Assembly (NCBI GenBank): GCA_002269645.1
Contig: NIVC01003211.1
Coordinates: 3,460-67,459, forward strand
Reading direction: 5' to 3'
DNA from: Macrostomum lignano
Lineage: Eukaryota
DNA: 64,000 nt
Shown here: positions 1-64,000 of the stretch, one piece after another
How the letters are laid out: each line of letters opens with the position of its first letter
Numbering within the stretch: the first letter of the stretch is position 1
Translations under genes and position numbers: made by a program
Notes under the pieces: model-generated
Told to the model about the DNA's origin: nothing
Database searches by the model: none
What the model saw: only the letters and a program-made list of their open reading frames with translations

Positions 1-734
1 TCAGTATTTTCAAGATTTGATATAATATCTTAAGTGGAGAGCTTTAATTATTTTACTATAGTACTAAATTTAACTAATAAGTATTGGTTATAATAATGGT
101 ATTCAAAAACAACAAATTTTACAAAGTGATACTTAATTAGCAATTTGAAGTAGGTTAAAAATGAATTAATAGCTTATAATTTTATAACATATTTTTAATG
201 GCCATTTCTAACCTGAATTTTCAAGATAACAAATATAAAAAACAAGGTTTCCAAATCATAAAATACTTGATATATTTTATATATTTGAAATATAGATATA
301 AAGCTAAGATAAATTACTAACTAAGTAAAAAATAAAAGATTAAAAAATCTATAAATAGTTTATTTTTAATATAATGAGCTTGTATATTTTATACAAATTT
401 CTACAATATAAATTTATTAGAGCTAAATATTATCATTAAAAACTTTGTCTGAAAATAGAAAAAAACTTTAATAAGATTACTTGATTTCATTTTTGACAAT
501 ATTTTATATATAAATATTCTTATTAAATAAAGCCTTTCATATTATCACTGATTAAACTACCAGTTGCCTAACAAAAAATATTGAATAGCTTATAAATTCT
601 AGAAAATGTTAACTTTAATCTTTTATTTAAATAAAAGGATTCAACATTCTATTTAAAATTAAAAAGTTTATTTTAGAATTTGTATAATAAATTAAGAGAC
701 ATAAAAATATTATACTGAAAAATAGTCTTCTTAC

Positions 735-1198
735 AGTTTATGAACAAGTAGTAGGTGCCTTTGTTCCCCAGAATCCATCAAGCTTCTGATTTCTTCAATT
801 TTGCTTGGTGCACTAAACACATATGACATATTATTAGTAGCAGTTGTAAGTCTTTTGTGGCGTTGGAACTCATCTTTTACTGACTCAATTTTTGCTTTCA
901 GTGTTGGTGTTCGCTCTAACTGTGCAGCAAATTCTTTCAAGAGTTTTTCAACAACTTTAACTTCACTCTCTGCATTCTTCAAAAGATTCACACCCTTTTT
1001 AATACCATCCAATTGACTTTCCACAGCAGTCTTAAGTTGTGAGTCGTAATCTTCTTTTTTCTTAATGTTTCTCTTGATGTCGTGTTCTAGCTTGTCAAGA
1101 TCGTCGGGCTTGCTATAGCGCTGTTCAATATCAGCAATGGCAGCGCTCTTAGCTCGCTCTTTTAGGCCCCGAAGTTCCTCAGACACAACAGCATCCAT
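735..1198 (-). CDS. EXOC3: Exocyst complex component 3 (Sec6), first coding exon; gene continues off the left edge
   Basis: Translation (…KPDDLDKLEHDIKRNIKKKEDYDSQLKTAVESQLDGIKKGVNLL…LLLVHK) resembles the Sec6/EXOC3 N-terminus (PDQLDKVEQ…RLKAAIQSQLDGVRTGL). The ORF ends at a GTAAGA donor (734-729), phase 2. Confidence 0.9.
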
Positions 1199-1557
1199 AC
1201 CGAAGACAAACTTCCATAAAATCTAAAAGCTTAGAATTTTAAAACGGAAGATTCCGCCTCGTCTGCCCAAATTTTTTAGTGTCCTAGGAAGGAAAGACCG
1301 TCACATACAGATTGGCAGAAACAAAAAACAGATATCGAGGAAGAAGATCGAGCTCGTCACGTCTTCTTGGAATTTTCGTTGTTTGAGCTGAAGAACTAAA
1401 ATAAACAAAATGCACAAAACTATTCACCCCTCAGATATTACTACGACGAAATCTTAACTTTTGTAAAAAATCGACTTTTACTATTAGAAATTTATAATTA
1501 GGAGATTTCGATAACTAAAGTAATTAATTAACAGATACCAAGTCATGCATTTTGCTT

Positions 1558-1604
1558 GGGGGGATTTCCCTGACAAACGTCCTTTACAAGGGGGGATTTC
1601 CCTG
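1558..1604. repeat. 15-bp perfect direct repeat GGGGGGATTTCCCTG x2, upstream of EXOC3
   Basis: Copies start at 1558 and 1590. Each contains a GGGRNNYYCC (kappaB-like) match; function unknown. Confidence 0.6.
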
Positions 1605-3314
1605 GCAATTTTTTTGCTGCGCCGGAACGGAGCAACGCATGCACACGTAATTCAAGAACACGGGCTAACTTTTTGTTGCGCACCTCCTTATATAATCGAA
1701 TCGAATCAACAGGCTAGGTCCAGCTAATAGATCGAGACCTCCGGACCGTCGAGATATTCGACGATTCTTCCAGAAAGTCAGAACAAGCGTATTCAGTACA
1801 CTCCTGTGCGCCAATTAGCACTGCGCCTCAGTGCAGCCTTTCCAAGCCTCCAAATTTCAATTACCTAGTCATCGACCACTGTGTCTGCATCAGCTCTGAA
1901 ATTCGTTTTTGGTCCACTGGCTTTCACTCAGACGGAGTCTGGACCTCCAACAGCTGTCGCGTCATCAGACTCATCCCATCGGGTTGAAGAGAGACTGTTT
2001 GAGAGTCTAGCTGAGAATGGACCAGGATTTAAAGTTTGCCCATTGACACTTGGTCAGCGACATTGACTATGACTATGGCGGGTCCATAGTCACCTGGTGC
2101 ACCACCTGTTGAAGGTCCAGAAGCTCTCCGCTTTCGCAGGCACGGCGGAGCCGGGAGGCAGGATTGGCAGTTGCCTTCCTAGGGCTCATTGCCTTCCCAA
2201 TAGACAGATATTACAATAGACGGATTGACATTTCAATAGAGATGATAAACATTAGTTAATCTTGTTTATATAGTTCTATAGCTGTGTTTTACAGAATTCT
2301 TCTGCAAAACTACAGCTTAAGTTTTCTGATGATCCGCGATTAGAACTCGTATATGTATTTAAGCCACAATTAAATAGCATTCAGCTTTAATGTACATCAG
2401 AATAGTAATTTCAAATTGATGCTAGCTTGTATTTGTAACAAAAACATTTGTTATAATACTTGTAAGTCATTTCTTCATGCATATTTATATGTACCATGGC
2501 TCCATTTTCCGCATCAGGTCAAACGAACCATGTGGCAAGAAAATTTGGAGCAATCGTCAGAAAATTAGCCTTTTGCTCGCCTAATTTCTCTCAGGTCTGC
2601 ATTCTTCAATAAATTTATACTGCGTGTGCATGTTTCAGAAAGTCAAAAAAACGAATCGTCTGATGCAAAAAGCTCAGTTTTCGTTTCGCTAAGGCATTCT
2701 CCAACAGCTGTCAATAAAACTTCCTCGCTTTTCAATGCTGCGTCCGCTTCTAGTGGCTCTTCTGAGAGCTCGATGCGAAATTTTCATCTTACAGCTACAA
2801 AAAAGGAAAGCCATCTACGCTCGCACTGTCCTCAAGTACGCAATTTTTCTGAGCAGGCTGCCACATGCTTCTACCAATCGATCATTTGCTCGTGAAATGT
2901 TTGTGTCAAACGTATAGCTGACTCGTCCATCGTTGGCTCACCAGCCTCCCTGGATATCGCGCTTGAAAAACACGAACGCCTCATCATCATCGCCTCATTC
3001 ATGCCGTGCTTCTCTCTGCTGCTTGTGTCCCTGCAGCAGGCCGCCCGCCCCCTTGGTTGCACCACTGTCGCAATACATTCCTGCAGCGGAAGTGAATAAA
3101 TTGAGGATGAAAAATATCACCAGTACCTATAGCTACTAAAATTTAACTGACGAAGGAACCTCATACCAGAAATTAGAGAAGACATGTAGTATTGATTCGC
3201 AGCAAGTCAGCTTTATCTATGCTCAAACATGTATAGCGTATACCGGTAGAATAAAGAGACCGGCCGTGACTGTTATGAGGAACTGACTAACTAAAAGATT
3301 CAATTCACGATAAC

Positions 3315-4274
3315 ATGGCAACCATGCTGGTGCTGTTCGTTTTTAACCTGCTGGTCCTGTCCCTGCAGCAGGTCGGGGGTTCGAATCCCGCTTGCGCCAG
3401 TCGGTGGCGGTGGCAGTGGACTCAGCTGTGCCCTCCCACTGCGAACCCGGCAGCAGCGGAGCTCCTGCAGCTGCCCAGCCAGCTCCAGTGCATCCGAGTG
3501 TGCACGCTGCGGCTGCCGAAGTGCAAGGCGGCTCACTTCAAAGACTCCGTCTGCTCTCTGGCTGTCGACTTCTCACAGCTGTCGCTCTGATCGACCCCGG
3601 GAGGACTCGGCCAGTGCAGCAGCCTCACGCTGGCGCCCGTCCTGCTGCAGCTCCTCGCCTTCTTCGACTTCAGGGAGTCGCTCGAGAAGGCGGCGGGCAT
3701 CGCGAGCATCAGCTCCGAGGGCTTCGACGTGACGAAAGACTCGAGCGGACTGCACTTTGCTGGGAGGATGACGTCATACCTGAAGCTGAGCATCCCGGGA
3801 GGTCTCACGGCGCTCATCGATCGCAAAGGAGAGAGAGCAGTGAGCTTCTTCATGAAGGTGCGACGGCCCTACAAGGCCAAGACGGTGTACATGAAGATCA
3901 CCTCTGAGGGCGATGACTATGCATGCAACTTGTACGAGAGTGACGGCCACCTTATCCTGGGCATCGTGAACCTGGACAAGAAATTCCACTCAGCCTCGGA
4001 CTTTATGCGGACGGACGCTGACCCGGGCGGCTTCTTTCTGGGCGTCGCGGTCAGCAACATCACTAGCGCCATGGCCTTCCTTGACGGCCGAGTTTACAGC
4101 TTTAACAACCCACTCCCGATCTCGGGTGACCAGACAGTTGACTCAGTGATCCGACTGGGTTACTCAACTGTGAGCAATTCCGACTGCCTGTCCGGGACCA
4201 TATTCTGTTTCGGCATCGCCCAAGGGAAGCTGAGCGGTGAGCAGCTGACAGGAGTGGCCCGCGTGTGCGGCTGA
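3315..4274 (+). CDS. Putative secreted protein: signal peptide + PAN/Apple-like Cys domain + LamG/concanavalin-like domain, interrupted by one in-frame TGA (3588-3590)
   Basis: ORFs 3315-3590 and 3729-4274 share a frame and the interval 3591-3728 is open (STPGGLGQCSSLTLAPVLLQLLAFFDFRESLEK…). Hydrophobic N-terminus; C-x3-C…C-x-A-x-x-F-x4-C-x-L pattern; beta-rich C-half (AVSFFMKVRRP). Domain calls are by eye. Confidence 0.55.
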
Positions 4275-4604
4275 CTGCATGAGATCGAACTACACGACAA
4301 TGAACTAATACAGACTTATACATTAGATTTACAGCATGCTGAAAATTAACAATAATATTACACAGTAGTTCATGGCAATAGTGCAGGGCTCCTAAATCTG
4401 CAAGAACAGCAGTCTTCCTTCCACTACTTTCTTCCAAGCCCTCTGACAGGAAGCAAGCGAAACGCTGTGCTGGACAAACAATGCAATGCATCGGCAAACA
4501 ATGGAAAATGGCAAACTTTATCGCTCAATCGCTTGGTTTGCCAAACACAGACATCGCTACTAGCAATATGTGTACCTGCCATTTAGACTGATGCTTTCCT
4601 TACA

Positions 4605-6595
4605 GACTTAGTGCCTGTCTTATAGTAGTGTCTTATTGTCTTAGTTGTCTGTCTTAGCGCCTGTATTATAGTAGTCTTATTCTCTTAGTTGTCTGTCTTA
4701 GTGCCTGCCTTATAGAACTGTCTTATTGTCTTAGTTGTCTGTCTTAGTGCCTGTCTTATAGAACTGTCTTATTGTCTTAGTTGTCTGTCTTAGTGCCTGT
4801 CTTATAGAACTGTCTTATTGTCTTAGTTGTCTGTCTTAGTGCCTGTCTTATAGTAGTGTCTTATTCTCTTAGTTGTCTGTCTTAGTGCCTGCCTTATAGA
4901 ACTGTCTTATTGTCTTAGTTGTCTGTCTTAGTGCCTGTCTTATAGAACTGTCTTATTGTCTTAGTTGTCTGTCTTAGTGCCTGTCTTATAGAACTGTCTT
5001 ATTGTCTTAGTTGTCTGTCTTAATGCCTGTCTTATAGAACTGTCTTATTCTCTTAGTTGTCTGTCTTAATGCCTGTCTTATAGAACTGTCTTATTCTCTT
5101 AGTTGTCTGTCTTAGTGCCTGTCTTATAGAACTGTCTTATTGTCTTAGTTGGCTGTCTTAGTGCCTGTCTTATAGAACTGTCTTATTGTCTTAGTTGTCT
5201 GTCTTAGTGCCTGTCTTATAGAACTGTCTTATTGTCTTAGTTGGCTGTCTTAGTGCCTGTCTTATAGAAGTGTCTTATTGTCTTAGTTGTCTGTCTTAGT
5301 GCCTGTCTTATAGAAGTGTCTTATTGTCTTAGTTGTCTGTCTTAGTGCCTGCCTTATAGAACTGTCTTATTCTCTTAGTTGTCTGTCTTAGTGCCTGTCT
5401 TATAGAAGTGTCTTATTGTCTTAGTTGTCTGTCTTAGTGCCTGTCTTATAGAAGTGTCTTATTGTCTTAGTTGTCTGTCTTAGTGCCTGCCTTATAGAAG
5501 TGTCTTATTCTCTTAGTTGTCTGTCTTAGTGCCTGTCTTATAGAAGTGTCTTATTCTCTTAGTTGTCTGTCTTAGTGCCTGTCTTATAGAAGTGTCTTAT
5601 TGTCTTAGTTGGCTGTCTTAGTGCCTGTCTTATAGTAGTGTCTTATTGTCTTAGTTGTCTGTCTTAGTGCCTGTCTTATAGTAGTGTCTTATTCTCTTAG
5701 TTGTCTGTCTTAGTGCCTGCCTTATAGAACTGTCTTATTGTCTTAGTTGTCTGTCTTAGTGCCTGTCTTATAGAACTGTCTTATTGTCTTAGTTGTCTGT
5801 CTTAGTGCCTGTCTTATAGAACTGTCTTATTCTCTTAGTTGTCTGTCTTAATGCCTGTCTTATAGAACTGTCTTATTCTCTTAGTTGTCTGTCTTAATGC
5901 CTGTCTTATAGAACTGTCTTATTCTCTTAGTTGTCTGTCTTAGTGCCTGTCTTATAGAACTGTCTTATTGTCTTAGTTGGCTGTCTTAGTGCCTGTCTTA
6001 TAGAACTGTCTTATTGTCTTAGTTGTCTGTCTTAGTGCCTGTCTTATAGAACTGTCTTATTGTCTTAGTTGGCTGTCTTAGTGCCTGTCTTATAGAAGTG
6101 TCTTATTGTCTTAGTTGTCTGTCTTAGTGCCTGTCTTATAGAAGTGTCTTATTGTCTTAGTTGTCTGTCTTAGTGCCTGCCTTATAGAACTGTCTTATTC
6201 TCTTAGTTGTCTGTCTTAGTGCCTGTCTTATAGAAGTGTCTTATTGTCTTAGTTGTCTGTCTTAGTGCCTGTCTTATAGAAGTGTCTTATTGTCTTAGTT
6301 GTCTGTCTTAGTGCCTGCCTTATAGAAGTGTCTTATTCTCTTAGTTGTCTGTCTTAGTGCCTGTCTTATAGAAGTGTCTTATTCTCTTAGTTGTCTGTCT
6401 TAGTGCCTGTCTTATAGAAGTGTCTTATTGTCTTAGTTGGCTGTCTTAGTGCCTGCCTTATAGAACTGTCTTATTCTCTTAGTTGTCTGTCTTGGTGCCT
6501 GCCTTATAGAACTGTCTTATTGTCTTAGTTGTCTGTCTTAGTGCCTGTCTTATAGAAGTGTCTTATTGTCTTAGTTGTCTGTCTTGGTGCCTGTA
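4605..6595. repeat. 46-bp minisatellite (GTCTTAGTGCCTGTCTTATAGAACTGTCTTATTGTCTTAGTTGTCT), about 43 copies, with an 828-bp higher-order duplication
   Basis: Period 46 read directly (4741 to 4787). Unit built from GTCTTA sub-repeats. Variant TAATG recurs at 5021 and 5849 (18 units apart). Confidence 0.95.
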
Positions 6596-7344
6596 TTGGC
6601 GTCTCAGTGTCTGCCTCTGTATCATTTTGCATTCAAAGCAAAGGTGGCTCCGCAGCAGCAACAGAGGCCGCAGTTAATCATTTCAAACGCAAGGAGGCTC
6701 TCTACGGAGCGAAATAACAAAGAATAAAATCCGGAGGCTACCTCTCATGATCGCGCACTGAATGTGCAGGCAGAGAACATCAGTACATTCAATAAACATT
6801 AAACAAACATATATTTTGGCGCAGTCTCAATCTGCCACACAGGGCAGAAGTCAGGGTTTGAGCGGTTGCTTTAAATTTACCGTCTTAGAAAAATTTCAAA
6901 GTCTGACACAACTGCTCCGTGCAGTGTGCCTATGATCCCAGAGTTTAACACTCGCAAGTGGAATTCGCGCATAACTTTAAAGCGCTATAGAAAACGGCTA
7001 AAACGAAACATACTTATTAACATTATAATCAATAGAAACAACTGCTTATTATCCCTTAATAATTATTACTATTTTTCATATTCATAAATTCAAAATGTCA
7101 GCAAGGTCAATTTCAGCTAAATTTCAGGCTTCAACGGTAAAAGTGCCCCCCGAACTTGCTAAAGGCACACCAAGCTATTCAGTAAGTATTTGGCAGCGCT
7201 CACAGTTTGAGAACAGGCAAAAATACGTACGTAACACAAATATAGAAGCAAATTATTCCGGATAGTTAAGGTTGGGGCACTTGAAGTGCTCAACGCATTG
7301 CTTTAAATACTCGACCGAGTGCTGAGCGGGCGGGGAGCCTGGTG

Positions 7345-7703
7345 ATACTTCTGTCTGTCTGTCTCTTTGTCTTAGTGTCTGTTTGTCTGTCTGTCTGTCT
7401 GTGTGTCTGTCTGTCTGTTTGTCTCTTTGTCTTAGTGTCTGTCTGTCTGTCTGTCTGTCTCTTTGTCTTAGTGTCTGTTTGTCTGTCTGTCTGTCTGTCT
7501 CTTTGTCTTAGTGTCTGTTTGTCTGTCTGTCTGTCTGTGTGTCTGTCTGTCTGTCTGTCTCTTTGTCTTAGTGTCTGTCTGTCTGTCTGTCTGTCTCTTT
7601 GTCTTAGTGTCTGTTTGTCTGTCTGTCTGTCTGTGTGTCTGTCTGTCTGTCTGTCTCTTTGTATTAGTGTCTGTCTGTCTGTCTGTCTGTCTCTTTGTCT
7701 TAG

Positions 7704-7738
<35 letters not shown>

Positions 7739-7747
7739 TTGTCTTAG

Positions 7748-7790
<43 letters not shown>

Positions 7791-7791
7791 G

Positions 7792-7822
<31 letters not shown>

Positions 7823-7823
7823 G

Positions 7824-7854
<31 letters not shown>

Positions 7855-7879
7855 GTGTCTGTCTGTCTGTCTGTCTGTG

Positions 7880-7926
<47 letters not shown>

Positions 7927-7951
7927 GTGTCTGTCTGTCTGTCTGTCTGCC

Positions 7952-8030
<79 letters not shown>
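7345..8030. repeat. (TCTG)n microsatellite with interspersed CTCTTTGTCTTAGTG
   Basis: Directly visible; the long ORFs here (TDRQ, LSVC) are repeat artefacts. Confidence 0.95.
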
Positions 8031-8031
<1 letters not shown>

Positions 8032-8371
8032 AAATTTTGGGCAAGCATCAGTCTCAATAATTCCAACAGGAACCTCCGGCAGATTATCAGGGACCAATGT
8101 AACGAAAGAGGAAAAAAATAAAATAATTTTCACTGAGAGTCGGGCATTCGATGCAATCAGTTTCTAGTTTAATACAGAGTCATGCGGCTCGTAGCTCTGA
8201 GGAGATGAACAGTTTACAGAGAGAGGAAACGGATGAGCCAAGTGGCATGCAAAGGAATAGAGAAAGTCAAACAAAAAGTTTTCTTTCTTTGGCGCCTTTT
8301 CAGAACTGTAACTTGTAGGCCTCAAAAATATTGTCTGGGAACTTTCAAGGGCCGCTGTTGCATTTCTGGCT

Positions 8372-9072
8372 GGGATCTGGGAGGCTGGCCCAGCAACTGA
8401 GGATCTGGGAGGCTGTGGCCCAGCAACTGAGGATCTGGGAGGCTGGCCCAGCAACTGAGGATCTGGGAGGCTGCTGGCCCAGCAACTGAGGATCTGGGAG
8501 GCTGGCCCAGCAACTGAGGATCTGGGAGGCTGGCCCAGCAACTGAGGATCTGGGAGGCTGGCCCAGCAACTGAGGATCTGGGAGGCTGGCCCAGCAACTG
8601 AGGATCTGAAAGGGCGGCACAGCAACTGAGGATCTGGGAGGCTGGCCCAGCAACTGAGGATCTGGGAGGCTGTGGCCCAGCAACTGAGGATCTGGGAGGC
8701 TGGCCCAGCAACTGAGGATCTGGGAGGCTGCTGGCCCAGCAACTGAGGATCTGGGAGGCTGTGGCCCAGCAACTGAGGATCTGGGAGGCTGTGGCCCAGC
8801 AACTGAGGATCTGGGAGGCTGGCCCAGCAACTGAGGATCTGGGAGGCTGGCCCAGCAACTGAGGATCTGGGAGGCTGCTGGCCCAGCAACTGAGGATCTG
8901 GGAGGCTGGCCCAGCAACTGAGGATCTGGGAGGCTGGCCCAGCAACTGAGGATCTGGGAGGCTGGCCCAGCAACTGAGGATCTGGGAGGCTGGCCCAGCA
9001 ACTGAGGATCTGGGAGGCTGGCCCAGCAACTGAGGATCTGGGAGGCTGGCCCAGCAACTGAGGATCTGGGAG
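8372..9072. repeat. 28-bp minisatellite (GGCCCAGCAACTGAGGATCTGGGAGGCT) with 31-bp variants, 3' of the NR2C gene
   Basis: Directly visible; the same family occurs at 38190-38462. Confidence 0.95.
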
Positions 9073-9205
9073 ATCGGCTAATTAATTCGCAAAAAATTGT
9101 ATAGAAAAGCACAAAAAACACTGAAAGTACATGTAAAAATCGGCCCAACCCTAGCAGTTGATCCGCAATCGAGGAGGGCAAGCAGGGGAGCCGCGAGCTC
9201 AGGTG

Positions 9206-12200
9206 TCAGTCAGTTGCCATGCCGGTTGTGCAACCCCCAGCGGCAGCACCTGCGGCGGCAGCGGCTCCCCGCCCGCATGCGGCTGAAGGCGGAGCTGGGG
9301 CTGCTGCGGCAGTCGGTGGCCGGCAGGTGGCCAGGATGTGCGGCACGAGGGCCTCCATGGAGACGGAGCCAATTTGCTCTGGTAGGGGAAGGGGGTGGGC
9401 GAAGGCAGCATTCATTATTATTATTATTGGAGTATTTGCTTCACTTGCTACTAGAAGTGCTATTGTTAGACCAGAAGAGGTTAATTTCCTAAATTCCAAA
9501 TCTCAGTTTGCAAATCCCAAATCTCAGTTTCCCAATCCCAAATCTCAGTTTCCAAATCCCAAATCTCAGTTTCCAAATCCCAAATCTCAGTTTCCAAATC
9601 CCAAATCACATTTTCCAAATCCAAAATCTCAGTTTCCCAATTCCAAATCTCAGTTTCCAAATCCCAAATCCCAGATTTCAAATTCCAGATCCCCAATGCG
9701 ATCCCGGTTCCCAGCGGATTCACCAGTAAAGAAGATCTCCTTGATGACGGCCTTGTCGAGGGTCCGCACCGAGTTGGCGTGCAGCAGCAGCCGGGCGAGC
9801 CGGCGCTGGCCGGCCTCAGGCGAGCCCAGGCTGTCGGCCAGGTGGTCGGACAGCTCGGACAGAGTGGCGGCCTGCAGATCGGCCACGATTGAAGCTTCGG
9901 GCTCGTCTTGTACGCAGATCGCTGCGGTGGAATGAGGTGGTTGGTGGCGATTCTCAGGGTGGTTGGTGGCGATTCTCAGGGTGGTTGGGGGCGATTCTCA
10001 GGGTGGTTGGGGGCGATTCTCAGGGTGGTTGGGGGCGATTCTCAGGGTGGTTGGGGGCGATTCTCAGGGTGGTTGGGGGCGATTCTCAGGGTGGTTGGGG
10101 GCGATTCTCAGGGTGGTTGGGGGCGATTCTCAGGGTGGTTGGGGGCGATTCTCAGGGTGGTTGGGGGCGATTCTCAGGGTGGTTGGGGGCGATTCTCAGG
10201 GTGGTTGGGGGCGATTCTCAGAGAGGTTGGGGGCGATTCTCAGGGTGGTAGGGGCGATTCTCGGGGTGGTTGGGGGCGATTCTCGGGGTGGTTGGGGCGA
10301 TTCTCGGGGTGGTTGGGGCGATTGTCATGGTGGTTGGGGGCGATTCTCATGGTGGTTGGGGGCGATTCTCGGGGTGGTTGGGGCGATTGTCAGGGTGGTT
10401 GGGGGCGATTCAGGGTGGTTAGGGCCGGGGGCGATTCTCAGAGAGGTTGGGGGCGATTCTCAGGGTGGTTGGGGGGCGATTATCAGGGATGTTGGGGGCG
10501 ATTCTCAGGGTGGTTGGGGGGCGATTCTCAGGGAGGTTGGGGGGCGATTCTCAGGGTGGTTGGGGGCGATTCTCAGGGTGGTTGGGGGGCGATTCTCAGG
10601 GAGGTTGGGGGGCGATTCTCAGGGTGGTTGGGGGGCGATTCTCAGGGAGGTTGGGGGGCGATTCTCAGGGTGGTTGGGGGCGATTGTCAGGGAGGTTGGG
10701 GGTGATTCTCAGGGTGGTTGGGGCGATTCTCGGGGTGGTTGGGGCGATTGTCAGGGTGGTTGGGGGCGATTCTCAGGGTGGTTGGGGGCGATTCTCGGGG
10801 TGGTTGGGGCGATTGTCAGGGTGGTTGGGGGCGATTCTCAGGGTGGTTAGGGCCGGGGGCGATTCTCAGAGAGTTGGGGGCGATTCTCAGGGTGGTTGGG
10901 GGGCGATTATCAGGGATGTTGGGGGCGATTCTCAGGGTGGTTGGGGGGCGATTCTCAGGGAGGTTGGGGGGCGATTCTCAGGGTGGTTGGGGGCGATTGT
11001 CAGGGAGGTTGGGGGTGATTCTCAGGGTGGTTGGGTCAGACACCCACCTGGCTCGAACATTGTCAGCAGTCGCAGGTACGCGAACTCCACGCCGGTCACC
11101 TGAGAGTCGGTGAACATGCCGACAATCTTCCTGAGTTTCGCCAGCTCAGTCAGCAGCTTGCCGACGTCCGGGCACTGGGAGTCGCCGGCTGTGGGTTTCA
11201 GTTCAGATATGCGCCATCATTTTCTGGCCGAGCTGCCATGAGTATAGCTGATTTTGAGGGTGATTCTCGTGAGTCTAAGGGTCCTGAATAGTTGTTAATG
11301 ATCCTAAATGATTGTTAATGGTCCTGAATGGTTGTTAATGGTCCTAAATGATTGTTAATGGTCCTGAATGGTTGTTAATGGTCCTGAATGGTTTTTAATG
11401 GTCCTGAACGGTTGTTAATGGTCCTGAATGGTTGTTAATGGTCCTGAACGGTTGTTAATGGTCCTAAATGATTGTTATTGATCCTGAATGGTTGTTAATG
11501 GTCCTAAATGATTGTTAATGGTCCTGAATGGTTGTTAATAATCCTGAACGGTTGTTAATGGTCCTAAATGATTGTTAATGGTCCTGAATGGTTGTTAATG
11601 GTCCTAAATGATTGTTAATGGTCCTGAATGGTTGTTAATAATCCTGAACGGTTGTTAATGGTCCTAAATGATTGTTAATGGTCCTGAATGGTTGTTAATG
11701 GTCCTAAATGATTGTTAATGGTCCTGAATGGTTGTTAATGGTCCTGAATGGTTTTTAATGGTCCTGAACGGTTGTTAATGGTCCTGAATGGTTGTTAATG
11801 GTCCTGAACGGTTGTTAATGGTCCTGAATGGTTGTTAATGATCCTGAATGGTTGTTAATGGTCCTAAATGATTGTTAATGGTCCTGAATGGTTGTTAATA
11901 ATCCTGAATGGTTTTTAATGGTCCTGAACGGTTGTTAATGGTCCTGAATGGTTGTTAATGATCCTGAATGGTTGTTAATGGTCCTAAATGATTGTTAATG
12001 GTCCTGAATGGTTGTTAATAATCCTGAATGGTTTTTAATGGTCCTGAACGGTTGTTAATGGTCCTGAATGGTTGTTAATGGTCCTGAACGGTTGTTAATG
12101 GTCCTGAATGGTTGTTAATGATCCTGAATGGTTGTTAATGGTCCTGAATGGTTGTTAATGGTCCTGAATGGTTGTTAATGGTCCTGAATGGTTGTTAATA

Positions 12201-14129
12201 ATCCTGAATGGTTGTTAATGGTCCTGAATGGTTTTTAATGGTCCTGCATGACTATTAATGGTCCTGGATGTTTTTTTATCCCGAAAAACAATTCTGTAGA
12301 GATTCCAACATCCCGCCGCTCTCGAGGCCTCACCAGTAGCCTTGGACAGCAGGTGCTCCGACAGTGCGGAGTGCAGCAGCTGCATGGGCACCCGCCCGGA
12401 GCTCTGGCAGAGGCACAGGGCGAACAGGTCGCACCAGCAGTGCGGCAGCAGGCGGTCGGTGGGCGGCAGGTCCAGGTCCCGGGCCCAGCGGATCATGCGG
12501 AACAGCACCGAGGCCGCCACGAACTTCACGAAGGCGGCGTCAACGGCGCCGGCCGAGGCTCCGGTGGCCGACGACGGCGGTGGCGGGCCCGCGAAAAACG
12601 GCGGCAAGTCGAACTCGGTGAATTCCGGTTCGAGAATTCGCTGCCGACGGCGGGGCGGAGGCGGCGGAGGCGGCGGCGGCGGCGGCTCCAGGGGACTCGG
12701 AGGCCACTCGACGGCATCGTCGAGCTCATCGGACGGCTCGGCGTCGTCTTCTTTGACTCCAATGGTGAGGCCAGCCGTCGAGGTCGAAGACGTGGACGAC
12801 AGGGTCCGGCGCTCGTTCTGCACGGCCTCCGAGCGCATGCCGACGCCGATGCACTTGCGCAGGCGGCAGAACTGACAGCGGTTGCGGAAGGTCTTGTTTA
12901 CCAGGCACTGCCGGCCGCTGCGGCAGCTGTAGTTCACCCGGCGCCGGATCGACCGCTTGAAGAAGCCTTTGCAGCCCTCGCAGCTCACCACGCCGTAGTG
13001 CCGGCCGGAGGCGCGGTCGCCGCACACCCGGCAGGCTTCGTACGACTGCGGCTGCTGTTGTTGCTGCTGCTGGAAGCAATTTGTGCATCGACTATTTTTA
13101 GAATAGACTGCCTACTTGCGAGTAGTGAGAAAGCGAATAGTATCTAGTAGCTTTCCTAGTAGGAAATTAGGAGTTTCCAGTCCAGGCAGCCTCCGTGGTC
13201 CACGGCTGGTCTCTTTTATTTGGGTTTTATTTACCCCTTCCTTATCGCTTGCCCATTCTTCATCAGATTTGCTTTCAATCGGGGTTCAGACGCGACCGAC
13301 CCCTATTCTGACTTGATAAGACAATATCGGCTGAAGGTCGTTGGTTTGCATGTTTATCTGCGCGACTCTGACATCGTGGCAAAAATGGGAAGAAATTTCC
13401 TGGGAACTGGGGCTCGAAAGGAGGGGGGGCTGAAAATGGGACCGTGTCAATGGTCTTTGTTTGCGGACCCAACCAGTGCACCGAACTCAGCGATAAGAAA
13501 TGGTTACCAAATTAGGAAATTGAACCCTGACTAACATTATATTATTACTACTATTCTACTATACTATTATATTCTTACTTATTTTCTGATAAAAAACTGA
13601 ATCTGACTTGGACTTCATTTAGGATGATTCTCAATGAGAGTTGGAGGCGATTCTCAATGAGAGTCGAGGGTGATTATCAATGGGACTTGGAGGCGATTCT
13701 CAATGAGACTTGGAGGTGATTCTCAATAAGACTTGGAGGCGATTCTCAATGAGACTTGGAGGCGATTCTCAATGAGACTTGGAGGCGATTCTTAATGAGA
13801 GTCGAGGGTGATTCTCAATGAGAGTTGGAGGCGATTCTCAATGGGACTTGGAGGCGATTCTCAGTGAGAGTCGAGGGCGATTCTCAATGAGAGTCGAGGG
13901 CGATTCTCACCTGAATCGCGCTGTCGCCGCTCCTGCTCCCATTCGGAGTTCCGTCAAGTTCTGGCGGCTCCACCGCCGCTGCTCGGTGCTGCTGGCGGAC
14001 ATTCGCGCTGGGGCTCCCCGCGGAGACCGACGGCAGAGGGTCGCAGCACTCGCCAGCGGACTTTTTCGCCTGGGCCGCCAGGAGAGAGTGAAGACTGGCC
14101 AGGTGCGGCGGCAAACCTCTGAGACCCAT
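9206..14129 (-). CDS. NR2C2: Orphan nuclear receptor of the TR2/TR4 (NR2C) group, 5 coding exons, about 488 aa
   Basis: Exons 14129-13911, 13069-12334, 11188-11048, 9921-9724, 9378-9206; all GT/AG, phases consistent, total 1467 nt. [33 protein letters not shown]…VQNERR. LBD motifs [20 protein letters not shown]…[21 protein letters not shown] match TR4 EYAYLKAIVLFSP / RLARIL…ELFFTGLIGNVSIDSIIPYIL. NR2C1 vs NR2C2 orthology cannot be resolved. Confidence 0.88.
9490..9690. repeat. 21-bp minisatellite (CCAAATCCCAAATCTCAGTTT) in NR2C intron 4
   Basis: Lies between donor 9723 and acceptor 9379. Confidence 0.9.
9940..11035. repeat. 22-bp G-rich minisatellite (GGGTGGTTGGGGGCGATTCTCA) filling NR2C intron 3
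   Basis: GCGATTC at 9969, 9991, 10013…; occupies almost all of intron 11047-9922. Confidence 0.95.
11278..12265. repeat. 20-bp minisatellite (GGTTGTTAATGGTCCTGAAT) filling NR2C intron 2
   Basis: Period 20; a 120-bp block is repeated around 11890-12130; intron 12333-11189. Confidence 0.95.
13622..13910. repeat. 23-bp minisatellite (GGAGGCGATTCTCAATGAGACTT) beginning exactly at the NR2C intron 1 donor
   Basis: GATTCTC at 13741, 13764, 13787; the sense strand reads GTGAGAATCGCCCTCGACTCTCA from the GT at 13910. Confidence 0.9.
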
Positions 14130-14189
14130 CTGCGGTTGGGGTGGCGGCGGGTGACGAGAATTTATTTTAACTCTTGAAACCCTTTAGGA

Positions 14190-14470
14190 TTTAAAATGGC
14201 ACCTTTTAAGATTCAAAATGGCACCCTTTAAGATTCAAAATGGCAACGTTTAGGATGCATAATGGCACCTTTTAGGATTAAAAATGGCACCTTTTAGGAT
14301 TCAAAATGGCACCTTTTAAGATTCAAAATGGCACCTTTTAAGATTCAAAATGGCACCTTTTAAGATTCAAAATGGCAACGTTTAGGATGCAAAATGGCAC
14401 CTGGAGGATTCAAAATGGTACTTTCTAGGATAAAAACTCACATTTAGTTTTTAAAAATGGCACTTTCAAA
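14190..14470. repeat. 22-bp minisatellite (CAAAATGGCACCTTTTAAGATT) just upstream of the NR2C start acceptor
   Basis: Units start at 14302, 14324, 14346; degenerate edges. Confidence 0.85.
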
Positions 14471-14999
14471 CTTCAAAATGACATTATTCGGGGTACAAAT
14501 TGACATTTAGGATATCAATTTAGGATGCAGACTGACTCAGCAGCCAAGGCACCGCGCACTTTCTGCACTTACACACTAAGCCGCTGCAGTGTGGGAGCAC
14601 TTTACTGTGCAAGTCTGGCCGCAAACAGCAATTAATATCCCTGACGATGTGCCAAGCGACCGGCTGCGCTGCTAATATTTCCACTGTATGCGCCAGCGGT
14701 TATTTAAGTCTGTCTGGCCCCGGGGCGGATGTAGCCTGCATTTTTGCATCCCCCATGCCCCAGCCGCCGCAGGGCTAACTCTTCCCAACTTAAAAACTGC
14801 GGAACCCAGACGGGTCATAAATCATTGTGCAGCTGTGCGGCCGGCCAGGGGTCAAGGCGTGCCCCAGTGACGCGATCGGCCCAGGCTCTGCTCTAATTAG
14901 AATTTATGGGGAGCCGGGAACCCATCGAATCTTTACCGCTGCGGAGTGCCTCGGCTGCTGCCCGACAGTTCGTGGCTTCTCCAGCGTGAGACCGGCAAT

Positions 15000-16245
15000 T
15001 TTCTCAGGGGCGATTCTCAGAGAGCGATTCCCAGAGAGCGATTCTCAGAGAGCGATTCTCTGAAAGCGACTCTCAGAGAGCGATTCTTGGAGAGCGATTC
15101 TCTGAAAGCGACTCTCAGAGAGCGATTCCCAGAGAGCGATTCTTAGAGAGCGATTCTCAGAAAGCGACTCTCGAAGAGCGATTCCCAGAGAGCGATTCTC
15201 AGAGAGCGATTCTCTGAAAGCGACTCTCAGAGAGCGATTCTCAGAGAGCGATTCTTGAAGAGCGATTCTCTGAAAGCGACTCTCAGAGAGCGATTCTTAG
15301 AGAGCGATTCTCAGAGAGCGATTCTCAGAGAGCGATTCTCAGAGAGCAATTCTCAGAGAGCGATTCTCAGAGAGCGATTCTCAGAGAGCGATTCTCAGAG
15401 AGCGATTCTCAGAGAGCAATTCTCAGAAAGCGACTCTCGAAGAGCGAATTCTAGAGAGCGAATCCCAGAGAGCGATTCTCAAAAAGCGACTCTTAGAAAG
15501 CGATTCTCAAAGAGCGATTCTTAGAGAGCGATTCTCAAAGAGCGATTCCCAGAGAGCGATTCTTAGAGAGCGATTCCCAGAGAGCGATTCTTAGAGAGCG
15601 ATTCTTAGAGAGCGATTCTCAGAAAGCAACTCTCGAAGAGCGATTCCCAAAAAGCGATTCTCAGAGAGCGATTCTCTGAAAGCGACTCTCAGAGAGCGAT
15701 TCTCAAAGAGCGATTCTTAGAGAGCGATTCTCAGAAAGCGATTCTCAAAGAGCGATTCTTAGAGAGCGATTCTCAGAAAGCGATTCTCAAAGAGCGATTC
15801 TTAGAGAGCGATTCTCAAAGAGCGATTCCCAGAGAGCGATTCTTAGAGAGCGATTCCCAGAGAGCGATTCTTAGAGAGCGATTCTTAGAGAGCGATTCTC
15901 AGAAAGCGATTCTCAAAGAGCGATTCTTAGAGAGCGATTCTCAGAGAGCGATTCTCTGAAAGCGACTCTCAGAGAGCGATTCTCAGAGAGCGATTCTTAG
16001 AGAGCGATTCTCAGAAAGCGACTCTCGAAGAGCGATTCCCAGAGAGCGATTCTTAGAGATCGATTCTCTGAAAGCGACTCTCAGAGAGCGATTCTCAGAG
16101 AACGATTCTTAGAGAGCGGTTCTCAGAGAGCGACTCCCAGAAAGCGCTTCTCAGAAACTGGTCATCAGAAAGCGATTCTCAGAAACTGATCATCAGAAAG
16201 CGATTCTCAGAAACTGATCATCAGAAAGCGATTCTCAGAAACTGA
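15000..16245. repeat. 14-bp minisatellite (GAGAGCGATTCTCA), ending in a 28-bp dimeric variant
   Basis: CGATTC at 15361, 15375, 15389; CAGAAAGCGATTCTCAGAAACTGATCAT units at 16140-16245. Confidence 0.95.
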
Positions 16246-16809
16246 TTTTACGATGGCACTCCGCGCCGACTCGCAGAGGCGCCAGGCAAAGCGAGGCGGA
16301 AGGTGTGAAGTGAACTGCGAACTGCAGACACAGGGAGCTGAGCACCTCAACTGCAACAACGAAGCTGCTCTTTCATCGCGCTCAGCAAAGCGGCAGTCAC
16401 GCGCTGTGACGGCGGATCAGAATCACTGACAGAGAAGATTGGTGAATATCTTCTCGCAGCACCGACTGTTGACAATGCCAGGTACCAGCTCCACTCTCCC
16501 TTCTGATTCTAACAGTTCTATTTTCATTGCCAGTTTCTGCAACAAAACAATTCTACAGTATTGTCACCTGGATCGGGGATTATTGTCCCAATTTGGGGAC
16601 TGGGACTCAACGGATGACTACACTGCCTTTTTGCACTGCATTTTTCCGAGCAATTGATGGGATGAAAAATCAATTTAAAGACTAATTCTCCTAATTTTTT
16701 ATTTCTCCAATGGTTCGAACAATTTGAAGTTATTAATAAAACAAATTCAAATAGGTTTTAAATTATTTTGATTTCTAATAATTTCAAATCAGTCATTCTG
16801 GGCATGATC

Positions 16810-16896
16810 CGTCTGTCTGCCTGTCTGTCTGCCTGCATGTCTGTCTGCCTGCCTGCCTGTCTGTCTACCTGCCTGTCTGTCTGCCTGCCTGTCTGT

Positions 16897-16979
<83 letters not shown>

Positions 16980-17217
16980 CCTGCCTGCCTGCCTGCCTGT
17001 CTGCCTGTCTGCCTGTCTGTCTGTCTGTCTGCCTGTCTATCTGTCTGTCTGTCTGTCTGCCTATCTGTCTGCCTGCCTGTCTGTCTGTCTGTCTGTCTTA
17101 GTGTCTGTCTGCCTGCCTGCCTCTCTGTCTGCCTGCCTGCCTGTCTGCCTGCCTGTCTGTCTGCCTGCCTGTCTGTCTATCTGTCTGTCTGTCTGTCTGC
17201 CTATCTGTCTGCCTGCC

Positions 17218-17248
<31 letters not shown>

Positions 17249-17480
17249 GTCTGTCTGTCTCAGTGTCTGTCTGCCTGCCTGCCTGCCTGTCTGTCTGCCT
17301 GCCTGCCTGTCTGCCTGCCTGTCTGTCTGCCTGCCTGTCTGTCTGTCTGCCTGTCTGTCTGCCTGCCTGTCTGTCTGCCTGCCTGCCTGTCTGTCTGTCT
17401 GTCTGTCTGTCTGTCTGCCTGTCTGTCTGCCTGTCTGTCTGTCTGTCTGCCTGTCTGTCTGTCTGCCTGCCTCTCTGTCC

Positions 17481-17513
<33 letters not shown>

Positions 17514-17556
17514 GGCTGTCTGTCTGTCTGTCTGTCTGCCTGTCTGTCTGCCTGCC

Positions 17557-17593
<37 letters not shown>

Positions 17594-17607
17594 GCCTGCC
17601 TGTCTGC

Positions 17608-17641
<34 letters not shown>

Positions 17642-17647
17642 GTCTGC

Positions 17648-17681
<34 letters not shown>

Positions 17682-17700
17682 GTCTGTCTGTCGGTCTGTC
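16810..17700. repeat. (TCTG/CCTG)n microsatellite
   Basis: Directly visible; contains GTCTTAGTG near 17096. Confidence 0.95.
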
Positions 17701-18200
17701 TGGTGTCAGAGTCGCCAAACAAGCCCTCCCCGCCCCTAAGCACTTAGCCACTCCAGTGATTCAGTGCACCTCAGTTGTGGGTCATCTGTACCCCCCATCC
17801 CCTACCTATTTGTGCCGGCCAGCTATCTGCGTTTTATTTTTACGAGAAAAGGTCGCCTGCACGAAAGCAAACAGATAGATAGAGGCCGGCGCAGCGGAAA
17901 TATCACCAGGGATTTCTTCAGCAATGGCAAGCACTTCTGTCAAGAGTTGTCTTTCGGCCCTTCAACCCAGCAGATCTGCGGCCACTCTGTTGAAAACCAA
18001 AAAAACAAAAACAACAGTCTTTTAAGGGTTCTCGGACCTCGCGCTTACTATAGTGGCTGTGCCGGTGGGCCAGAGCACGGATGCTGCTGCACTGGGCGGT
18101 ACTGAAGCATTTCCCTAATACAAGTCCAACTGCCCTGTGTCGCATGCAGCACTTCTCTGGCCTCCCGCAATAACTGCTTCTATGATATTTGTTCCAACTG

Positions 18201-21200
18201 TCATACTGGTTCTCCTGCCCTGCCTGTCCGACCCCTCGTGGCCGGGACTGACGGGCTTAGCCGCTGGGTCTGATTTACCGCTGCAGTGTCAGTGTCTTTG
18301 AGATTCCCTCTGCTCCAGAGAATTATCCAATTGAAATTCCCAATTGCTCAGAAAAGATCCCAGCTTTAAAACTGCTAGCTTATGAGAATCATGCTTTGAA
18401 ATTCCCTTTGGTACAGAAATTTCCCAACTTTGAGATTCTTCCTTACCCCAGAGAATTCCCTAACTTTGAGATTCCCCTTACCCCAGAGAATTCTCCAACT
18501 TTGAGATTCCCCTTACTCTAGAAAATTCCCTTACTTTGAGATTCCCCTTATCACAGAGAATTCCTTTACTTTGAGATTCCCCTTATCACAGAGAATTCCT
18601 TTACTTTGAGATTCCCCTTATCACAGAGAATTCCCTTACTTTGAGATTCCCCTTACCCCAGAGAATTCCCTTACTTTGAGATTTCCCTTACCCCAGAGAA
18701 TTCCCTAACTTTGAGATTTCCCTTACCCCAGAGAATTCCCTAACTTTGAGATTTCCCTTACCCCAGAGAATTCCCTAACTTTGAGATTTCCCTTACTCCA
18801 GAGAATTCTCCAACTTTGAGATTCCCCTTACCCCAGGGAATGCTCCAGAGAATTCTCCAACTTTGATATTCCCCTTACCCCAGGGAATGCTCCAGAGAAT
18901 TCTCCAACTTTGATATTCCCCTTACCCCTAGGGAATGCTCCAGAGAATCTCAGAGCCGTGAGTCAGCGAGTCTCTATACTAAAAGGCAGTCACTACCCAT
19001 TGTTAGAGTTAGAAAATATGCTGTTTACAAAACTTAACTATACTCGTACAACTATATGCGCAAGGCAAGGTCAAAATGCGCAAGAGTGTGCAGGGGTTAC
19101 CCAGCGAGAGCTTAACAGACCCGTTGCAATACATAACAATTCATATTAATACTATTACTAATACTAAACCTAAACTATTAAATAATGTACTTCACTGCAT
19201 CACAATGTGTTTACGCTAAACTGCGCTACGCTTTGGCCTATTTTTAAATTCCTTTATCTTAGACAAGACGAGAATAGGGAGGATAATGATTGGGGATATC
19301 TTGACAGGCAGGACAACAAACTTCTCTGAGCACTATTATAAGCTAGAGCTCATAATTAATAATAAGATAATAAAACAGTATCATCGATTTAAACAAAAAA
19401 GCCTGATAGTTAAATGACAAGCTGCGGACTAAGTCTGGACTGGATCATGGACTGCTAGCCCATGGGTGACAGCTGCATGACACTCAAAAGTACTAGAAGA
19501 TAGTATCATATAGGAGATTAAAACGGATTAGTTAGGATCATTATGTCACACAAATTGATTTATTAGGACCATAATGACACAACAACACACCCATTAGGAC
19601 CATAATGACACCCTAACAGACTCATTAGGTCTTAGGATCATAATGACACCCCAACAGACTCATTAGGTCTTAGGACCATAATGACACCCTAACAGACTTA
19701 TTGGGACCATAATAACATCCCAACACACTCATTGGGACCATAATGACACCCCAACACTCTAACACACCCATTAGGACCATATTGACACCCTAACACACCC
19801 ATTAGGACCATAAGGACACCCTAACACACTCATTAGGACCATAATGACACCCCAACACACTCATTAGGACCATAATGACACCCTAACACACTCCTTATGA
19901 CCATAATGACACCCCAACACACCCATTAGGACCATAATGACACCCTAACACACTCATTATGACCATAATGACACCCTAACACACCCATTAGGACCATGAG
20001 GACACCCTAACACACTCATTAGGACCCTAATGACACCCCAACAGACTCATTAGGTCTTAGGACCATAATGACACCCCAACAGACTCATTAGGTCTTAGGA
20101 CCATTATGACACCCTAACAGACTCATTAGGTCTTAGGATCATAATGACACCCCAACAGACTCATTAGGTCTTAGGACCATAATGACACCCTAACAGACTC
20201 ATTGGGACCATAATGACACCCTAACAGACTCATTAGGTCTTAGGATCATAATGACACCCCAACAGACTCATTAGGTCTTAGGACCATAATGACACCCTAA
20301 CAGACTCATTGGGACCATAATGACATCCCAACACACTCATTGGGACCATAATGACACCCCAACACACTCATTGGGACCATAATGACACCCAACACACTCA
20401 TTGGGATCATAATGACACTCTAACACACCCATTAGGACCATAATGACACCCCAACAGACTCATTAGGACCATAATGACACCCCAACAGACTCATTAGGAC
20501 CATAATGACACCCCAACAGACTCATTAGGATCATAATGACACCCCAACACACTCATTAGGATCATAATGACACCCCAACAGACTCATTAGGATCATAATG
20601 ACACCCCAACACACTCATTAGGATCATAATGACACCCCAACACACTCATTAGGACCACAATGACACCCCAACAGACTCATTAGGATCATAATGACATCCC
20701 AACAGACTCATTAGGATCATAATGACACCCCAACACACTCATTAGGACCACAATGACACCCCAACAGACTCATTAGGATAATAATGACACCCCAACAGAC
20801 TCATTAGGATCATAATGACACCCCAACAGACTCATTAGGACCGTATCAGACAAGATTCATTTAAATGACCCCAAGACAAGGGTTTACAGTAGAAAGCCTG
20901 CACTCACCAACAAGTGAGGCGAAGATTTCATCAGTTCGGCCAGGGGGGGCATCAGCAGGCCGGAGCCATGCGGATGTCCAGGTGCAAATGGACGGCCGGC
21001 CATCAGCTGAGGCGGCGGCTGCTGCTGCCCGCGACCTCCATAGAAGAAACTCCCGCTGTTGTCGCATCCCTCGGTAGTTCTGTGCATTCTATCCGTCTGT
21101 CTGTCCAGTGTCCAATATGTTTTAGAACCGTGAGCAGAAAACCTTCAGTCAAGATAAGCGAGCGACATTTGCATGTGAATAGTGCGGAGGCCGTACGCTA

Positions 21201-23776
21201 TTATATGTAGCAAACACGTATATGAATGAATTAAGGTCTGAGGGGTTGAATAAGGTTGCGAATCAGAGCTCCCAGACAGGGGGGGCGGTGGGAGAAGATC
21301 GGGCAAATAGGGGAAGAGGGGCCTGGGGAGGGGGCTCTCTTTGTCTGGTTGTGGGGGATATGGGAAAAAACTGACAAGGGCTGCGTGTGGTGGAAGTGTG
21401 TGGTATGCGAGCGGGGAGCCACCACCGCAGAACACGTGGAAAGGCTAAGGCAGCCAGGGGGGTAAAGGGTTATAAAAGTTCGCGGTCTGCCTGCGTCCCC
21501 CCCCCCCGCAGCGGGCTCTCCAGCTGAATCCAGTAAAAAACGATGGGGGCATAGGAGAGATCGTGAGGAGGTGGGGGGCATGGGGGTGCAGGCAGCCAAT
21601 GGGGGCTGTCTGTCTGGGGTGGTGGGGTGGTAGAGGGCGGCTGGTCAAGCTAAGGGGGTCAAAATTTAAGCCAAAAAAATAAAGCGAGCCCCGCAGGCTA
21701 AGGGAGGCTGCAGGAGTGGAGTGGAGGTCAGCGCTGTTTAGTTTGTTTTTGTGATAGCTAATAGCAATTACAGAAGACGGTAAAGTGGCACAGTTAGAGA
21801 AGAGAAAGGGGGTGTCAGATGAAGAGTTCGGTCCCAAATTATATCCATACTGTCGTAGTTAAAGCCAAACAGCCTTCCCCAGTCTGGCAGAGAAGTCCGT
21901 CTGAAGTATTGCATATGGCTTCGTACGCAGTGGCTATGGCTAGTGGCTAGAGCCATGCGTTTTTCACCCGCTTATGCCTGGCACATTTTCTCTTTGAGCC
22001 CGCATTAGGTTGACTCTCCCCCCCCCCCCTAAGACTTACAGTGCCTGCAGCTGCGACCCAATTCCAGGCAGCTATAATAGCCTGAGGCCATAGAACAAGT
22101 CCGCTTAAACTTTTCCCGACCTGTCTGTCGTACAGGAGGAGCTGGCCGGGTGGACAGGCACGCCATTATTGCTGTGTTCGTTCTACTGAGGACTATTGTT
22201 GCTCCACCATTATTGGTCAAGGGCTTGAAGGCTGTTAGACTGGGGCGTTCTTTCTGTTCTAACTTTCTAAGAAAGACTTCAACTATGAGTCTATTTACCT
22301 GATTATCATTAGGTACGGAGCAAGGACACTTACTTACAGCACACGATAACTTAATTGCATGCAAAGTCAAGATTTAACATCAAACAGACTTGCTCACTGG
22401 GTGTTGAATATATAGACTAAGTACATGGAGGAGTTGCCTGCTCCACCTACTAAGTTACTCCCTTCCACTACACTCCTTTTCACGCTTTTATTTTCCAATT
22501 CATTCCATCATTCCATTCATTTCCACTGCATTCCATTCCACTCCATTCCATTCACCTCAATTCCATTCCACTCCCTTTCATTCCACTCCACTGCATTCCA
22601 TTCCACTCCATTCCATTCACCTCAATTCCATTCCACTCCCTTTCATTCCACTCCACTGCATTCCATTCCACTCCATTCCATTCACCTCAATTCCATTCCA
22701 CTCCCTTTCATTCCACTCCACTGCATTCCATTCCATTCCACTGCATTCCATTCCATTCCACTGCATTCCATTCCATTCCACTACATTCCATTCCATTCCA
22801 CTGCATTCCATTCCATTCCACTGCATTCCATTCCACTCCATTCCATTCACCTCAATTCCATTCCACTCCACTGCATTTCATTCCACTCCCTTCCATTCCA
22901 TTCCACTCCATTCCATTCCATTCCACTCCATTCCATTCCATTCCACTCCATTCCATTCCACTCCCCTTCCATTCCACACCATTCCACTCCCCTTCCATTC
23001 CACTCCGTTCCATTCCATTGCATTCCATTCCACTCCATTCCACTCCATTCCATTCCACTCCATTCCACTGCATTCCATTCCACTCCATTCCATTCCACTC
23101 CATTCCATTCCACTCCATTCCATTCCATTCCACTCCATTCCACTGCATTCCATTCCACTCCATTCCATTCCACTGCATTCCATTCCACTCCCTCCCATTC
23201 CATTCCATTCCGCTCCATTGTATTTCATTCCACCCCATTCCTTTCCATGTTTCATTCCTTTCCATTCCATTCCACCCCATTCCACTTCATTCCATTTCAC
23301 TCTATTCCGTTCCATGTCTGTTCCATTTTACTCGTAATTAATCCCATTCAATTGCAATAGTTTCAATATACTAAAAACGCCGATTAATGATCTAATAACG
23401 ACCTGCAGTCAGTCCAAAAGACTCCAGGGTCTCGGGCCAACCCTCGCTTCATACAGGCTAAGAGCATAGCAGCTCACAGAAGAGCAATAGGAGAGGCAGA
23501 AGCACGGATCAGTAGGCCGGCGGCAAAGAGATGATTTATATCAGACTGGCTGCTTCTGAAAATTATTGTTTTTGTGAGCAAACCTCAGCTATAGCCATGC
23601 GGGCACAGACAGACAGACAATAATAGCCATATCTGTATATGATGCAGTGTGTGACCTCCACAGTTGGCAGAGGCCGCCCAGCCATCATCAGCTCAACCTC
23701 TCCCTGCATTGTATTCCGCTTGCTGCCCACCCAGAACCCGAAGGCCGGTAGAGACAGCGAGTGACCTGCAGCTTGA
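18201..23776 (-). CDS. Candidate exons of an unidentified gene (23776-23656, 21079-20908, 18280-18201)
   Basis: Three unique GC-rich islands between repeat arrays, each bounded by YAG/GT sites with compatible phases (0, then 1), giving …MQGEVELMMAGRPLPTVE|NYRGMRQQREFLLW…DEIFASLV|AVNQTQRLSP…EPV*. No recognisable domain; start not found. Confidence 0.25.
18395..18950. repeat. 35-bp minisatellite (GAGAATTCCCTTACTTTGAGATTCCCCTTACCCCA)
   Basis: Period 35 (18661 to 18696). Confidence 0.9.
19555..20842. repeat. 31-bp minisatellite (CATTAGGACCATAATGACACCCCAACAGACT) with 39-bp variants
   Basis: Period 31 (20461 to 20492); variants carry an extra CTTAGG-type sub-repeat. Confidence 0.95.
22495..23315. 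repeat. (CATTC)n / (GGAAT)n pentanucleotide satellite
   Basis: ATTCC/ACTCC/GCATT pentamer variants throughout. Confidence 0.95.
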
Positions 23777-25314
23777 CTGGCCAGACAGAGACAGACAGCA
23801 AAAGAGTTTTAGGCCTTGCCTCCTGACCTGGGTAGCCATTTTTAGACCAAGCTCAAACTTTTGCTATCTGCTGCTGCCGCGCCTGCGGTGCAGTGCGATT
23901 CTCAAGGCGTGGCTTGGGCTTTAAGCTAGTATTCATGGTGACCCGCGGGGCGTTTTGGCTGCACTGCACTGCATTATGCAGTGCGCGGCACTGTGTGCGC
24001 CCAGATCGGACAAGGTTAGCAGACAGACAAACAAACGTTTGACAGACATAACAGCTCGAGAAGCAGTGGCTGCCTTTGCACTCCAAAGCCTTGCCAATTT
24101 TTTCTGGAATTTGCACTGACTGGAGTCATGGATGCAGATGCATTAACGTCCGATGAGGAAACTAACGCGAGCTTCGAAACAGCTAGCCCCCCCCCCCCCC
24201 GACGAAGACCCTGATAGACAAGGCAACGGTCCATAAGTGCGCGCGTGTACTCCAGGATCAGTGACGAGAAGCACAGCCAATTGTCCTGGATGCACTGGAC
24301 AGAAGCGAACGTCCGATCGATGTCGCACAATGAATGAATGAGGAGTGGCCGAGGAGGTGACAGCAAAGGTCACAACTGTAAAGTGTAGTGGCGGCTGGTA
24401 CCGCCGTGAGACTAATACAAATAAAGAAATTCTTCATCTGGAAACCGAAAGTCCAGGTGAGAGTTTTCATTGTTTGAGAGACTCAGGATTCAATCAACCA
24501 ATCTTAATAGAACACACCATACCTAATTGCCACTGTCATCTCGTAGAAAATGCAAATGCAAATTAAAATAAGATACGAGTAACATAGCGACTCACACTGG
24601 CTCTGGCTCGTTTCTAGTTTGGTTCCCGCAGCCTAAATTCCAAAGTTCACTCGCAGCGAAATCTTACACTTAAGCAGCAGTCAATATGTCAGAAAACAGT
24701 ACTTGCTACAGCCTGAATGCTTGCTGCAGATAAGATGCCCTTGTTGCAGTAGTCCAAGGCTGCCAAGTCTTCCCCCCCCCAAAAGAACACGCAACACACA
24801 CACGGCCAGAAAACATTGAGGCCTCGCTTCACTTTCAGCTGATGCCCCCATTGTAGGCCATAGGTCAACCGGGGTCACAGCAGTCAGAAAACAGAGTGCA
24901 AGATAAGCCACCCTGGCACTCACTCTCTCGCCCTGTCAAAGTTTATCTCCAGTTTGCCCAGCCAAGACCGACTTACACGGACGGGTGGAGAGAAGAGGGC
25001 GTGACCTCCTACTGAACTATTTTTCGATCAGCAACTGCTACCAGCACCGCTAGTCAGCTGAGCAATGTTGCGGCCGAGCAAAATAGAGGCAGAAAACTGC
25101 TGTGAAATATGAAGATGAAGCAAGGTTAATTAATGCTGGAAAAGAGCGAGAGTTCGCATGGGTTCTTGACCCACTGAAGAATTGAAATAAATATTGCAAA
25201 GGTAAAAGGCCCTATTTTACCTATGTGGCGTAAGAAAAAAGTTTAATATATCTTTCTGAACTGCACATAGTAGTAAGCATAGGACACACTTATGAATTAT
25301 TGTTGTATTTTATA

Positions 25315-26165
25315 ACGGTCAAAATGATCGAACTGTCTCTCGTTCCGGTCATGAGGATCGAACTGTCTCTCGAACCGGTCATGAGGATCGAACTGTCTCT
25401 CGAACCGGTCATGAGGATCGAACTGTCTCTCGAACCGGTCATAAGGATCGAACTGTCTCTCGAACCGGTCATGAGGATCGAGAGACAGTTCGAATCTCGA
25501 ATATCTCGAATATATCTCGAATATCTCGAATATCTCGATACCTCGAACCGGTCATAAGGATCGGACTGTCTCAGGAACTGGTCATAAGGATCCGACTGTC
25601 TCTTGAACCAGTCATAAGGATCCGACTGTCTCTTGAACCAGTCATAAGGATCGAACTGTCTCTCGAATTGGTCATAAGGATCGGACTGTCACTCAAACCG
25701 GTCATAAGGATTAGACTGTCTCGAATTGGTCATAAGGATCCGACTGTCTCTCGAACCGGTCATGAGGATCGAGAGACAGTTCGAATCTCGAATATATCTC
25801 GAATATCTCGATACCTCGAACCGGTCATAAGGATCCGACTGTCTCTTGAACCAGTCATAAGGATCGAACTGTCTCTCGAACCGGTCATAAGGATCCGAAT
25901 GTCTCTCAAACCGGTCATAAGGATCGGACTGTCTCTCGAACCGGTCATAAGGATTAGACTGTCTCTCGAACCGGTCATAAGGATTAGACTGTCTCTCGAA
26001 CCGGTCATAAGGATTAGACTGTCTCTCGAACCGGTCATAAGGATCGACCTGTCTCTCGAACCGGTCATAAGGATTAGACTGTCTCTCGAACCAGTCATAA
26101 GGATCTGACTGTCTCAGGAACTGGTCATAAGGATCGGACTGTCTCTTGAACCGGTCATAAGTACC
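25315..26165. repeat. 30-bp minisatellite (GAACCGGTCATAAGGATCGGACTGTCTCTC) with two inverted-segment interruptions
   Basis: Period 30; interruptions at about 25478-25545 and 25768-25818. Confidence 0.92.
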
Positions 26166-26541
26166 GGACAGTCCCGCATGGTCCACATATCCAGTAAATA
26201 AACTAAACAAAAGCGTACTTTAACCAATGTTAGGCATTCAATGTTGCACTAGACAACAACAACAGGATGTCGCGTAAATTAAGTGAAGCAAAACTCACGC
26301 GATAGCCAGCTGGTTAATCATTCTATTTTGATGTCGGTATTCGAGACAGCAAGGGCAATGGGAGACGGGGAGAAAACCTGACGCCGCGGCTAGGGAAACA
26401 GTTATTACAAGACTTGACGACAAATCAGCCGCATTAACTGCGTGTTACACAAAAGATCGTCAGCAAAAAATGAGACATTGTTAATAGCTGAATGGCGAAC
26501 GAACAAAGAACTCAGTAGTTGCAGATCCCACAGCTGCTGCG

Positions 26542-26765
26542 CTACCAGTAGTTACCGTAGCCGCCCTGGTCGCCGCCCCGACCTCCGTAACCGCGACCGC
26601 CGCCTCCGCCGCCCGTGGCACCGCCGCCGCCTGTTGCCATGCTTGTCACCTGGGCCAGGGCGGCCGCCAGAACCTGCGGATTCGAGGCCAGGACGTTCAC
26701 CACATCCTGATAGACCCCGGAGCCGCCAGGCGCGCCGCCCGAACCGATCTGGCCGCCGCCGGGGC

Positions 26766-26799
<34 letters not shown>

Positions 26800-28381
26800 C
26801 ATTGGCTGCCAGCCACGGCCTCGCGGTGGTCCCATCTGGTGGCCGCCACCCCGGCCGCCTCGCATCTGGCCCAGGCCGCCACCCGAAAAGCCGAGGCTCC
26901 CGCCGTGCTTCGGAATCGCGGTGCCAACGTGGACCGTAGTGCCCTCGATGTCGAAGTCCTGCCCGACCAGGCGATCGACGGTGGTTGAGTCGGCAAAGGT
27001 GACGAAGGCGAAGTTGCGGAACGGCTTGGGGATGTACACTTCCTCCACCGTGCCGTGCTGGTTAAAGAAGTCCTTCAACACCTGGCTGGTCATCTCCTCC
27101 GTGATGCCGCCGACGAAAACGCGGCGAGGCACGCTGGCCGGGGCGGCCGGCTCGCCCTGGCTGATCGGCACCTTCACCTCGCACCAGCGGTTCTGGGCGG
27201 CAGAGCGGGGAGCAATTTGAGACAAAAAATTGGGGGCGATTCTTAACGGTAGCTGGGTGGAGGGGCAATTCTCAATGGTAGCTGGGGGGGGGGCAATTCT
27301 CAATGGTAGCTGGGGGGGGGCAATTCTCAATGGTAGCTGGGGGGAATTCTCAATGGTAGCTGGAGGGGGGGCAATTCTCAATGGTAGCTCAGTAGCTGGG
27401 GGGGGGCAATTCTCAATGGTAGCTGGGGGGAATTCTCAATGGTAGCTGGAGGGGGGGGGCAATTCTCAATGGTAGCTCAGTAGCTGGGGGGGCAATTCTC
27501 AATGGTAGCTGGTGGGGAGGGGAAATTCTCAATGGTAGCTCAGTAGCTGGGGGGGGGCACTTCTCAATGGTAGCTGGGGGGGGGCAATTCTCAATGGTAG
27601 CTGGGGGGCGCAATTCTCAATGGTAGCTGGGGGGGGGCAATTCTCAATGGTAGCTGGTGGAGAGGGGCAATTCTCAATGGTAGCTGGGGGGGGCAATTCT
27701 CAATGGTAGCTGGGGGGGGCAATTCTCAATGGTAGCTGGGGGGGGGGGCAATTCTCATTGGTAGCTGGGGGGGGCATTCTTAATGGTTGGGGGCGATTTT
27801 TCAGCAGGCCAGGGGCCCAGAAAAAGCAGCAAAGTCCCGCGCAGTCGCACCATTATCTGATGTCTAGGGCAGGTCAGACAGTCGATCTGGGACTCGAACT
27901 CGGCAAACCGAATGAACCCGTAGCCCCGACTGCCGCCCTGCGAGTCCCGCTTGATCTGCGACATGACCAGCTCGCCGAACTTGGAGAAATAGCTCTTCAA
28001 ATCCTCTTCGTTGGCTTTGTAAGGCAGGCCGAGCACAATCAGGTCTGTGCACTTTTTCCTGTCCGGCTTCTTCGGCCGGAAGTCGGGCGCGTCGCCGAGT
28101 TCCTCGTCCACTTTGCGTTTGTTGTCCTTGGGAAAGGTGCACAAGTAGACCACGTTGCCGTTGTGACTCCAGGAGTTGAACTCCGGCGGCGGGTACAGTA
28201 CACCGTCCGTGAGGCGCACTGCCCGCATGGCGCTGGTGTCCGGGTTGCGGTAGCGCAGGCCGGTGAGGCCGGGGAACTGCGCGGCCAGGGTGGACAGCAG
28301 CAGGACTCCGCCGGCCTCGGTGGGCACCTCTATCGGGTCGTCGCCCTCGTCCTCAGCAACTGGCACGTATTCGACAGCCAT
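26542..28381 (-). CDS. TARDBP: TAR DNA-binding protein 43 homolog, copy A (393 aa)
   Basis: Exons 28381-27851 and 27192-26542 (phase 0, HQIM|NRWCEVKVP). NTD (PIEVPTE…LLLSTLAAQFPG…GLRYRNP), RRM1 (DLIVLGLP…RGYGFIRF), RRM2 (RRVFVG…PKPFRNFAFVTF), Gly-rich tail. Confidence 0.95.
27230..27800. repeat. About 24-27-bp minisatellite (G7-9 CAATTCTCAATGGTAGCT) filling the TDP-43A intron
   Basis: Unit length varies with the G-run; intron 27850-27193. Confidence 0.92.
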
Positions 28382-28512
28382 GGCTGGTGCGATTCACTGC
28401 AAAATTGGACAATTTCGATGGGGGAATTGCTGCCTGATTACCGCTAGTAACTAAGTGCACCTACATGCCGATACTACATATTTGTCTACTATCTATCTAC
28501 CAATCGATCTAT

Positions 28513-28600
28513 GGGGGGCGTAGCTTAGTAGTCAAATGGCGCTCTGATGTGCCAGCGGCCCAGGCTCGATTCTCCAAGTGCAGTCACATTAATTTGGGCT
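28513..28600 (+). mobile_element. Degenerate tRNA-derived (SINE-like) head, copy A
   Basis: A-box-like TAGCTTAGTAG at 28521, B-box-like GGCTCGATTC near 28563; paralogous to 35553-35630. No complete cloverleaf seen. Confidence 0.4.
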
Positions 28601-29479
28601 AAGTTGGAATCTCGGCTTGGCTCTGCTCGTGCAATCACGCCCTTGAGGACCAACCCCCAAGACACAGTGTACATGGCTAGCCATAAATATAGCCAGGGCC
28701 GCTGTACACTCCCCTGTGTGAGCCTGTGCGTATGACTGCGTACGTATCTGCGCGCTTGTTTGCCTGCTCAGGGGAGTCGGCGGAATGGGCAGTAATGCCT
28801 CTCGCCGGTTGTGTGACAATGTCGCTTAAAGTGCGCCAGGGTGCACACAACCCCCCTGCCTCTAATAATAAAAATACCAATATATATACTATCTTATCTG
28901 CCTATTATTATATTATCTGCCAATTTATCTGCTAACAATGCACCGCCCATCTGCCAATTAATTAACCATGTTTATCTAACCTAACAAGAACCACCAAACA
29001 CGACAGGCTGTTAAGCTGAAAATAATAATCATAACTAGTGAAAACAATACAATTATAACTGTTGGCTCGCCATCAGAAATGAAATCACACGGAACTCGCG
29101 ACTCCCAGCTACAGTTACCGGGGTAGCCGATGCTCAAATCAGGCAAAACCGCAGTTAACTTACTGAAAACACTGCCGAGCTCTTCAACTCAGAGGTCATC
29201 TCAGGTCAAGCGAGAGATAAACAGCCCTAAAGTTCATCACGACTGGCGTATAAACAAGCACTGGAAACAAATCGATTGAAAATAGCAGAAATATCAACGA
29301 TAACAACAGCAAGTTCAGCGCACAAACTGCGGCAAATGTCTACATTGAATGCAAATTGACAAACAATATGAAATGCATGATTAACAAGGCAGTACAGCGT
29401 AAATTCTTTCACATCTTCACTTTTAAATCCTCAACCTTCATATTCACCACCCTTATCCTCATCTTTCTATCCCCAACCA

Positions 29480-30000
29480 TCATAACTCAACCTTCATATG
29501 CCACACCATCATACCACCCATCTTCATATCCCCAAACTTCATATCCCCAACCATCATACCCCCCATCTTTATATCCCCAACCCTTATATCCCCAACCCTT
29601 ATATCCCCAACCTTCATATCCCCAAACTTTATATCCCCAACCTTCATATCCCCCATCTTTATATCCTCAACCTTCATATCCCCAAACTTTATATCCCCAA
29701 CCTTCATATCCCCCATCTTTATATCCTCAACCTTCATATCCCTATATTTATATCCCCAACCTTCATATCCCCCATCTTTATATCCTCAACCTTCATATCC
29801 CTATATTTATATCCCCAACCTTCATATCCCCATAATAATATCCCCAACCTTCATATCCCCATAATCATATCCCAAACTTTATATCCCCAACCTTCATATC
29901 CCCATAATCATATCCCTAAACTTTATATGCCCAACCTTCATATCCCCATATTTATATCCCCAACCTTCATATCCCCATATTTATATCCCCAACCTTATTG
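29480..30000. repeat. 15-bp minisatellite (ATATCCCCAACCTTC) with 30/45-bp higher-order variants
   Basis: Expanded only in duplication copy A; copy B has 1-2 units at about 35955-35985. Confidence 0.9.
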
Positions 30001-30191
30001 TGAAAATTGTCTCATCGGTCAAACAGTGACCCCCTCTCAGTTGCTACCCTACCTTCATCATAGCTGCATCGCAGACTCTCAACAATTCCACATAAATCCC
30101 AAACACTAAACACGTACAGAAAAGAAACAAATGTTTAACACGCAACGAAAAGTCATTGGCTCACACACAATCACTAATAAAGTCAAGACAA

Positions 30192-30204
30192 AGGTCAAAG
30201 GTCA
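30192..30204 (+). promoter_or_regulatory. Perfect DR1 nuclear-receptor element AGGTCA-A-AGGTCA (copy A)
   Basis: Exact consensus; function inferred only. Confidence 0.35.
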
Positions 30205-30571
30205 AAAGCTGTCTGCACCCGACGCATCAATCCAAGGCCAGGCTCAACTCAGCTCAAAGTCAGTCCCTGGCGCAGCCGGAGCAACACAGACTGACTGATA
30301 GACACAGATCGGCGCACAGGACTGCGAATTTAATTAAATCAATCTAATCAATCAGCTCATTCCAATGGGATACCTCCAGCAGGCTGGGTGCTCGGGCAGA
30401 TCTTCCTGAGCACCTGGCATCGGGTACAGGGACATCACGTGACCTGGCTCTCGGCCGCCGCTGAGCTGAAATTATGAGCTAATTTGTTTAAGTAAGAATT
30501 CACGTCATTGAAGAATAAAGATTGCTCTTGGTAGACATCTCCTAACACTGGGACTCTGGTGCATAAAATGG

Positions 30572-30780
30572 GGATTCGGGTGTTTGAAATGGGGATTTGG
30601 GGTGTTTGAAATGGGGATTTGGGGTGTTTAAAATGGGGATTCGGGGTGTTTGAAATGGGGATTTGGGGTGTTTGAAATGGGGATTTGAATGTTTGAAATG
30701 GGGATTTGGGTGTTTGAAATGGGGATTTGGGTGTTTGAAATGGGGATTTGGGGTGTTTGAAATGGGGATTGAGATGGTTG
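30572..30780. repeat. 21-22-bp minisatellite (GAAATGGGGATTTGGGGTGTTT) at the duplication junction
   Basis: About 10 units; abuts the TDP-43B 3' flank at about 30785. Confidence 0.9.
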
Positions 30781-31111
30781 AAATGTACTACACAACAGCA
30801 ACAGGATATCGCGTAAATTAATTGAAGCAAAACTCACGCGATAGCCAGCTGGTTAATAATTGTATTTGATGTCAGCATTTGGGAAAGCAAGGGCGATGGG
30901 AGTCGGGGGGGGGGGCACTGTCGCCAGCTTGGACTACAGATTTATTACAAGACTTGACAACAAATCAGTCGCATTGGCTTGGGTAACCAGTTCGACAATT
31001 TTGACTGCGTGCTACACAAACATCGACAGAGAATTTTGTAATAAAATTGTTAATAGATGGATGACGAACGAACAAAGAATTTCAGTTGTTGCAGATTCCA
31101 CAGCAGCTGCG

Positions 31112-34100
31112 CTACCAGTAGTTACCGTAGCCGCCCTGGTCGCCGCCCATGGCCCCGCCGCCGCCTGTTGCCATGCTGGTCACCTGGGTCAGGGCGGCCG
31201 CCAGAACCTGCGGGTTCGAGGCCAGGACGTTCACCACATCCTGGGAGACCCCGGAGCCGCCAGGCGCGCCGCCCGAACCGATCTGGCCGCCGCCGGGGCC
31301 ACCGCCGCCGCCGCCGCCGCCGCCGCCCATTGGCTGCCACCCACGGCCTCGCGGAGGCCCCATCTGGGCGCTGCCACCCCGGCCGCCGCGCATCTGGCGG
31401 CCACCAGGGACGCCGATGCCGCCGCCGTACTTCGGAATGACGGTGGCAACGTGGATCGTTTTGCCCTCGATGTCGAAGTCCCGCTCGACCAGGCGTTCGA
31501 CGGTGCTTGAGTCGGCAAAGGTGACGAAGGCGAAGTTGCGGAACGGCTTGGGGATGTACACCTCCTCCACCGTGCCGTGTTGGCTAAAGAAGTCTTTTAA
31601 CACCTCGCTGGTCATCTCCTCCGTGACGCTGCCGACGAAAACGCGGCGAGACTCGCCGACCGGGGCGGCCTGGCTGATCGGCACCTTCACCTCGCACCAG
31701 CGGTTCTGGGCGGCAGAGCGGGGGGGGGGGGGTGATTTGATGAGACAACAAATTGAGGGCGATTCTGAATGGTAGCTGGGTGGGGATTCTTACTGGTGGG
31801 GCCGATTACGAATGGTGTTCTGACTCGTAAGAGTGTATTTGAATTTTTTCAAGTATCCTAGGTCGGGCTTGTGACCGACTGTCTCTTAGGATCGAATTGC
31901 ATATATTTCTCACAGCGAAGAGAAGGGAAAATAGTTTAGTTTATTTAGGGCGTTATTCAATATTACTGAGTGTGACCATAGTTAAAATATAGCGCTGGCA
32001 GCCCGAACTACGGCATACCCCCTTTTAGGAAAATAACGGTTAACAACTACCAATGAACAATAAATTGCGATGCTTTTGCAAGTGTCTGTTGCTATCGAAA
32101 TTGAGTTGTCAGTTTTTTTGCAATTTTTTCCTATGGCTGATTTCGGCCAGGCATTCGCCGGACCCTTGTGCCCCTTTTTGGGGTCTCTTCGTTGGATTGG
32201 GCCACATAAGGCTCAACGGCTTGAGATGGGCCGTTGGTGACCTAAGTTGTTGGCTCAACACGATGATCAACTTCTTCATCGGACGTACTAGTAGTAGATG
32301 ATTGCTGCAGGCCCAGTTGATTGTTGCTGGCCAGCTTGAGGGTGTCGCCCGCCAGCAGTCATGATGTGTTCCGTCCTCGGGTCATTAGGAACATTGCCTC
32401 GGAGCACGGAGTGTCGGCATTTGGCTTTTAGGCTACTAGATCACCTTGCTGGAAGGTTGACACGATACGAACGCGTAATGGACGTCAAAAATGATTTCAA
32501 CAGGCGTCTTTCCATGCGAGGTTGACGAATATTTGTGGTGCAGCAGAACCTTCTGCAAAAAGGCAATAAATGTGGAGTGAGTCATGCGTTGGGTCCAGGC
32601 CCGAAGTGCCTTTTTCACGGTTTGCACGGTCCGTTCAGCAAGACGGTTGGACTGCAGTGAGTATGGAAGGGTCTCCATCTTCGGCGCTCCATTGGCTTCC
32701 AACCAGGACACCAAAGAGGCCGAGGTGAATTCTGCTCCGTTGTCAGACACAATCACTTGTGGGACACCGAATCGAGTAAAAACAGTACGCAAGCAGTTGA
32801 TGACCTTGTTCGTGGACCGATCTTTTGTTGGGAAAGCCTCAATAGAGCCGGAGTATGCGTCCACAACGATGAGAATGTTGCCTACCTCAGGTATGAATAC
32901 CTAGTCCTTGTGAAGCCGTTGGAACGGAAAGCTCGTAGGTGGCCAAACGTCTCTTATCTTCTGTAGACGAGGTCGCAGCCGAATATAACTGGGACATTGA
33001 TGCACGAACTGCTCGACATCGCGCTGCATTCCAGGCCACTAGCAGATCTGAGCCAGTAGGTTGTAGGAACCATCTTTCTTTTTGACCCAACGACAGGCGA
33101 TGAATTACTCACACGGCCTTCAATTCTCCCAATAACGCTCAGTTGCTCGAGTCTGTCCAGCTCAGCGTTGATCTGGCTCTCCAGTGCAATGGGCACAGGG
33201 CGGGCTCGGCAGAACTGCGGTCTGGCTCCATCGACCAACTCCATTCGAGCCGTGACGCCCTTATTGGTGGCAGGGGTTCGACCGTATGAGCCACGGATGT
33301 CTGGAAAATTGAGTCGGAATCCAGCAAGTCGCGTCCCAACAAATGTAATTGTTTTGTTGAAGCGACAACCATGAGCTCGGTCGGATGGAGACGGCCTTGC
33401 ATCTCGACGGTGGTGAGGAGCTTTCCTAACGTTTTGAGAGTGTGGCCATCATAGGCTTCAAGGCGCCGGTGACACTTGTAGCGCTGGTCGATGCAGTGAC
33501 TCCCAGAGATTGCTTGATATCACGAACACAGATGTGCCTGTGTCCACTTGCATTGGAATCGCAATTTACCATCAATGAGAATATATTCAGTTGCCACGGA
33601 TAGATTATGGACGAGATCAACGTCGGTAAGATGAAGGACTTCAGAGATGTCAGAGTCGGAAGCGTCAGTCGTCGTCTTTGCATGATGAATACCTGGTACC
33701 TGCTGATGATCGGCACACCGATCCGAAATGATTGAGTTTGTTGCATTTGGAGCATGTCTTGCCAAAGGCAAAGGCAGGACATTTCCCAGTGGGGTGGGAT
33801 TTGCCGCAGAATTTGCAATTATCAACACGACGTCGGTCTCTACCGAGTTTGGAAGGGCCGCCATTGTGCACTTGCTTTTATAATTTGCAAAGTGAATTTC
33901 TCCGTCTTCGAGTTGAACCGCAATGGGCTTTTGGACTCCCGAAGTTTCACGATCTCTCACAAAGGTCTTCACTTGTTCCAAATTTTGGATTTCATCAACG
34001 ATCTCTGCCACATTAAGTTCCTTTTTTTGGAGGATTACCAAAATGTGGCGCTGATGTTCGGCGTTGCACAGACCTACGATGAGGGACAGAAGCACCATTT

Positions 34101-35378
34101 CTTCTTCTGTACTGATACATGTTTTGAGAGAGTCAAACTTGCAGTATGCCGCAGCCTGGCGAACACAGGAGAGAAACTTGGTGATCGACTCATTTGCGGC
34201 TTGACGTTGTGGGGAAAATTTTGTTCGTTTTGCTACCACGACGCGCTTTGGGTTGTAGGAAACGGAAAGTGTTGATCGCTGCCTCGATATTGCTAAGGCG
34301 CAGTCTCAATATCCTTTGGGCTTTGGAGCGAAAATACTGGTGATTATCTCTAGAGCTGATAATCCACAGACTGGCAAGAAATTGTCTGCGATTTGTCGGT
34401 AGTCTGCTGTATCATCCCACTTCTTTGCTCGTCCCAGGGCTTCAAAGGCCTTCAACCAGGTAAGTGCGCGATCCAGATCGGCCAGGTCCAAACTATCGAG
34501 TCGCAACGCCATTGTAGCCAGATAAACTTCAATTATCTGAGGTCGGGCTCGTGGCTGAGTGCAGCGTAGCCAGAATTGCATTCCTACGTGTATATTTCTT
34601 ACAACGAAGAGAAGGGAAAATAATTAAGGGCTTTATTCAATATTACCGCGTGACCATAGATAGTTAAAATACCGATTCTCAATGGTAGGGAGCGATTCTC
34701 AATGGTTGGGACGACTCTCAATGGATTTGGGCGATTCTCAACTGTTGGGTGGGAGACATTCTAAATGATTAATTGTTCAGGGGGGGGGGGCGTTTTCTTA
34801 GCAGGCCAGGGGCCCAGAAAAAGCCGCCAAGTCCCGCGCAGTCGCACCATTATATGATGCTTCGGGCAGGTCAGACAGTCGATCTGGGACTCGAACTCGG
34901 CAAACCGAATGAACCCGTAGCCCCGACTGCCGCCTTCCGAGTTCCGCTTGATCTGCGACATGACCAGCTCGCCGAACTTGGAGAAATAGCTCTTCAAATC
35001 CTCTTCGCTAGCTTTGAAGTGCAGGCCGAGCACAATCAGGTCTGTGCACTTTTTCCTGTCCGGTTTCTTCGGCCGGAAGTCGGGCGCGTCGCCGGGTTGC
35101 TCGTCCACTTTGCGCTTGTTGTCCTTGGGAAAGGTGCACAAGTAGACCACGTTGCCGTTGTGACTCCAGGAGTTGAACTCCGGCGGCGGGTACAGTACAC
35201 CGTCCGTGAGGCGCACTGCCCGCATGGCGCTGGTGTCCGGGTTGCGGTAGCGCAGGCCGGTGAGGCCGGGGAACTGCGCGGCCAGGGTGGACAGCAGCAG
35301 GACTCCGCCGGCCTCGGTGGGCACCTCTATCGGGTCGTCACCCTCGTCCTCAGCAACTGGCACGTATTCGACTGACAT
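31112..35378 (-). CDS. TARDBP: TAR DNA-binding protein 43 homolog, copy B (374 aa)
   Basis: Exons 35378-34848 and 31705-31112 (phase 0). Same domains as copy A, shorter Gly-rich tail; 3.1-kb intron contains an LTR element. Confidence 0.93.
31830..34670 (-). mobile_element. Internally deleted, degenerate Ty3/Gypsy LTR retrotransposon in the TDP-43B intron
   Basis: Gag (34581-33520) with zinc knuckle CKFCGKSH…CSKCNKLNHFGSVC; RT start (PIALESQINAELDRLEQ…SPVV) joined directly to the integrase zinc-binding region (WPGMQRDVEQFV..C); rve core (VDAYS…FGVPQVIVSDNG…SNRLAERTVQTVK). Diverged direct repeats at about 31830-32017 and 34530-34670; polypurine tract AAAAGGGGG near 32018-32026 (minus strand). 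Confidence 0.88.
34675..34765. repeat. Four or five degenerate ~20-bp GCGATTCTCAATGG units in the TDP-43B intron
   Basis: Homologous to the 27230-27800 array; a further unit at about 31745-31790 lies on the other side of the LTR element. Confidence 0.8.
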
Positions 35379-35552
35379 GGCTGGCGCGATTCACTGCAAC
35401 ATTTTGCGACGGGGGACAATTTGAGTGGATAATTTCTGTCTGGCTTCTGCATCTACATGCTAATTTGTCGCATGTCTAACCTACCAATTCTGCCATCTAC
35501 CAATTTGTCCATTATCTGCAACTTTGTCTAATATCTATCTGCCAATCTGCCT

Positions 35553-35630
35553 GGGGGCCGTACGCCGTAGCCTAGTGGTCTGATGCGCCAGCGGCCTGGG
35601 CTCGATTCCAAGCGCAGGCACATTAATTTG
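35553..35630 (+). mobile_element. Degenerate tRNA-derived (SINE-like) head, copy B
   Basis: A-box TAGCCTAGTGG at 35568-35578; B-box-like GGGCTCGATTCC at 35598-35609. Confidence 0.45.
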
Positions 35631-36156
35631 GAATTATGGCTTAGGTCTGCTGTTGCCAATTAACGCCTTTGAGGGCAAAACACCACAAAGGCACAGTGAA
35701 GTGCACATGTACATTTAAAACTGTTCGGTGGCCATCAAATGAAGTCACACGGAAGTCAAGCGAGAGAGAAACAGCAATAAAGTTCATCATGTCTGTCGTG
35801 TAAACAAGCACCGGAAACAAGTCGATTAAAAAAACAGAAATATCAACGATAACAACAGCAAGCGCAACGCACAAAACTAGGCAAATACGAGAAATGAAAA
35901 GCAATTTTAGCGAGGTATAGTACAGTGTAAATTCTTTTATGATTCCCCACTTCTTTATCCCCAACCTTCATATCCCAATTTATATCATCAACATTATTTT
36001 GAAAGTTCGTCTCATCGGTCAAACAGTGACCCGTCTCAGTTGCTACCCGTCATCCTGGGTGCATCATCATGGCTGCATGTACAGAAAAGAAACAAATGTT
36101 TAACACGCAACGAAAAGTCATTGGCTCACACACAAGCACTAATAAAGTCAAGACAA

Positions 36157-36169
36157 AGGTCAAAGGTCA
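36157..36169 (+). promoter_or_regulatory. Perfect DR1 element AGGTCA-A-AGGTCA (copy B)
   Basis: Exact consensus, retained in both duplicates. Confidence 0.35.
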
Positions 36170-36534
36170 AAAGCTGTCTGCACCCGACGCATCAATCCAA
36201 GGCCAGGCTCAACTCAGCTCAAAGTCAGTCCCTGGCGCAGCCGGAGCAACACAGACTGACTGATAGACACAGATCGGCGCACAGGACTGCGAATTTAATT
36301 AAATCAATCTAATCAATCAGCTCATTCCAATGGGATACCTCCAGCAGGCTGGGTGCTCATGCAGATCTTCCTGAGCACCTGGCATCGGGTACAGGGACAT
36401 CACGTGACCTGGCTCTCGGCCGCCGCTGAGCATGAATTATGAGCTAATTTGTTTAAGTAAGAATTCACGTCATTAAAGAATAAAGATTGCTCTTGGTAGA
36501 CATCTCCTAACACTGGGACTCTGGTGCATAAAAT

Positions 36535-36965
36535 GGGGATTCGGGTGCTTGAAGTGGGGATTTGGGGTGTATGAAGTGGGGATTCGGGGTGTTTGAAATG
36601 GGGATTCGGGGTGTTTGAAATGGGGATTCGGGTGTTTGAAATGGGGATTTGGGGTGTATGAATGGGGATTTGGGGTGTTTGAAGTGGGGATTCGGGGTGT
36701 TTGAAATGGGGATTTGGGTGTTTGAAATGGGGATTTTGGGTGTTTGAAATGGGGATTTGGGGTGTTTAAAGTGGGGATTTGGGTGTTTGAAATGGGGATT
36801 TTGGGTGTTTGAAATGGGGATTTGGGTGTTTGAAATGGGGATTCGGGTGTTTGAAATGGGGATTTTGGGTGTTTGAAATGGGGATTTGGGGTGTTTGAAG
36901 TGGGGACTCGGGTGTTTGAAATGGGGATTTGGGGTGTTTGAACTGGGGACTGAGGTGTTTAAAAA
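36535..36965. repeat. 21-22-bp minisatellite (GAAATGGGGATTTGGGGTGTTT), about 20 units
   Basis: Paralog of 30572-30780. Confidence 0.9.
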
Positions 36966-37162
36966 TGGGAACTTAATTGGGAGGATAAGCTACATATTTA
37001 GTCATCAAATAAAAAGCAAAATGCTATTAACAGGTAAGAATTAGCACGTGCAACTTCGTATGTATATATTATTCAGTTATTAAGGAAAGTTAAATCGGGC
37101 CTCGCATACGTTAGCATAATTTACAATAGACACGACAGGAATAACGTGGAATAACCACAGGG

Positions 37163-37384
37163 TCACTGGTAGTACAATTCCAAATTCATGCCGTCATGGA
37201 TCTCGTAGTCCTCCAAACTGATGTGATCCTTGAATATAGTGTACCACTTCTTCAGCACGATCTTATCCCACCTGGTGCCAGTCTGGGCGGCGATCAGCTT
37301 CTTTAGATCGCCAATGGTGTCGCTGGGATTGCATTTGATGCGCACCTTCTTGCCAAGCCGATCGTTCACCGTGATTTCAATCAT
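37163..37384 (-). CDS. UBL5: Ubiquitin-like protein 5 (Hub1), 73 aa, no intron in the CDS
   Basis: [73 protein letters not shown] is canonical UBL5 with the terminal YYQ. Confidence 0.98.
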
Positions 37385-37416
37385 TGCTGGCTGGGGCTGG
37401 GCAGCAATGCAACAAG

Positions 37417-37737
37417 TAATAATAATTAATAATAATAATTGATTACACCTGCCCCAACTGAGCCAGATATGCAACCGACAGCTCAGCCGCAGCGATTGTG
37501 CGGGCGCATCTGAAGGTCTGAAGACTGCGTACGGCTGTTCAGTCCAAATACTGGGGGGGGGGGGAGGGTTGCCACGAACACCCCAACTACTCCAGCTAAT
37601 GCTGGCACCCATTTTACATGCAGACTCAGAGTTAAGTGTCTTGCTCAAGGACACAAATTGTTTCAGTGCGATCGCGAATCGAACCCGCGACCTTTCAGTT
37701 GTGAGTCTGATGCTCTCACCACAAAGCTACAACCCCC
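37417..37737 (-). mobile_element. Full-length tRNA-derived SINE with CORE-like central domain and (ATT)n tail
   Basis: Minus strand: A-box TAGCTTTGTGG, B-box GGTTCGATTCG, TGTGTCCTTGAGCAAGACACTTAACTCTGAG…TGTAAAATGGG (MIR/CORE-like), tail ATTATTATTATTAATTATTATT. Confidence 0.75.
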
Positions 37738-38189
37738 ATATCAAATATAATATATCATGCGCTTAACTGCCTACTCAGCGGGAATTTTTTAAGTAGAACA
37801 GTAAGATTTTGAAAAAAAAAGCTAAAAGCTAAAATAGAAACGATTTTAAAATGTTTAAAATGTAGAAAACTTATTATTAAATATACAAAACTACACGGTA
37901 AACTTTTAATAGATAAACAGCACCAAAAATGGTAAAAATGTTTTTTAAAAAGCAAAAAAATCAATGCTGGACAGAATTGATTCAGTAATAATGTTCATTT
38001 ATATTGCAGCAAATCAAGAAGTCTAAAGCCTTCATTAATACAGCAAAAATGTGCAACGGGACACCAAAAGAAAGTCCAATTGCGAATTCATGATTGAAAA
38101 TCTGGTGCACTAAAAATCTAAATGATTGACAGAACAGACACAGACAGAAACAACAAAAAAGTAGTGATAAATAAAAAGTTTTAGAAGGG

Positions 38190-38462
38190 CGCCCAGCAAC
38201 TGATGATCTGGGAGGCTGGCAGTGGCCCAGCAACTGAGGATCTGGGAGGCTGGCGGTGGCCCAGCAACTGAGGATCTGGGGGCTGGCAGTGGCCCAGCAA
38301 CTGAGGATCTGGGAGGCTGTGGCCCAGCAACTGGGGATCTGGGAAGCTGGCCCAGCAACTGAGGAGCTGGGAGGCTGGCCCAGCAACTGAGGATCTGGGA
38401 GGCTGTGGCCCAGCAACTGGAGATCTGGGAAGCTGGCCCAGCAACTGAGGAGCTGGGAGGCT
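38190..38462. repeat. 28-bp family minisatellite (CCCAGCAACTGAGGATCTGGGAGGCTGG), 3' of SHPK
   Basis: Same unit and orientation as 8372-9072. Confidence 0.9.
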
Positions 38463-38527
38463 GACGGCGCCCAGTAAGGCAGTAAATTCAATCACAGCTC
38501 GCAAGCGACCTATGAATCAGCTAGCTT

Positions 38528-40054
38528 CTAGGACTCCCCGCGCCCAGCAGCCACCCAGTCCAGGAACTGTGCCGCCAGTCCTGCCGCGCCGTCGGCCACC
38601 GCAGGCTGCTGCCGAGCTCCTCCGTCCTCCAGCACAATGGACTGGAATTGACATTCGTCAAAGCGAAGAGCAGCGGCCCGCCGCAGGACGGCATTCCTAC
38701 GCAGGGCGCTGCCGGCCAGAATTATCCGATCGATGCCGGCCTGTCTGAGCGCCGCAGGCGGGCACAAACTGAGCAGGTTGTTAATCAGGCCGAGGCACAC
38801 GGATCGGTACAGCCGGCCGAGACTGCGGCAGCTGGACATGCGCAGGCCGAGCACAGAGCCGCCTTGGGTCCCGCCGCCGCATCGCTCGTCTAGCAGGGTC
38901 GGCGAGATCAAAGGATCCGGGTCGGAGGCGGACGCGGGTTTGGCTGCAAAATAGAAATGGTCATAGGAATAGCTTAGGCGCAATGGTAAATCAAGATTCG
39001 ACTGAGCTTCATGCTCACATCTTTCCAGTTCAGTTCTGTTTAAGTATTGATAATTGGCACTCGAATATCCAATTTGAGCACCCTCTGGTCACTCCTATCT
39101 CGAAGTTGGTCACTCCTATTTAAAACTTGGTCACTCCTGTCTCGAATTCGGACACCCACACATAACTCGACAATTTCCCCACCTGCTGATATCCCCACCT
39201 TTGAATTAATAAAACATTATTGTCACCTTCATCCGCCAGAACTTGCAACCGCTGCCAGACAGTCTCGGACGGACACCGCTGTCCGGTTAGCTGCTCTTGC
39301 CAGTCGGCCAGAGTTTGGACGAACTCGGCCAGCACGTTGCCGCCATTCAGACTGGCAGCCAGCAGGACATATCTATCTGGCGAAAAGAAGGGGAAGCAGT
39401 CGATGCCTGCGTGGTCCCTCACAGACGGCTGCTGGGGCGGCTCGCTAGTGAGGAAGCCGAGCTGCGCGCTGGTGCCAAAGTTCAGAAAGGCGCGCCCGTC
39501 AAAGTCTGCCGGACCCGTTGATGTTGACGACAGCGTCGAGGGCTGCAGAGGCGCGTACACCGAATAAACAACGCACTGCAGGTCGCCAAGAGGCACCCGG
39601 ACTCGACAACTGGACGGCAGCCGACCCGCCCAGGCGTGTCCGCTGGCTAGCGACGTCAGCAAAGTCGGGGACAGACAGCCGACAACGTGGCCAACCGGCG
39701 CGATGTCGGGCAGCCGCGGGCGCGGCGGCAGGCCAGCAGCCGCAAGGCTGTCAGCATCCCAGCGCTGGCCGGCCAGGTCGAAGTAGCCCCAGCTGGCGGC
39801 CAGCTGGCCGGACATGCGCACCGACCCGCTGCCGCCGATCAGCAAGGCGGCCAGCCAGTCCATGGCGCTGCCGCAGGCGTCGAATTCGGCTAGACGGTCG
39901 GGCTGATGACGCTGCCACCAGAGCAGAGTGGCCAGACCGAACCCACTCTGGAACACGGCAGCGAGAAGGTTCTCTGTCTGTCTTTTTGTTTGCCTGTCTG
40001 TCTGTCTGTTTGTCTGTTTGTGTGTGTGTCTGTCTGTCTTAGTGTCTGTCTGCA

Positions 40055-40125
<71 letters not shown>

Positions 40126-40696
40126 TTGTGTGTCTGTCTGTCTGTCTGTTTGTGTGTCTGTCTGTCTGTCTGCATGTCTGTCTGTCTGTCTGCCTCCCCC
40201 TCTTAATGTCAGTTTATGTTAGCATTTATTTGTATGTCTAAGACACCATCTATCATACCTTCGGCGCCACAACCTCTGGTCTGGACGGTGCCGGCAATGA
40301 CTGGAGGAACTCGAGTGAGCACCGGCCATCCTGCCAGGTCACCAGCTCCGAGCAGGAGGCCAGCGGCTGTTCCGAGCGCCACATCGCGATGCCGTGCATC
40401 TGGCCGCACAGCAGAATGTCGGACACCCGGCCTAGCATGTTGTCATCGCCGTCGATATGGGAGTCAATCTTGGACGCCAGATTGGAGAATGCGGCGAGAA
40501 TGGAGTGCAGCGACATCACTGACTGGCGCGGGGCAGTGGACACTGGGGAGGCTTCAATATTGCAGCTGCCAGAGTACAGGATGCGCCGAGTGGCTGACTC
40601 CACTAGCAACAGCTTCACTGCGGTGGTGCCAATGTCAATGCACAGCAGCAGTGCGTCTGCACTTTTGTTAGCGGTTTGCTCAAGCCCGGCTGACAT
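38528..40696 (-). CDS. SHPK: Sedoheptulokinase (FGGY carbohydrate kinase family), 3 exons, about 524 aa
   Basis: Exons 40696-40259, 39947-39227, 38943-38528 (1575 nt, phases consistent). Motifs [63 protein letters not shown] all match SHPK. Confidence 0.93.
39975..40192. repeat. (TCTG)n microsatellite in SHPK intron 1
   Basis: Directly visible; contains GTCTTAGTG near 40036. Confidence 0.92.
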
Positions 40697-41404
40697 GCCA
40701 GAATTTGGGCAGCTTACAAGCGCTGAATGTTTGACAGTTGAAATATACATGTACTTGTCTATTTGTTGAAGCAACAATATGGATACATACATTTACATTT
40801 GTAATAGTATAAATGACAATATTTGAACAGTAGCAAAATATATATGATATGATTTTATCTTCAAAAAATCAATTAAGCTTGTTATATTGATAATTGCTAA
40901 AGGCCAATTTTTACTCAGTAATTTTTATTACTTGATATGAATATTTCAAATTGCTTTGTACATGTAATATTGAAAGAGATTAGATTTTATAATACTTTTT
41001 AAATAATAGATACAAATTTCAAACAGTATACAAACAGTAGCAAAGGGTCTTTAACAAATAAGCTAATAATATATTTGTTATATAATCATGGTACAAAAAG
41101 GGCCTTAGCATAATTACTTAGTAAATATAATATGGTGTTAATCACTTTGTCAACTGCTAGCAATATCTGCTATTGACAATGACCAAGTCTAGTGGTCTTA
41201 CTTATTGGTCAGTTGACAAAGTGACCAAGATCAATGGCTCCCTAGTTAATAAAATGAAACAAAATTTGAATTAGTTACTTGATGACAAGGAAGCTTCTAT
41301 GGTTGCTGTGCTCCCCAGGAAGGGACACTTGTTTAGGTAGCATACAAGTTTAGGGGTAAAAACCCAATTGCAAAGCAGTGAATAAATAGGAAAATGCAAT
41401 CTTT

Positions 41405-41512
41405 TTTCATTTCTATGACTGATAACTTTTTAACTAAAATTTTCATTTCTATGACTGATAACTTTTTAACTAAAATTTTCATTTCTATGACTGATAACTT
41501 TTTAACTAAAAG
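41405..41512. repeat. 36-bp tandem x3 (TTCATTTCTATGACTGATAACTTTTTAACTAAAATT)
   Basis: CATTTCTATG at 41408, 41444, 41480. Confidence 0.9.
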
Positions 41513-41839
41513 TTATAGAAAGATACAGTTTGCACTATTCAATGCAAAACATTCAGAATCATAGGTCTCCAAGGTTAAGTTGTATTATTCAAAAAAACTT
41601 TTTTGTTAGTATAAAAAATACTTTACAACCCTTTGGGCAATGCAAACATAATGAAACAAATAATGAAATGATACCCACAAAAAGATTTGTTAAAGACTTT
41701 GAAAGAGAAAAGTTAATTAAAATATTTTATCATTGCAAGGAAATCCTTAAGTGATACCTTAGCAAAAGAGAGTGGAATTAACTTATCTATAGAGCAGAAA
41801 AGTGCTAGGGCATGCTATATAGAAATAGCAATTATGACT

Positions 41840-42100
41840 CTATAAAACAAAAGCTAAGTCTACTATGAGTATATATCAGAGCTACATTTCTTAGATAGTT
41901 TTGACTTTTTGCACTTCAGTGCTTCATTGCTCTTCCAGCTGTCATTCTTCACATTGACTAGATTCTTCATATACATTGTTAGAGCTAGAACTTGGCATGG
42001 TAGAATAGATCTGGACAAGCTTTGCCATATACACATTGCCGAGTAAAATGATTTACACAAGATTATAGAATTGGCAAAGCTCAACAATATTCTCTACAGT
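41840..42100 (-). pseudogene. Possible decayed hAT transposase C-terminal (dimerisation) fragment
   Basis: Stop-riddled frame …MAKLVQIYSTMPSSSS… resembles the hAT motif LAKLAxIYLTxPxSSA; by eye only. Confidence 0.25.
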
Positions 42101-42129
42101 CTTTACAGCTTATCTAGAGTACAGAGGGC

Positions 42130-42420
42130 TTGTTCACAAGCTCAAAATTTCACAACCTTGAAAAGCACTTCCTTTTACAAACCCAAAACTTTATAAGGTT
42201 GAATTTTCACAACCTCAAAAATTTTAGCAGTCAACTTCATAAGCTCAAAATTTCATAAGCTTGAAATTTCACAACCTTGAAAACCATTTTAGCAGCCAAC
42301 TTCACAAGCTGCTACAAGAAGTTGCCTGCTAAAATTTTTGAGGATGAAATTTCAAGCTTGTGAAATTTTGAGCTTATGAAAGTAACTGGTTTCAAGGTTG
42401 TGAAATTTTAAGCTTATGAA
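42130..42420. mobile_element. Foldback-type non-autonomous element with internally repetitive inverted arms
   Basis: TTCATAAGCTCAAAATTTCATAAGCTTGAAATTTCA (from 42237) is the near-perfect reverse complement of 42345-42379; inner arms TTTTAGCAGCCAACTTC / GAAGTTGCCTGCTAAAA also pair. Confidence 0.65.
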
Positions 42421-43209
42421 ACATACATGTGCAACCTCCAAAATTTGGTCGGCCATGCAACTCAGTTTTAACAAAAATCTGATGTAGTTTTTGGCCAAAA
42501 ATGTGACTTACATGTAAAAAACCCTAAAGCAAAATTAATGCAACTTTGGATAAATGGCAGGAGTAACTATGACTGTCTTATTAAGCCAAAATTCCTTGTC
42601 CGCTACTTAGTACTACTACTTGGGTATTTTTTGGGTGGGCATTTTTGCAACTTCCTTGGTTGGCTGCCAAATTGGTCAGCCAGATTGGCCGACTCAGCTG
42701 ACTTTTATGCATGTGTGTTATGAAAGCAACCCAGTATAGAGTTTCAGAAGTTAGAAAGCTTAATCTATAATCTGAATCATCAATCTATCAATATTGACCT
42801 CAAAGTCAAAAGTTCTATCTATTGACATTGATTTTGTGATTTCTATCATATTAGCAGAGGACACACAAGTGGTGAAGAATATGACCTGAGACTCAAATGC
42901 ATGCTCAAACAAAACAATGCAAATAATTAAATAGCTTGAATGCCAGTAAATTAGGCTCTAATGACATTGCTTTTGAGGAATGTTTCTGCCTTATCCTTGC
43001 AGTGATGTATGGCAATCTCTTACCAAGTCTAAGCAGGTGTCATTATAGTAAATTGGTCTTTAGGAACAGTTTTGCTCAAGTAGGATAGCACCTTTAGAAA
43101 GATATTTAAAATAACATTTCCAAAAATGCAGCAAGCAGATCCAGCATCCATTAGTTGTGCTTTGGATTGCTGAGCAACTGCTGCTACAAATATAGTATTA
43201 TTGTCAATA

Positions 43210-43815
43210 CCCTATTGAAATAAGTTGACAAAACGCAGACGACCGTCCGTCGCATTTTCGGATACTCCTGGTGTCGCGTCGCGCGACAGTGGTGTCAAGT
43301 GGTATGTCACGTCGCGCGACACTGGAAACCTGGTGTCGTCATGTGTCGCGTCGCGGCCTGGACCTGTATGTAGCCAAAACCTTGCCAACTGTGTTTCATT
43401 GTAATATGTTCACGGTTGTTTTTTGGTATTTAAATGTTTCAAACATATTTGATAATAACTAGTTCTTGAATTGTTCTTCTTTATTTTGACAGTAAAGTAA
43501 CTAATACTTTAAATATAATTTTTAGAAATGTTACTTGTTAGTTACAATGCGTGCGCTGTTTTTCTAAGTGTTGTACCTTTGTTGTTTTACTGTTTATTGT
43601 TTTTAAATTTCTTTTTTTCCACGAAATTGAAAGGAATACTCTTGTCCCTCGCCCCATGGTCTCGGTGTCGGGAGTGAACGGAACAGACACCAGTGTTGCC
43701 TTGCGCATTGCCACCCCCTAGTCAACAAAATTTGGTGTTGCGTCGCGCTTTTGAGGGTACAATTTTGGCTCCCGTGTCGCGCGTCCGCGGGTTTTTGAAA
43801 CTTATTCCAATAGGG
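43210..43815. mobile_element. 606-bp MITE with 17-bp TIRs and an 8-bp TSD
   Basis: TIR CCCTATTGAAATAAGTT / AACTTATTCCAATAGGG (1 mismatch); TSD TGTCAATA at 43202-43209 and 43816-43823; CG-rich GTCGCGTCGCGCGAC motifs inside. Confidence 0.85.
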
Positions 43816-44274
43816 TGTCAATATATTCTTTTTCTAGTTAACAAGCTATGAAATATGAGAGGTATTACAAAAGTTTGCATACAAACTGCTCTAGCAAGAA
43901 ATCAATAAGCAGCAGTAAAAAACAATAATATGTATAATATATAATACAAGTTTTGGTAATTTTGTTATAAAATACATAATTCATTATTAATATTGCTACC
44001 ATTTGCAAACATTTTTATGTGATTTTCTATGAGCTATGAGCTATAAGTTATAAATGATTATAAGACTTCTATTAAACAAACCTTAAGTCAATGTATATCT
44101 TATTTTGTTGCTAACACAAAGGTAATATTTTAAACAAAATAACCTAATAAAATAAAATAATAGATTAAAACACTAGTAAAAATGTTTAAATATTGTGCAA
44201 AGTTAAGGAAAAAGCCAAAAGACTATTTAGTATAGATCTTTTAACTGACTAAAATTTTAAAAAGAAAAAAATGT

Positions 44275-44830
44275 TTTCAGAAAAGAAATGGTTATCCCTA
44301 CGGTCCCATGTCAATAATTCTGATTTTATTCACACGGATCTGTGTTGATAATTTCTAGCTTATCCCCATGGCAGCTTATTGGAATAAAGAACCTTAAAAT
44401 GAATCTGTTCAAAATCATCTATTGTTTTTATTGTTTCACAAATCTTCCAAGTAAACAACTAAATAATGAATAGTATTGAATACTTTGCTGAAACTTTTTT
44501 TGTTGTTAAAAGGGTTAATTTTAAATATTAGCTGCTTAGCTGCTGGCTTTGCTTAGAATGACCCAATGGACCCTAAGATCAAGGCAAATGAGACTTGCAA
44601 AATTCAAAATGTAATAATAATGAGTAATCTAAATATACTAAATCTCTAATATATAATACTAATAATAATGACAATATCTATTTAACGTCAGTAAACAAAA
44701 AATAAATACAATCAACTGCACAATCTTAGCTGTGGGGATAAGCTGAAAATTATTGACACGGATCCAGTGGATAAAATTGGAATTATTGACACAGGACTGT
44801 GGGGATAAACACTTCATTTCAGAAATAGTG
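44275..44830. mobile_element. Old MITE-like element with ~95-bp degenerate inverted ends
   Basis: 44280-44375 (TTATCCCTACGGTCCCATGTCAATAATTC…GCTTATCCCCATGGCAGCT) is an imperfect reverse complement of 44728-44825. No TSD identified. Confidence 0.55.
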
Positions 44831-46907
44831 TCAATAAAAGTCAAAGAGAGGCAATTCAGTGGGATGAACAATTTTTTTCTTTTTTTGCTAATTAGGTAAT
44901 TACTAGCAGACATTATATTTAAGTAGGATTAGGAATGAGCACCAGATTCAGAGCATGATTACATTTTGTAACAATGCGATGTGATAACTGATAGTGATAA
45001 CCCATCTAAATATGATGAAATGATGAAAGATGAAACAATTAACTAAACTAAAATTGTATATTACCATTTCTACCAGCATTCAGTTTTGATGAATAACAAA
45101 GAAAAACGAAAAATAAATGCATAAATAAAGTAATTCAAACACGGTTTTAAAATTTAGTTCAGTATTAGGTTTAAAACAAATACATTTTTCATGCTTTCAA
45201 ATTTTTAATGTGCCTTGCGCTTTATTGCTAGTTATTTTGAACAATCAAAATGTGGTCCAAATTTTGTTTTTCTGCGACAAAAATTTATTATTTTGAGTGC
45301 TTAAAATGAAAACTTCGCCTATTCTTAATTCTCTGAAACATAGATTCGGTTAATTCTGACGTATGCACACTTTCAGCTTTACGTATTTTAGAGTAAACTT
45401 TAAGTTTCAGGCATTGAATTTAAAAACGATGTTAACAGATAATTTTTTTAAATATCGCTTCAGTAACGACTATGCGAACTACGAGTCCAAAATTCGGGAA
45501 AGTTTGAAGTCTGGAAACTAATCTCATTTTAGTAAATGCCGGAACTTTTTAACTCGTAACCTAACTTGCCTATCGCCTTATGCACAAATCTTTTAACAAG
45601 ACTTATGCACGTTTAACCACATGCAAAAAATAACGATTCAGTGAGCTTTCACATTTATCAAACATACTTGATAGTCTTTCTTCAGCAGCCGGCAATACAA
45701 AATATATAATGCATAGCACGTACATACAAATACATGATTCGGGCAATTCTACTACGAGCATATAGTGTATTCTGTAATATAAAGTCTGAATCCCGTAAAG
45801 TTATCGGTCACGACAGTCAATGGTTATTGTATGGTAATTATTCCTCGTCATTATTTTTGCGTTTTGTTAACACAAATAGCAATTCTTAGGTGAGTGAATA
45901 ACAAGCAAAAAATAATAATATTAATTTAATTTCAGGAATACGCAAAACTATTGCTTCATCGTGGCATTTCACAACATATTTGAATTTCAGAATTTTAAGT
46001 TTATTTTTTTAGTACATTTATGCCATATTTTTTGCTGTACGAGTATCTAAACAGCATCAACATTCAAATCTAGTAGTAAGCTGCAGTGCAAAACAATTGG
46101 AAAAGGGGGAGATAAGTTTTAAACTTATACAGTGATTACATTTATACTCGTTAAATTGCTCATGCATTGACCGGTTGGGAGGCTTAAATATATTGACAAT
46201 ATATTACTTGTAGTATGATATATAGGGCATTTGGAAACATCAGGCCAGCAATTGGACAGGATAAACATCACTGGGAGATCGATCTCTCACAGAAGCAAAC
46301 CGGTGCATAGAATAATACCAAAGAAATACAGACAACGGACAAAAAAACAAACAAAAAATCATGAAATAAATGAATAGTTGAAGACGAAATTAACTACACA
46401 TGCTTTTAGAAGTTCGGGGGCAACAAAAAATGCAAAAAAACCACAAGTTTGGGGAGCGCCACGTGTTCGCAATTTCAGGCCAGGCACGGCAGAACAGTAG
46501 TCTGAACGCAATAACTTGTCGTGGGCTGTATGGGAAACCGAAAAAAACATTATGAACAGAAAGATGCGCATTGCACCGACTTCGGCGAATACAACGCAGG
46601 CAGTCCTCCTGGCACCAATAGCGGATTGCCGACGAAAATAATCAGAATTTAGTAAAATGAAACTTTTACTAACGAATAGGGCCCGCTGTTGTCACATACC
46701 AAATGCACAAAAGCTCACAGACTAGCTCTTGTAGAATGTCGAAAAGTTTTACTTTCTTTTCGGCATGTTGAGGCATTTTTCAAGCTTTAGTCTCACACAC
46801 AGGGGGACACAAGACCCTGCATCAGGATGATATTACTAACAGTAGCACAGCAAACTTCTAATCAGTGCCTTAAATTCCAACAACAGCCCGAGTCTCCCAA
46901 CTGGGAG

Positions 46908-49187
46908 TTACAGCTGACCGGACTCGCGCAGGAACTGCTCATAATCGGCGTACATATCGTCAGTCATGCTCTGCGAGGCGTTCGACACACTGCCAGCGGC
47001 AGCGAATCCGGCCGGCGGGCGGCCCCAGCCAGAGGCGCGCAGCTCCAGCAGCCTGATGATGTCGGTGGCCAGGGCCACGTCGCCAATACGGCAGTGGGCG
47101 ACGGCCTGGCGCAGCTGGTCGTAGAGATTCTCCAACTGGCCGGCTGGAGACGCGCTGTCTTCGCCGCCACCGTTGACCGCGCCGGCAGCGGAGTTGGCGC
47201 AGTCGATGTCGAGAATTTCCCCCACGGACAGCAGAGCAGATTGGATAGCACGGAAACCGGCCGGGCAGTCGGACAGGCCGGCCAGAAGGTTAAGAATCTG
47301 CAGCGACGACTGAAAATAGAATCCAAGATTGCTCTAGTTCATTGCGTGAAACTGTCGTTTTTATTAATCTGTCGTTTCTTTGAAACCTGGTCGTTTCTAT
47401 GAAACCTGGTCGTTTCTATGAAACCTGGTCGTTTCTATGAAACCTGGTCGTTTCTATGAAACCTGGTCTTTTCTATGAAACCTGGTCGTTTCTATGAAAC
47501 CTGGTCGTTTCTATGAAACCTGGTAGTTTCTATGAAACCTGGTCGTTTCTATGAAACCTGGTAGTTTCTATGAAACCTGGTAGTTTCTACGAAACCTGGT
47601 AGTTTCTATGAAACCTGGTCGTTTCTATGAAACTTGGTAGTTTCTATGTAACTGTCATAGCAAAAAATTCTTCTAAAATGCTTGAAATTTTCATAGCACC
47701 CTCACCCTTGCAATGGCTTGCTGTCGATCGGTTGGCGCGGTCGGGCTCGGCAAGCAAGCGTAGAGCAGACAGAAAAACAAAGCGTAGCCGGCCTTTTCTT
47801 CAGTGGCTGTCTTCTGCGCCACCAGATGGCGACAGAGGGCGTCATTCTCAACTGAGCAGTGGCGCATCAGGGCAAGGTAGAATGGCAGGTTGGATAGCGG
47901 ACTTGAGCGGTCGAAAAGCTGGGGACTGTCCTAGTAGCGAAGGATGAAAAAACACAACGGGTTATACGTCATATACGACAATTTTACATGAAAAGTAGTT
48001 CTGCGAAACAAATATTTCTACGAAACAGGCGTTTCTACGAAACAGGCGTTTCTACGAAACAGGCGTTTCTACGAAACAGGCGTTTCTACGAAACAGGCGT
48101 TTCTACGAAACAGGCGTTTCTACGAAACAGGCGTTTCTACGAAACAGGCGTTTCTACGAAACAGGCGTTTCTACGAAACAGGCGTTTCTACGAAACAGGC
48201 GTTTCTACGAAACAGGCGTTTCTACGAAACAGGCGTTTCTACGAAACAGGCGTTTCTACGAAACAGGCGTTTCTACGAAACAGGCGTTTCTACGAAACAG
48301 GCGTTTCTACGAAACAGGCGTTTCTACGAAACAGGCGTTTCTACGAAACAGGCGTTTCTACGAAACAGGCGTTTCTACGAAACAGGCGTTTCTACGAAAC
48401 AGGCGTTTCTACGAAACAGGCGTTTCTACGAAACAGGCGTTTCTACGAAACAGGCGTTTCTACGAAACAGGCGTTTCTACGAAACAGGCGTTTCTACGAA
48501 ACAGGCTTTTGTACGAAACGGGAGTATCTACGAAGCAGGCATTTATACATGTAAGGGCTTGCTACAGTTAAAAAGAGACTTGAACGAAAGGATTGGTTGA
48601 AACATTCTCCAGGACAGGAAGTTAGTAGCTCTTACACGCACCTTTTCAGTTACAGTAAAGTTGAGCGCCAGGTAAGCCAGCAGCTCGGCAGCCAGATCGC
48701 AGAGGCCCCGGTCAGAGCTGGCCAGCCGCACAACAGACCTCACCAACTGTTCGCAATCGCTTCGAGTTTTTGCCCACCTGCGCAGTTGAGTCAGACTGGC
48801 GCCCATCTTAACCTCCATCTGCTGCCGGTCCCCAGCTGAACGCAGGCTGCTAATGAGGCCGGCCGCCAGCTGGGCTGCCGCATCGTCGCCGGATGGCGCA
48901 GCAGCCGACGCTGACGCAGTTGTCGACGGGCCGCCAACGCCGGCAGCCGATGGCGCGGGCACAAAGTCGGCTACGTTGACATTCCATTCGTGAGCGGCAA
49001 CATCGGGGACAACGCTGCTGCCCCCGCCGCCGCCACCGCTGCCAAGGATCGGGCGGCCAACAGCTGCGTTGGAGGCGGCTGCGTTGGCATCAGCGAGGAA
49101 ATGCCTGCCATGCTGCTGCTGCTGTTCCTGACTGCCAGCCTCCTGCGATTGGCTGGGCGACTTCCTCTGCTGCTGCTGTTCGCTCAT
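46908..49187 (-). CDS. PAIP1: Polyadenylate-binding protein-interacting protein 1 (PAM2 + MIF4G + acidic PAM1-like tail), 3 exons, 390 aa
   Basis: Exons 49187-48642, 47930-47706, 47309-46908 (1173 nt, all phase 0). PAM2-like WNVNVADFVP; YALFFCLLY; IIRLLELRASGWG (human LLKLVELRSSNWG); DMYADYEQFLRES tail. Confidence 0.85.
47380..47650. repeat. 19-bp minisatellite (GAAACCTGGTCGTTTCTAT) in PAIP1 intron 2
   Basis: Period 19 (47401 to 47420); intron 47705-47310. Confidence 0.92.
48010..48540. repeat. 17-bp near-perfect minisatellite (GAAACAGGCGTTTCTAC) in PAIP1 intron 1
   Basis: Period 17, about 28 identical copies; intron 48641-47931. Confidence 0.95.
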
Positions 49188-49899
49188 GTCCAAGTTGCTG
49201 ACTGGTACTAAACTTTTATATTAATAATTTCACTGCCAAAAATATGGGCCTCGAAAGATGCAACGAAACTGGAAAGAATTCAGTGGGCTAAACTTGAAGG
49301 TGAATAATTGTTGAAAGCACATATTAGTGTCGACAATGAAAGAATTTAGGTTCATGCTACTTGAAATAAAGCCATTAAACTGGTATTCTCACTCATTAAA
49401 ATAATGGGATATTTTTTAAATAAAGTCAAACGTGTGGGTTTCCAATAGCAACAAACATTCAGATTCAGACAGACATTGAAAAAATGCCTATAAATTTGGA
49501 ATAATTTAGATCCAATATACAGAGAATCATCTTGAAATTGTTAAGAACCCCCCCCCCTTACATCAGAGTCAAAGTAGTTTAATTGATGGCTAGAAAGGCT
49601 TACAAAAAAATAAGTTTAATTATCTTTTTAATAAAATACTGGCTTTTATTCCTGGTACTAACGAAATAATTATAAATATTACTAACAAAGTTGTATGTTT
49701 TTAATTAATTTTGCATAATACTACACGTTATTTAGATTTAGGCAAAGACTAAAGGCTGCAAAAAAGCCTAAATCTAATTTGATAGATAATTTAATTTTCC
49801 AAGATATAATGGGTGTCATTAACATTAAGCTCATTGTGAAAATATGGATGAATTGTCTCTGTTGACTTCAATCTGTCTCTTATGTTAATTGGCAAGAGT

Positions 49900-52800
49900 A
49901 CAATAATTATTTAGGTTCTGCTACTCATCTGACAGCTTATTTCCAGCATGAGGCTGTCAATATGCATTTTGACTTAGTTCCTGATGACCATCTCAACAAG
50001 TTTTCCTTCCAAAGAAGAAGCATTTATTTTTTGCTTTTTGAGACCAATGTCTGCATATGGCTATATAGATTAGAATATAATTTGAGGAGCTAAATTATGG
50101 CTTTAGCCACTCCATTCACTCCATGCACTTCATTCCCAAAGACTACCAAAATGGAGATTTTTTTCTAATTTCTATGCTTGCAGCTGGGAAAAGAAATAAC
50201 TTTAAGAAATTGTATGACTATGTGGAATTGGCTTTGGTGGGCCACATATAGCATCCAGGCTTTGCCCAGGCAACCACTTCATGAAGGTGAGCCTCATTTT
50301 TAGCAGAACAAATCATTTGAACCAACACATAGCTCCAATGAATACCAGCAAATCAATGGGAATGCTGAAGCCCAGCTAGCCACTGGCCAAGTGATCAATA
50401 ATAAGAGAGCTGGCAGTCAAAAACAGTTACCCTACTGCTTCTACTGGGACACATGAAGGTCAATTTGTTATGGAATTAATAATTCCAAGTATGTTTTTAG
50501 GAGCCAGCACTAAATGAGGCTCTCTGCAAATCATTGAGATCTATATTGTCTTGTTGCCTGCGCATGAGGGGGTACTATCATATTAGTATGGTAGAATCTA
50601 GAAAAAATGCACAAATTTCTGGATGGTAAGGGCTGAGTGCAAAATGCAAGGGTGCAAGAGAGAACTTACTTTTTTAATGAAGGAAGAACTCCAATTACAA
50701 GAATGCTGGGAGTGGTACATTATTGGACGAGGTCTTTTTGACCACTCAAAAGACAAATAATCTATGTTTACAAGAATAAGAGGAAGAGGAAGAACATTTG
50801 ACAAAATCTATCACAGAGCATAGGGCACCAAGAGTGCATCAAAGCTATCTAGTGAAGATTGGCACATGCATAACATGGCGGTTTTCAGTTCACACTGCGC
50901 TAGCCTATCATGCTGGCATGAGTGGTTATTACAGCACTGGAGCAAACAGTTACAGTAACAGTGTAGTGTGTACTACTTGAGCAAAAACTTTAATTCATGC
51001 AAATTGACATCTGTTATGGAAAGGATTGCCAAAAAGGTAAATGAGGAAAAATTACTATATAAGGACATAAATATAGAATTACTAATTATGCAGACTGCTC
51101 TGCAAGAAGAATACCCATGAGTACTTGCCAGGAATAGTTAGAGTGCTGCACTAATTCCTTGCATGTTATTCTGTACTTTGGTTACCAACTGCAATACTTA
51201 ATCAAACTAATATAGGAAAATAAGTTTACTATTCTTCATATTGATACAACCAGATTGATAATTAAAAAGTGGATTATTTGGATATGTATTCCTACACACA
51301 GCAAAGCAAATTAGGGACACTTTTTGAGGTACTTTTACAGAGTTGTGACTATTAAGTTAGCAGACAAAATAAAGTCAACAATTTGGGATGCAACAAACTT
51401 TTTTGACTAAGTCTGCAAAAGTATGCCAGCATATAATGTCCAAACCCTATAATAGCAAAGATGATTAGCAAGGCACCTACTTAGATGGCCAGTCTGAGGA
51501 AAGAGATCAAGAAGATAAAAATAGTACTAATGAGGACAAAACAAATAGTTTATAATACAACTGATTGCCTTTTTATAAGTACTTTAATGCATGAGAACAT
51601 TAATAGCTAATAGCACTAGGGAAGTAGAGGAAGTTGCTATCAATAACAAACTGCACTCACCAGAGATAGTCAAAATGTTTATCATCCAATACCTCTCCTA
51701 CTTTTCTTTATAGGCTGCCTATGTCTGCACTGTAAATCTGAAAGGTCCAAACAGGGTCCATATTATAATTTTGGACCCTTCACCAAAAAGGTCCAAAAAT
51801 AAATTATTTAAAATATTAAAAAAGACATTTTTGACTTCTGTTTAGAAGAAATACAACCAAATATGCTTTTAAAACTGTAATTAGCTAATTGACAATTGAA
51901 CTTTATCTGTCTTTAACTAGGTAAAAAATACATAAAAACATTACTTGTAATTTTAAAAAGTGAACCACTTAATAACTATGGTATTGTGTGCATTAAAAAA
52001 GTAATAGTTTACATAAATTTGTTTTTAATTGAGATATTGAATCCTCAGATTTAGGTAATTTAAAAGGAAATTTTTTTATTCTGTTTTTGTTGAGTCCTAG
52101 TTTTCACTGATCAAAGTGTCAATTGAAGTTTAAAGTTTGTTTTTTAGTGAGCTGGCACTCTTTGTTCTCAATGAAAGCTCAGTGCAGTAATATAATTGTT
52201 ATTAATTTCATTGGTTACTTAGTCATTTTACTTCTTTATATTCTCAAGGAAATAGTTTATATATATATTTTTTTCTACTTATTCTATTTAATATTTATTG
52301 ATATAAGTTGCAAGTATATTATATATTTTTGTATTTTGTGCATTCTTGGTCAGTCTCAGTTCAGTACTTTTTACTTTGCAATAAATTATTTATTAAGAAA
52401 GCAATTGATAGGCTTAGCTAGCTACACCTAGCTAGGCATTAGTATATAAAACTGGGCCTAATGATGCTGCTAATACTTATAAGGGATAATAATTTAGGAC
52501 TGAGGGGATTTAGATGTACTGCATGTGCTTTTTCTAATAAGTGTTTATTTCAGTTTATTAGTCATATTAAGCTTCATCATTCTGTTGGTTGTATATGTTT
52601 TTTATGTCCAGTTGAGGGATGTTTCCATAGTAGTACTACTATTGAAGGACTTCAAGCTCATGCATATCATATACATAAGAAAAACAATACCTTTCTTAGT
52701 CAGTAGTGACAATGTGTTATTAAAAAATTTAGAACTATATTGCTCTCTCTAGAGCGTTATGGACAAGCATTCAAGCAAGCATACAAACCTTAGAGATTTA

Positions 52801-53830
52801 GTATATTTAGATTAGAAGAAGTAATAGTACTAATGACAATGAGAATTTTGAAGAATTTGAAAATAATCTGGATACTAGCAATATTTAAACTATTACTATT
52901 GCCAGTATTGGCATTAATAATCCTAGTTTTGTAGCTTTAGGTCAAGGGCAAGAAAATAAGCATACTATGATAAATGAGCAAGAATGTAAATATTCTGTTG
53001 AAGATATCCATAATAATATCAGAATTAATCTTGCAGAAAGTTTTGTTCAATTTTATTTAAAGTCTAATTATTTTTTTGAATCCCAAAGCAAATATCTGGC
53101 TAGTTCTGTAAGTTATTTAAAGAAATAATAGTAAAATTTGCTGAAGACTATCTTTCACTATTTGAACAATTCCTAATAAAGGAATTTCCCTGTTTTGTTA
53201 GTAGTTTTAATAGTCAAAGGTATTTTAGATCTTGAAGAAATGATAGATTTATCATTAGAACATCTGCTTTCTAATCAAAAGATATTAGATATTTTATATA
53301 CAAGTTTTAATTTAGTTCAACCTATGCAAGTTCCTAATAATATTGTAAAATATTCAAAAAGTAAAGTTAAATAAAATGCTAAATAAAATACTTGGCTCAA
53401 TTATTAATGAAATATTATTGCAATATATGATTTCTAATCCAAATCTATGCCTTGATAATGGCAGTGACTTTTTCAGTCTTTTTATTATAAAGAACATATT
53501 GGCAATTATATACCAAATAAAAAAGGTTTATTTTTTTAATTTTATTCAGATGAGATTGAAGTTTGCAACCCAATTGGTTCTACCAGTCTGCCAGAAACTG
53601 CCAGGACCAGGATGCTGTCTTAAGATGGGCAATCATGGCATAGAGTATTAGTAAATGGGACAAACTTAGTTTTTGAGAACAAAACTGATTTCATTGTTGC
53701 TTTTATCATTGTATACATTGCTTTTAACCTCCAGCACATTCTCACCCTCAAGGCTTTCCTGGAAGTAGTGGAGGTTCTGGCTGGACTTTGAAAAAGAGCT
53801 TCCAGGAGGCCTGCTGCACTTCTGCTTGAC
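49900..53830. mobile_element. Decayed CACTA/EnSpm (CMC)-like transposon: transposase remnants on minus (about 49900-51200), C2H2 zinc-finger accessory ORF remnants on plus (about 52460-53830)
   Basis: Minus: IVPPH…TRQYRS…CWLLK-Y and HFGSLWE*SAW-like pieces. Plus: CTACAF…HIKLHH…CPVEGC…HAYHIH zinc fingers and …FIIVYIAFNLQH…LKAFLE C-terminal motif. Many stops; termini not found. Confidence 0.4.
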
Positions 53831-55269
53831 ACTCTTCAGTAGATTTGTATTTTAAAATTTGTTCTTTAAAGACTCATTGCATTGCTTGCAGATTTGTATA
53901 TTAAATTATCCAATTAACTTGTTTTGGGCCTTGGGGTCACATAGGACTGCATGGATGATTTAAGGGGTTTAAAAATGTAATTTAATTTAATTTAATCGAA
54001 TTTTAGTAAGCTCTTTGCTTTTTTATCTCCTACTTTTTCCCTGAGCAATTGGAGCATCTAAAGGGAAGCAAGTTTAGAACTGTAGCAAGAATATGCATCT
54101 AGCAAAAAGACACATTTTCACATGACATGCTGACATGTTTATTTGGCTACAATTTATTGCTTGATAAGTGCACTATATTGATTACATTTTTGCAAAGAAA
54201 TTGAATGCTGTATACCAACATATTAAGAATATGACCAATTTCATAGAAACCAAGCAACCCCTTTGCAAGTTTTGCAAGTTCTGTGGCTTGGAAAAGCTTG
54301 CTATCCAAAGGAAGCAAATTGAATAGGTAACTTAATGCTTGATATATGCATTTTATATATAGAAAAGGATTCAACCAGCTTGCAAGTCATTTTTGCAAAA
54401 TTTTAGATTGAATGCCTTTCTTACCTTTTTGGTTTCACAAAATATATTAGAATAGCTAGAAAAGCATGGCAAATGTTTGCTTCAATTGTGTCAGACTTGA
54501 TGCATAAAATGTTAACTATGCTACATAAGGAAAGAGACAATGCAATTATTTTGAATGAGGTTTGACATGATATTTATATTATAAGGTGCTTTATGTTTTG
54601 TTGCACAAATGTTTCAATGCTTATATTCTGGAATTGATTCTTAGTTGCTGAAAAGATTGTTCCTATATCTAAATTGATGGCACTAATTTTGTTTGACTTT
54701 ATTGATATAGACAGCTATTTAGCAAAATTATTCTTAGCTATAAATTGTGATAGTGAATCACTTTGAAACTGATTTGATTGTGTGGTAGGCAGATTGGTTT
54801 CTTAGGCAGATTAGGCACTCAATTAAACTGTGGGGAAGTCTAAAAATCATAATATTTCTTCTTGGATGACTCAGCAGATTTGCAAAAATTTTTCGCCATT
54901 TTGAAAGTTAGCTTAGGTTTTTATTTCTTCTAGTAGTTGCTTGACAACTTTGCTGTCTTAATGACTTGTGACAATCCAATTACATAGTTGGCACTCTAGA
55001 CAGTGGGTGCAGAATCTTAAAAAGTTGCATTTACTTGCAATTTCTTATAAGGCTACCTTTGTTGTTTCCTTTGCTTCCTTGTGTTGCTCTTTTGCTAACC
55101 TTAAATGCTGGCTGGCACTTTTTGTTTTTTAATATTCTTCCCAATAATAATAAAAGTAATACTATTATTAATATTAATAAAAATAAAGTTCAATATATTT
55201 AAAACATCCCTAAAAATTGTTGCTACAAGATATATCTTTAATTATGAAGAATCTTATTGTTTAAGGTAT

Positions 55270-55640
55270 CTTTTAAAGCAAAGACATGTTTAAAGCAGCT
55301 GTGCAATTTTTATATAGAAAGAGCAAAGTATGACAATGCATAAGCTTTTTAAAAAATTATTTGGTACATTTTAAAACATTGTAACAATCATTGCTAGGGA
55401 ATATTTTAGCTTGTGAAGCATCTTTGTTGGTGTTTGATATGTATTTTAAAGCAGAGACATATGTAAAGCAACTGTGCAATTTTCATGCAGAAAAAAACTA
55501 AGTGTGACAATGCAATAGCTTTTCAAAAATGATTATATACATTTTTGATATCTTTAAAAATGTTATACCAATAGTTGCTAGGGAATATCTCAGCTTAAGA
55601 AGCATCTTTGCTGGTGTTTGAGGTGTCCTTTTAAAACAGA
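55270..55640. repeat. Degenerate ~173-bp tandem duplication
   Basis: AAAGCA(A/G)AGACAT…CTGTGCAATTTT…TTGCTAGGGAATAT…GAAGCATCTTTG occurs at about 55275 and 55448. Confidence 0.75.
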
Positions 55641-57994
55641 AATGAATATAAAAATGTCTAAAAATTTATATTGTCTTATATAAATTTATTAATATAAGAA
55701 ATTAATATATCAAATAGACAATAGACAATATATTAAATAAACAATTAAATTAAATATATTTAATATATTAAATAGAAAATTTTGTTAAACATTGTGATTA
55801 AACAATATCTAAACGTTTTTTTCATAAAACTAATATATGTAAAAAAGCTTAATTAAAATATTAATTAAAAACATGCTTTCAAACAAAAATGATCATATTG
55901 TCTAATACTAACAGGTCAAATAAGTAATTCCTTAGTTTGCCACATTAAATTATCTTTATCTATTTTCTTTGTTGTCAATATAAATCATGGCTAGACAACC
56001 TAAGTACCTATAACTATAATACTTCTTATCAATTTATAGCTATTAGCTGATCTCTATGACTTTGATATTACTCACAGATATCTATATAAGCTAGTGCTAT
56101 TGTGGTAGGCCAGTCTACCACTAGGAGAACGATGGTAGACCTTCAACACGGACAAGGCGCACTGTTATTATTTTCCAGCCACTGACAGCTGACGTCACTT
56201 AATTTCAATGTATGTCCCCTTGACTATTCCCCTTTTGTCCCCGCCTTTGCTCCTTTGCTTGCTTCCTTTGCTGCTTTTTCCTGTGCTCTTTTGTTATTAT
56301 ACCGCTTCCAACAGCCAGGTTTTTCCTTTTTCCTTTAGGTGTCTCTTCCCTTGTCCCTTCCGTTGTCTTACCCTCTAGGTTTAGCTGTGTCATTTAATAT
56401 TTAAGTGTTGCATGAAACCAATCTTGCTCTCATGTGTCTCCTTTACTCTGTCTTACTCTGTTTAGCTTGTTTTGCCCTAGCTCTTAGCGTCTAATTGTTT
56501 TATTAATTTGTTGCTCACTTTCGGCATTGCTGATTTGCCTCACTCGTATGTCAACCAACAATAGTAATAATAATCCTTTAGTACTTGAATTGTAACTACT
56601 CATTATCCAGTGCATAATACTATAAATAATAACAAGCCAAAAGTTACATCAAATATTTATTCATTCATTCCTAATTGAAGCCTCTAGTCTATATTGAGTC
56701 ATTTGCCCATGGGGCATAAAATAACCAATCAGTCTCAACTCAAAGAAAGCTCTGAGACCCTCAACATTCTGTAATATGAAATTATGGCGGTGGTAGCACT
56801 ACTTTATTACTGAGAGTAACAAACCAAATGTATTGACAGATTACGGAATTTATGGTATTTGAGGGCCCAATTTGAATGACCATGCTGTTAAAAGACTACT
56901 TGACTGCGATTACAACTAGGCCTACCCTTGCTCCTGGAATTGAGGACCCCGGCAGATGGAGCATCCAAGGAGAAGGATCAGCGCTTCAGTTTATAAAAAT
57001 TTTTGGCTTTACAAGTGCTGAAACAATATCGATGGAAGTCAAAGTTCAAAACCACTCATTTTCCAGTGTTAGCTAATGACAGCAACTGACGATGTTCAAA
57101 TTCAAACCCAACTCCCAAGTTTATTTCTTTTTCTATCCCACCTCACTATTAGCAATGGATACTAAGTTAATTATACAATGGCTAGCTAATTATCATTTGA
57201 TAGCCAACTTATAGGACTATAGCCACTATTTTGAAACTATAGGTATATAGCTTTAATATTGGAGCAGAGCTTGCTATATTGATAGATATACATATAATTA
57301 GTCTTATCTTACCTATCAAACCTAGTCTTTTATTATCCACATCCAGAAGGTTAGCTTCTTTGAAAAAATATTCTAATACTAGGTTACCTAATAGTATTAC
57401 TACTATATCATAGTCTAGATCATGGCAAATACATGTTAGAATATCCCAAACCAAAATTTACAAATGCATACCAATCTTAAGCAAATATATATCAAAGCCA
57501 AACAAATCCATAGCATATGTGTTAATGGACTAGGAAGGAGAATATTATAAAATATTTTAAACTATACAAAAGGCCAATGAATGGAGATCTAATATAATTC
57601 ATTCAAAACTTAATTTTAAACTTGTGCCATTGCCCATTGTGGTTGTACTTAGCAACATTGAAAAGTCACCACTCTAGGCCTATATACTAATGAGCAATTT
57701 CTGTTAGACTATTTAGAAATAAAAGATATGAAATAAATTTATTTTATAGGCATAGGCTATAAATTTAGCTTCATAGCAACATAGCTCTTCATTGCAGTCA
57801 AATCACAAAAAAACATTTTTTCTAAGTACTTGCCCTCAATTTTTGGATTTTGCCATAGAGTTAGGCCCTAAATGGATAGCCTAGGCTATATAGCAAAGCA
57901 TTCTGCTATCCATATGAAGGCTAAGATTAAGAAGCCCTAATTTACTTAATAGACTCATTTTAGACTGTATGTTATTATGGCACTGAACTCCATG

Positions 57995-58540
57995 GTCAGG
58001 AAGGTGCAGCGTGTGCGCCGGAATAACATCCATCAAAATTTTTGTTGTGCGCCGCGTGCGCCGAGAAAAAAAAATTACTTGTGCGCCATGCGCTGAGAAA
58101 AATACACTTAAAAAAGCACCATCAAGTATTAAGTATCTAAATTGAATCAATATCAATGGAAGTTCAAGCAGTTCAATCATAGCTTCTATTTGCAAAATAT
58201 AAGCAAAAAGACGCAACAAAAGCCGCGAAAGGCGCAAATTTGTTAAGTTTGTTAAGTCGATTAATGAAATTTGAAATAGAAACAACATTGGAAATAACGA
58301 CTATCGTATCGACTATCGTTTATTTTATTGATTGATTGACATTTAATATACAATATCATTATTATATTGTCACGTACACTGACGTACCTTGTGCGCCATG
58401 CGCCGAGCCATGCACCGATGCACCGAGCCATGCGCCGATGCGCCGAGCCCATGCGCGCGGCGCAGTGAAGTGTGCGCCGTGCGCCGGCAAATTGCTGATT
58501 TGCGCCGGAAAATTCCGAGGATTCTACCGTCTTCCTGGCT
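57995..58540. mobile_element. Non-autonomous DNA-transposon-like element with clustered TGCGCC repeats near both ends
   Basis: Many TGTGCGCCG/ATGCGCCG motifs at 58010-58090 and 58390-58510 around an AT-rich core; only a short CAGGAAG inverted end; no TSD confirmed. Confidence 0.4.
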
Positions 58541-58912
58541 GTGGACTGAACTGAGGCAAGAATCAAAACACATTTATTATACATATATATATATTTTAGT
58601 ACTTACTTATCAATTTTATTTTAGCCTAGCCTTGCTAGCCTATACCTATCTAGGTATGCCCCAGGTTGCGGATGGTATGCATGTACGCCGGAACTTTTCC
58701 TAGACTATGATGTCACTAGCCTAACAGTAATTAATTTGAGTAATTAATAGTTTTATTCCTGTGCTTTCGGGGAAATCTCGCATATCTGTTTTTAAATCGT
58801 TGCCATCAGACCGCGCCGATACGTGAAGTGACCAAGGAGACCACTCAACTTTTTTAAACTTGAGTACAAGTAGGTCCCTGGACGTGACATTCAGTATGCA
58901 CAGGACGTCAGT

Positions 58913-59171
58913 GGGCCTTTTCATATTGCTTGCTCTGGTTCCAGAACCAGAACTAATTTGTGAAGTATAACTTTTTGTCTCCATAACTAGAGGGAGATAC
59001 GTGCTATAAAGTTTTTATTATTGAATGACAATCGCCAAGAAGAAAGTGAAAATTGTGCTAAGTTATGTTGTTAAGGCAGTCAAATATTAACAGAGTTTAA
59101 TAGTTATACTGCTGTTTTTCTTGGAATTCCGAACCGATTCTGGTTCTGGAATTGGTAATATGAAAAGGCCC
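58913..59171. mobile_element. 259-bp PIF/Harbinger(Tourist)-like MITE
   Basis: 15-bp perfect TIR GGGCCTTTTCATATT, further inner homology (TTCCAGAACCAGAA), 3-bp TSD AGT at 58910-58912 and 59172-59174. Confidence 0.75.
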
Positions 59172-59549
59172 AGTGATAATAGTTTTCTTGACTATAGAAA
59201 TGAAGAGTAAAATTACGTATTCTATCCCAAGTACATATATACATGTTTCCTATACATACGGAGTTCAAAGTAGATCTCTTTCAGCTTCTTAGCATATCAG
59301 GATTCTGCGTCACGCGTCAGTCGGAGGTTTGATGAAATTTTAACTGTATTGTTATTTAAAATTTTCAACCTAAAAGCACCGAACGACTCTTTCTCTGAAG
59401 TATAACATGCAGTAGTATGATGGTTCAATAATGCGGTGTTTTTATTGATACCGGCAAACTCGTGTCTGGCTGGCGTTGCTCCAAAACTAAGGGGAACGCT
59501 GCATGCCATTTACGCATTGCTGGCAGATCACAAAATTTATGAACTGGTT

Positions 59550-62340
59550 TGTGCTGCCAGCACTAATTAAACTGGCGTTTGTGTACACCGCCAACCCCCG
59601 GCTTGCGCCCACCCCCTCCCTCGGGAGGGTTTTTATGCCTGCGGGCTAGCTGAGTCTGTGTCTCGCTGCGCGCTTAAAATTTTTGGAAAAAAATTTTGGA
59701 CTGCTGAGTCATGTCACAAACCAGCTATAGGAGCTGCGCACCGCACCGCCTTGCGTGCAAGAGGCCTGCATACTGCTGGAAACAAACACACCTTGCAAGA
59801 GAGACTCCGACAGGCGGAGGCACGAGACTCAGCAGGAGCGCAATCGATCTCTGGACTCATCGAAGATCGTGACAGCAGAGATCATCCAAGGAGGCAGGAG
59901 CTCAGCGAGATGTCTTAAGACGACAGGAGGGCGACAGCCGGCGACAGGAGGGCGGCAGAAGAGACCCACGGGATGGCAACCTGGACCGGGAGCTGCTGGA
60001 GGCGGAGAAGCAGCTGCGCCTGCTGACGATTCGCCGGGATCAAGCGCGCATGGAGACTGAGATCCGGCAGCTGGGTGGCTAGGTTGATGAGCCGCCGCAA
60101 CGAACACCGAATGTCGCGGTACCCGGTGAGTACTCAATGCCTCAATGACTTGGTGTTCGGACCCACAGCTGGAGGGGCAAATGAGGTGCAGCAGCCAGGA
60201 CAGCAGCATCCGAGCACGTATCGGGTGCCAGACTTCATCAGCACTCGGAAGCAGCTGTCGCTGAACAAATCGAGCCAGGCGGGGAAGCAGTTAACTCTGG
60301 ACAGTCTGTCTGTTGGTGACTGGATTACCGGGAATTCGAATGCGCTGATGCAGATGCTGAAGGACGGCAGGCTTCTGGTTCTCAGAGACGGCGCCATCGA
60401 CATGTCGGAGTTGCTTGAGTACCTGAAGCACACAGCCAAGATCGGCGACCTCCTTGACCTCGGTTTCGACCGCGGTCGCGTGTTGCGCTACGACGACCAG
60501 TTCAGGGTGCAGCAGGCGGGTGCCGGCGCCGGGGACAGCTCGGTGACCGACCTCGGATTGGTAGCGGCGCACCTGATGGCACCGGGTACGCAATGGCAGG
60601 CTGGTGCTGCGGCTAGGCCAGCACCGAAGCGAACGGTCTGCTTCGACTACAACAGACTGTCCGGCTGCCACCGCAATCCGTGCCGGTTCACGCACTGTTG
60701 TTTGCGCTGCGGCCAGGCGCACTCGGAGGTCACCTTCCACGGATCGGAGGGTGGTCCGACGGCAAAAAACTGATGGGCGGGGTTCGGCGGCAGGGGTCTC
60801 TTAACATCGAGTCGCCCGCCCCTGCTGCTGCTTTCGATGAACCCCGTGACAAGGGCGACTCTGGCGGAACCTTCTCTACCGACTTGCGCTTTGAAGCTTG
60901 ACGTTGGAGCTGGCCGACACCGAGATGCCAGCGAAGCTCGCGCAGTTCGTTCTCTCGACCGGTGTGAAGGAGGGTTTCCGCATTAGGAATGTCAGTTGCA
61001 CCGTCGACACTGTTGAGCAGGATAACTACGGATCCATCAGTCAGCACCGTGTCAGCGTTCAGGCTTAAGTTCGTGAGGAGCTGCAGACGGGCAGATACCG
61101 CGTTTGTGCAAAGCCGGCGATTGTGAGCGCCCTGGGCGCCATTGCCAAGTCGGGTGGAGGCATCCGGCTCATCCATGACTGCAGTCAGCCTGACCGCCGC
61201 CTTCCTCCTTTTGCAGGTCGCCTCCCTGGGTCTCTCGACGCCGCCGCAGCCAAGCTTCTCCAGCAGGCCTGCGCCTCATCATCCAAGAAGTCGCTATCGT
61301 CCGCCATCCGCTCCTGGCAACGCTTCTGTCTCGAGCGGCGGCTCGACCCGCTCTGCTGCCGGGCGGAGGACCTCGTGAATTACGTTGCCCGACTCGTGGA
61401 TGGCCGGCTCAGCTCCTTCGGCAGCGTCCGCGTGCACATCAGCGTTCTCTCCACCAACTTCCGGCTGGCAGGGGCGCCAGATCTGACCAAGCATCCGTTG
61501 CTGCACCTGGTGCTGCGGGGAGCCAAGCGCGAGCTCGGGGCGGAGCCGAGCCGCAAGCTGCCTGTGCCTCCCGAGATTTTAACAAGGCTGGGTCGCCAAG
61601 CTGACTGCTCGAACCCAGCACAAGCTGCCTGCTGGGCTTCAGTCATGTGCGCCTGGTGGGGCATATTTAGGAAGTCTAGTCTGTTGCCTGTTGGGCGCGC
61701 TGATCCGCCAGTGCTGCGGCTCAGTTCTCTGTCGGAGTGCAAGGACGGTCTGCTTCTGCTGTCCAGCTATGGGAAAAGCAACCAGTTCGGGAGGAGCCAC
61801 AGGGTACTGCTGCCGCAGCTGAAGCCCGGTCACCCGTTCTGTCCCGTCGCGGCGCTGCGAGATCATCTTCGCTGCAATCGTTTGAGGCTTCTCTGACATC
61901 CCGGATGTTGGACGTGCAGTTCAAGTGCTGGCTCGATAAGGCGGGCATCAGCGCGGCAGGCTACTCCGTGCACAGCTTGCGGAGGGGTGCAGCCACCTGG
62001 GCGGCGCGTTTCGGTCTGTCAGTCAGGGAGATCCAGAGCGTGGGCGACTGGCGCAGCGACGCAGTGAACTGTTATTTGTCGCCTGGCGATGCAGCTTTCG
62101 GCGCTGCTCGGAAGCTGGACGTTGCTTTGCTTTCTAGGGGCTGATCGCCTCTTTGCCCATTTGCCTTTTGCGCGTTTGTTTTGCTTTGCTTTTCCTTTTG
62201 CGCCTGCTTTTGTTTGGTATTGGGGGGCTCCGTTGCCAGGCTCCCTCACCTCGTATGCTCGCCAGCTCTGTGTTTTGTGTGTCCTTGTTGAGGGGGCGGT
62301 GTGCACTAAAGTAAATTAAGTTTTGTGCCGGATTGGCAGC
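59550..62340 (+). mobile_element. DIRS-order (Ngaro/DIRS-like) tyrosine-recombinase retrotransposon, defective, RT/RNaseH core deleted
   Basis: Gag with SAP-like motif (TALRARGLHTAGNKHTLQERL) and C-terminal zinc finger (CFDYNRLSGCHRNPCRFTHCCLRCGQAH); RT N-terminus (GVKEGFRI…KPAIVSALGAIAKSGGGIRLIHDCSQP) fused to YR; YR catalytic motifs HSLRRG…GDWRSDAVNCY (61737-62144). Confidence 0.85.
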
Positions 62341-63872
62341 TTACCGCCTGGTGCCTCAATAGGCAACACTTTCGAAGCATACTCTTTATTAATTCCCTAT
62401 CAAAACAGTTCGCCTTTGGTGCCTCAAAATGCCTCGTCAATGTGCGTGAAGCGCGGGCGTATCGCCAAATGCAATCAGCAGCAAATAGTACCGATCCTGC
62501 ACCATTTTGGGCAGTACATGCATCACTCAGTAAGGAAAAGAGCTAGGCCTACAAACAAAGGCCACACTGATCATGAACGGTGCAACAGGTCGCTTGGATG
62601 AACAAGCCAGTGTGGCTTTATAAGACGCTCGTCACATCTTAAAGGTGTGTGCTATTCAGTTGCGACAGCTAATTTCGGGGAAGCTCATGGCGACTTTTAA
62701 ACCATGCAGCTGACCGCAGAGCTGTAGACGAACTGCTGACACTACTGACGACGATAGTTCCGTCGTCTGCTCATTAGAGAATATCACGGCCTCGATGTCA
62801 AACCAAAAGGCAAAAAGGAAATTATAAAGATATGTACTGTGTCAAACTAAGGTTGATTTTTAAGGGTCAAATTGGAGCTAGCTGGCTTATGACTTTCAGT
62901 CCAGTCGTAAATACTGTTATCATACTGTATGCACATGGACAATACAGCTAAGTTAATGCTGGTTGGTTTATATCAATCAATTAGTTGATCATGCACGTAT
63001 GAGTATCAAGCCCAACGTGCACTCGTAATATTGATGACCTATGACACTTGTTACACTCACTCTGATCTAGAAAAGCCTGAAAAGGTAAGGTTGAAGTTTT
63101 CAAAAATAATATATTCGGCTGTGTCATAAGTAATGTCACTGCATGCCTCTGTCTGAAGTATATAAGCATATGCACTTGTGGGTAGTGCAGCTTCAAAGTA
63201 TACTTAATGAAGCAATACCAGCGCGTTCCAGATGTGCATAGGATGCTTATGGCCCAGCTTATCGCAAGAATTCGTTATGCAGATTAAGCAAGTGCAACGC
63301 GATGAAATTTCATCTATACAGCGAACAGCATCACCATGAATCACGACAAGACAGACGCCTGCTAGTGTTCAGCAACCGGGGGTTTGAATGACATTCTAAA
63401 CTGCTGGTTGTGTGGATGAGACCTGGCTCAACCTGATGGCAAGGGCAGCAAGGCAGACAATCGCTGCTGGCTGGGAGCTGGGGACTCAGGGCGACCACGA
63501 CCAAAACGTCCATCTTGGACAAGAAGACCATGCTACTGGTGCCTTCACGCCAAACAAACGAGTCTATATCCGTAGATTTTATGTACATGTTGAAATAAAT
63601 ATATAGAAAGTATGATTATAGCTTTCTCTAGTCAAGGACATTTTATTTTTGTGGTTTTTAACGTGGTAAAATAAAAAAGCTTAATTGCCTACTTACTAAT
63701 GCAGTCTACTTGAATTCTCATTTAGTATGACAAATTACAGCAGCAGAAGCAAATACATTTTATAGAGGCAGCAATAAATCCCACATTTACGCATTTGCTC
63801 AAACTAACAGTAGCTGCTAAATTTGAGAGCAGCTGCCGAGCCTACTTCTTGCCAGTTTGAGGCTGTCCGAAG

Positions 63873-64000
63873 TCACAGTGCTGACAGCGGGGACGCGGCG
63901 CTCACATGGACAACATTGCCGGACTTCCTCTGTCTCCGAGTTCTGACAATCAGGTTGTAAAGCAGCTCGATGAGCTCGCACAGGCTAAGCAGGCTGCAGC
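63873..64000 (-). CDS. DEG/ENaC (amiloride-sensitive channel) family, C-terminal end; gene extends beyond the window
   Basis: Frame reads (G)CSLLSLCELIELLYNLIVRTRRQRKSGNVVHVSAASPLSAL*, matching the GxS selectivity filter/TM2 (GxSxLSxxELxEL). Confidence 0.7.
   Translation of the reverse strand, partial: CSLLSLCELIELLYNLIVRTRRQRKSGNVVHVSAASPLSAL

What the first reader, a model, noticed from the sequence alone, without database searches (positions are those of the whole stretch)
9940..34765. One 10-bp core (GCGATTCTCA / GCAATTCTCA) is shared by intronic minisatellites of five different periods, always in the same orientation
Seen: the 22-bp array (NR2C intron 3), 23-bp array (NR2C intron 1), 14-bp array (15000-16245), ~25-bp array (TDP-43A intron) and ~20-bp units (TDP-43B intron) differ in flanks and period but all carry GC(G/A)ATTCTCA on the plus strand. 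The transcript would read UGAGAAU(C/U)GC. A lone GGTGATTCTC also ends the 20-bp array near 11270. Known: human minisatellites share a core (Jeffreys core) proposed to promote turnover. Inference: a core-seeded minisatellite system spreads between introns of unrelated genes, either by gene conversion or template switching, or because a protein binds the motif in DNA or pre-mRNA. Strict strand polarity relative to transcription favours a functional or co-transcriptional explanation.
Basis: partly seen in the sequence, partly recalled or inferred. Interest (0 to 1): 0.78.

Follow-up and report, generated by a model that had tools for sequence, protein, structure and literature searches.

The report
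Related minisatellite family in flatworm introns
Several neighbouring tandem-repeat arrays in the introns of two Macrostomum lignano (flatworm) genes are diverged copies of one ancestral repeat of about 20 bases, so this looks like an ordinary dispersed repeat family, not evidence for a strand-specific functional motif.

Summary
GCRATTCTCA occurs 91 times (0.41 expected), all on the + strand, in arrays of period 22, 23, 14, about 27 and about 20. The window is Macrostomum lignano. The hosts are an NR2C-like nuclear receptor and two tandem TDP-43 genes, all on the minus strand.

- The arrays share more than a 10-bp core. Units align over 15-20 bases, and the 15-mer TGGTTGGGGGCGATT of the 22-bp array recurs at the edge of the TDP-43A array. 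They are one family from an ancestral monomer of about 20-22 bp.
- The TDP-43A and TDP-43B arrays are the same array, copied by a segmental duplication. They now differ in period and core variant, so a different period does not mean an independent origin.
- Only 3-5 independent placements remain, all within 25 kb and all in co-oriented genes. Uniform polarity is therefore not significant (P about 0.06-0.25).
- A diverged 35-bp array at 18290-18960 is probably an inverted relative.
- Within arrays the core is no better conserved than the rest of the unit.

The genome-wide test could not be run. Moderate-to-low interest: a new member of a known kind.

The parts
9936..11035 (+). 22-bp array (about 50 units, + strand GGTGGTTGGGGGCGATTCTCAG). 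It fills 98% of NR intron 3 (9922-11047).
   Evidence: higher-order period of about 426 bp
11254..12270 (+). NR intron 2. An edge unit with a canonical core (GGGTGATTCTCGTGAGTCTAA, 11257-11279) is followed by a 20-bp array (11276-12270, TAATGGTCCTGAATGGTTGT). The array is probably a diverged family member in the same orientation.
   Evidence: unit-to-unit alignment z = 5.5 against the TDP-43B unit
13626..13909 (+). 23-bp array (12 units) at the donor end of NR intron 1 (13070-13910). The donor GT is at 13910-13909 and the first core copy is at 13909-13900, so the 5' splice site GTGAGAAUCGCC is made by the first repeat unit.
15001..16239 (+). 14-bp array (about 88 units, GCGATTCTCAGAGA, higher-order periods 28/56/280), upstream of the NR start codon (ATG at 14129). 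It could lie in a 5'UTR intron, an outron or the promoter; which one is unknown.
23887..23919 (+). Lone complete monomer (GGTGCAGTGCGATTCTCAAGGCGTGGCTTGGGC) in non-coding DNA.
27232..27800 (+). 27-bp array (about 20 units, core variant GCAATTCTCA) filling 85% of the TDP-43A intron (27193-27850). Both edge units keep the GCG variant, and the right edge carries the 22-bp array's 15-mer TGGTTGGGGGCGATT (27784-27798).
31755..31826 (+). Left remnant (about 3 degenerate units) of the TDP-43B intron array, cut off by a retroelement insertion.
34673..34749 (+). Right remnant (about 4 units of about 20 bp, CGATTCTCAATGGTTGGGAG) of the TDP-43B intron array. This unit is the most similar to all the other family members.
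18290..18960 (-). 35-bp array. Its + strand reads TTTGAGATTCCCC / CAGAGAATTCCC, which resembles the reverse complement of the family unit. It is probably an inverted, diverged relative. It lies in non-coding DNA upstream of the NR gene, and whether it is transcribed is unknown.
9206..14129 (-). Host gene 1: NR2C/TR4-like nuclear receptor, 5 coding exons (14129-13911, 13069-12334, 11188-11048, 9921-9724, 9378-9206), 488 aa, all introns GT-AG.
26542..28381 (-). Host gene 2: TDP-43A, 2 coding exons (28381-27851, 27192-26542), 393 aa.
31112..35378 (-). Host gene 3: TDP-43B, the tandem paralogue, 2 coding exons (35378-34848, 31705-31112), 374 aa, intact reading frame.
31845..34672 (-). Degenerate LTR-type retroelement (integrase-core ORF 32436-32864; direct repeats of about 140 bp at both ends) inserted into the TDP-43B intron array.
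26245..36751 (.). Tandem segmental duplication: 26245-30785 matches 30784-36751 at 78-96% identity. It copied the TDP-43 gene, its intron array and the upstream 22-bp array.

Best explanation
This is one family of homologous minisatellite arrays in the Macrostomum lignano genome. All descend from an ancestral monomer of about 20-22 bp, roughly GGGRGCGATTCTCARTGGTTG on the + strand.

Copies were placed at a handful of nearby non-coding sites: NR introns 1, 2 and 3, the NR upstream region, and the TDP-43 intron, which was later duplicated along with its gene. The route was non-inverting local duplication, ectopic conversion or template switching (inferred).

Each array then evolved on its own by slippage and unequal exchange, that is, by concerted evolution. 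Different indels and G-run lengths were fixed in the variable tail of the unit, which gives periods of 14, 20, 22, 23 and 27.

The '10-bp core' is simply the part of the ancestral monomer that these indels have not yet disrupted. The uniform orientation follows from shared descent through a few direct duplications in a block of co-oriented genes.

No function of the motif needs to be invoked. The arrays are mostly intronic filler in a genome where every intron seen here carries some minisatellite.
For: **Shown.**
- Similarity between units extends beyond the core. Alignment scores are 29-40 against a null of about 10, and always in the same orientation. Units registered on the core share GRRGC upstream and RTGGT/TGGTTGG downstream.
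- The exact 15-mer TGGTTGGGGGCGATT of the NR intron 3 array recurs at the edge of the TDP-43A array.
- The TDP-43A and TDP-43B arrays sit at the same intron position inside a segmental duplication of 78-96% identity. They now differ in period, copy number and core variant.
- In the TDP-43A array the interior units are homogenised to GCA, while both edge units keep GCG. This is the classic signature of concerted evolution.
- Higher-order periods (28/56/280, 69/138, about 426) show that blocks of units were duplicated.
- Within arrays the core is no better conserved than the rest of the unit: 0.92 vs 0.90 in the 14-bp array, and flat in the 22-bp array.
- A 20-bp array that has lost the core still keeps a canonical edge unit.
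- All 8 introns that could be modelled in the window contain a tandem array of some family.
- Simple and tandem repeats make up about 15% of this genome (PMC5730564).
- Other repeat families in the window also recur in direct orientation: the 28-bp unit at 8373 and 38191, and (TCTG)n three times.

**Inferred.** The route of dispersal, and the neutrality of the arrays.
Against: - Across arrays the 10 core positions are far better kept than the tail. Pure drift does not predict that. It could reflect a constraint or a mutational property, since the tail is made of slippage-prone G runs.
- How a short array lands in another gene's intron 11-14 kb away is not shown.
- The probable inverted relative at 18290-18960 needs at least one inverting event.
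- The arrays at NR introns 1 and 3 begin exactly at the donor site. The donor is in register with the unit's YTGAG, which hints at some interplay with splicing signals.
- Only one 64-kb window of the genome could be examined.
Confidence: 0.6

Rival explanations
1. Transposon-seeded arrays. The monomer is the internal or subterminal tandem repeat of a non-autonomous mobile element (MITE or Helitron type). The element inserted into several introns, and its repeat then expanded until the element's ends were lost.
For: - Repeat-carrying Helitrons and MITEs are a known way for short arrays and single monomers to disperse (PMC10048060).
- A lone monomer exists at 23887-23919.
- The family occurs in unrelated genes.
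- The genome is rich in transposons (PMC5730564).
Against: - Self-comparison of the window finds no shared non-repeat flanks, terminal inverted repeats or other second copies next to the arrays.
- In NR introns 1 and 3 the array runs up to the splice sites, leaving no room for element termini.
- All copies lie within 25 kb, which looks local rather than genome-wide. Only this window was seen.
Confidence: 0.15
2. Functional or co-transcriptional element. The sense-strand RNA motif YUGAGAAUCGCC, or the DNA motif, is bound by a factor or propagated in a transcription-coupled way, so arrays are kept in one polarity relative to the host gene.
For: - All exact cores are antisense on the + strand in minus-strand genes.
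- The core is the best-kept part of the unit between arrays.
- The sense core is one base away from the species' donor consensus GT[G/A]AG (PMC8629364), and it supplies the real donor of NR intron 1.
- If the region at 18-24 kb is transcribed on the + strand, the inverted 35-bp array would also be in sense polarity.
- An intronic minisatellite linked to splicing regulation is known in C. elegans (CeRep25B, PMC4039745).
Against: - Only 3-5 independent placements exist, all hosts are on one strand and all are adjacent, so P for uniform orientation is about 0.06-0.25.
- There is no extra conservation of the core within arrays.
- The core CpG decayed to CpA and was fixed in the TDP-43A array.
- The core was lost altogether in the NR intron 2 array.
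- Introns are not enriched as sites: about 4 of 7 family elements lie in introns, and introns make up about a third of the local non-coding DNA.
Confidence: 0.1
3. Orientation filter by splicing constraints. Arrays spread in either orientation. In introns, only the orientation that avoids strong cryptic splice signals survives. On the + strand the 22-bp unit reads TTCTCAG|G, which is acceptor-like, followed by GTGGTT, which is donor-like.
For: - Over whole arrays the sense strand is poor in GT: 0-21 per kb, against 34-245 per kb on the antisense strand and 41 per kb in unique intron sequence.
- Y5AG acceptor-like sites occur at 30-50 per kb on the + strand of the 22- and 14-bp arrays and at 0-6 per kb on the sense strand.
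- Strandedness of intronic tandem repeats is known in other animals (PMC3152781).
Against: - Given the base composition of each unit, the lack of GT is not significant (P = 0.4-0.7 for the family units).
- Only 5 of 7 intronic units have fewer GT on the sense strand.
- The TDP-43A array carries acceptor-like C-run+AG sites on the sense strand.
Confidence: 0.1
4. Replication-linked polarity. The G-run-bearing strand makes arrays expand or persist only in one orientation relative to fork direction, so arrays within one replicon share orientation.
For: - The + strand of the arrays is strongly G-skewed (GC skew +0.47 at 10-12 kb), with G5-G9 runs in every unit.
- Orientation-dependent instability of G-rich minisatellites is established in yeast models (my own knowledge; not checked here).
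Against: - The G runs are 17-20 bases apart, which is poor for canonical quadruplexes.
- The 14-bp and 23-bp arrays have no G runs.
- There are no replication data.
Confidence: 0.05

Closest known systems
Jeffreys-type human minisatellite families sharing a core (my own knowledge: Jeffreys, Wilson and Thein 1985)
   Same: - Arrays at several loci have different unit lengths but share a conserved block of 10-15 bp.
- The founding member is intronic (myoglobin).
- The core was proposed to promote array turnover.
   Different: - Here the units align over most of their length, so this is a family by descent, not a set of unrelated units with a common core.
- The core is not G-rich or chi-like.
- All known copies lie within 25 kb.
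- Hypervariability and recombination activity were not tested.
CeRep25B minisatellite of Caenorhabditis elegans (PMC4039745)
   Same: - A unit of about 24 bp.
- Copies are clustered regionally on a chromosome.
- About 75% of copies are in introns, and others may lie in outrons of trans-spliced genes.
   Different: - CeRep25B is nearly palindromic.
- It contains known splicing regulatory motifs.
- It is statistically linked to alternative splicing genome-wide.

None of these is shown here.
Dispersed euchromatic satellite-DNA families and tandem repeats carried by Helitrons and MITEs (review PMC10048060)
   Same: Short arrays and single monomers of one family are scattered in gene-rich DNA. Each array is homogenised on its own, with higher-order repeats.
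   Different: - No transposon termini or shared flanks were found next to the arrays in this window.
- The monomer is much shorter than typical satellite units.
Strand-biased intronic tandem repeats (Daphnia pulex, PMC3152781)
   Same: Repeat motifs in introns can show strong preference for one strand relative to the gene.
   Different: That bias concerns short T-rich microsatellites counted genome-wide. Here the sample is a few related minisatellites in three co-oriented genes, and the bias is not statistically established.

Membership tests
Dispersed minisatellite family by common descent (concerted evolution) | Head-to-tail arrays with a unit of 10-100 bp | tested here: met
   Tandem Repeats Finder reports periods 14/28, 20, 22, 23 and 27, with 4 to about 88 copies.
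Dispersed minisatellite family by common descent (concerted evolution) | Units from different loci align over most of their length, not only at a short core | tested here: met
   Alignment scores of 29-40 against a null of about 10. A shared 15-mer, TGGTTGGGGGCGATT. See also the alignment.
Dispersed minisatellite family by common descent (concerted evolution) | Units are more alike within an array than between arrays, and array edges keep older variants | tested here: met
   In the TDP-43A array the interior is GCA and the edges are GCG. The NR intron 2 array keeps a canonical edge unit.
Dispersed minisatellite family by common descent (concerted evolution) | Higher-order repeat structure from duplication of blocks of units | tested here: met
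Dispersed minisatellite family by common descent (concerted evolution) | Many loci across the genome | not testable with these tools
   No other M. lignano DNA could be reached. The metagenome scan returned unrelated sequences.
Jeffreys-type core minisatellites | Otherwise unrelated units that share only a short core | tested here: not met
   The flanks of the core are homologous too.
Jeffreys-type core minisatellites | G-rich, chi-like core (GGGCAGGAXG) | tested here: not met
   The core is GCGATTCTCA.
Jeffreys-type core minisatellites | Hypervariable copy number and recombination hotspot activity | not testable with these tools
   This needs population or pedigree data.
Transposon-borne tandem repeats (Helitron or MITE) | Arrays bounded by conserved element termini, with target-site features | tested here: not met
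   No shared non-array flanks within the window. In NR introns 1 and 3 the arrays abut the splice sites.
Transposon-borne tandem repeats (Helitron or MITE) | Many dispersed copies with the same flanks genome-wide | not testable with these tools
   Only this window is available.
Intronic splicing-regulatory repeat (CeRep25B-like) | The motif is more constrained than neighbouring positions within arrays | tested here: not met
   Core vs flank identity is 0.92 vs 0.90 (14-bp array), flat in the 22-bp array, and 0.94 vs 0.86 (23-bp array, 12 units).
Intronic splicing-regulatory repeat (CeRep25B-like) | Sense-strand orientation bias relative to host genes on both strands | tested here: inconclusive
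   All hosts are on the minus strand, with 3-5 independent placements. A possible inverted relative lies in DNA of unknown transcription.
Intronic splicing-regulatory repeat (CeRep25B-like) | Enrichment in introns over other non-coding DNA | tested here: inconclusive
   About 4 of 7 family elements lie in introns, and introns are about one third of the local non-coding DNA. Every intron carries some array anyway.
Introner-like or transposed introns | The element supplies its own splice sites and makes up the whole intron | tested here: inconclusive
   The NR intron 1 donor lies in the first unit. The first 22 bases of NR intron 3, donor included, match the unit at 15 of 22 positions. The acceptors and the TDP-43 donor lie in unique sequence.
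Introner-like or transposed introns | Intron positions absent from orthologues | not tested
   No orthologous gene structures were available.

The most novel reading that the evidence does not exclude
In M. lignano a transcription-polarised minisatellite family spreads among introns. Its sense-strand unit is a 'G-less' 5' splice site (YUGAGAAU, one base from the species' GT[G/A]AG donor) followed by a C-rich tract.

Under this reading, arrays arise from or are captured at donor sites. They can supply the working donor, as in NR intron 1. They persist only in sense polarity because they interact with the splicing machinery, for example as pseudo-donor pads for U1 snRNP.

If the + strand of 18-24 kb is transcribed, the inverted 35-bp array would also fit this rule.
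Probability: 0.08. Interest if true: 0.7.

Novelty: new member of a known kind. Interest (0 to 1): 0.3.

Why it matters
M. lignano is a regeneration and stem-cell model. Its genome is hard to assemble because of simple and tandem repeats. Knowing that intron-filling minisatellites fall into families related by descent helps in several ways:
- repeat annotation and gene modelling;
- design of transgenes and knock-ins;
- choice of variable markers.

If the genome-wide test did show sense-strand polarity, this would become a tractable case of a repeat family shaped by splicing. On present evidence it is ordinary repeat biology.

Tried and rejected
1. **Spliced-leader origin.** The core region looks a little like part of the M. 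lignano spliced leader (sequence from PMC8629364). Alignment is not better than shuffles (P = 0.23-0.98). Rejected.
2. **Hairpin at the NR exon 1 / intron 1 junction.** GCGATTC...GAATCGC forms a 7-bp stem around the donor, but the fold is no better than shuffles (z = -0.64). Rejected as chance.
3. **GT depletion on the sense strand as proof of selection.** It is striking in raw counts but not significant once unit composition is taken into account. Kept only as a weak rival.
4. **Metagenome scan** for two cores 14-30 bp apart. It returned 120 loci. The ones with arrays that I examined were mostly coding repeats of period 15 or 18; some are pentapeptide-repeat-like proteins. All were unrelated contigs. 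Not informative.
5. **Reaching other M. lignano loci.**
   - Exact-protein look-ups of a window ORF and of the UniRef SHPK protein found no contigs.
   - A search with the translated 22-bp array found nothing.
6. **Rfam and tRNA scans** of the window found nothing.
7. **Literature search** for M. lignano minisatellite families found only general statements on repeat content.
8. **Protein-coding host for the 35-bp array.** There is no GC3-rich ORF between 14.2 and 26.4 kb.


Full report
**Observation.** GCRATTCTCA has 91 exact matches against 0.41 expected, all on the + strand. With one mismatch allowed the counts are 152 on + and 1 on -. Tandem Repeats Finder gives arrays at 9936-11035 (period 22), 13626-13909 (23), 15001-16239 (a 14-bp unit, reported as 28/42), 27232-27787 (27) and 34673-34749 (20). 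A lone unit sits at 23887-23919. The lone GGTGATTCTC is at 11259-11268.

**Organism and genes.** A sedoheptulokinase exon in the window is 100% identical to a Macrostomum lignano UniRef protein, so the window comes from this flatworm. Its genome is reported to be about 15% simple and tandem repeats (PMC5730564).
- The first host gene has a DNA-binding domain that best matches human NR2C2/TR4. It has five coding exons and four GT-AG introns on the minus strand.
- Two tandem TDP-43 genes, both with intact reading frames and one intron each, are also on the minus strand.
- The arrays nearly fill their introns: 98% of NR intron 3, 87% of NR intron 2, 85% of the TDP-43A intron, 60% of NR intron 4 and 34% of NR intron 1.
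- All eight introns I could model in the window, including two in the sedoheptulokinase gene, contain a tandem array of some family.
- The 14-bp array lies upstream of the NR start codon. An AG directly precedes the ATG, so the array could be in a 5'UTR intron, in an outron of a trans-spliced message, or in the promoter. This is not settled.

**The arrays are one family, not unrelated units with a common core.** Registered on the core, the units read:
- GATTCTCA-GGGTGGTTGGGGGC (22)
- GATTCTCA-ATGGTTGGGAGC (20)
- AATTCTCA-ATGGTAGCTG(G)nC (27)
- GATTCTCA-ATGAGACTTGGAGGC (23)
- GATTCTCA-GAGAGC (14)

Circular unit-to-unit alignments score 29-40 against about 10 for shuffled units, always in the same orientation. 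The alignment shows a shared GRRGC before the core and RTGG/TGGTTGG after it. The 15-mer TGGTTGGGGGCGATT, typical of the NR intron 3 array, occurs exactly once elsewhere, at the right edge of the TDP-43A array (27784-27798). A variant unit of the 22-bp array (GATTCTCAGAGAGGTTGGGGGC) differs from the 14-bp unit only by an 8-base deletion. The TDP-43B unit is the one most similar to all the others, so it is probably closest to the ancestral monomer.

**A natural experiment.** Self-comparison shows a tandem segmental duplication: 26245-30785 matches 30784-36751 at 78-96% identity. The TDP-43A and TDP-43B arrays lie at the same place in the paralogous introns, with homologous unique sequence on both sides. 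They are therefore one ancestral array.
- In TDP-43B a degenerate LTR-type retroelement (integrase ORF, direct repeats of about 140 bp at the ends) landed inside the array and split it.
- In TDP-43A the array now has about 20 units of about 27 bp with the core variant GCAATTCTCA. Both edge units still have GCG.
- GCG to GCA is a CpG transition that was then spread through the array.

So a single array has changed period and core variant since the duplication. Different periods therefore do not indicate independent origins, and the core is not immutable. The same pattern appears in NR intron 2. A unit with a canonical core sits at the edge of a 20-bp array whose interior unit (GGTCCTGAATGGTTGTTAAT) still resembles the family (z = 5.5) but has lost the core.

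**Constraint on the core.** Within arrays the core positions are not better conserved than the rest of the unit: 0.92 vs 0.90 in the 14-bp array, flat in the 22-bp array, and 0.94 vs 0.86 in the small 23-bp array. Between arrays the core is clearly the best-kept block. This may be because the tail consists of slippage-prone G runs and takes the indels. It may also reflect some constraint. I cannot separate the two with one window.

**Polarity.** After removing non-independence, there are three to five separate placements: NR intron 3, NR intron 1, NR upstream, perhaps NR intron 2, and one TDP-43 event. All lie within 25 kb and all are in genes on the minus strand.
- If orientation were random, all placements would agree with probability 0.25 to 0.06. 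Local direct duplication would make agreement the default.
- Polarity relative to transcription cannot be separated from polarity along the chromosome here.
- Other repeat families in the window also recur in direct orientation: the 28-bp unit at 8373 and 38191, and (TCTG)n at 7350, 16811 and 39973.
- A 21-bp array in NR intron 4 is an inverted relative of the 22-bp arrays at 30566 and 36531.
- The 35-bp array at 18290-18960 aligns better to the reverse complement of every family member than to the forward strand. P = 0.007-0.017 against four members, <0.003 against a TDP-43A variant unit with which it shares GAGAATTCCC, and 0.087 against the 23-bp unit. It is probably an inverted, diverged member.
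- That array lies in a 12-kb stretch with no GC3-rich ORF, so its relation to transcription is unknown. If that stretch is transcribed on the + strand, the array would in fact keep sense polarity.

**Splicing-related observations.** The M. lignano donor consensus is GT[G/A]AG and the trans-splice acceptor motif is [T/C]TNCAG (PMC8629364).
- On the sense strand the core reads YTGAGAAT, one base from a donor.
- In NR intron 1 the first unit has G at that position and provides the working donor (CAG|GTGAGAATCGCC).
- In NR intron 3 the first 22 bases, donor included, match the unit at 15 of 22 positions and in register.
- On the + strand the 22-bp unit reads TTCTCAG|G followed by GTGGTT. The opposite orientation would therefore put an acceptor-like and a donor-like site in every unit.
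- Raw counts show GT at 0-21 per kb on the sense strand of the large intronic arrays, against 41 per kb in unique intron sequence.
- Given each unit's base composition this is not significant, and only 5 of 7 intronic units have fewer GT on the sense strand.

Selection against cryptic splice sites is thus a possible orientation filter. It is not demonstrated.

**What could not be done.** The decisive test is genome-wide, and no other M. lignano DNA was reachable. The metagenome scan returned unrelated sequences; the arrays I examined were mostly coding repeats of period 15 or 18. The literature held here gives only general repeat content for this genome.

**Comparison with known systems.**
- The best analogy for behaviour is a dispersed satellite or minisatellite family evolving by concerted evolution, as reviewed in PMC10048060.
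- The C. elegans CeRep25B minisatellite (24-bp unit, regionally clustered, 75% intronic, PMC4039745) is a close precedent for the location pattern.
- The Jeffreys-core analogy holds for the surface pattern, a shared block with varied periods. It fails on two defining features tested here: the units are related beyond the core, and the core is not G-rich or chi-like.
- A transposon origin is not supported by flanks in this window, but it cannot be excluded.

**Verdict.** It is best explained as one locally dispersed, independently homogenised minisatellite family (confidence about 0.6). The claim that strict polarity points to function is not supported by the numbers available. It is a new member of a known kind, of modest interest. 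The genome-wide orientation test is cheap and would settle the matter.

Noticed in passing
window 9379-13910, 27193-27850, 31706-34847, 38948-40282: Every intron that could be modelled (8 of 8: four in the NR gene, one in each TDP-43 gene, two in the sedoheptulokinase gene) contains a tandem array. In the six NR and TDP-43 introns the arrays occupy 34-98% of the intron in five cases, and are reduced to remnants around a retroelement in TDP-43B. They belong to at least four sequence families. Introns here are largely minisatellite.
   Followed up: partly
window 26245-36751: A tandem segmental duplication (78-96% identity) gives two TDP-43 genes with intact reading frames (393 and 374 aa). The B copy carries a degenerate LTR-type retroelement (31845-34672) inserted inside its intron array.
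   Followed up: yes
window 13900-13913 and 11026-11047: The donor of NR intron 1 (CAG|GTGAGAAUCGCC) is formed by the first repeat unit. The first 22 bases of NR intron 3, donor included, match the repeat unit at 15 of 22 positions and in register. On the sense strand the unit is one base from the species' GT[G/A]AG donor consensus.
   Followed up: partly
window 8373-9072 and 38191-38474; 7350-8031, 16811-17702 and 39973-40192: Other repeat families also recur about 10-30 kb apart in the same orientation: a 28-bp unit (GGATCTGGGAGGCTGGCCCAGCAACTGA) twice, and (TCTG)n three times. They are not explained by the TDP-43 duplication.
   Followed up: partly
window 9485-9691 vs 30566-30785 and 36531-36969: The 21-bp array in NR intron 4 is an inverted relative of the 22-bp arrays (AAATGGGGATTTGGGGTGTTTG) upstream of the TDP-43 genes. 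At least one minisatellite family in the window therefore occurs in both orientations.
   Followed up: partly
window 4607-6594: A very regular 46-bp array: 43 copies at 95% identity, T-rich on the + strand. It lies just downstream of a GC3-rich + strand ORF (3591-4271) of unknown family.
   Followed up: no
window 47371-47652 and 48015-48548: Two adjacent arrays (19 and 17 bp, 95-97% identity) with related, nearly palindromic units (GTTTCTATGAAAC / TTTCTACGAAA). They lie between two GC3-rich minus-strand ORFs (46911-47333 and 48543-49193), so they are probably in an intron.
   Followed up: no
window 60027-62144: A GC-rich block with + strand ORFs. One has a weak tyrosine-recombinase (Phage_integrase) match at 61737-62144, which suggests a Crypton- or DIRS-like mobile element.
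   Followed up: partly
window 14200-26400: A 12-kb stretch with no GC3-rich ORF lies between the NR first coding exon and the TDP-43A last exon. It is made largely of arrays: 22-bp, 14-bp, (GTCT)n, 35-bp, 31-bp, (TTCCA)n and 30-bp. The arrays at 18-23 kb are GT-poor on the + strand, the opposite of the intronic arrays in the minus-strand genes.
   Followed up: partly
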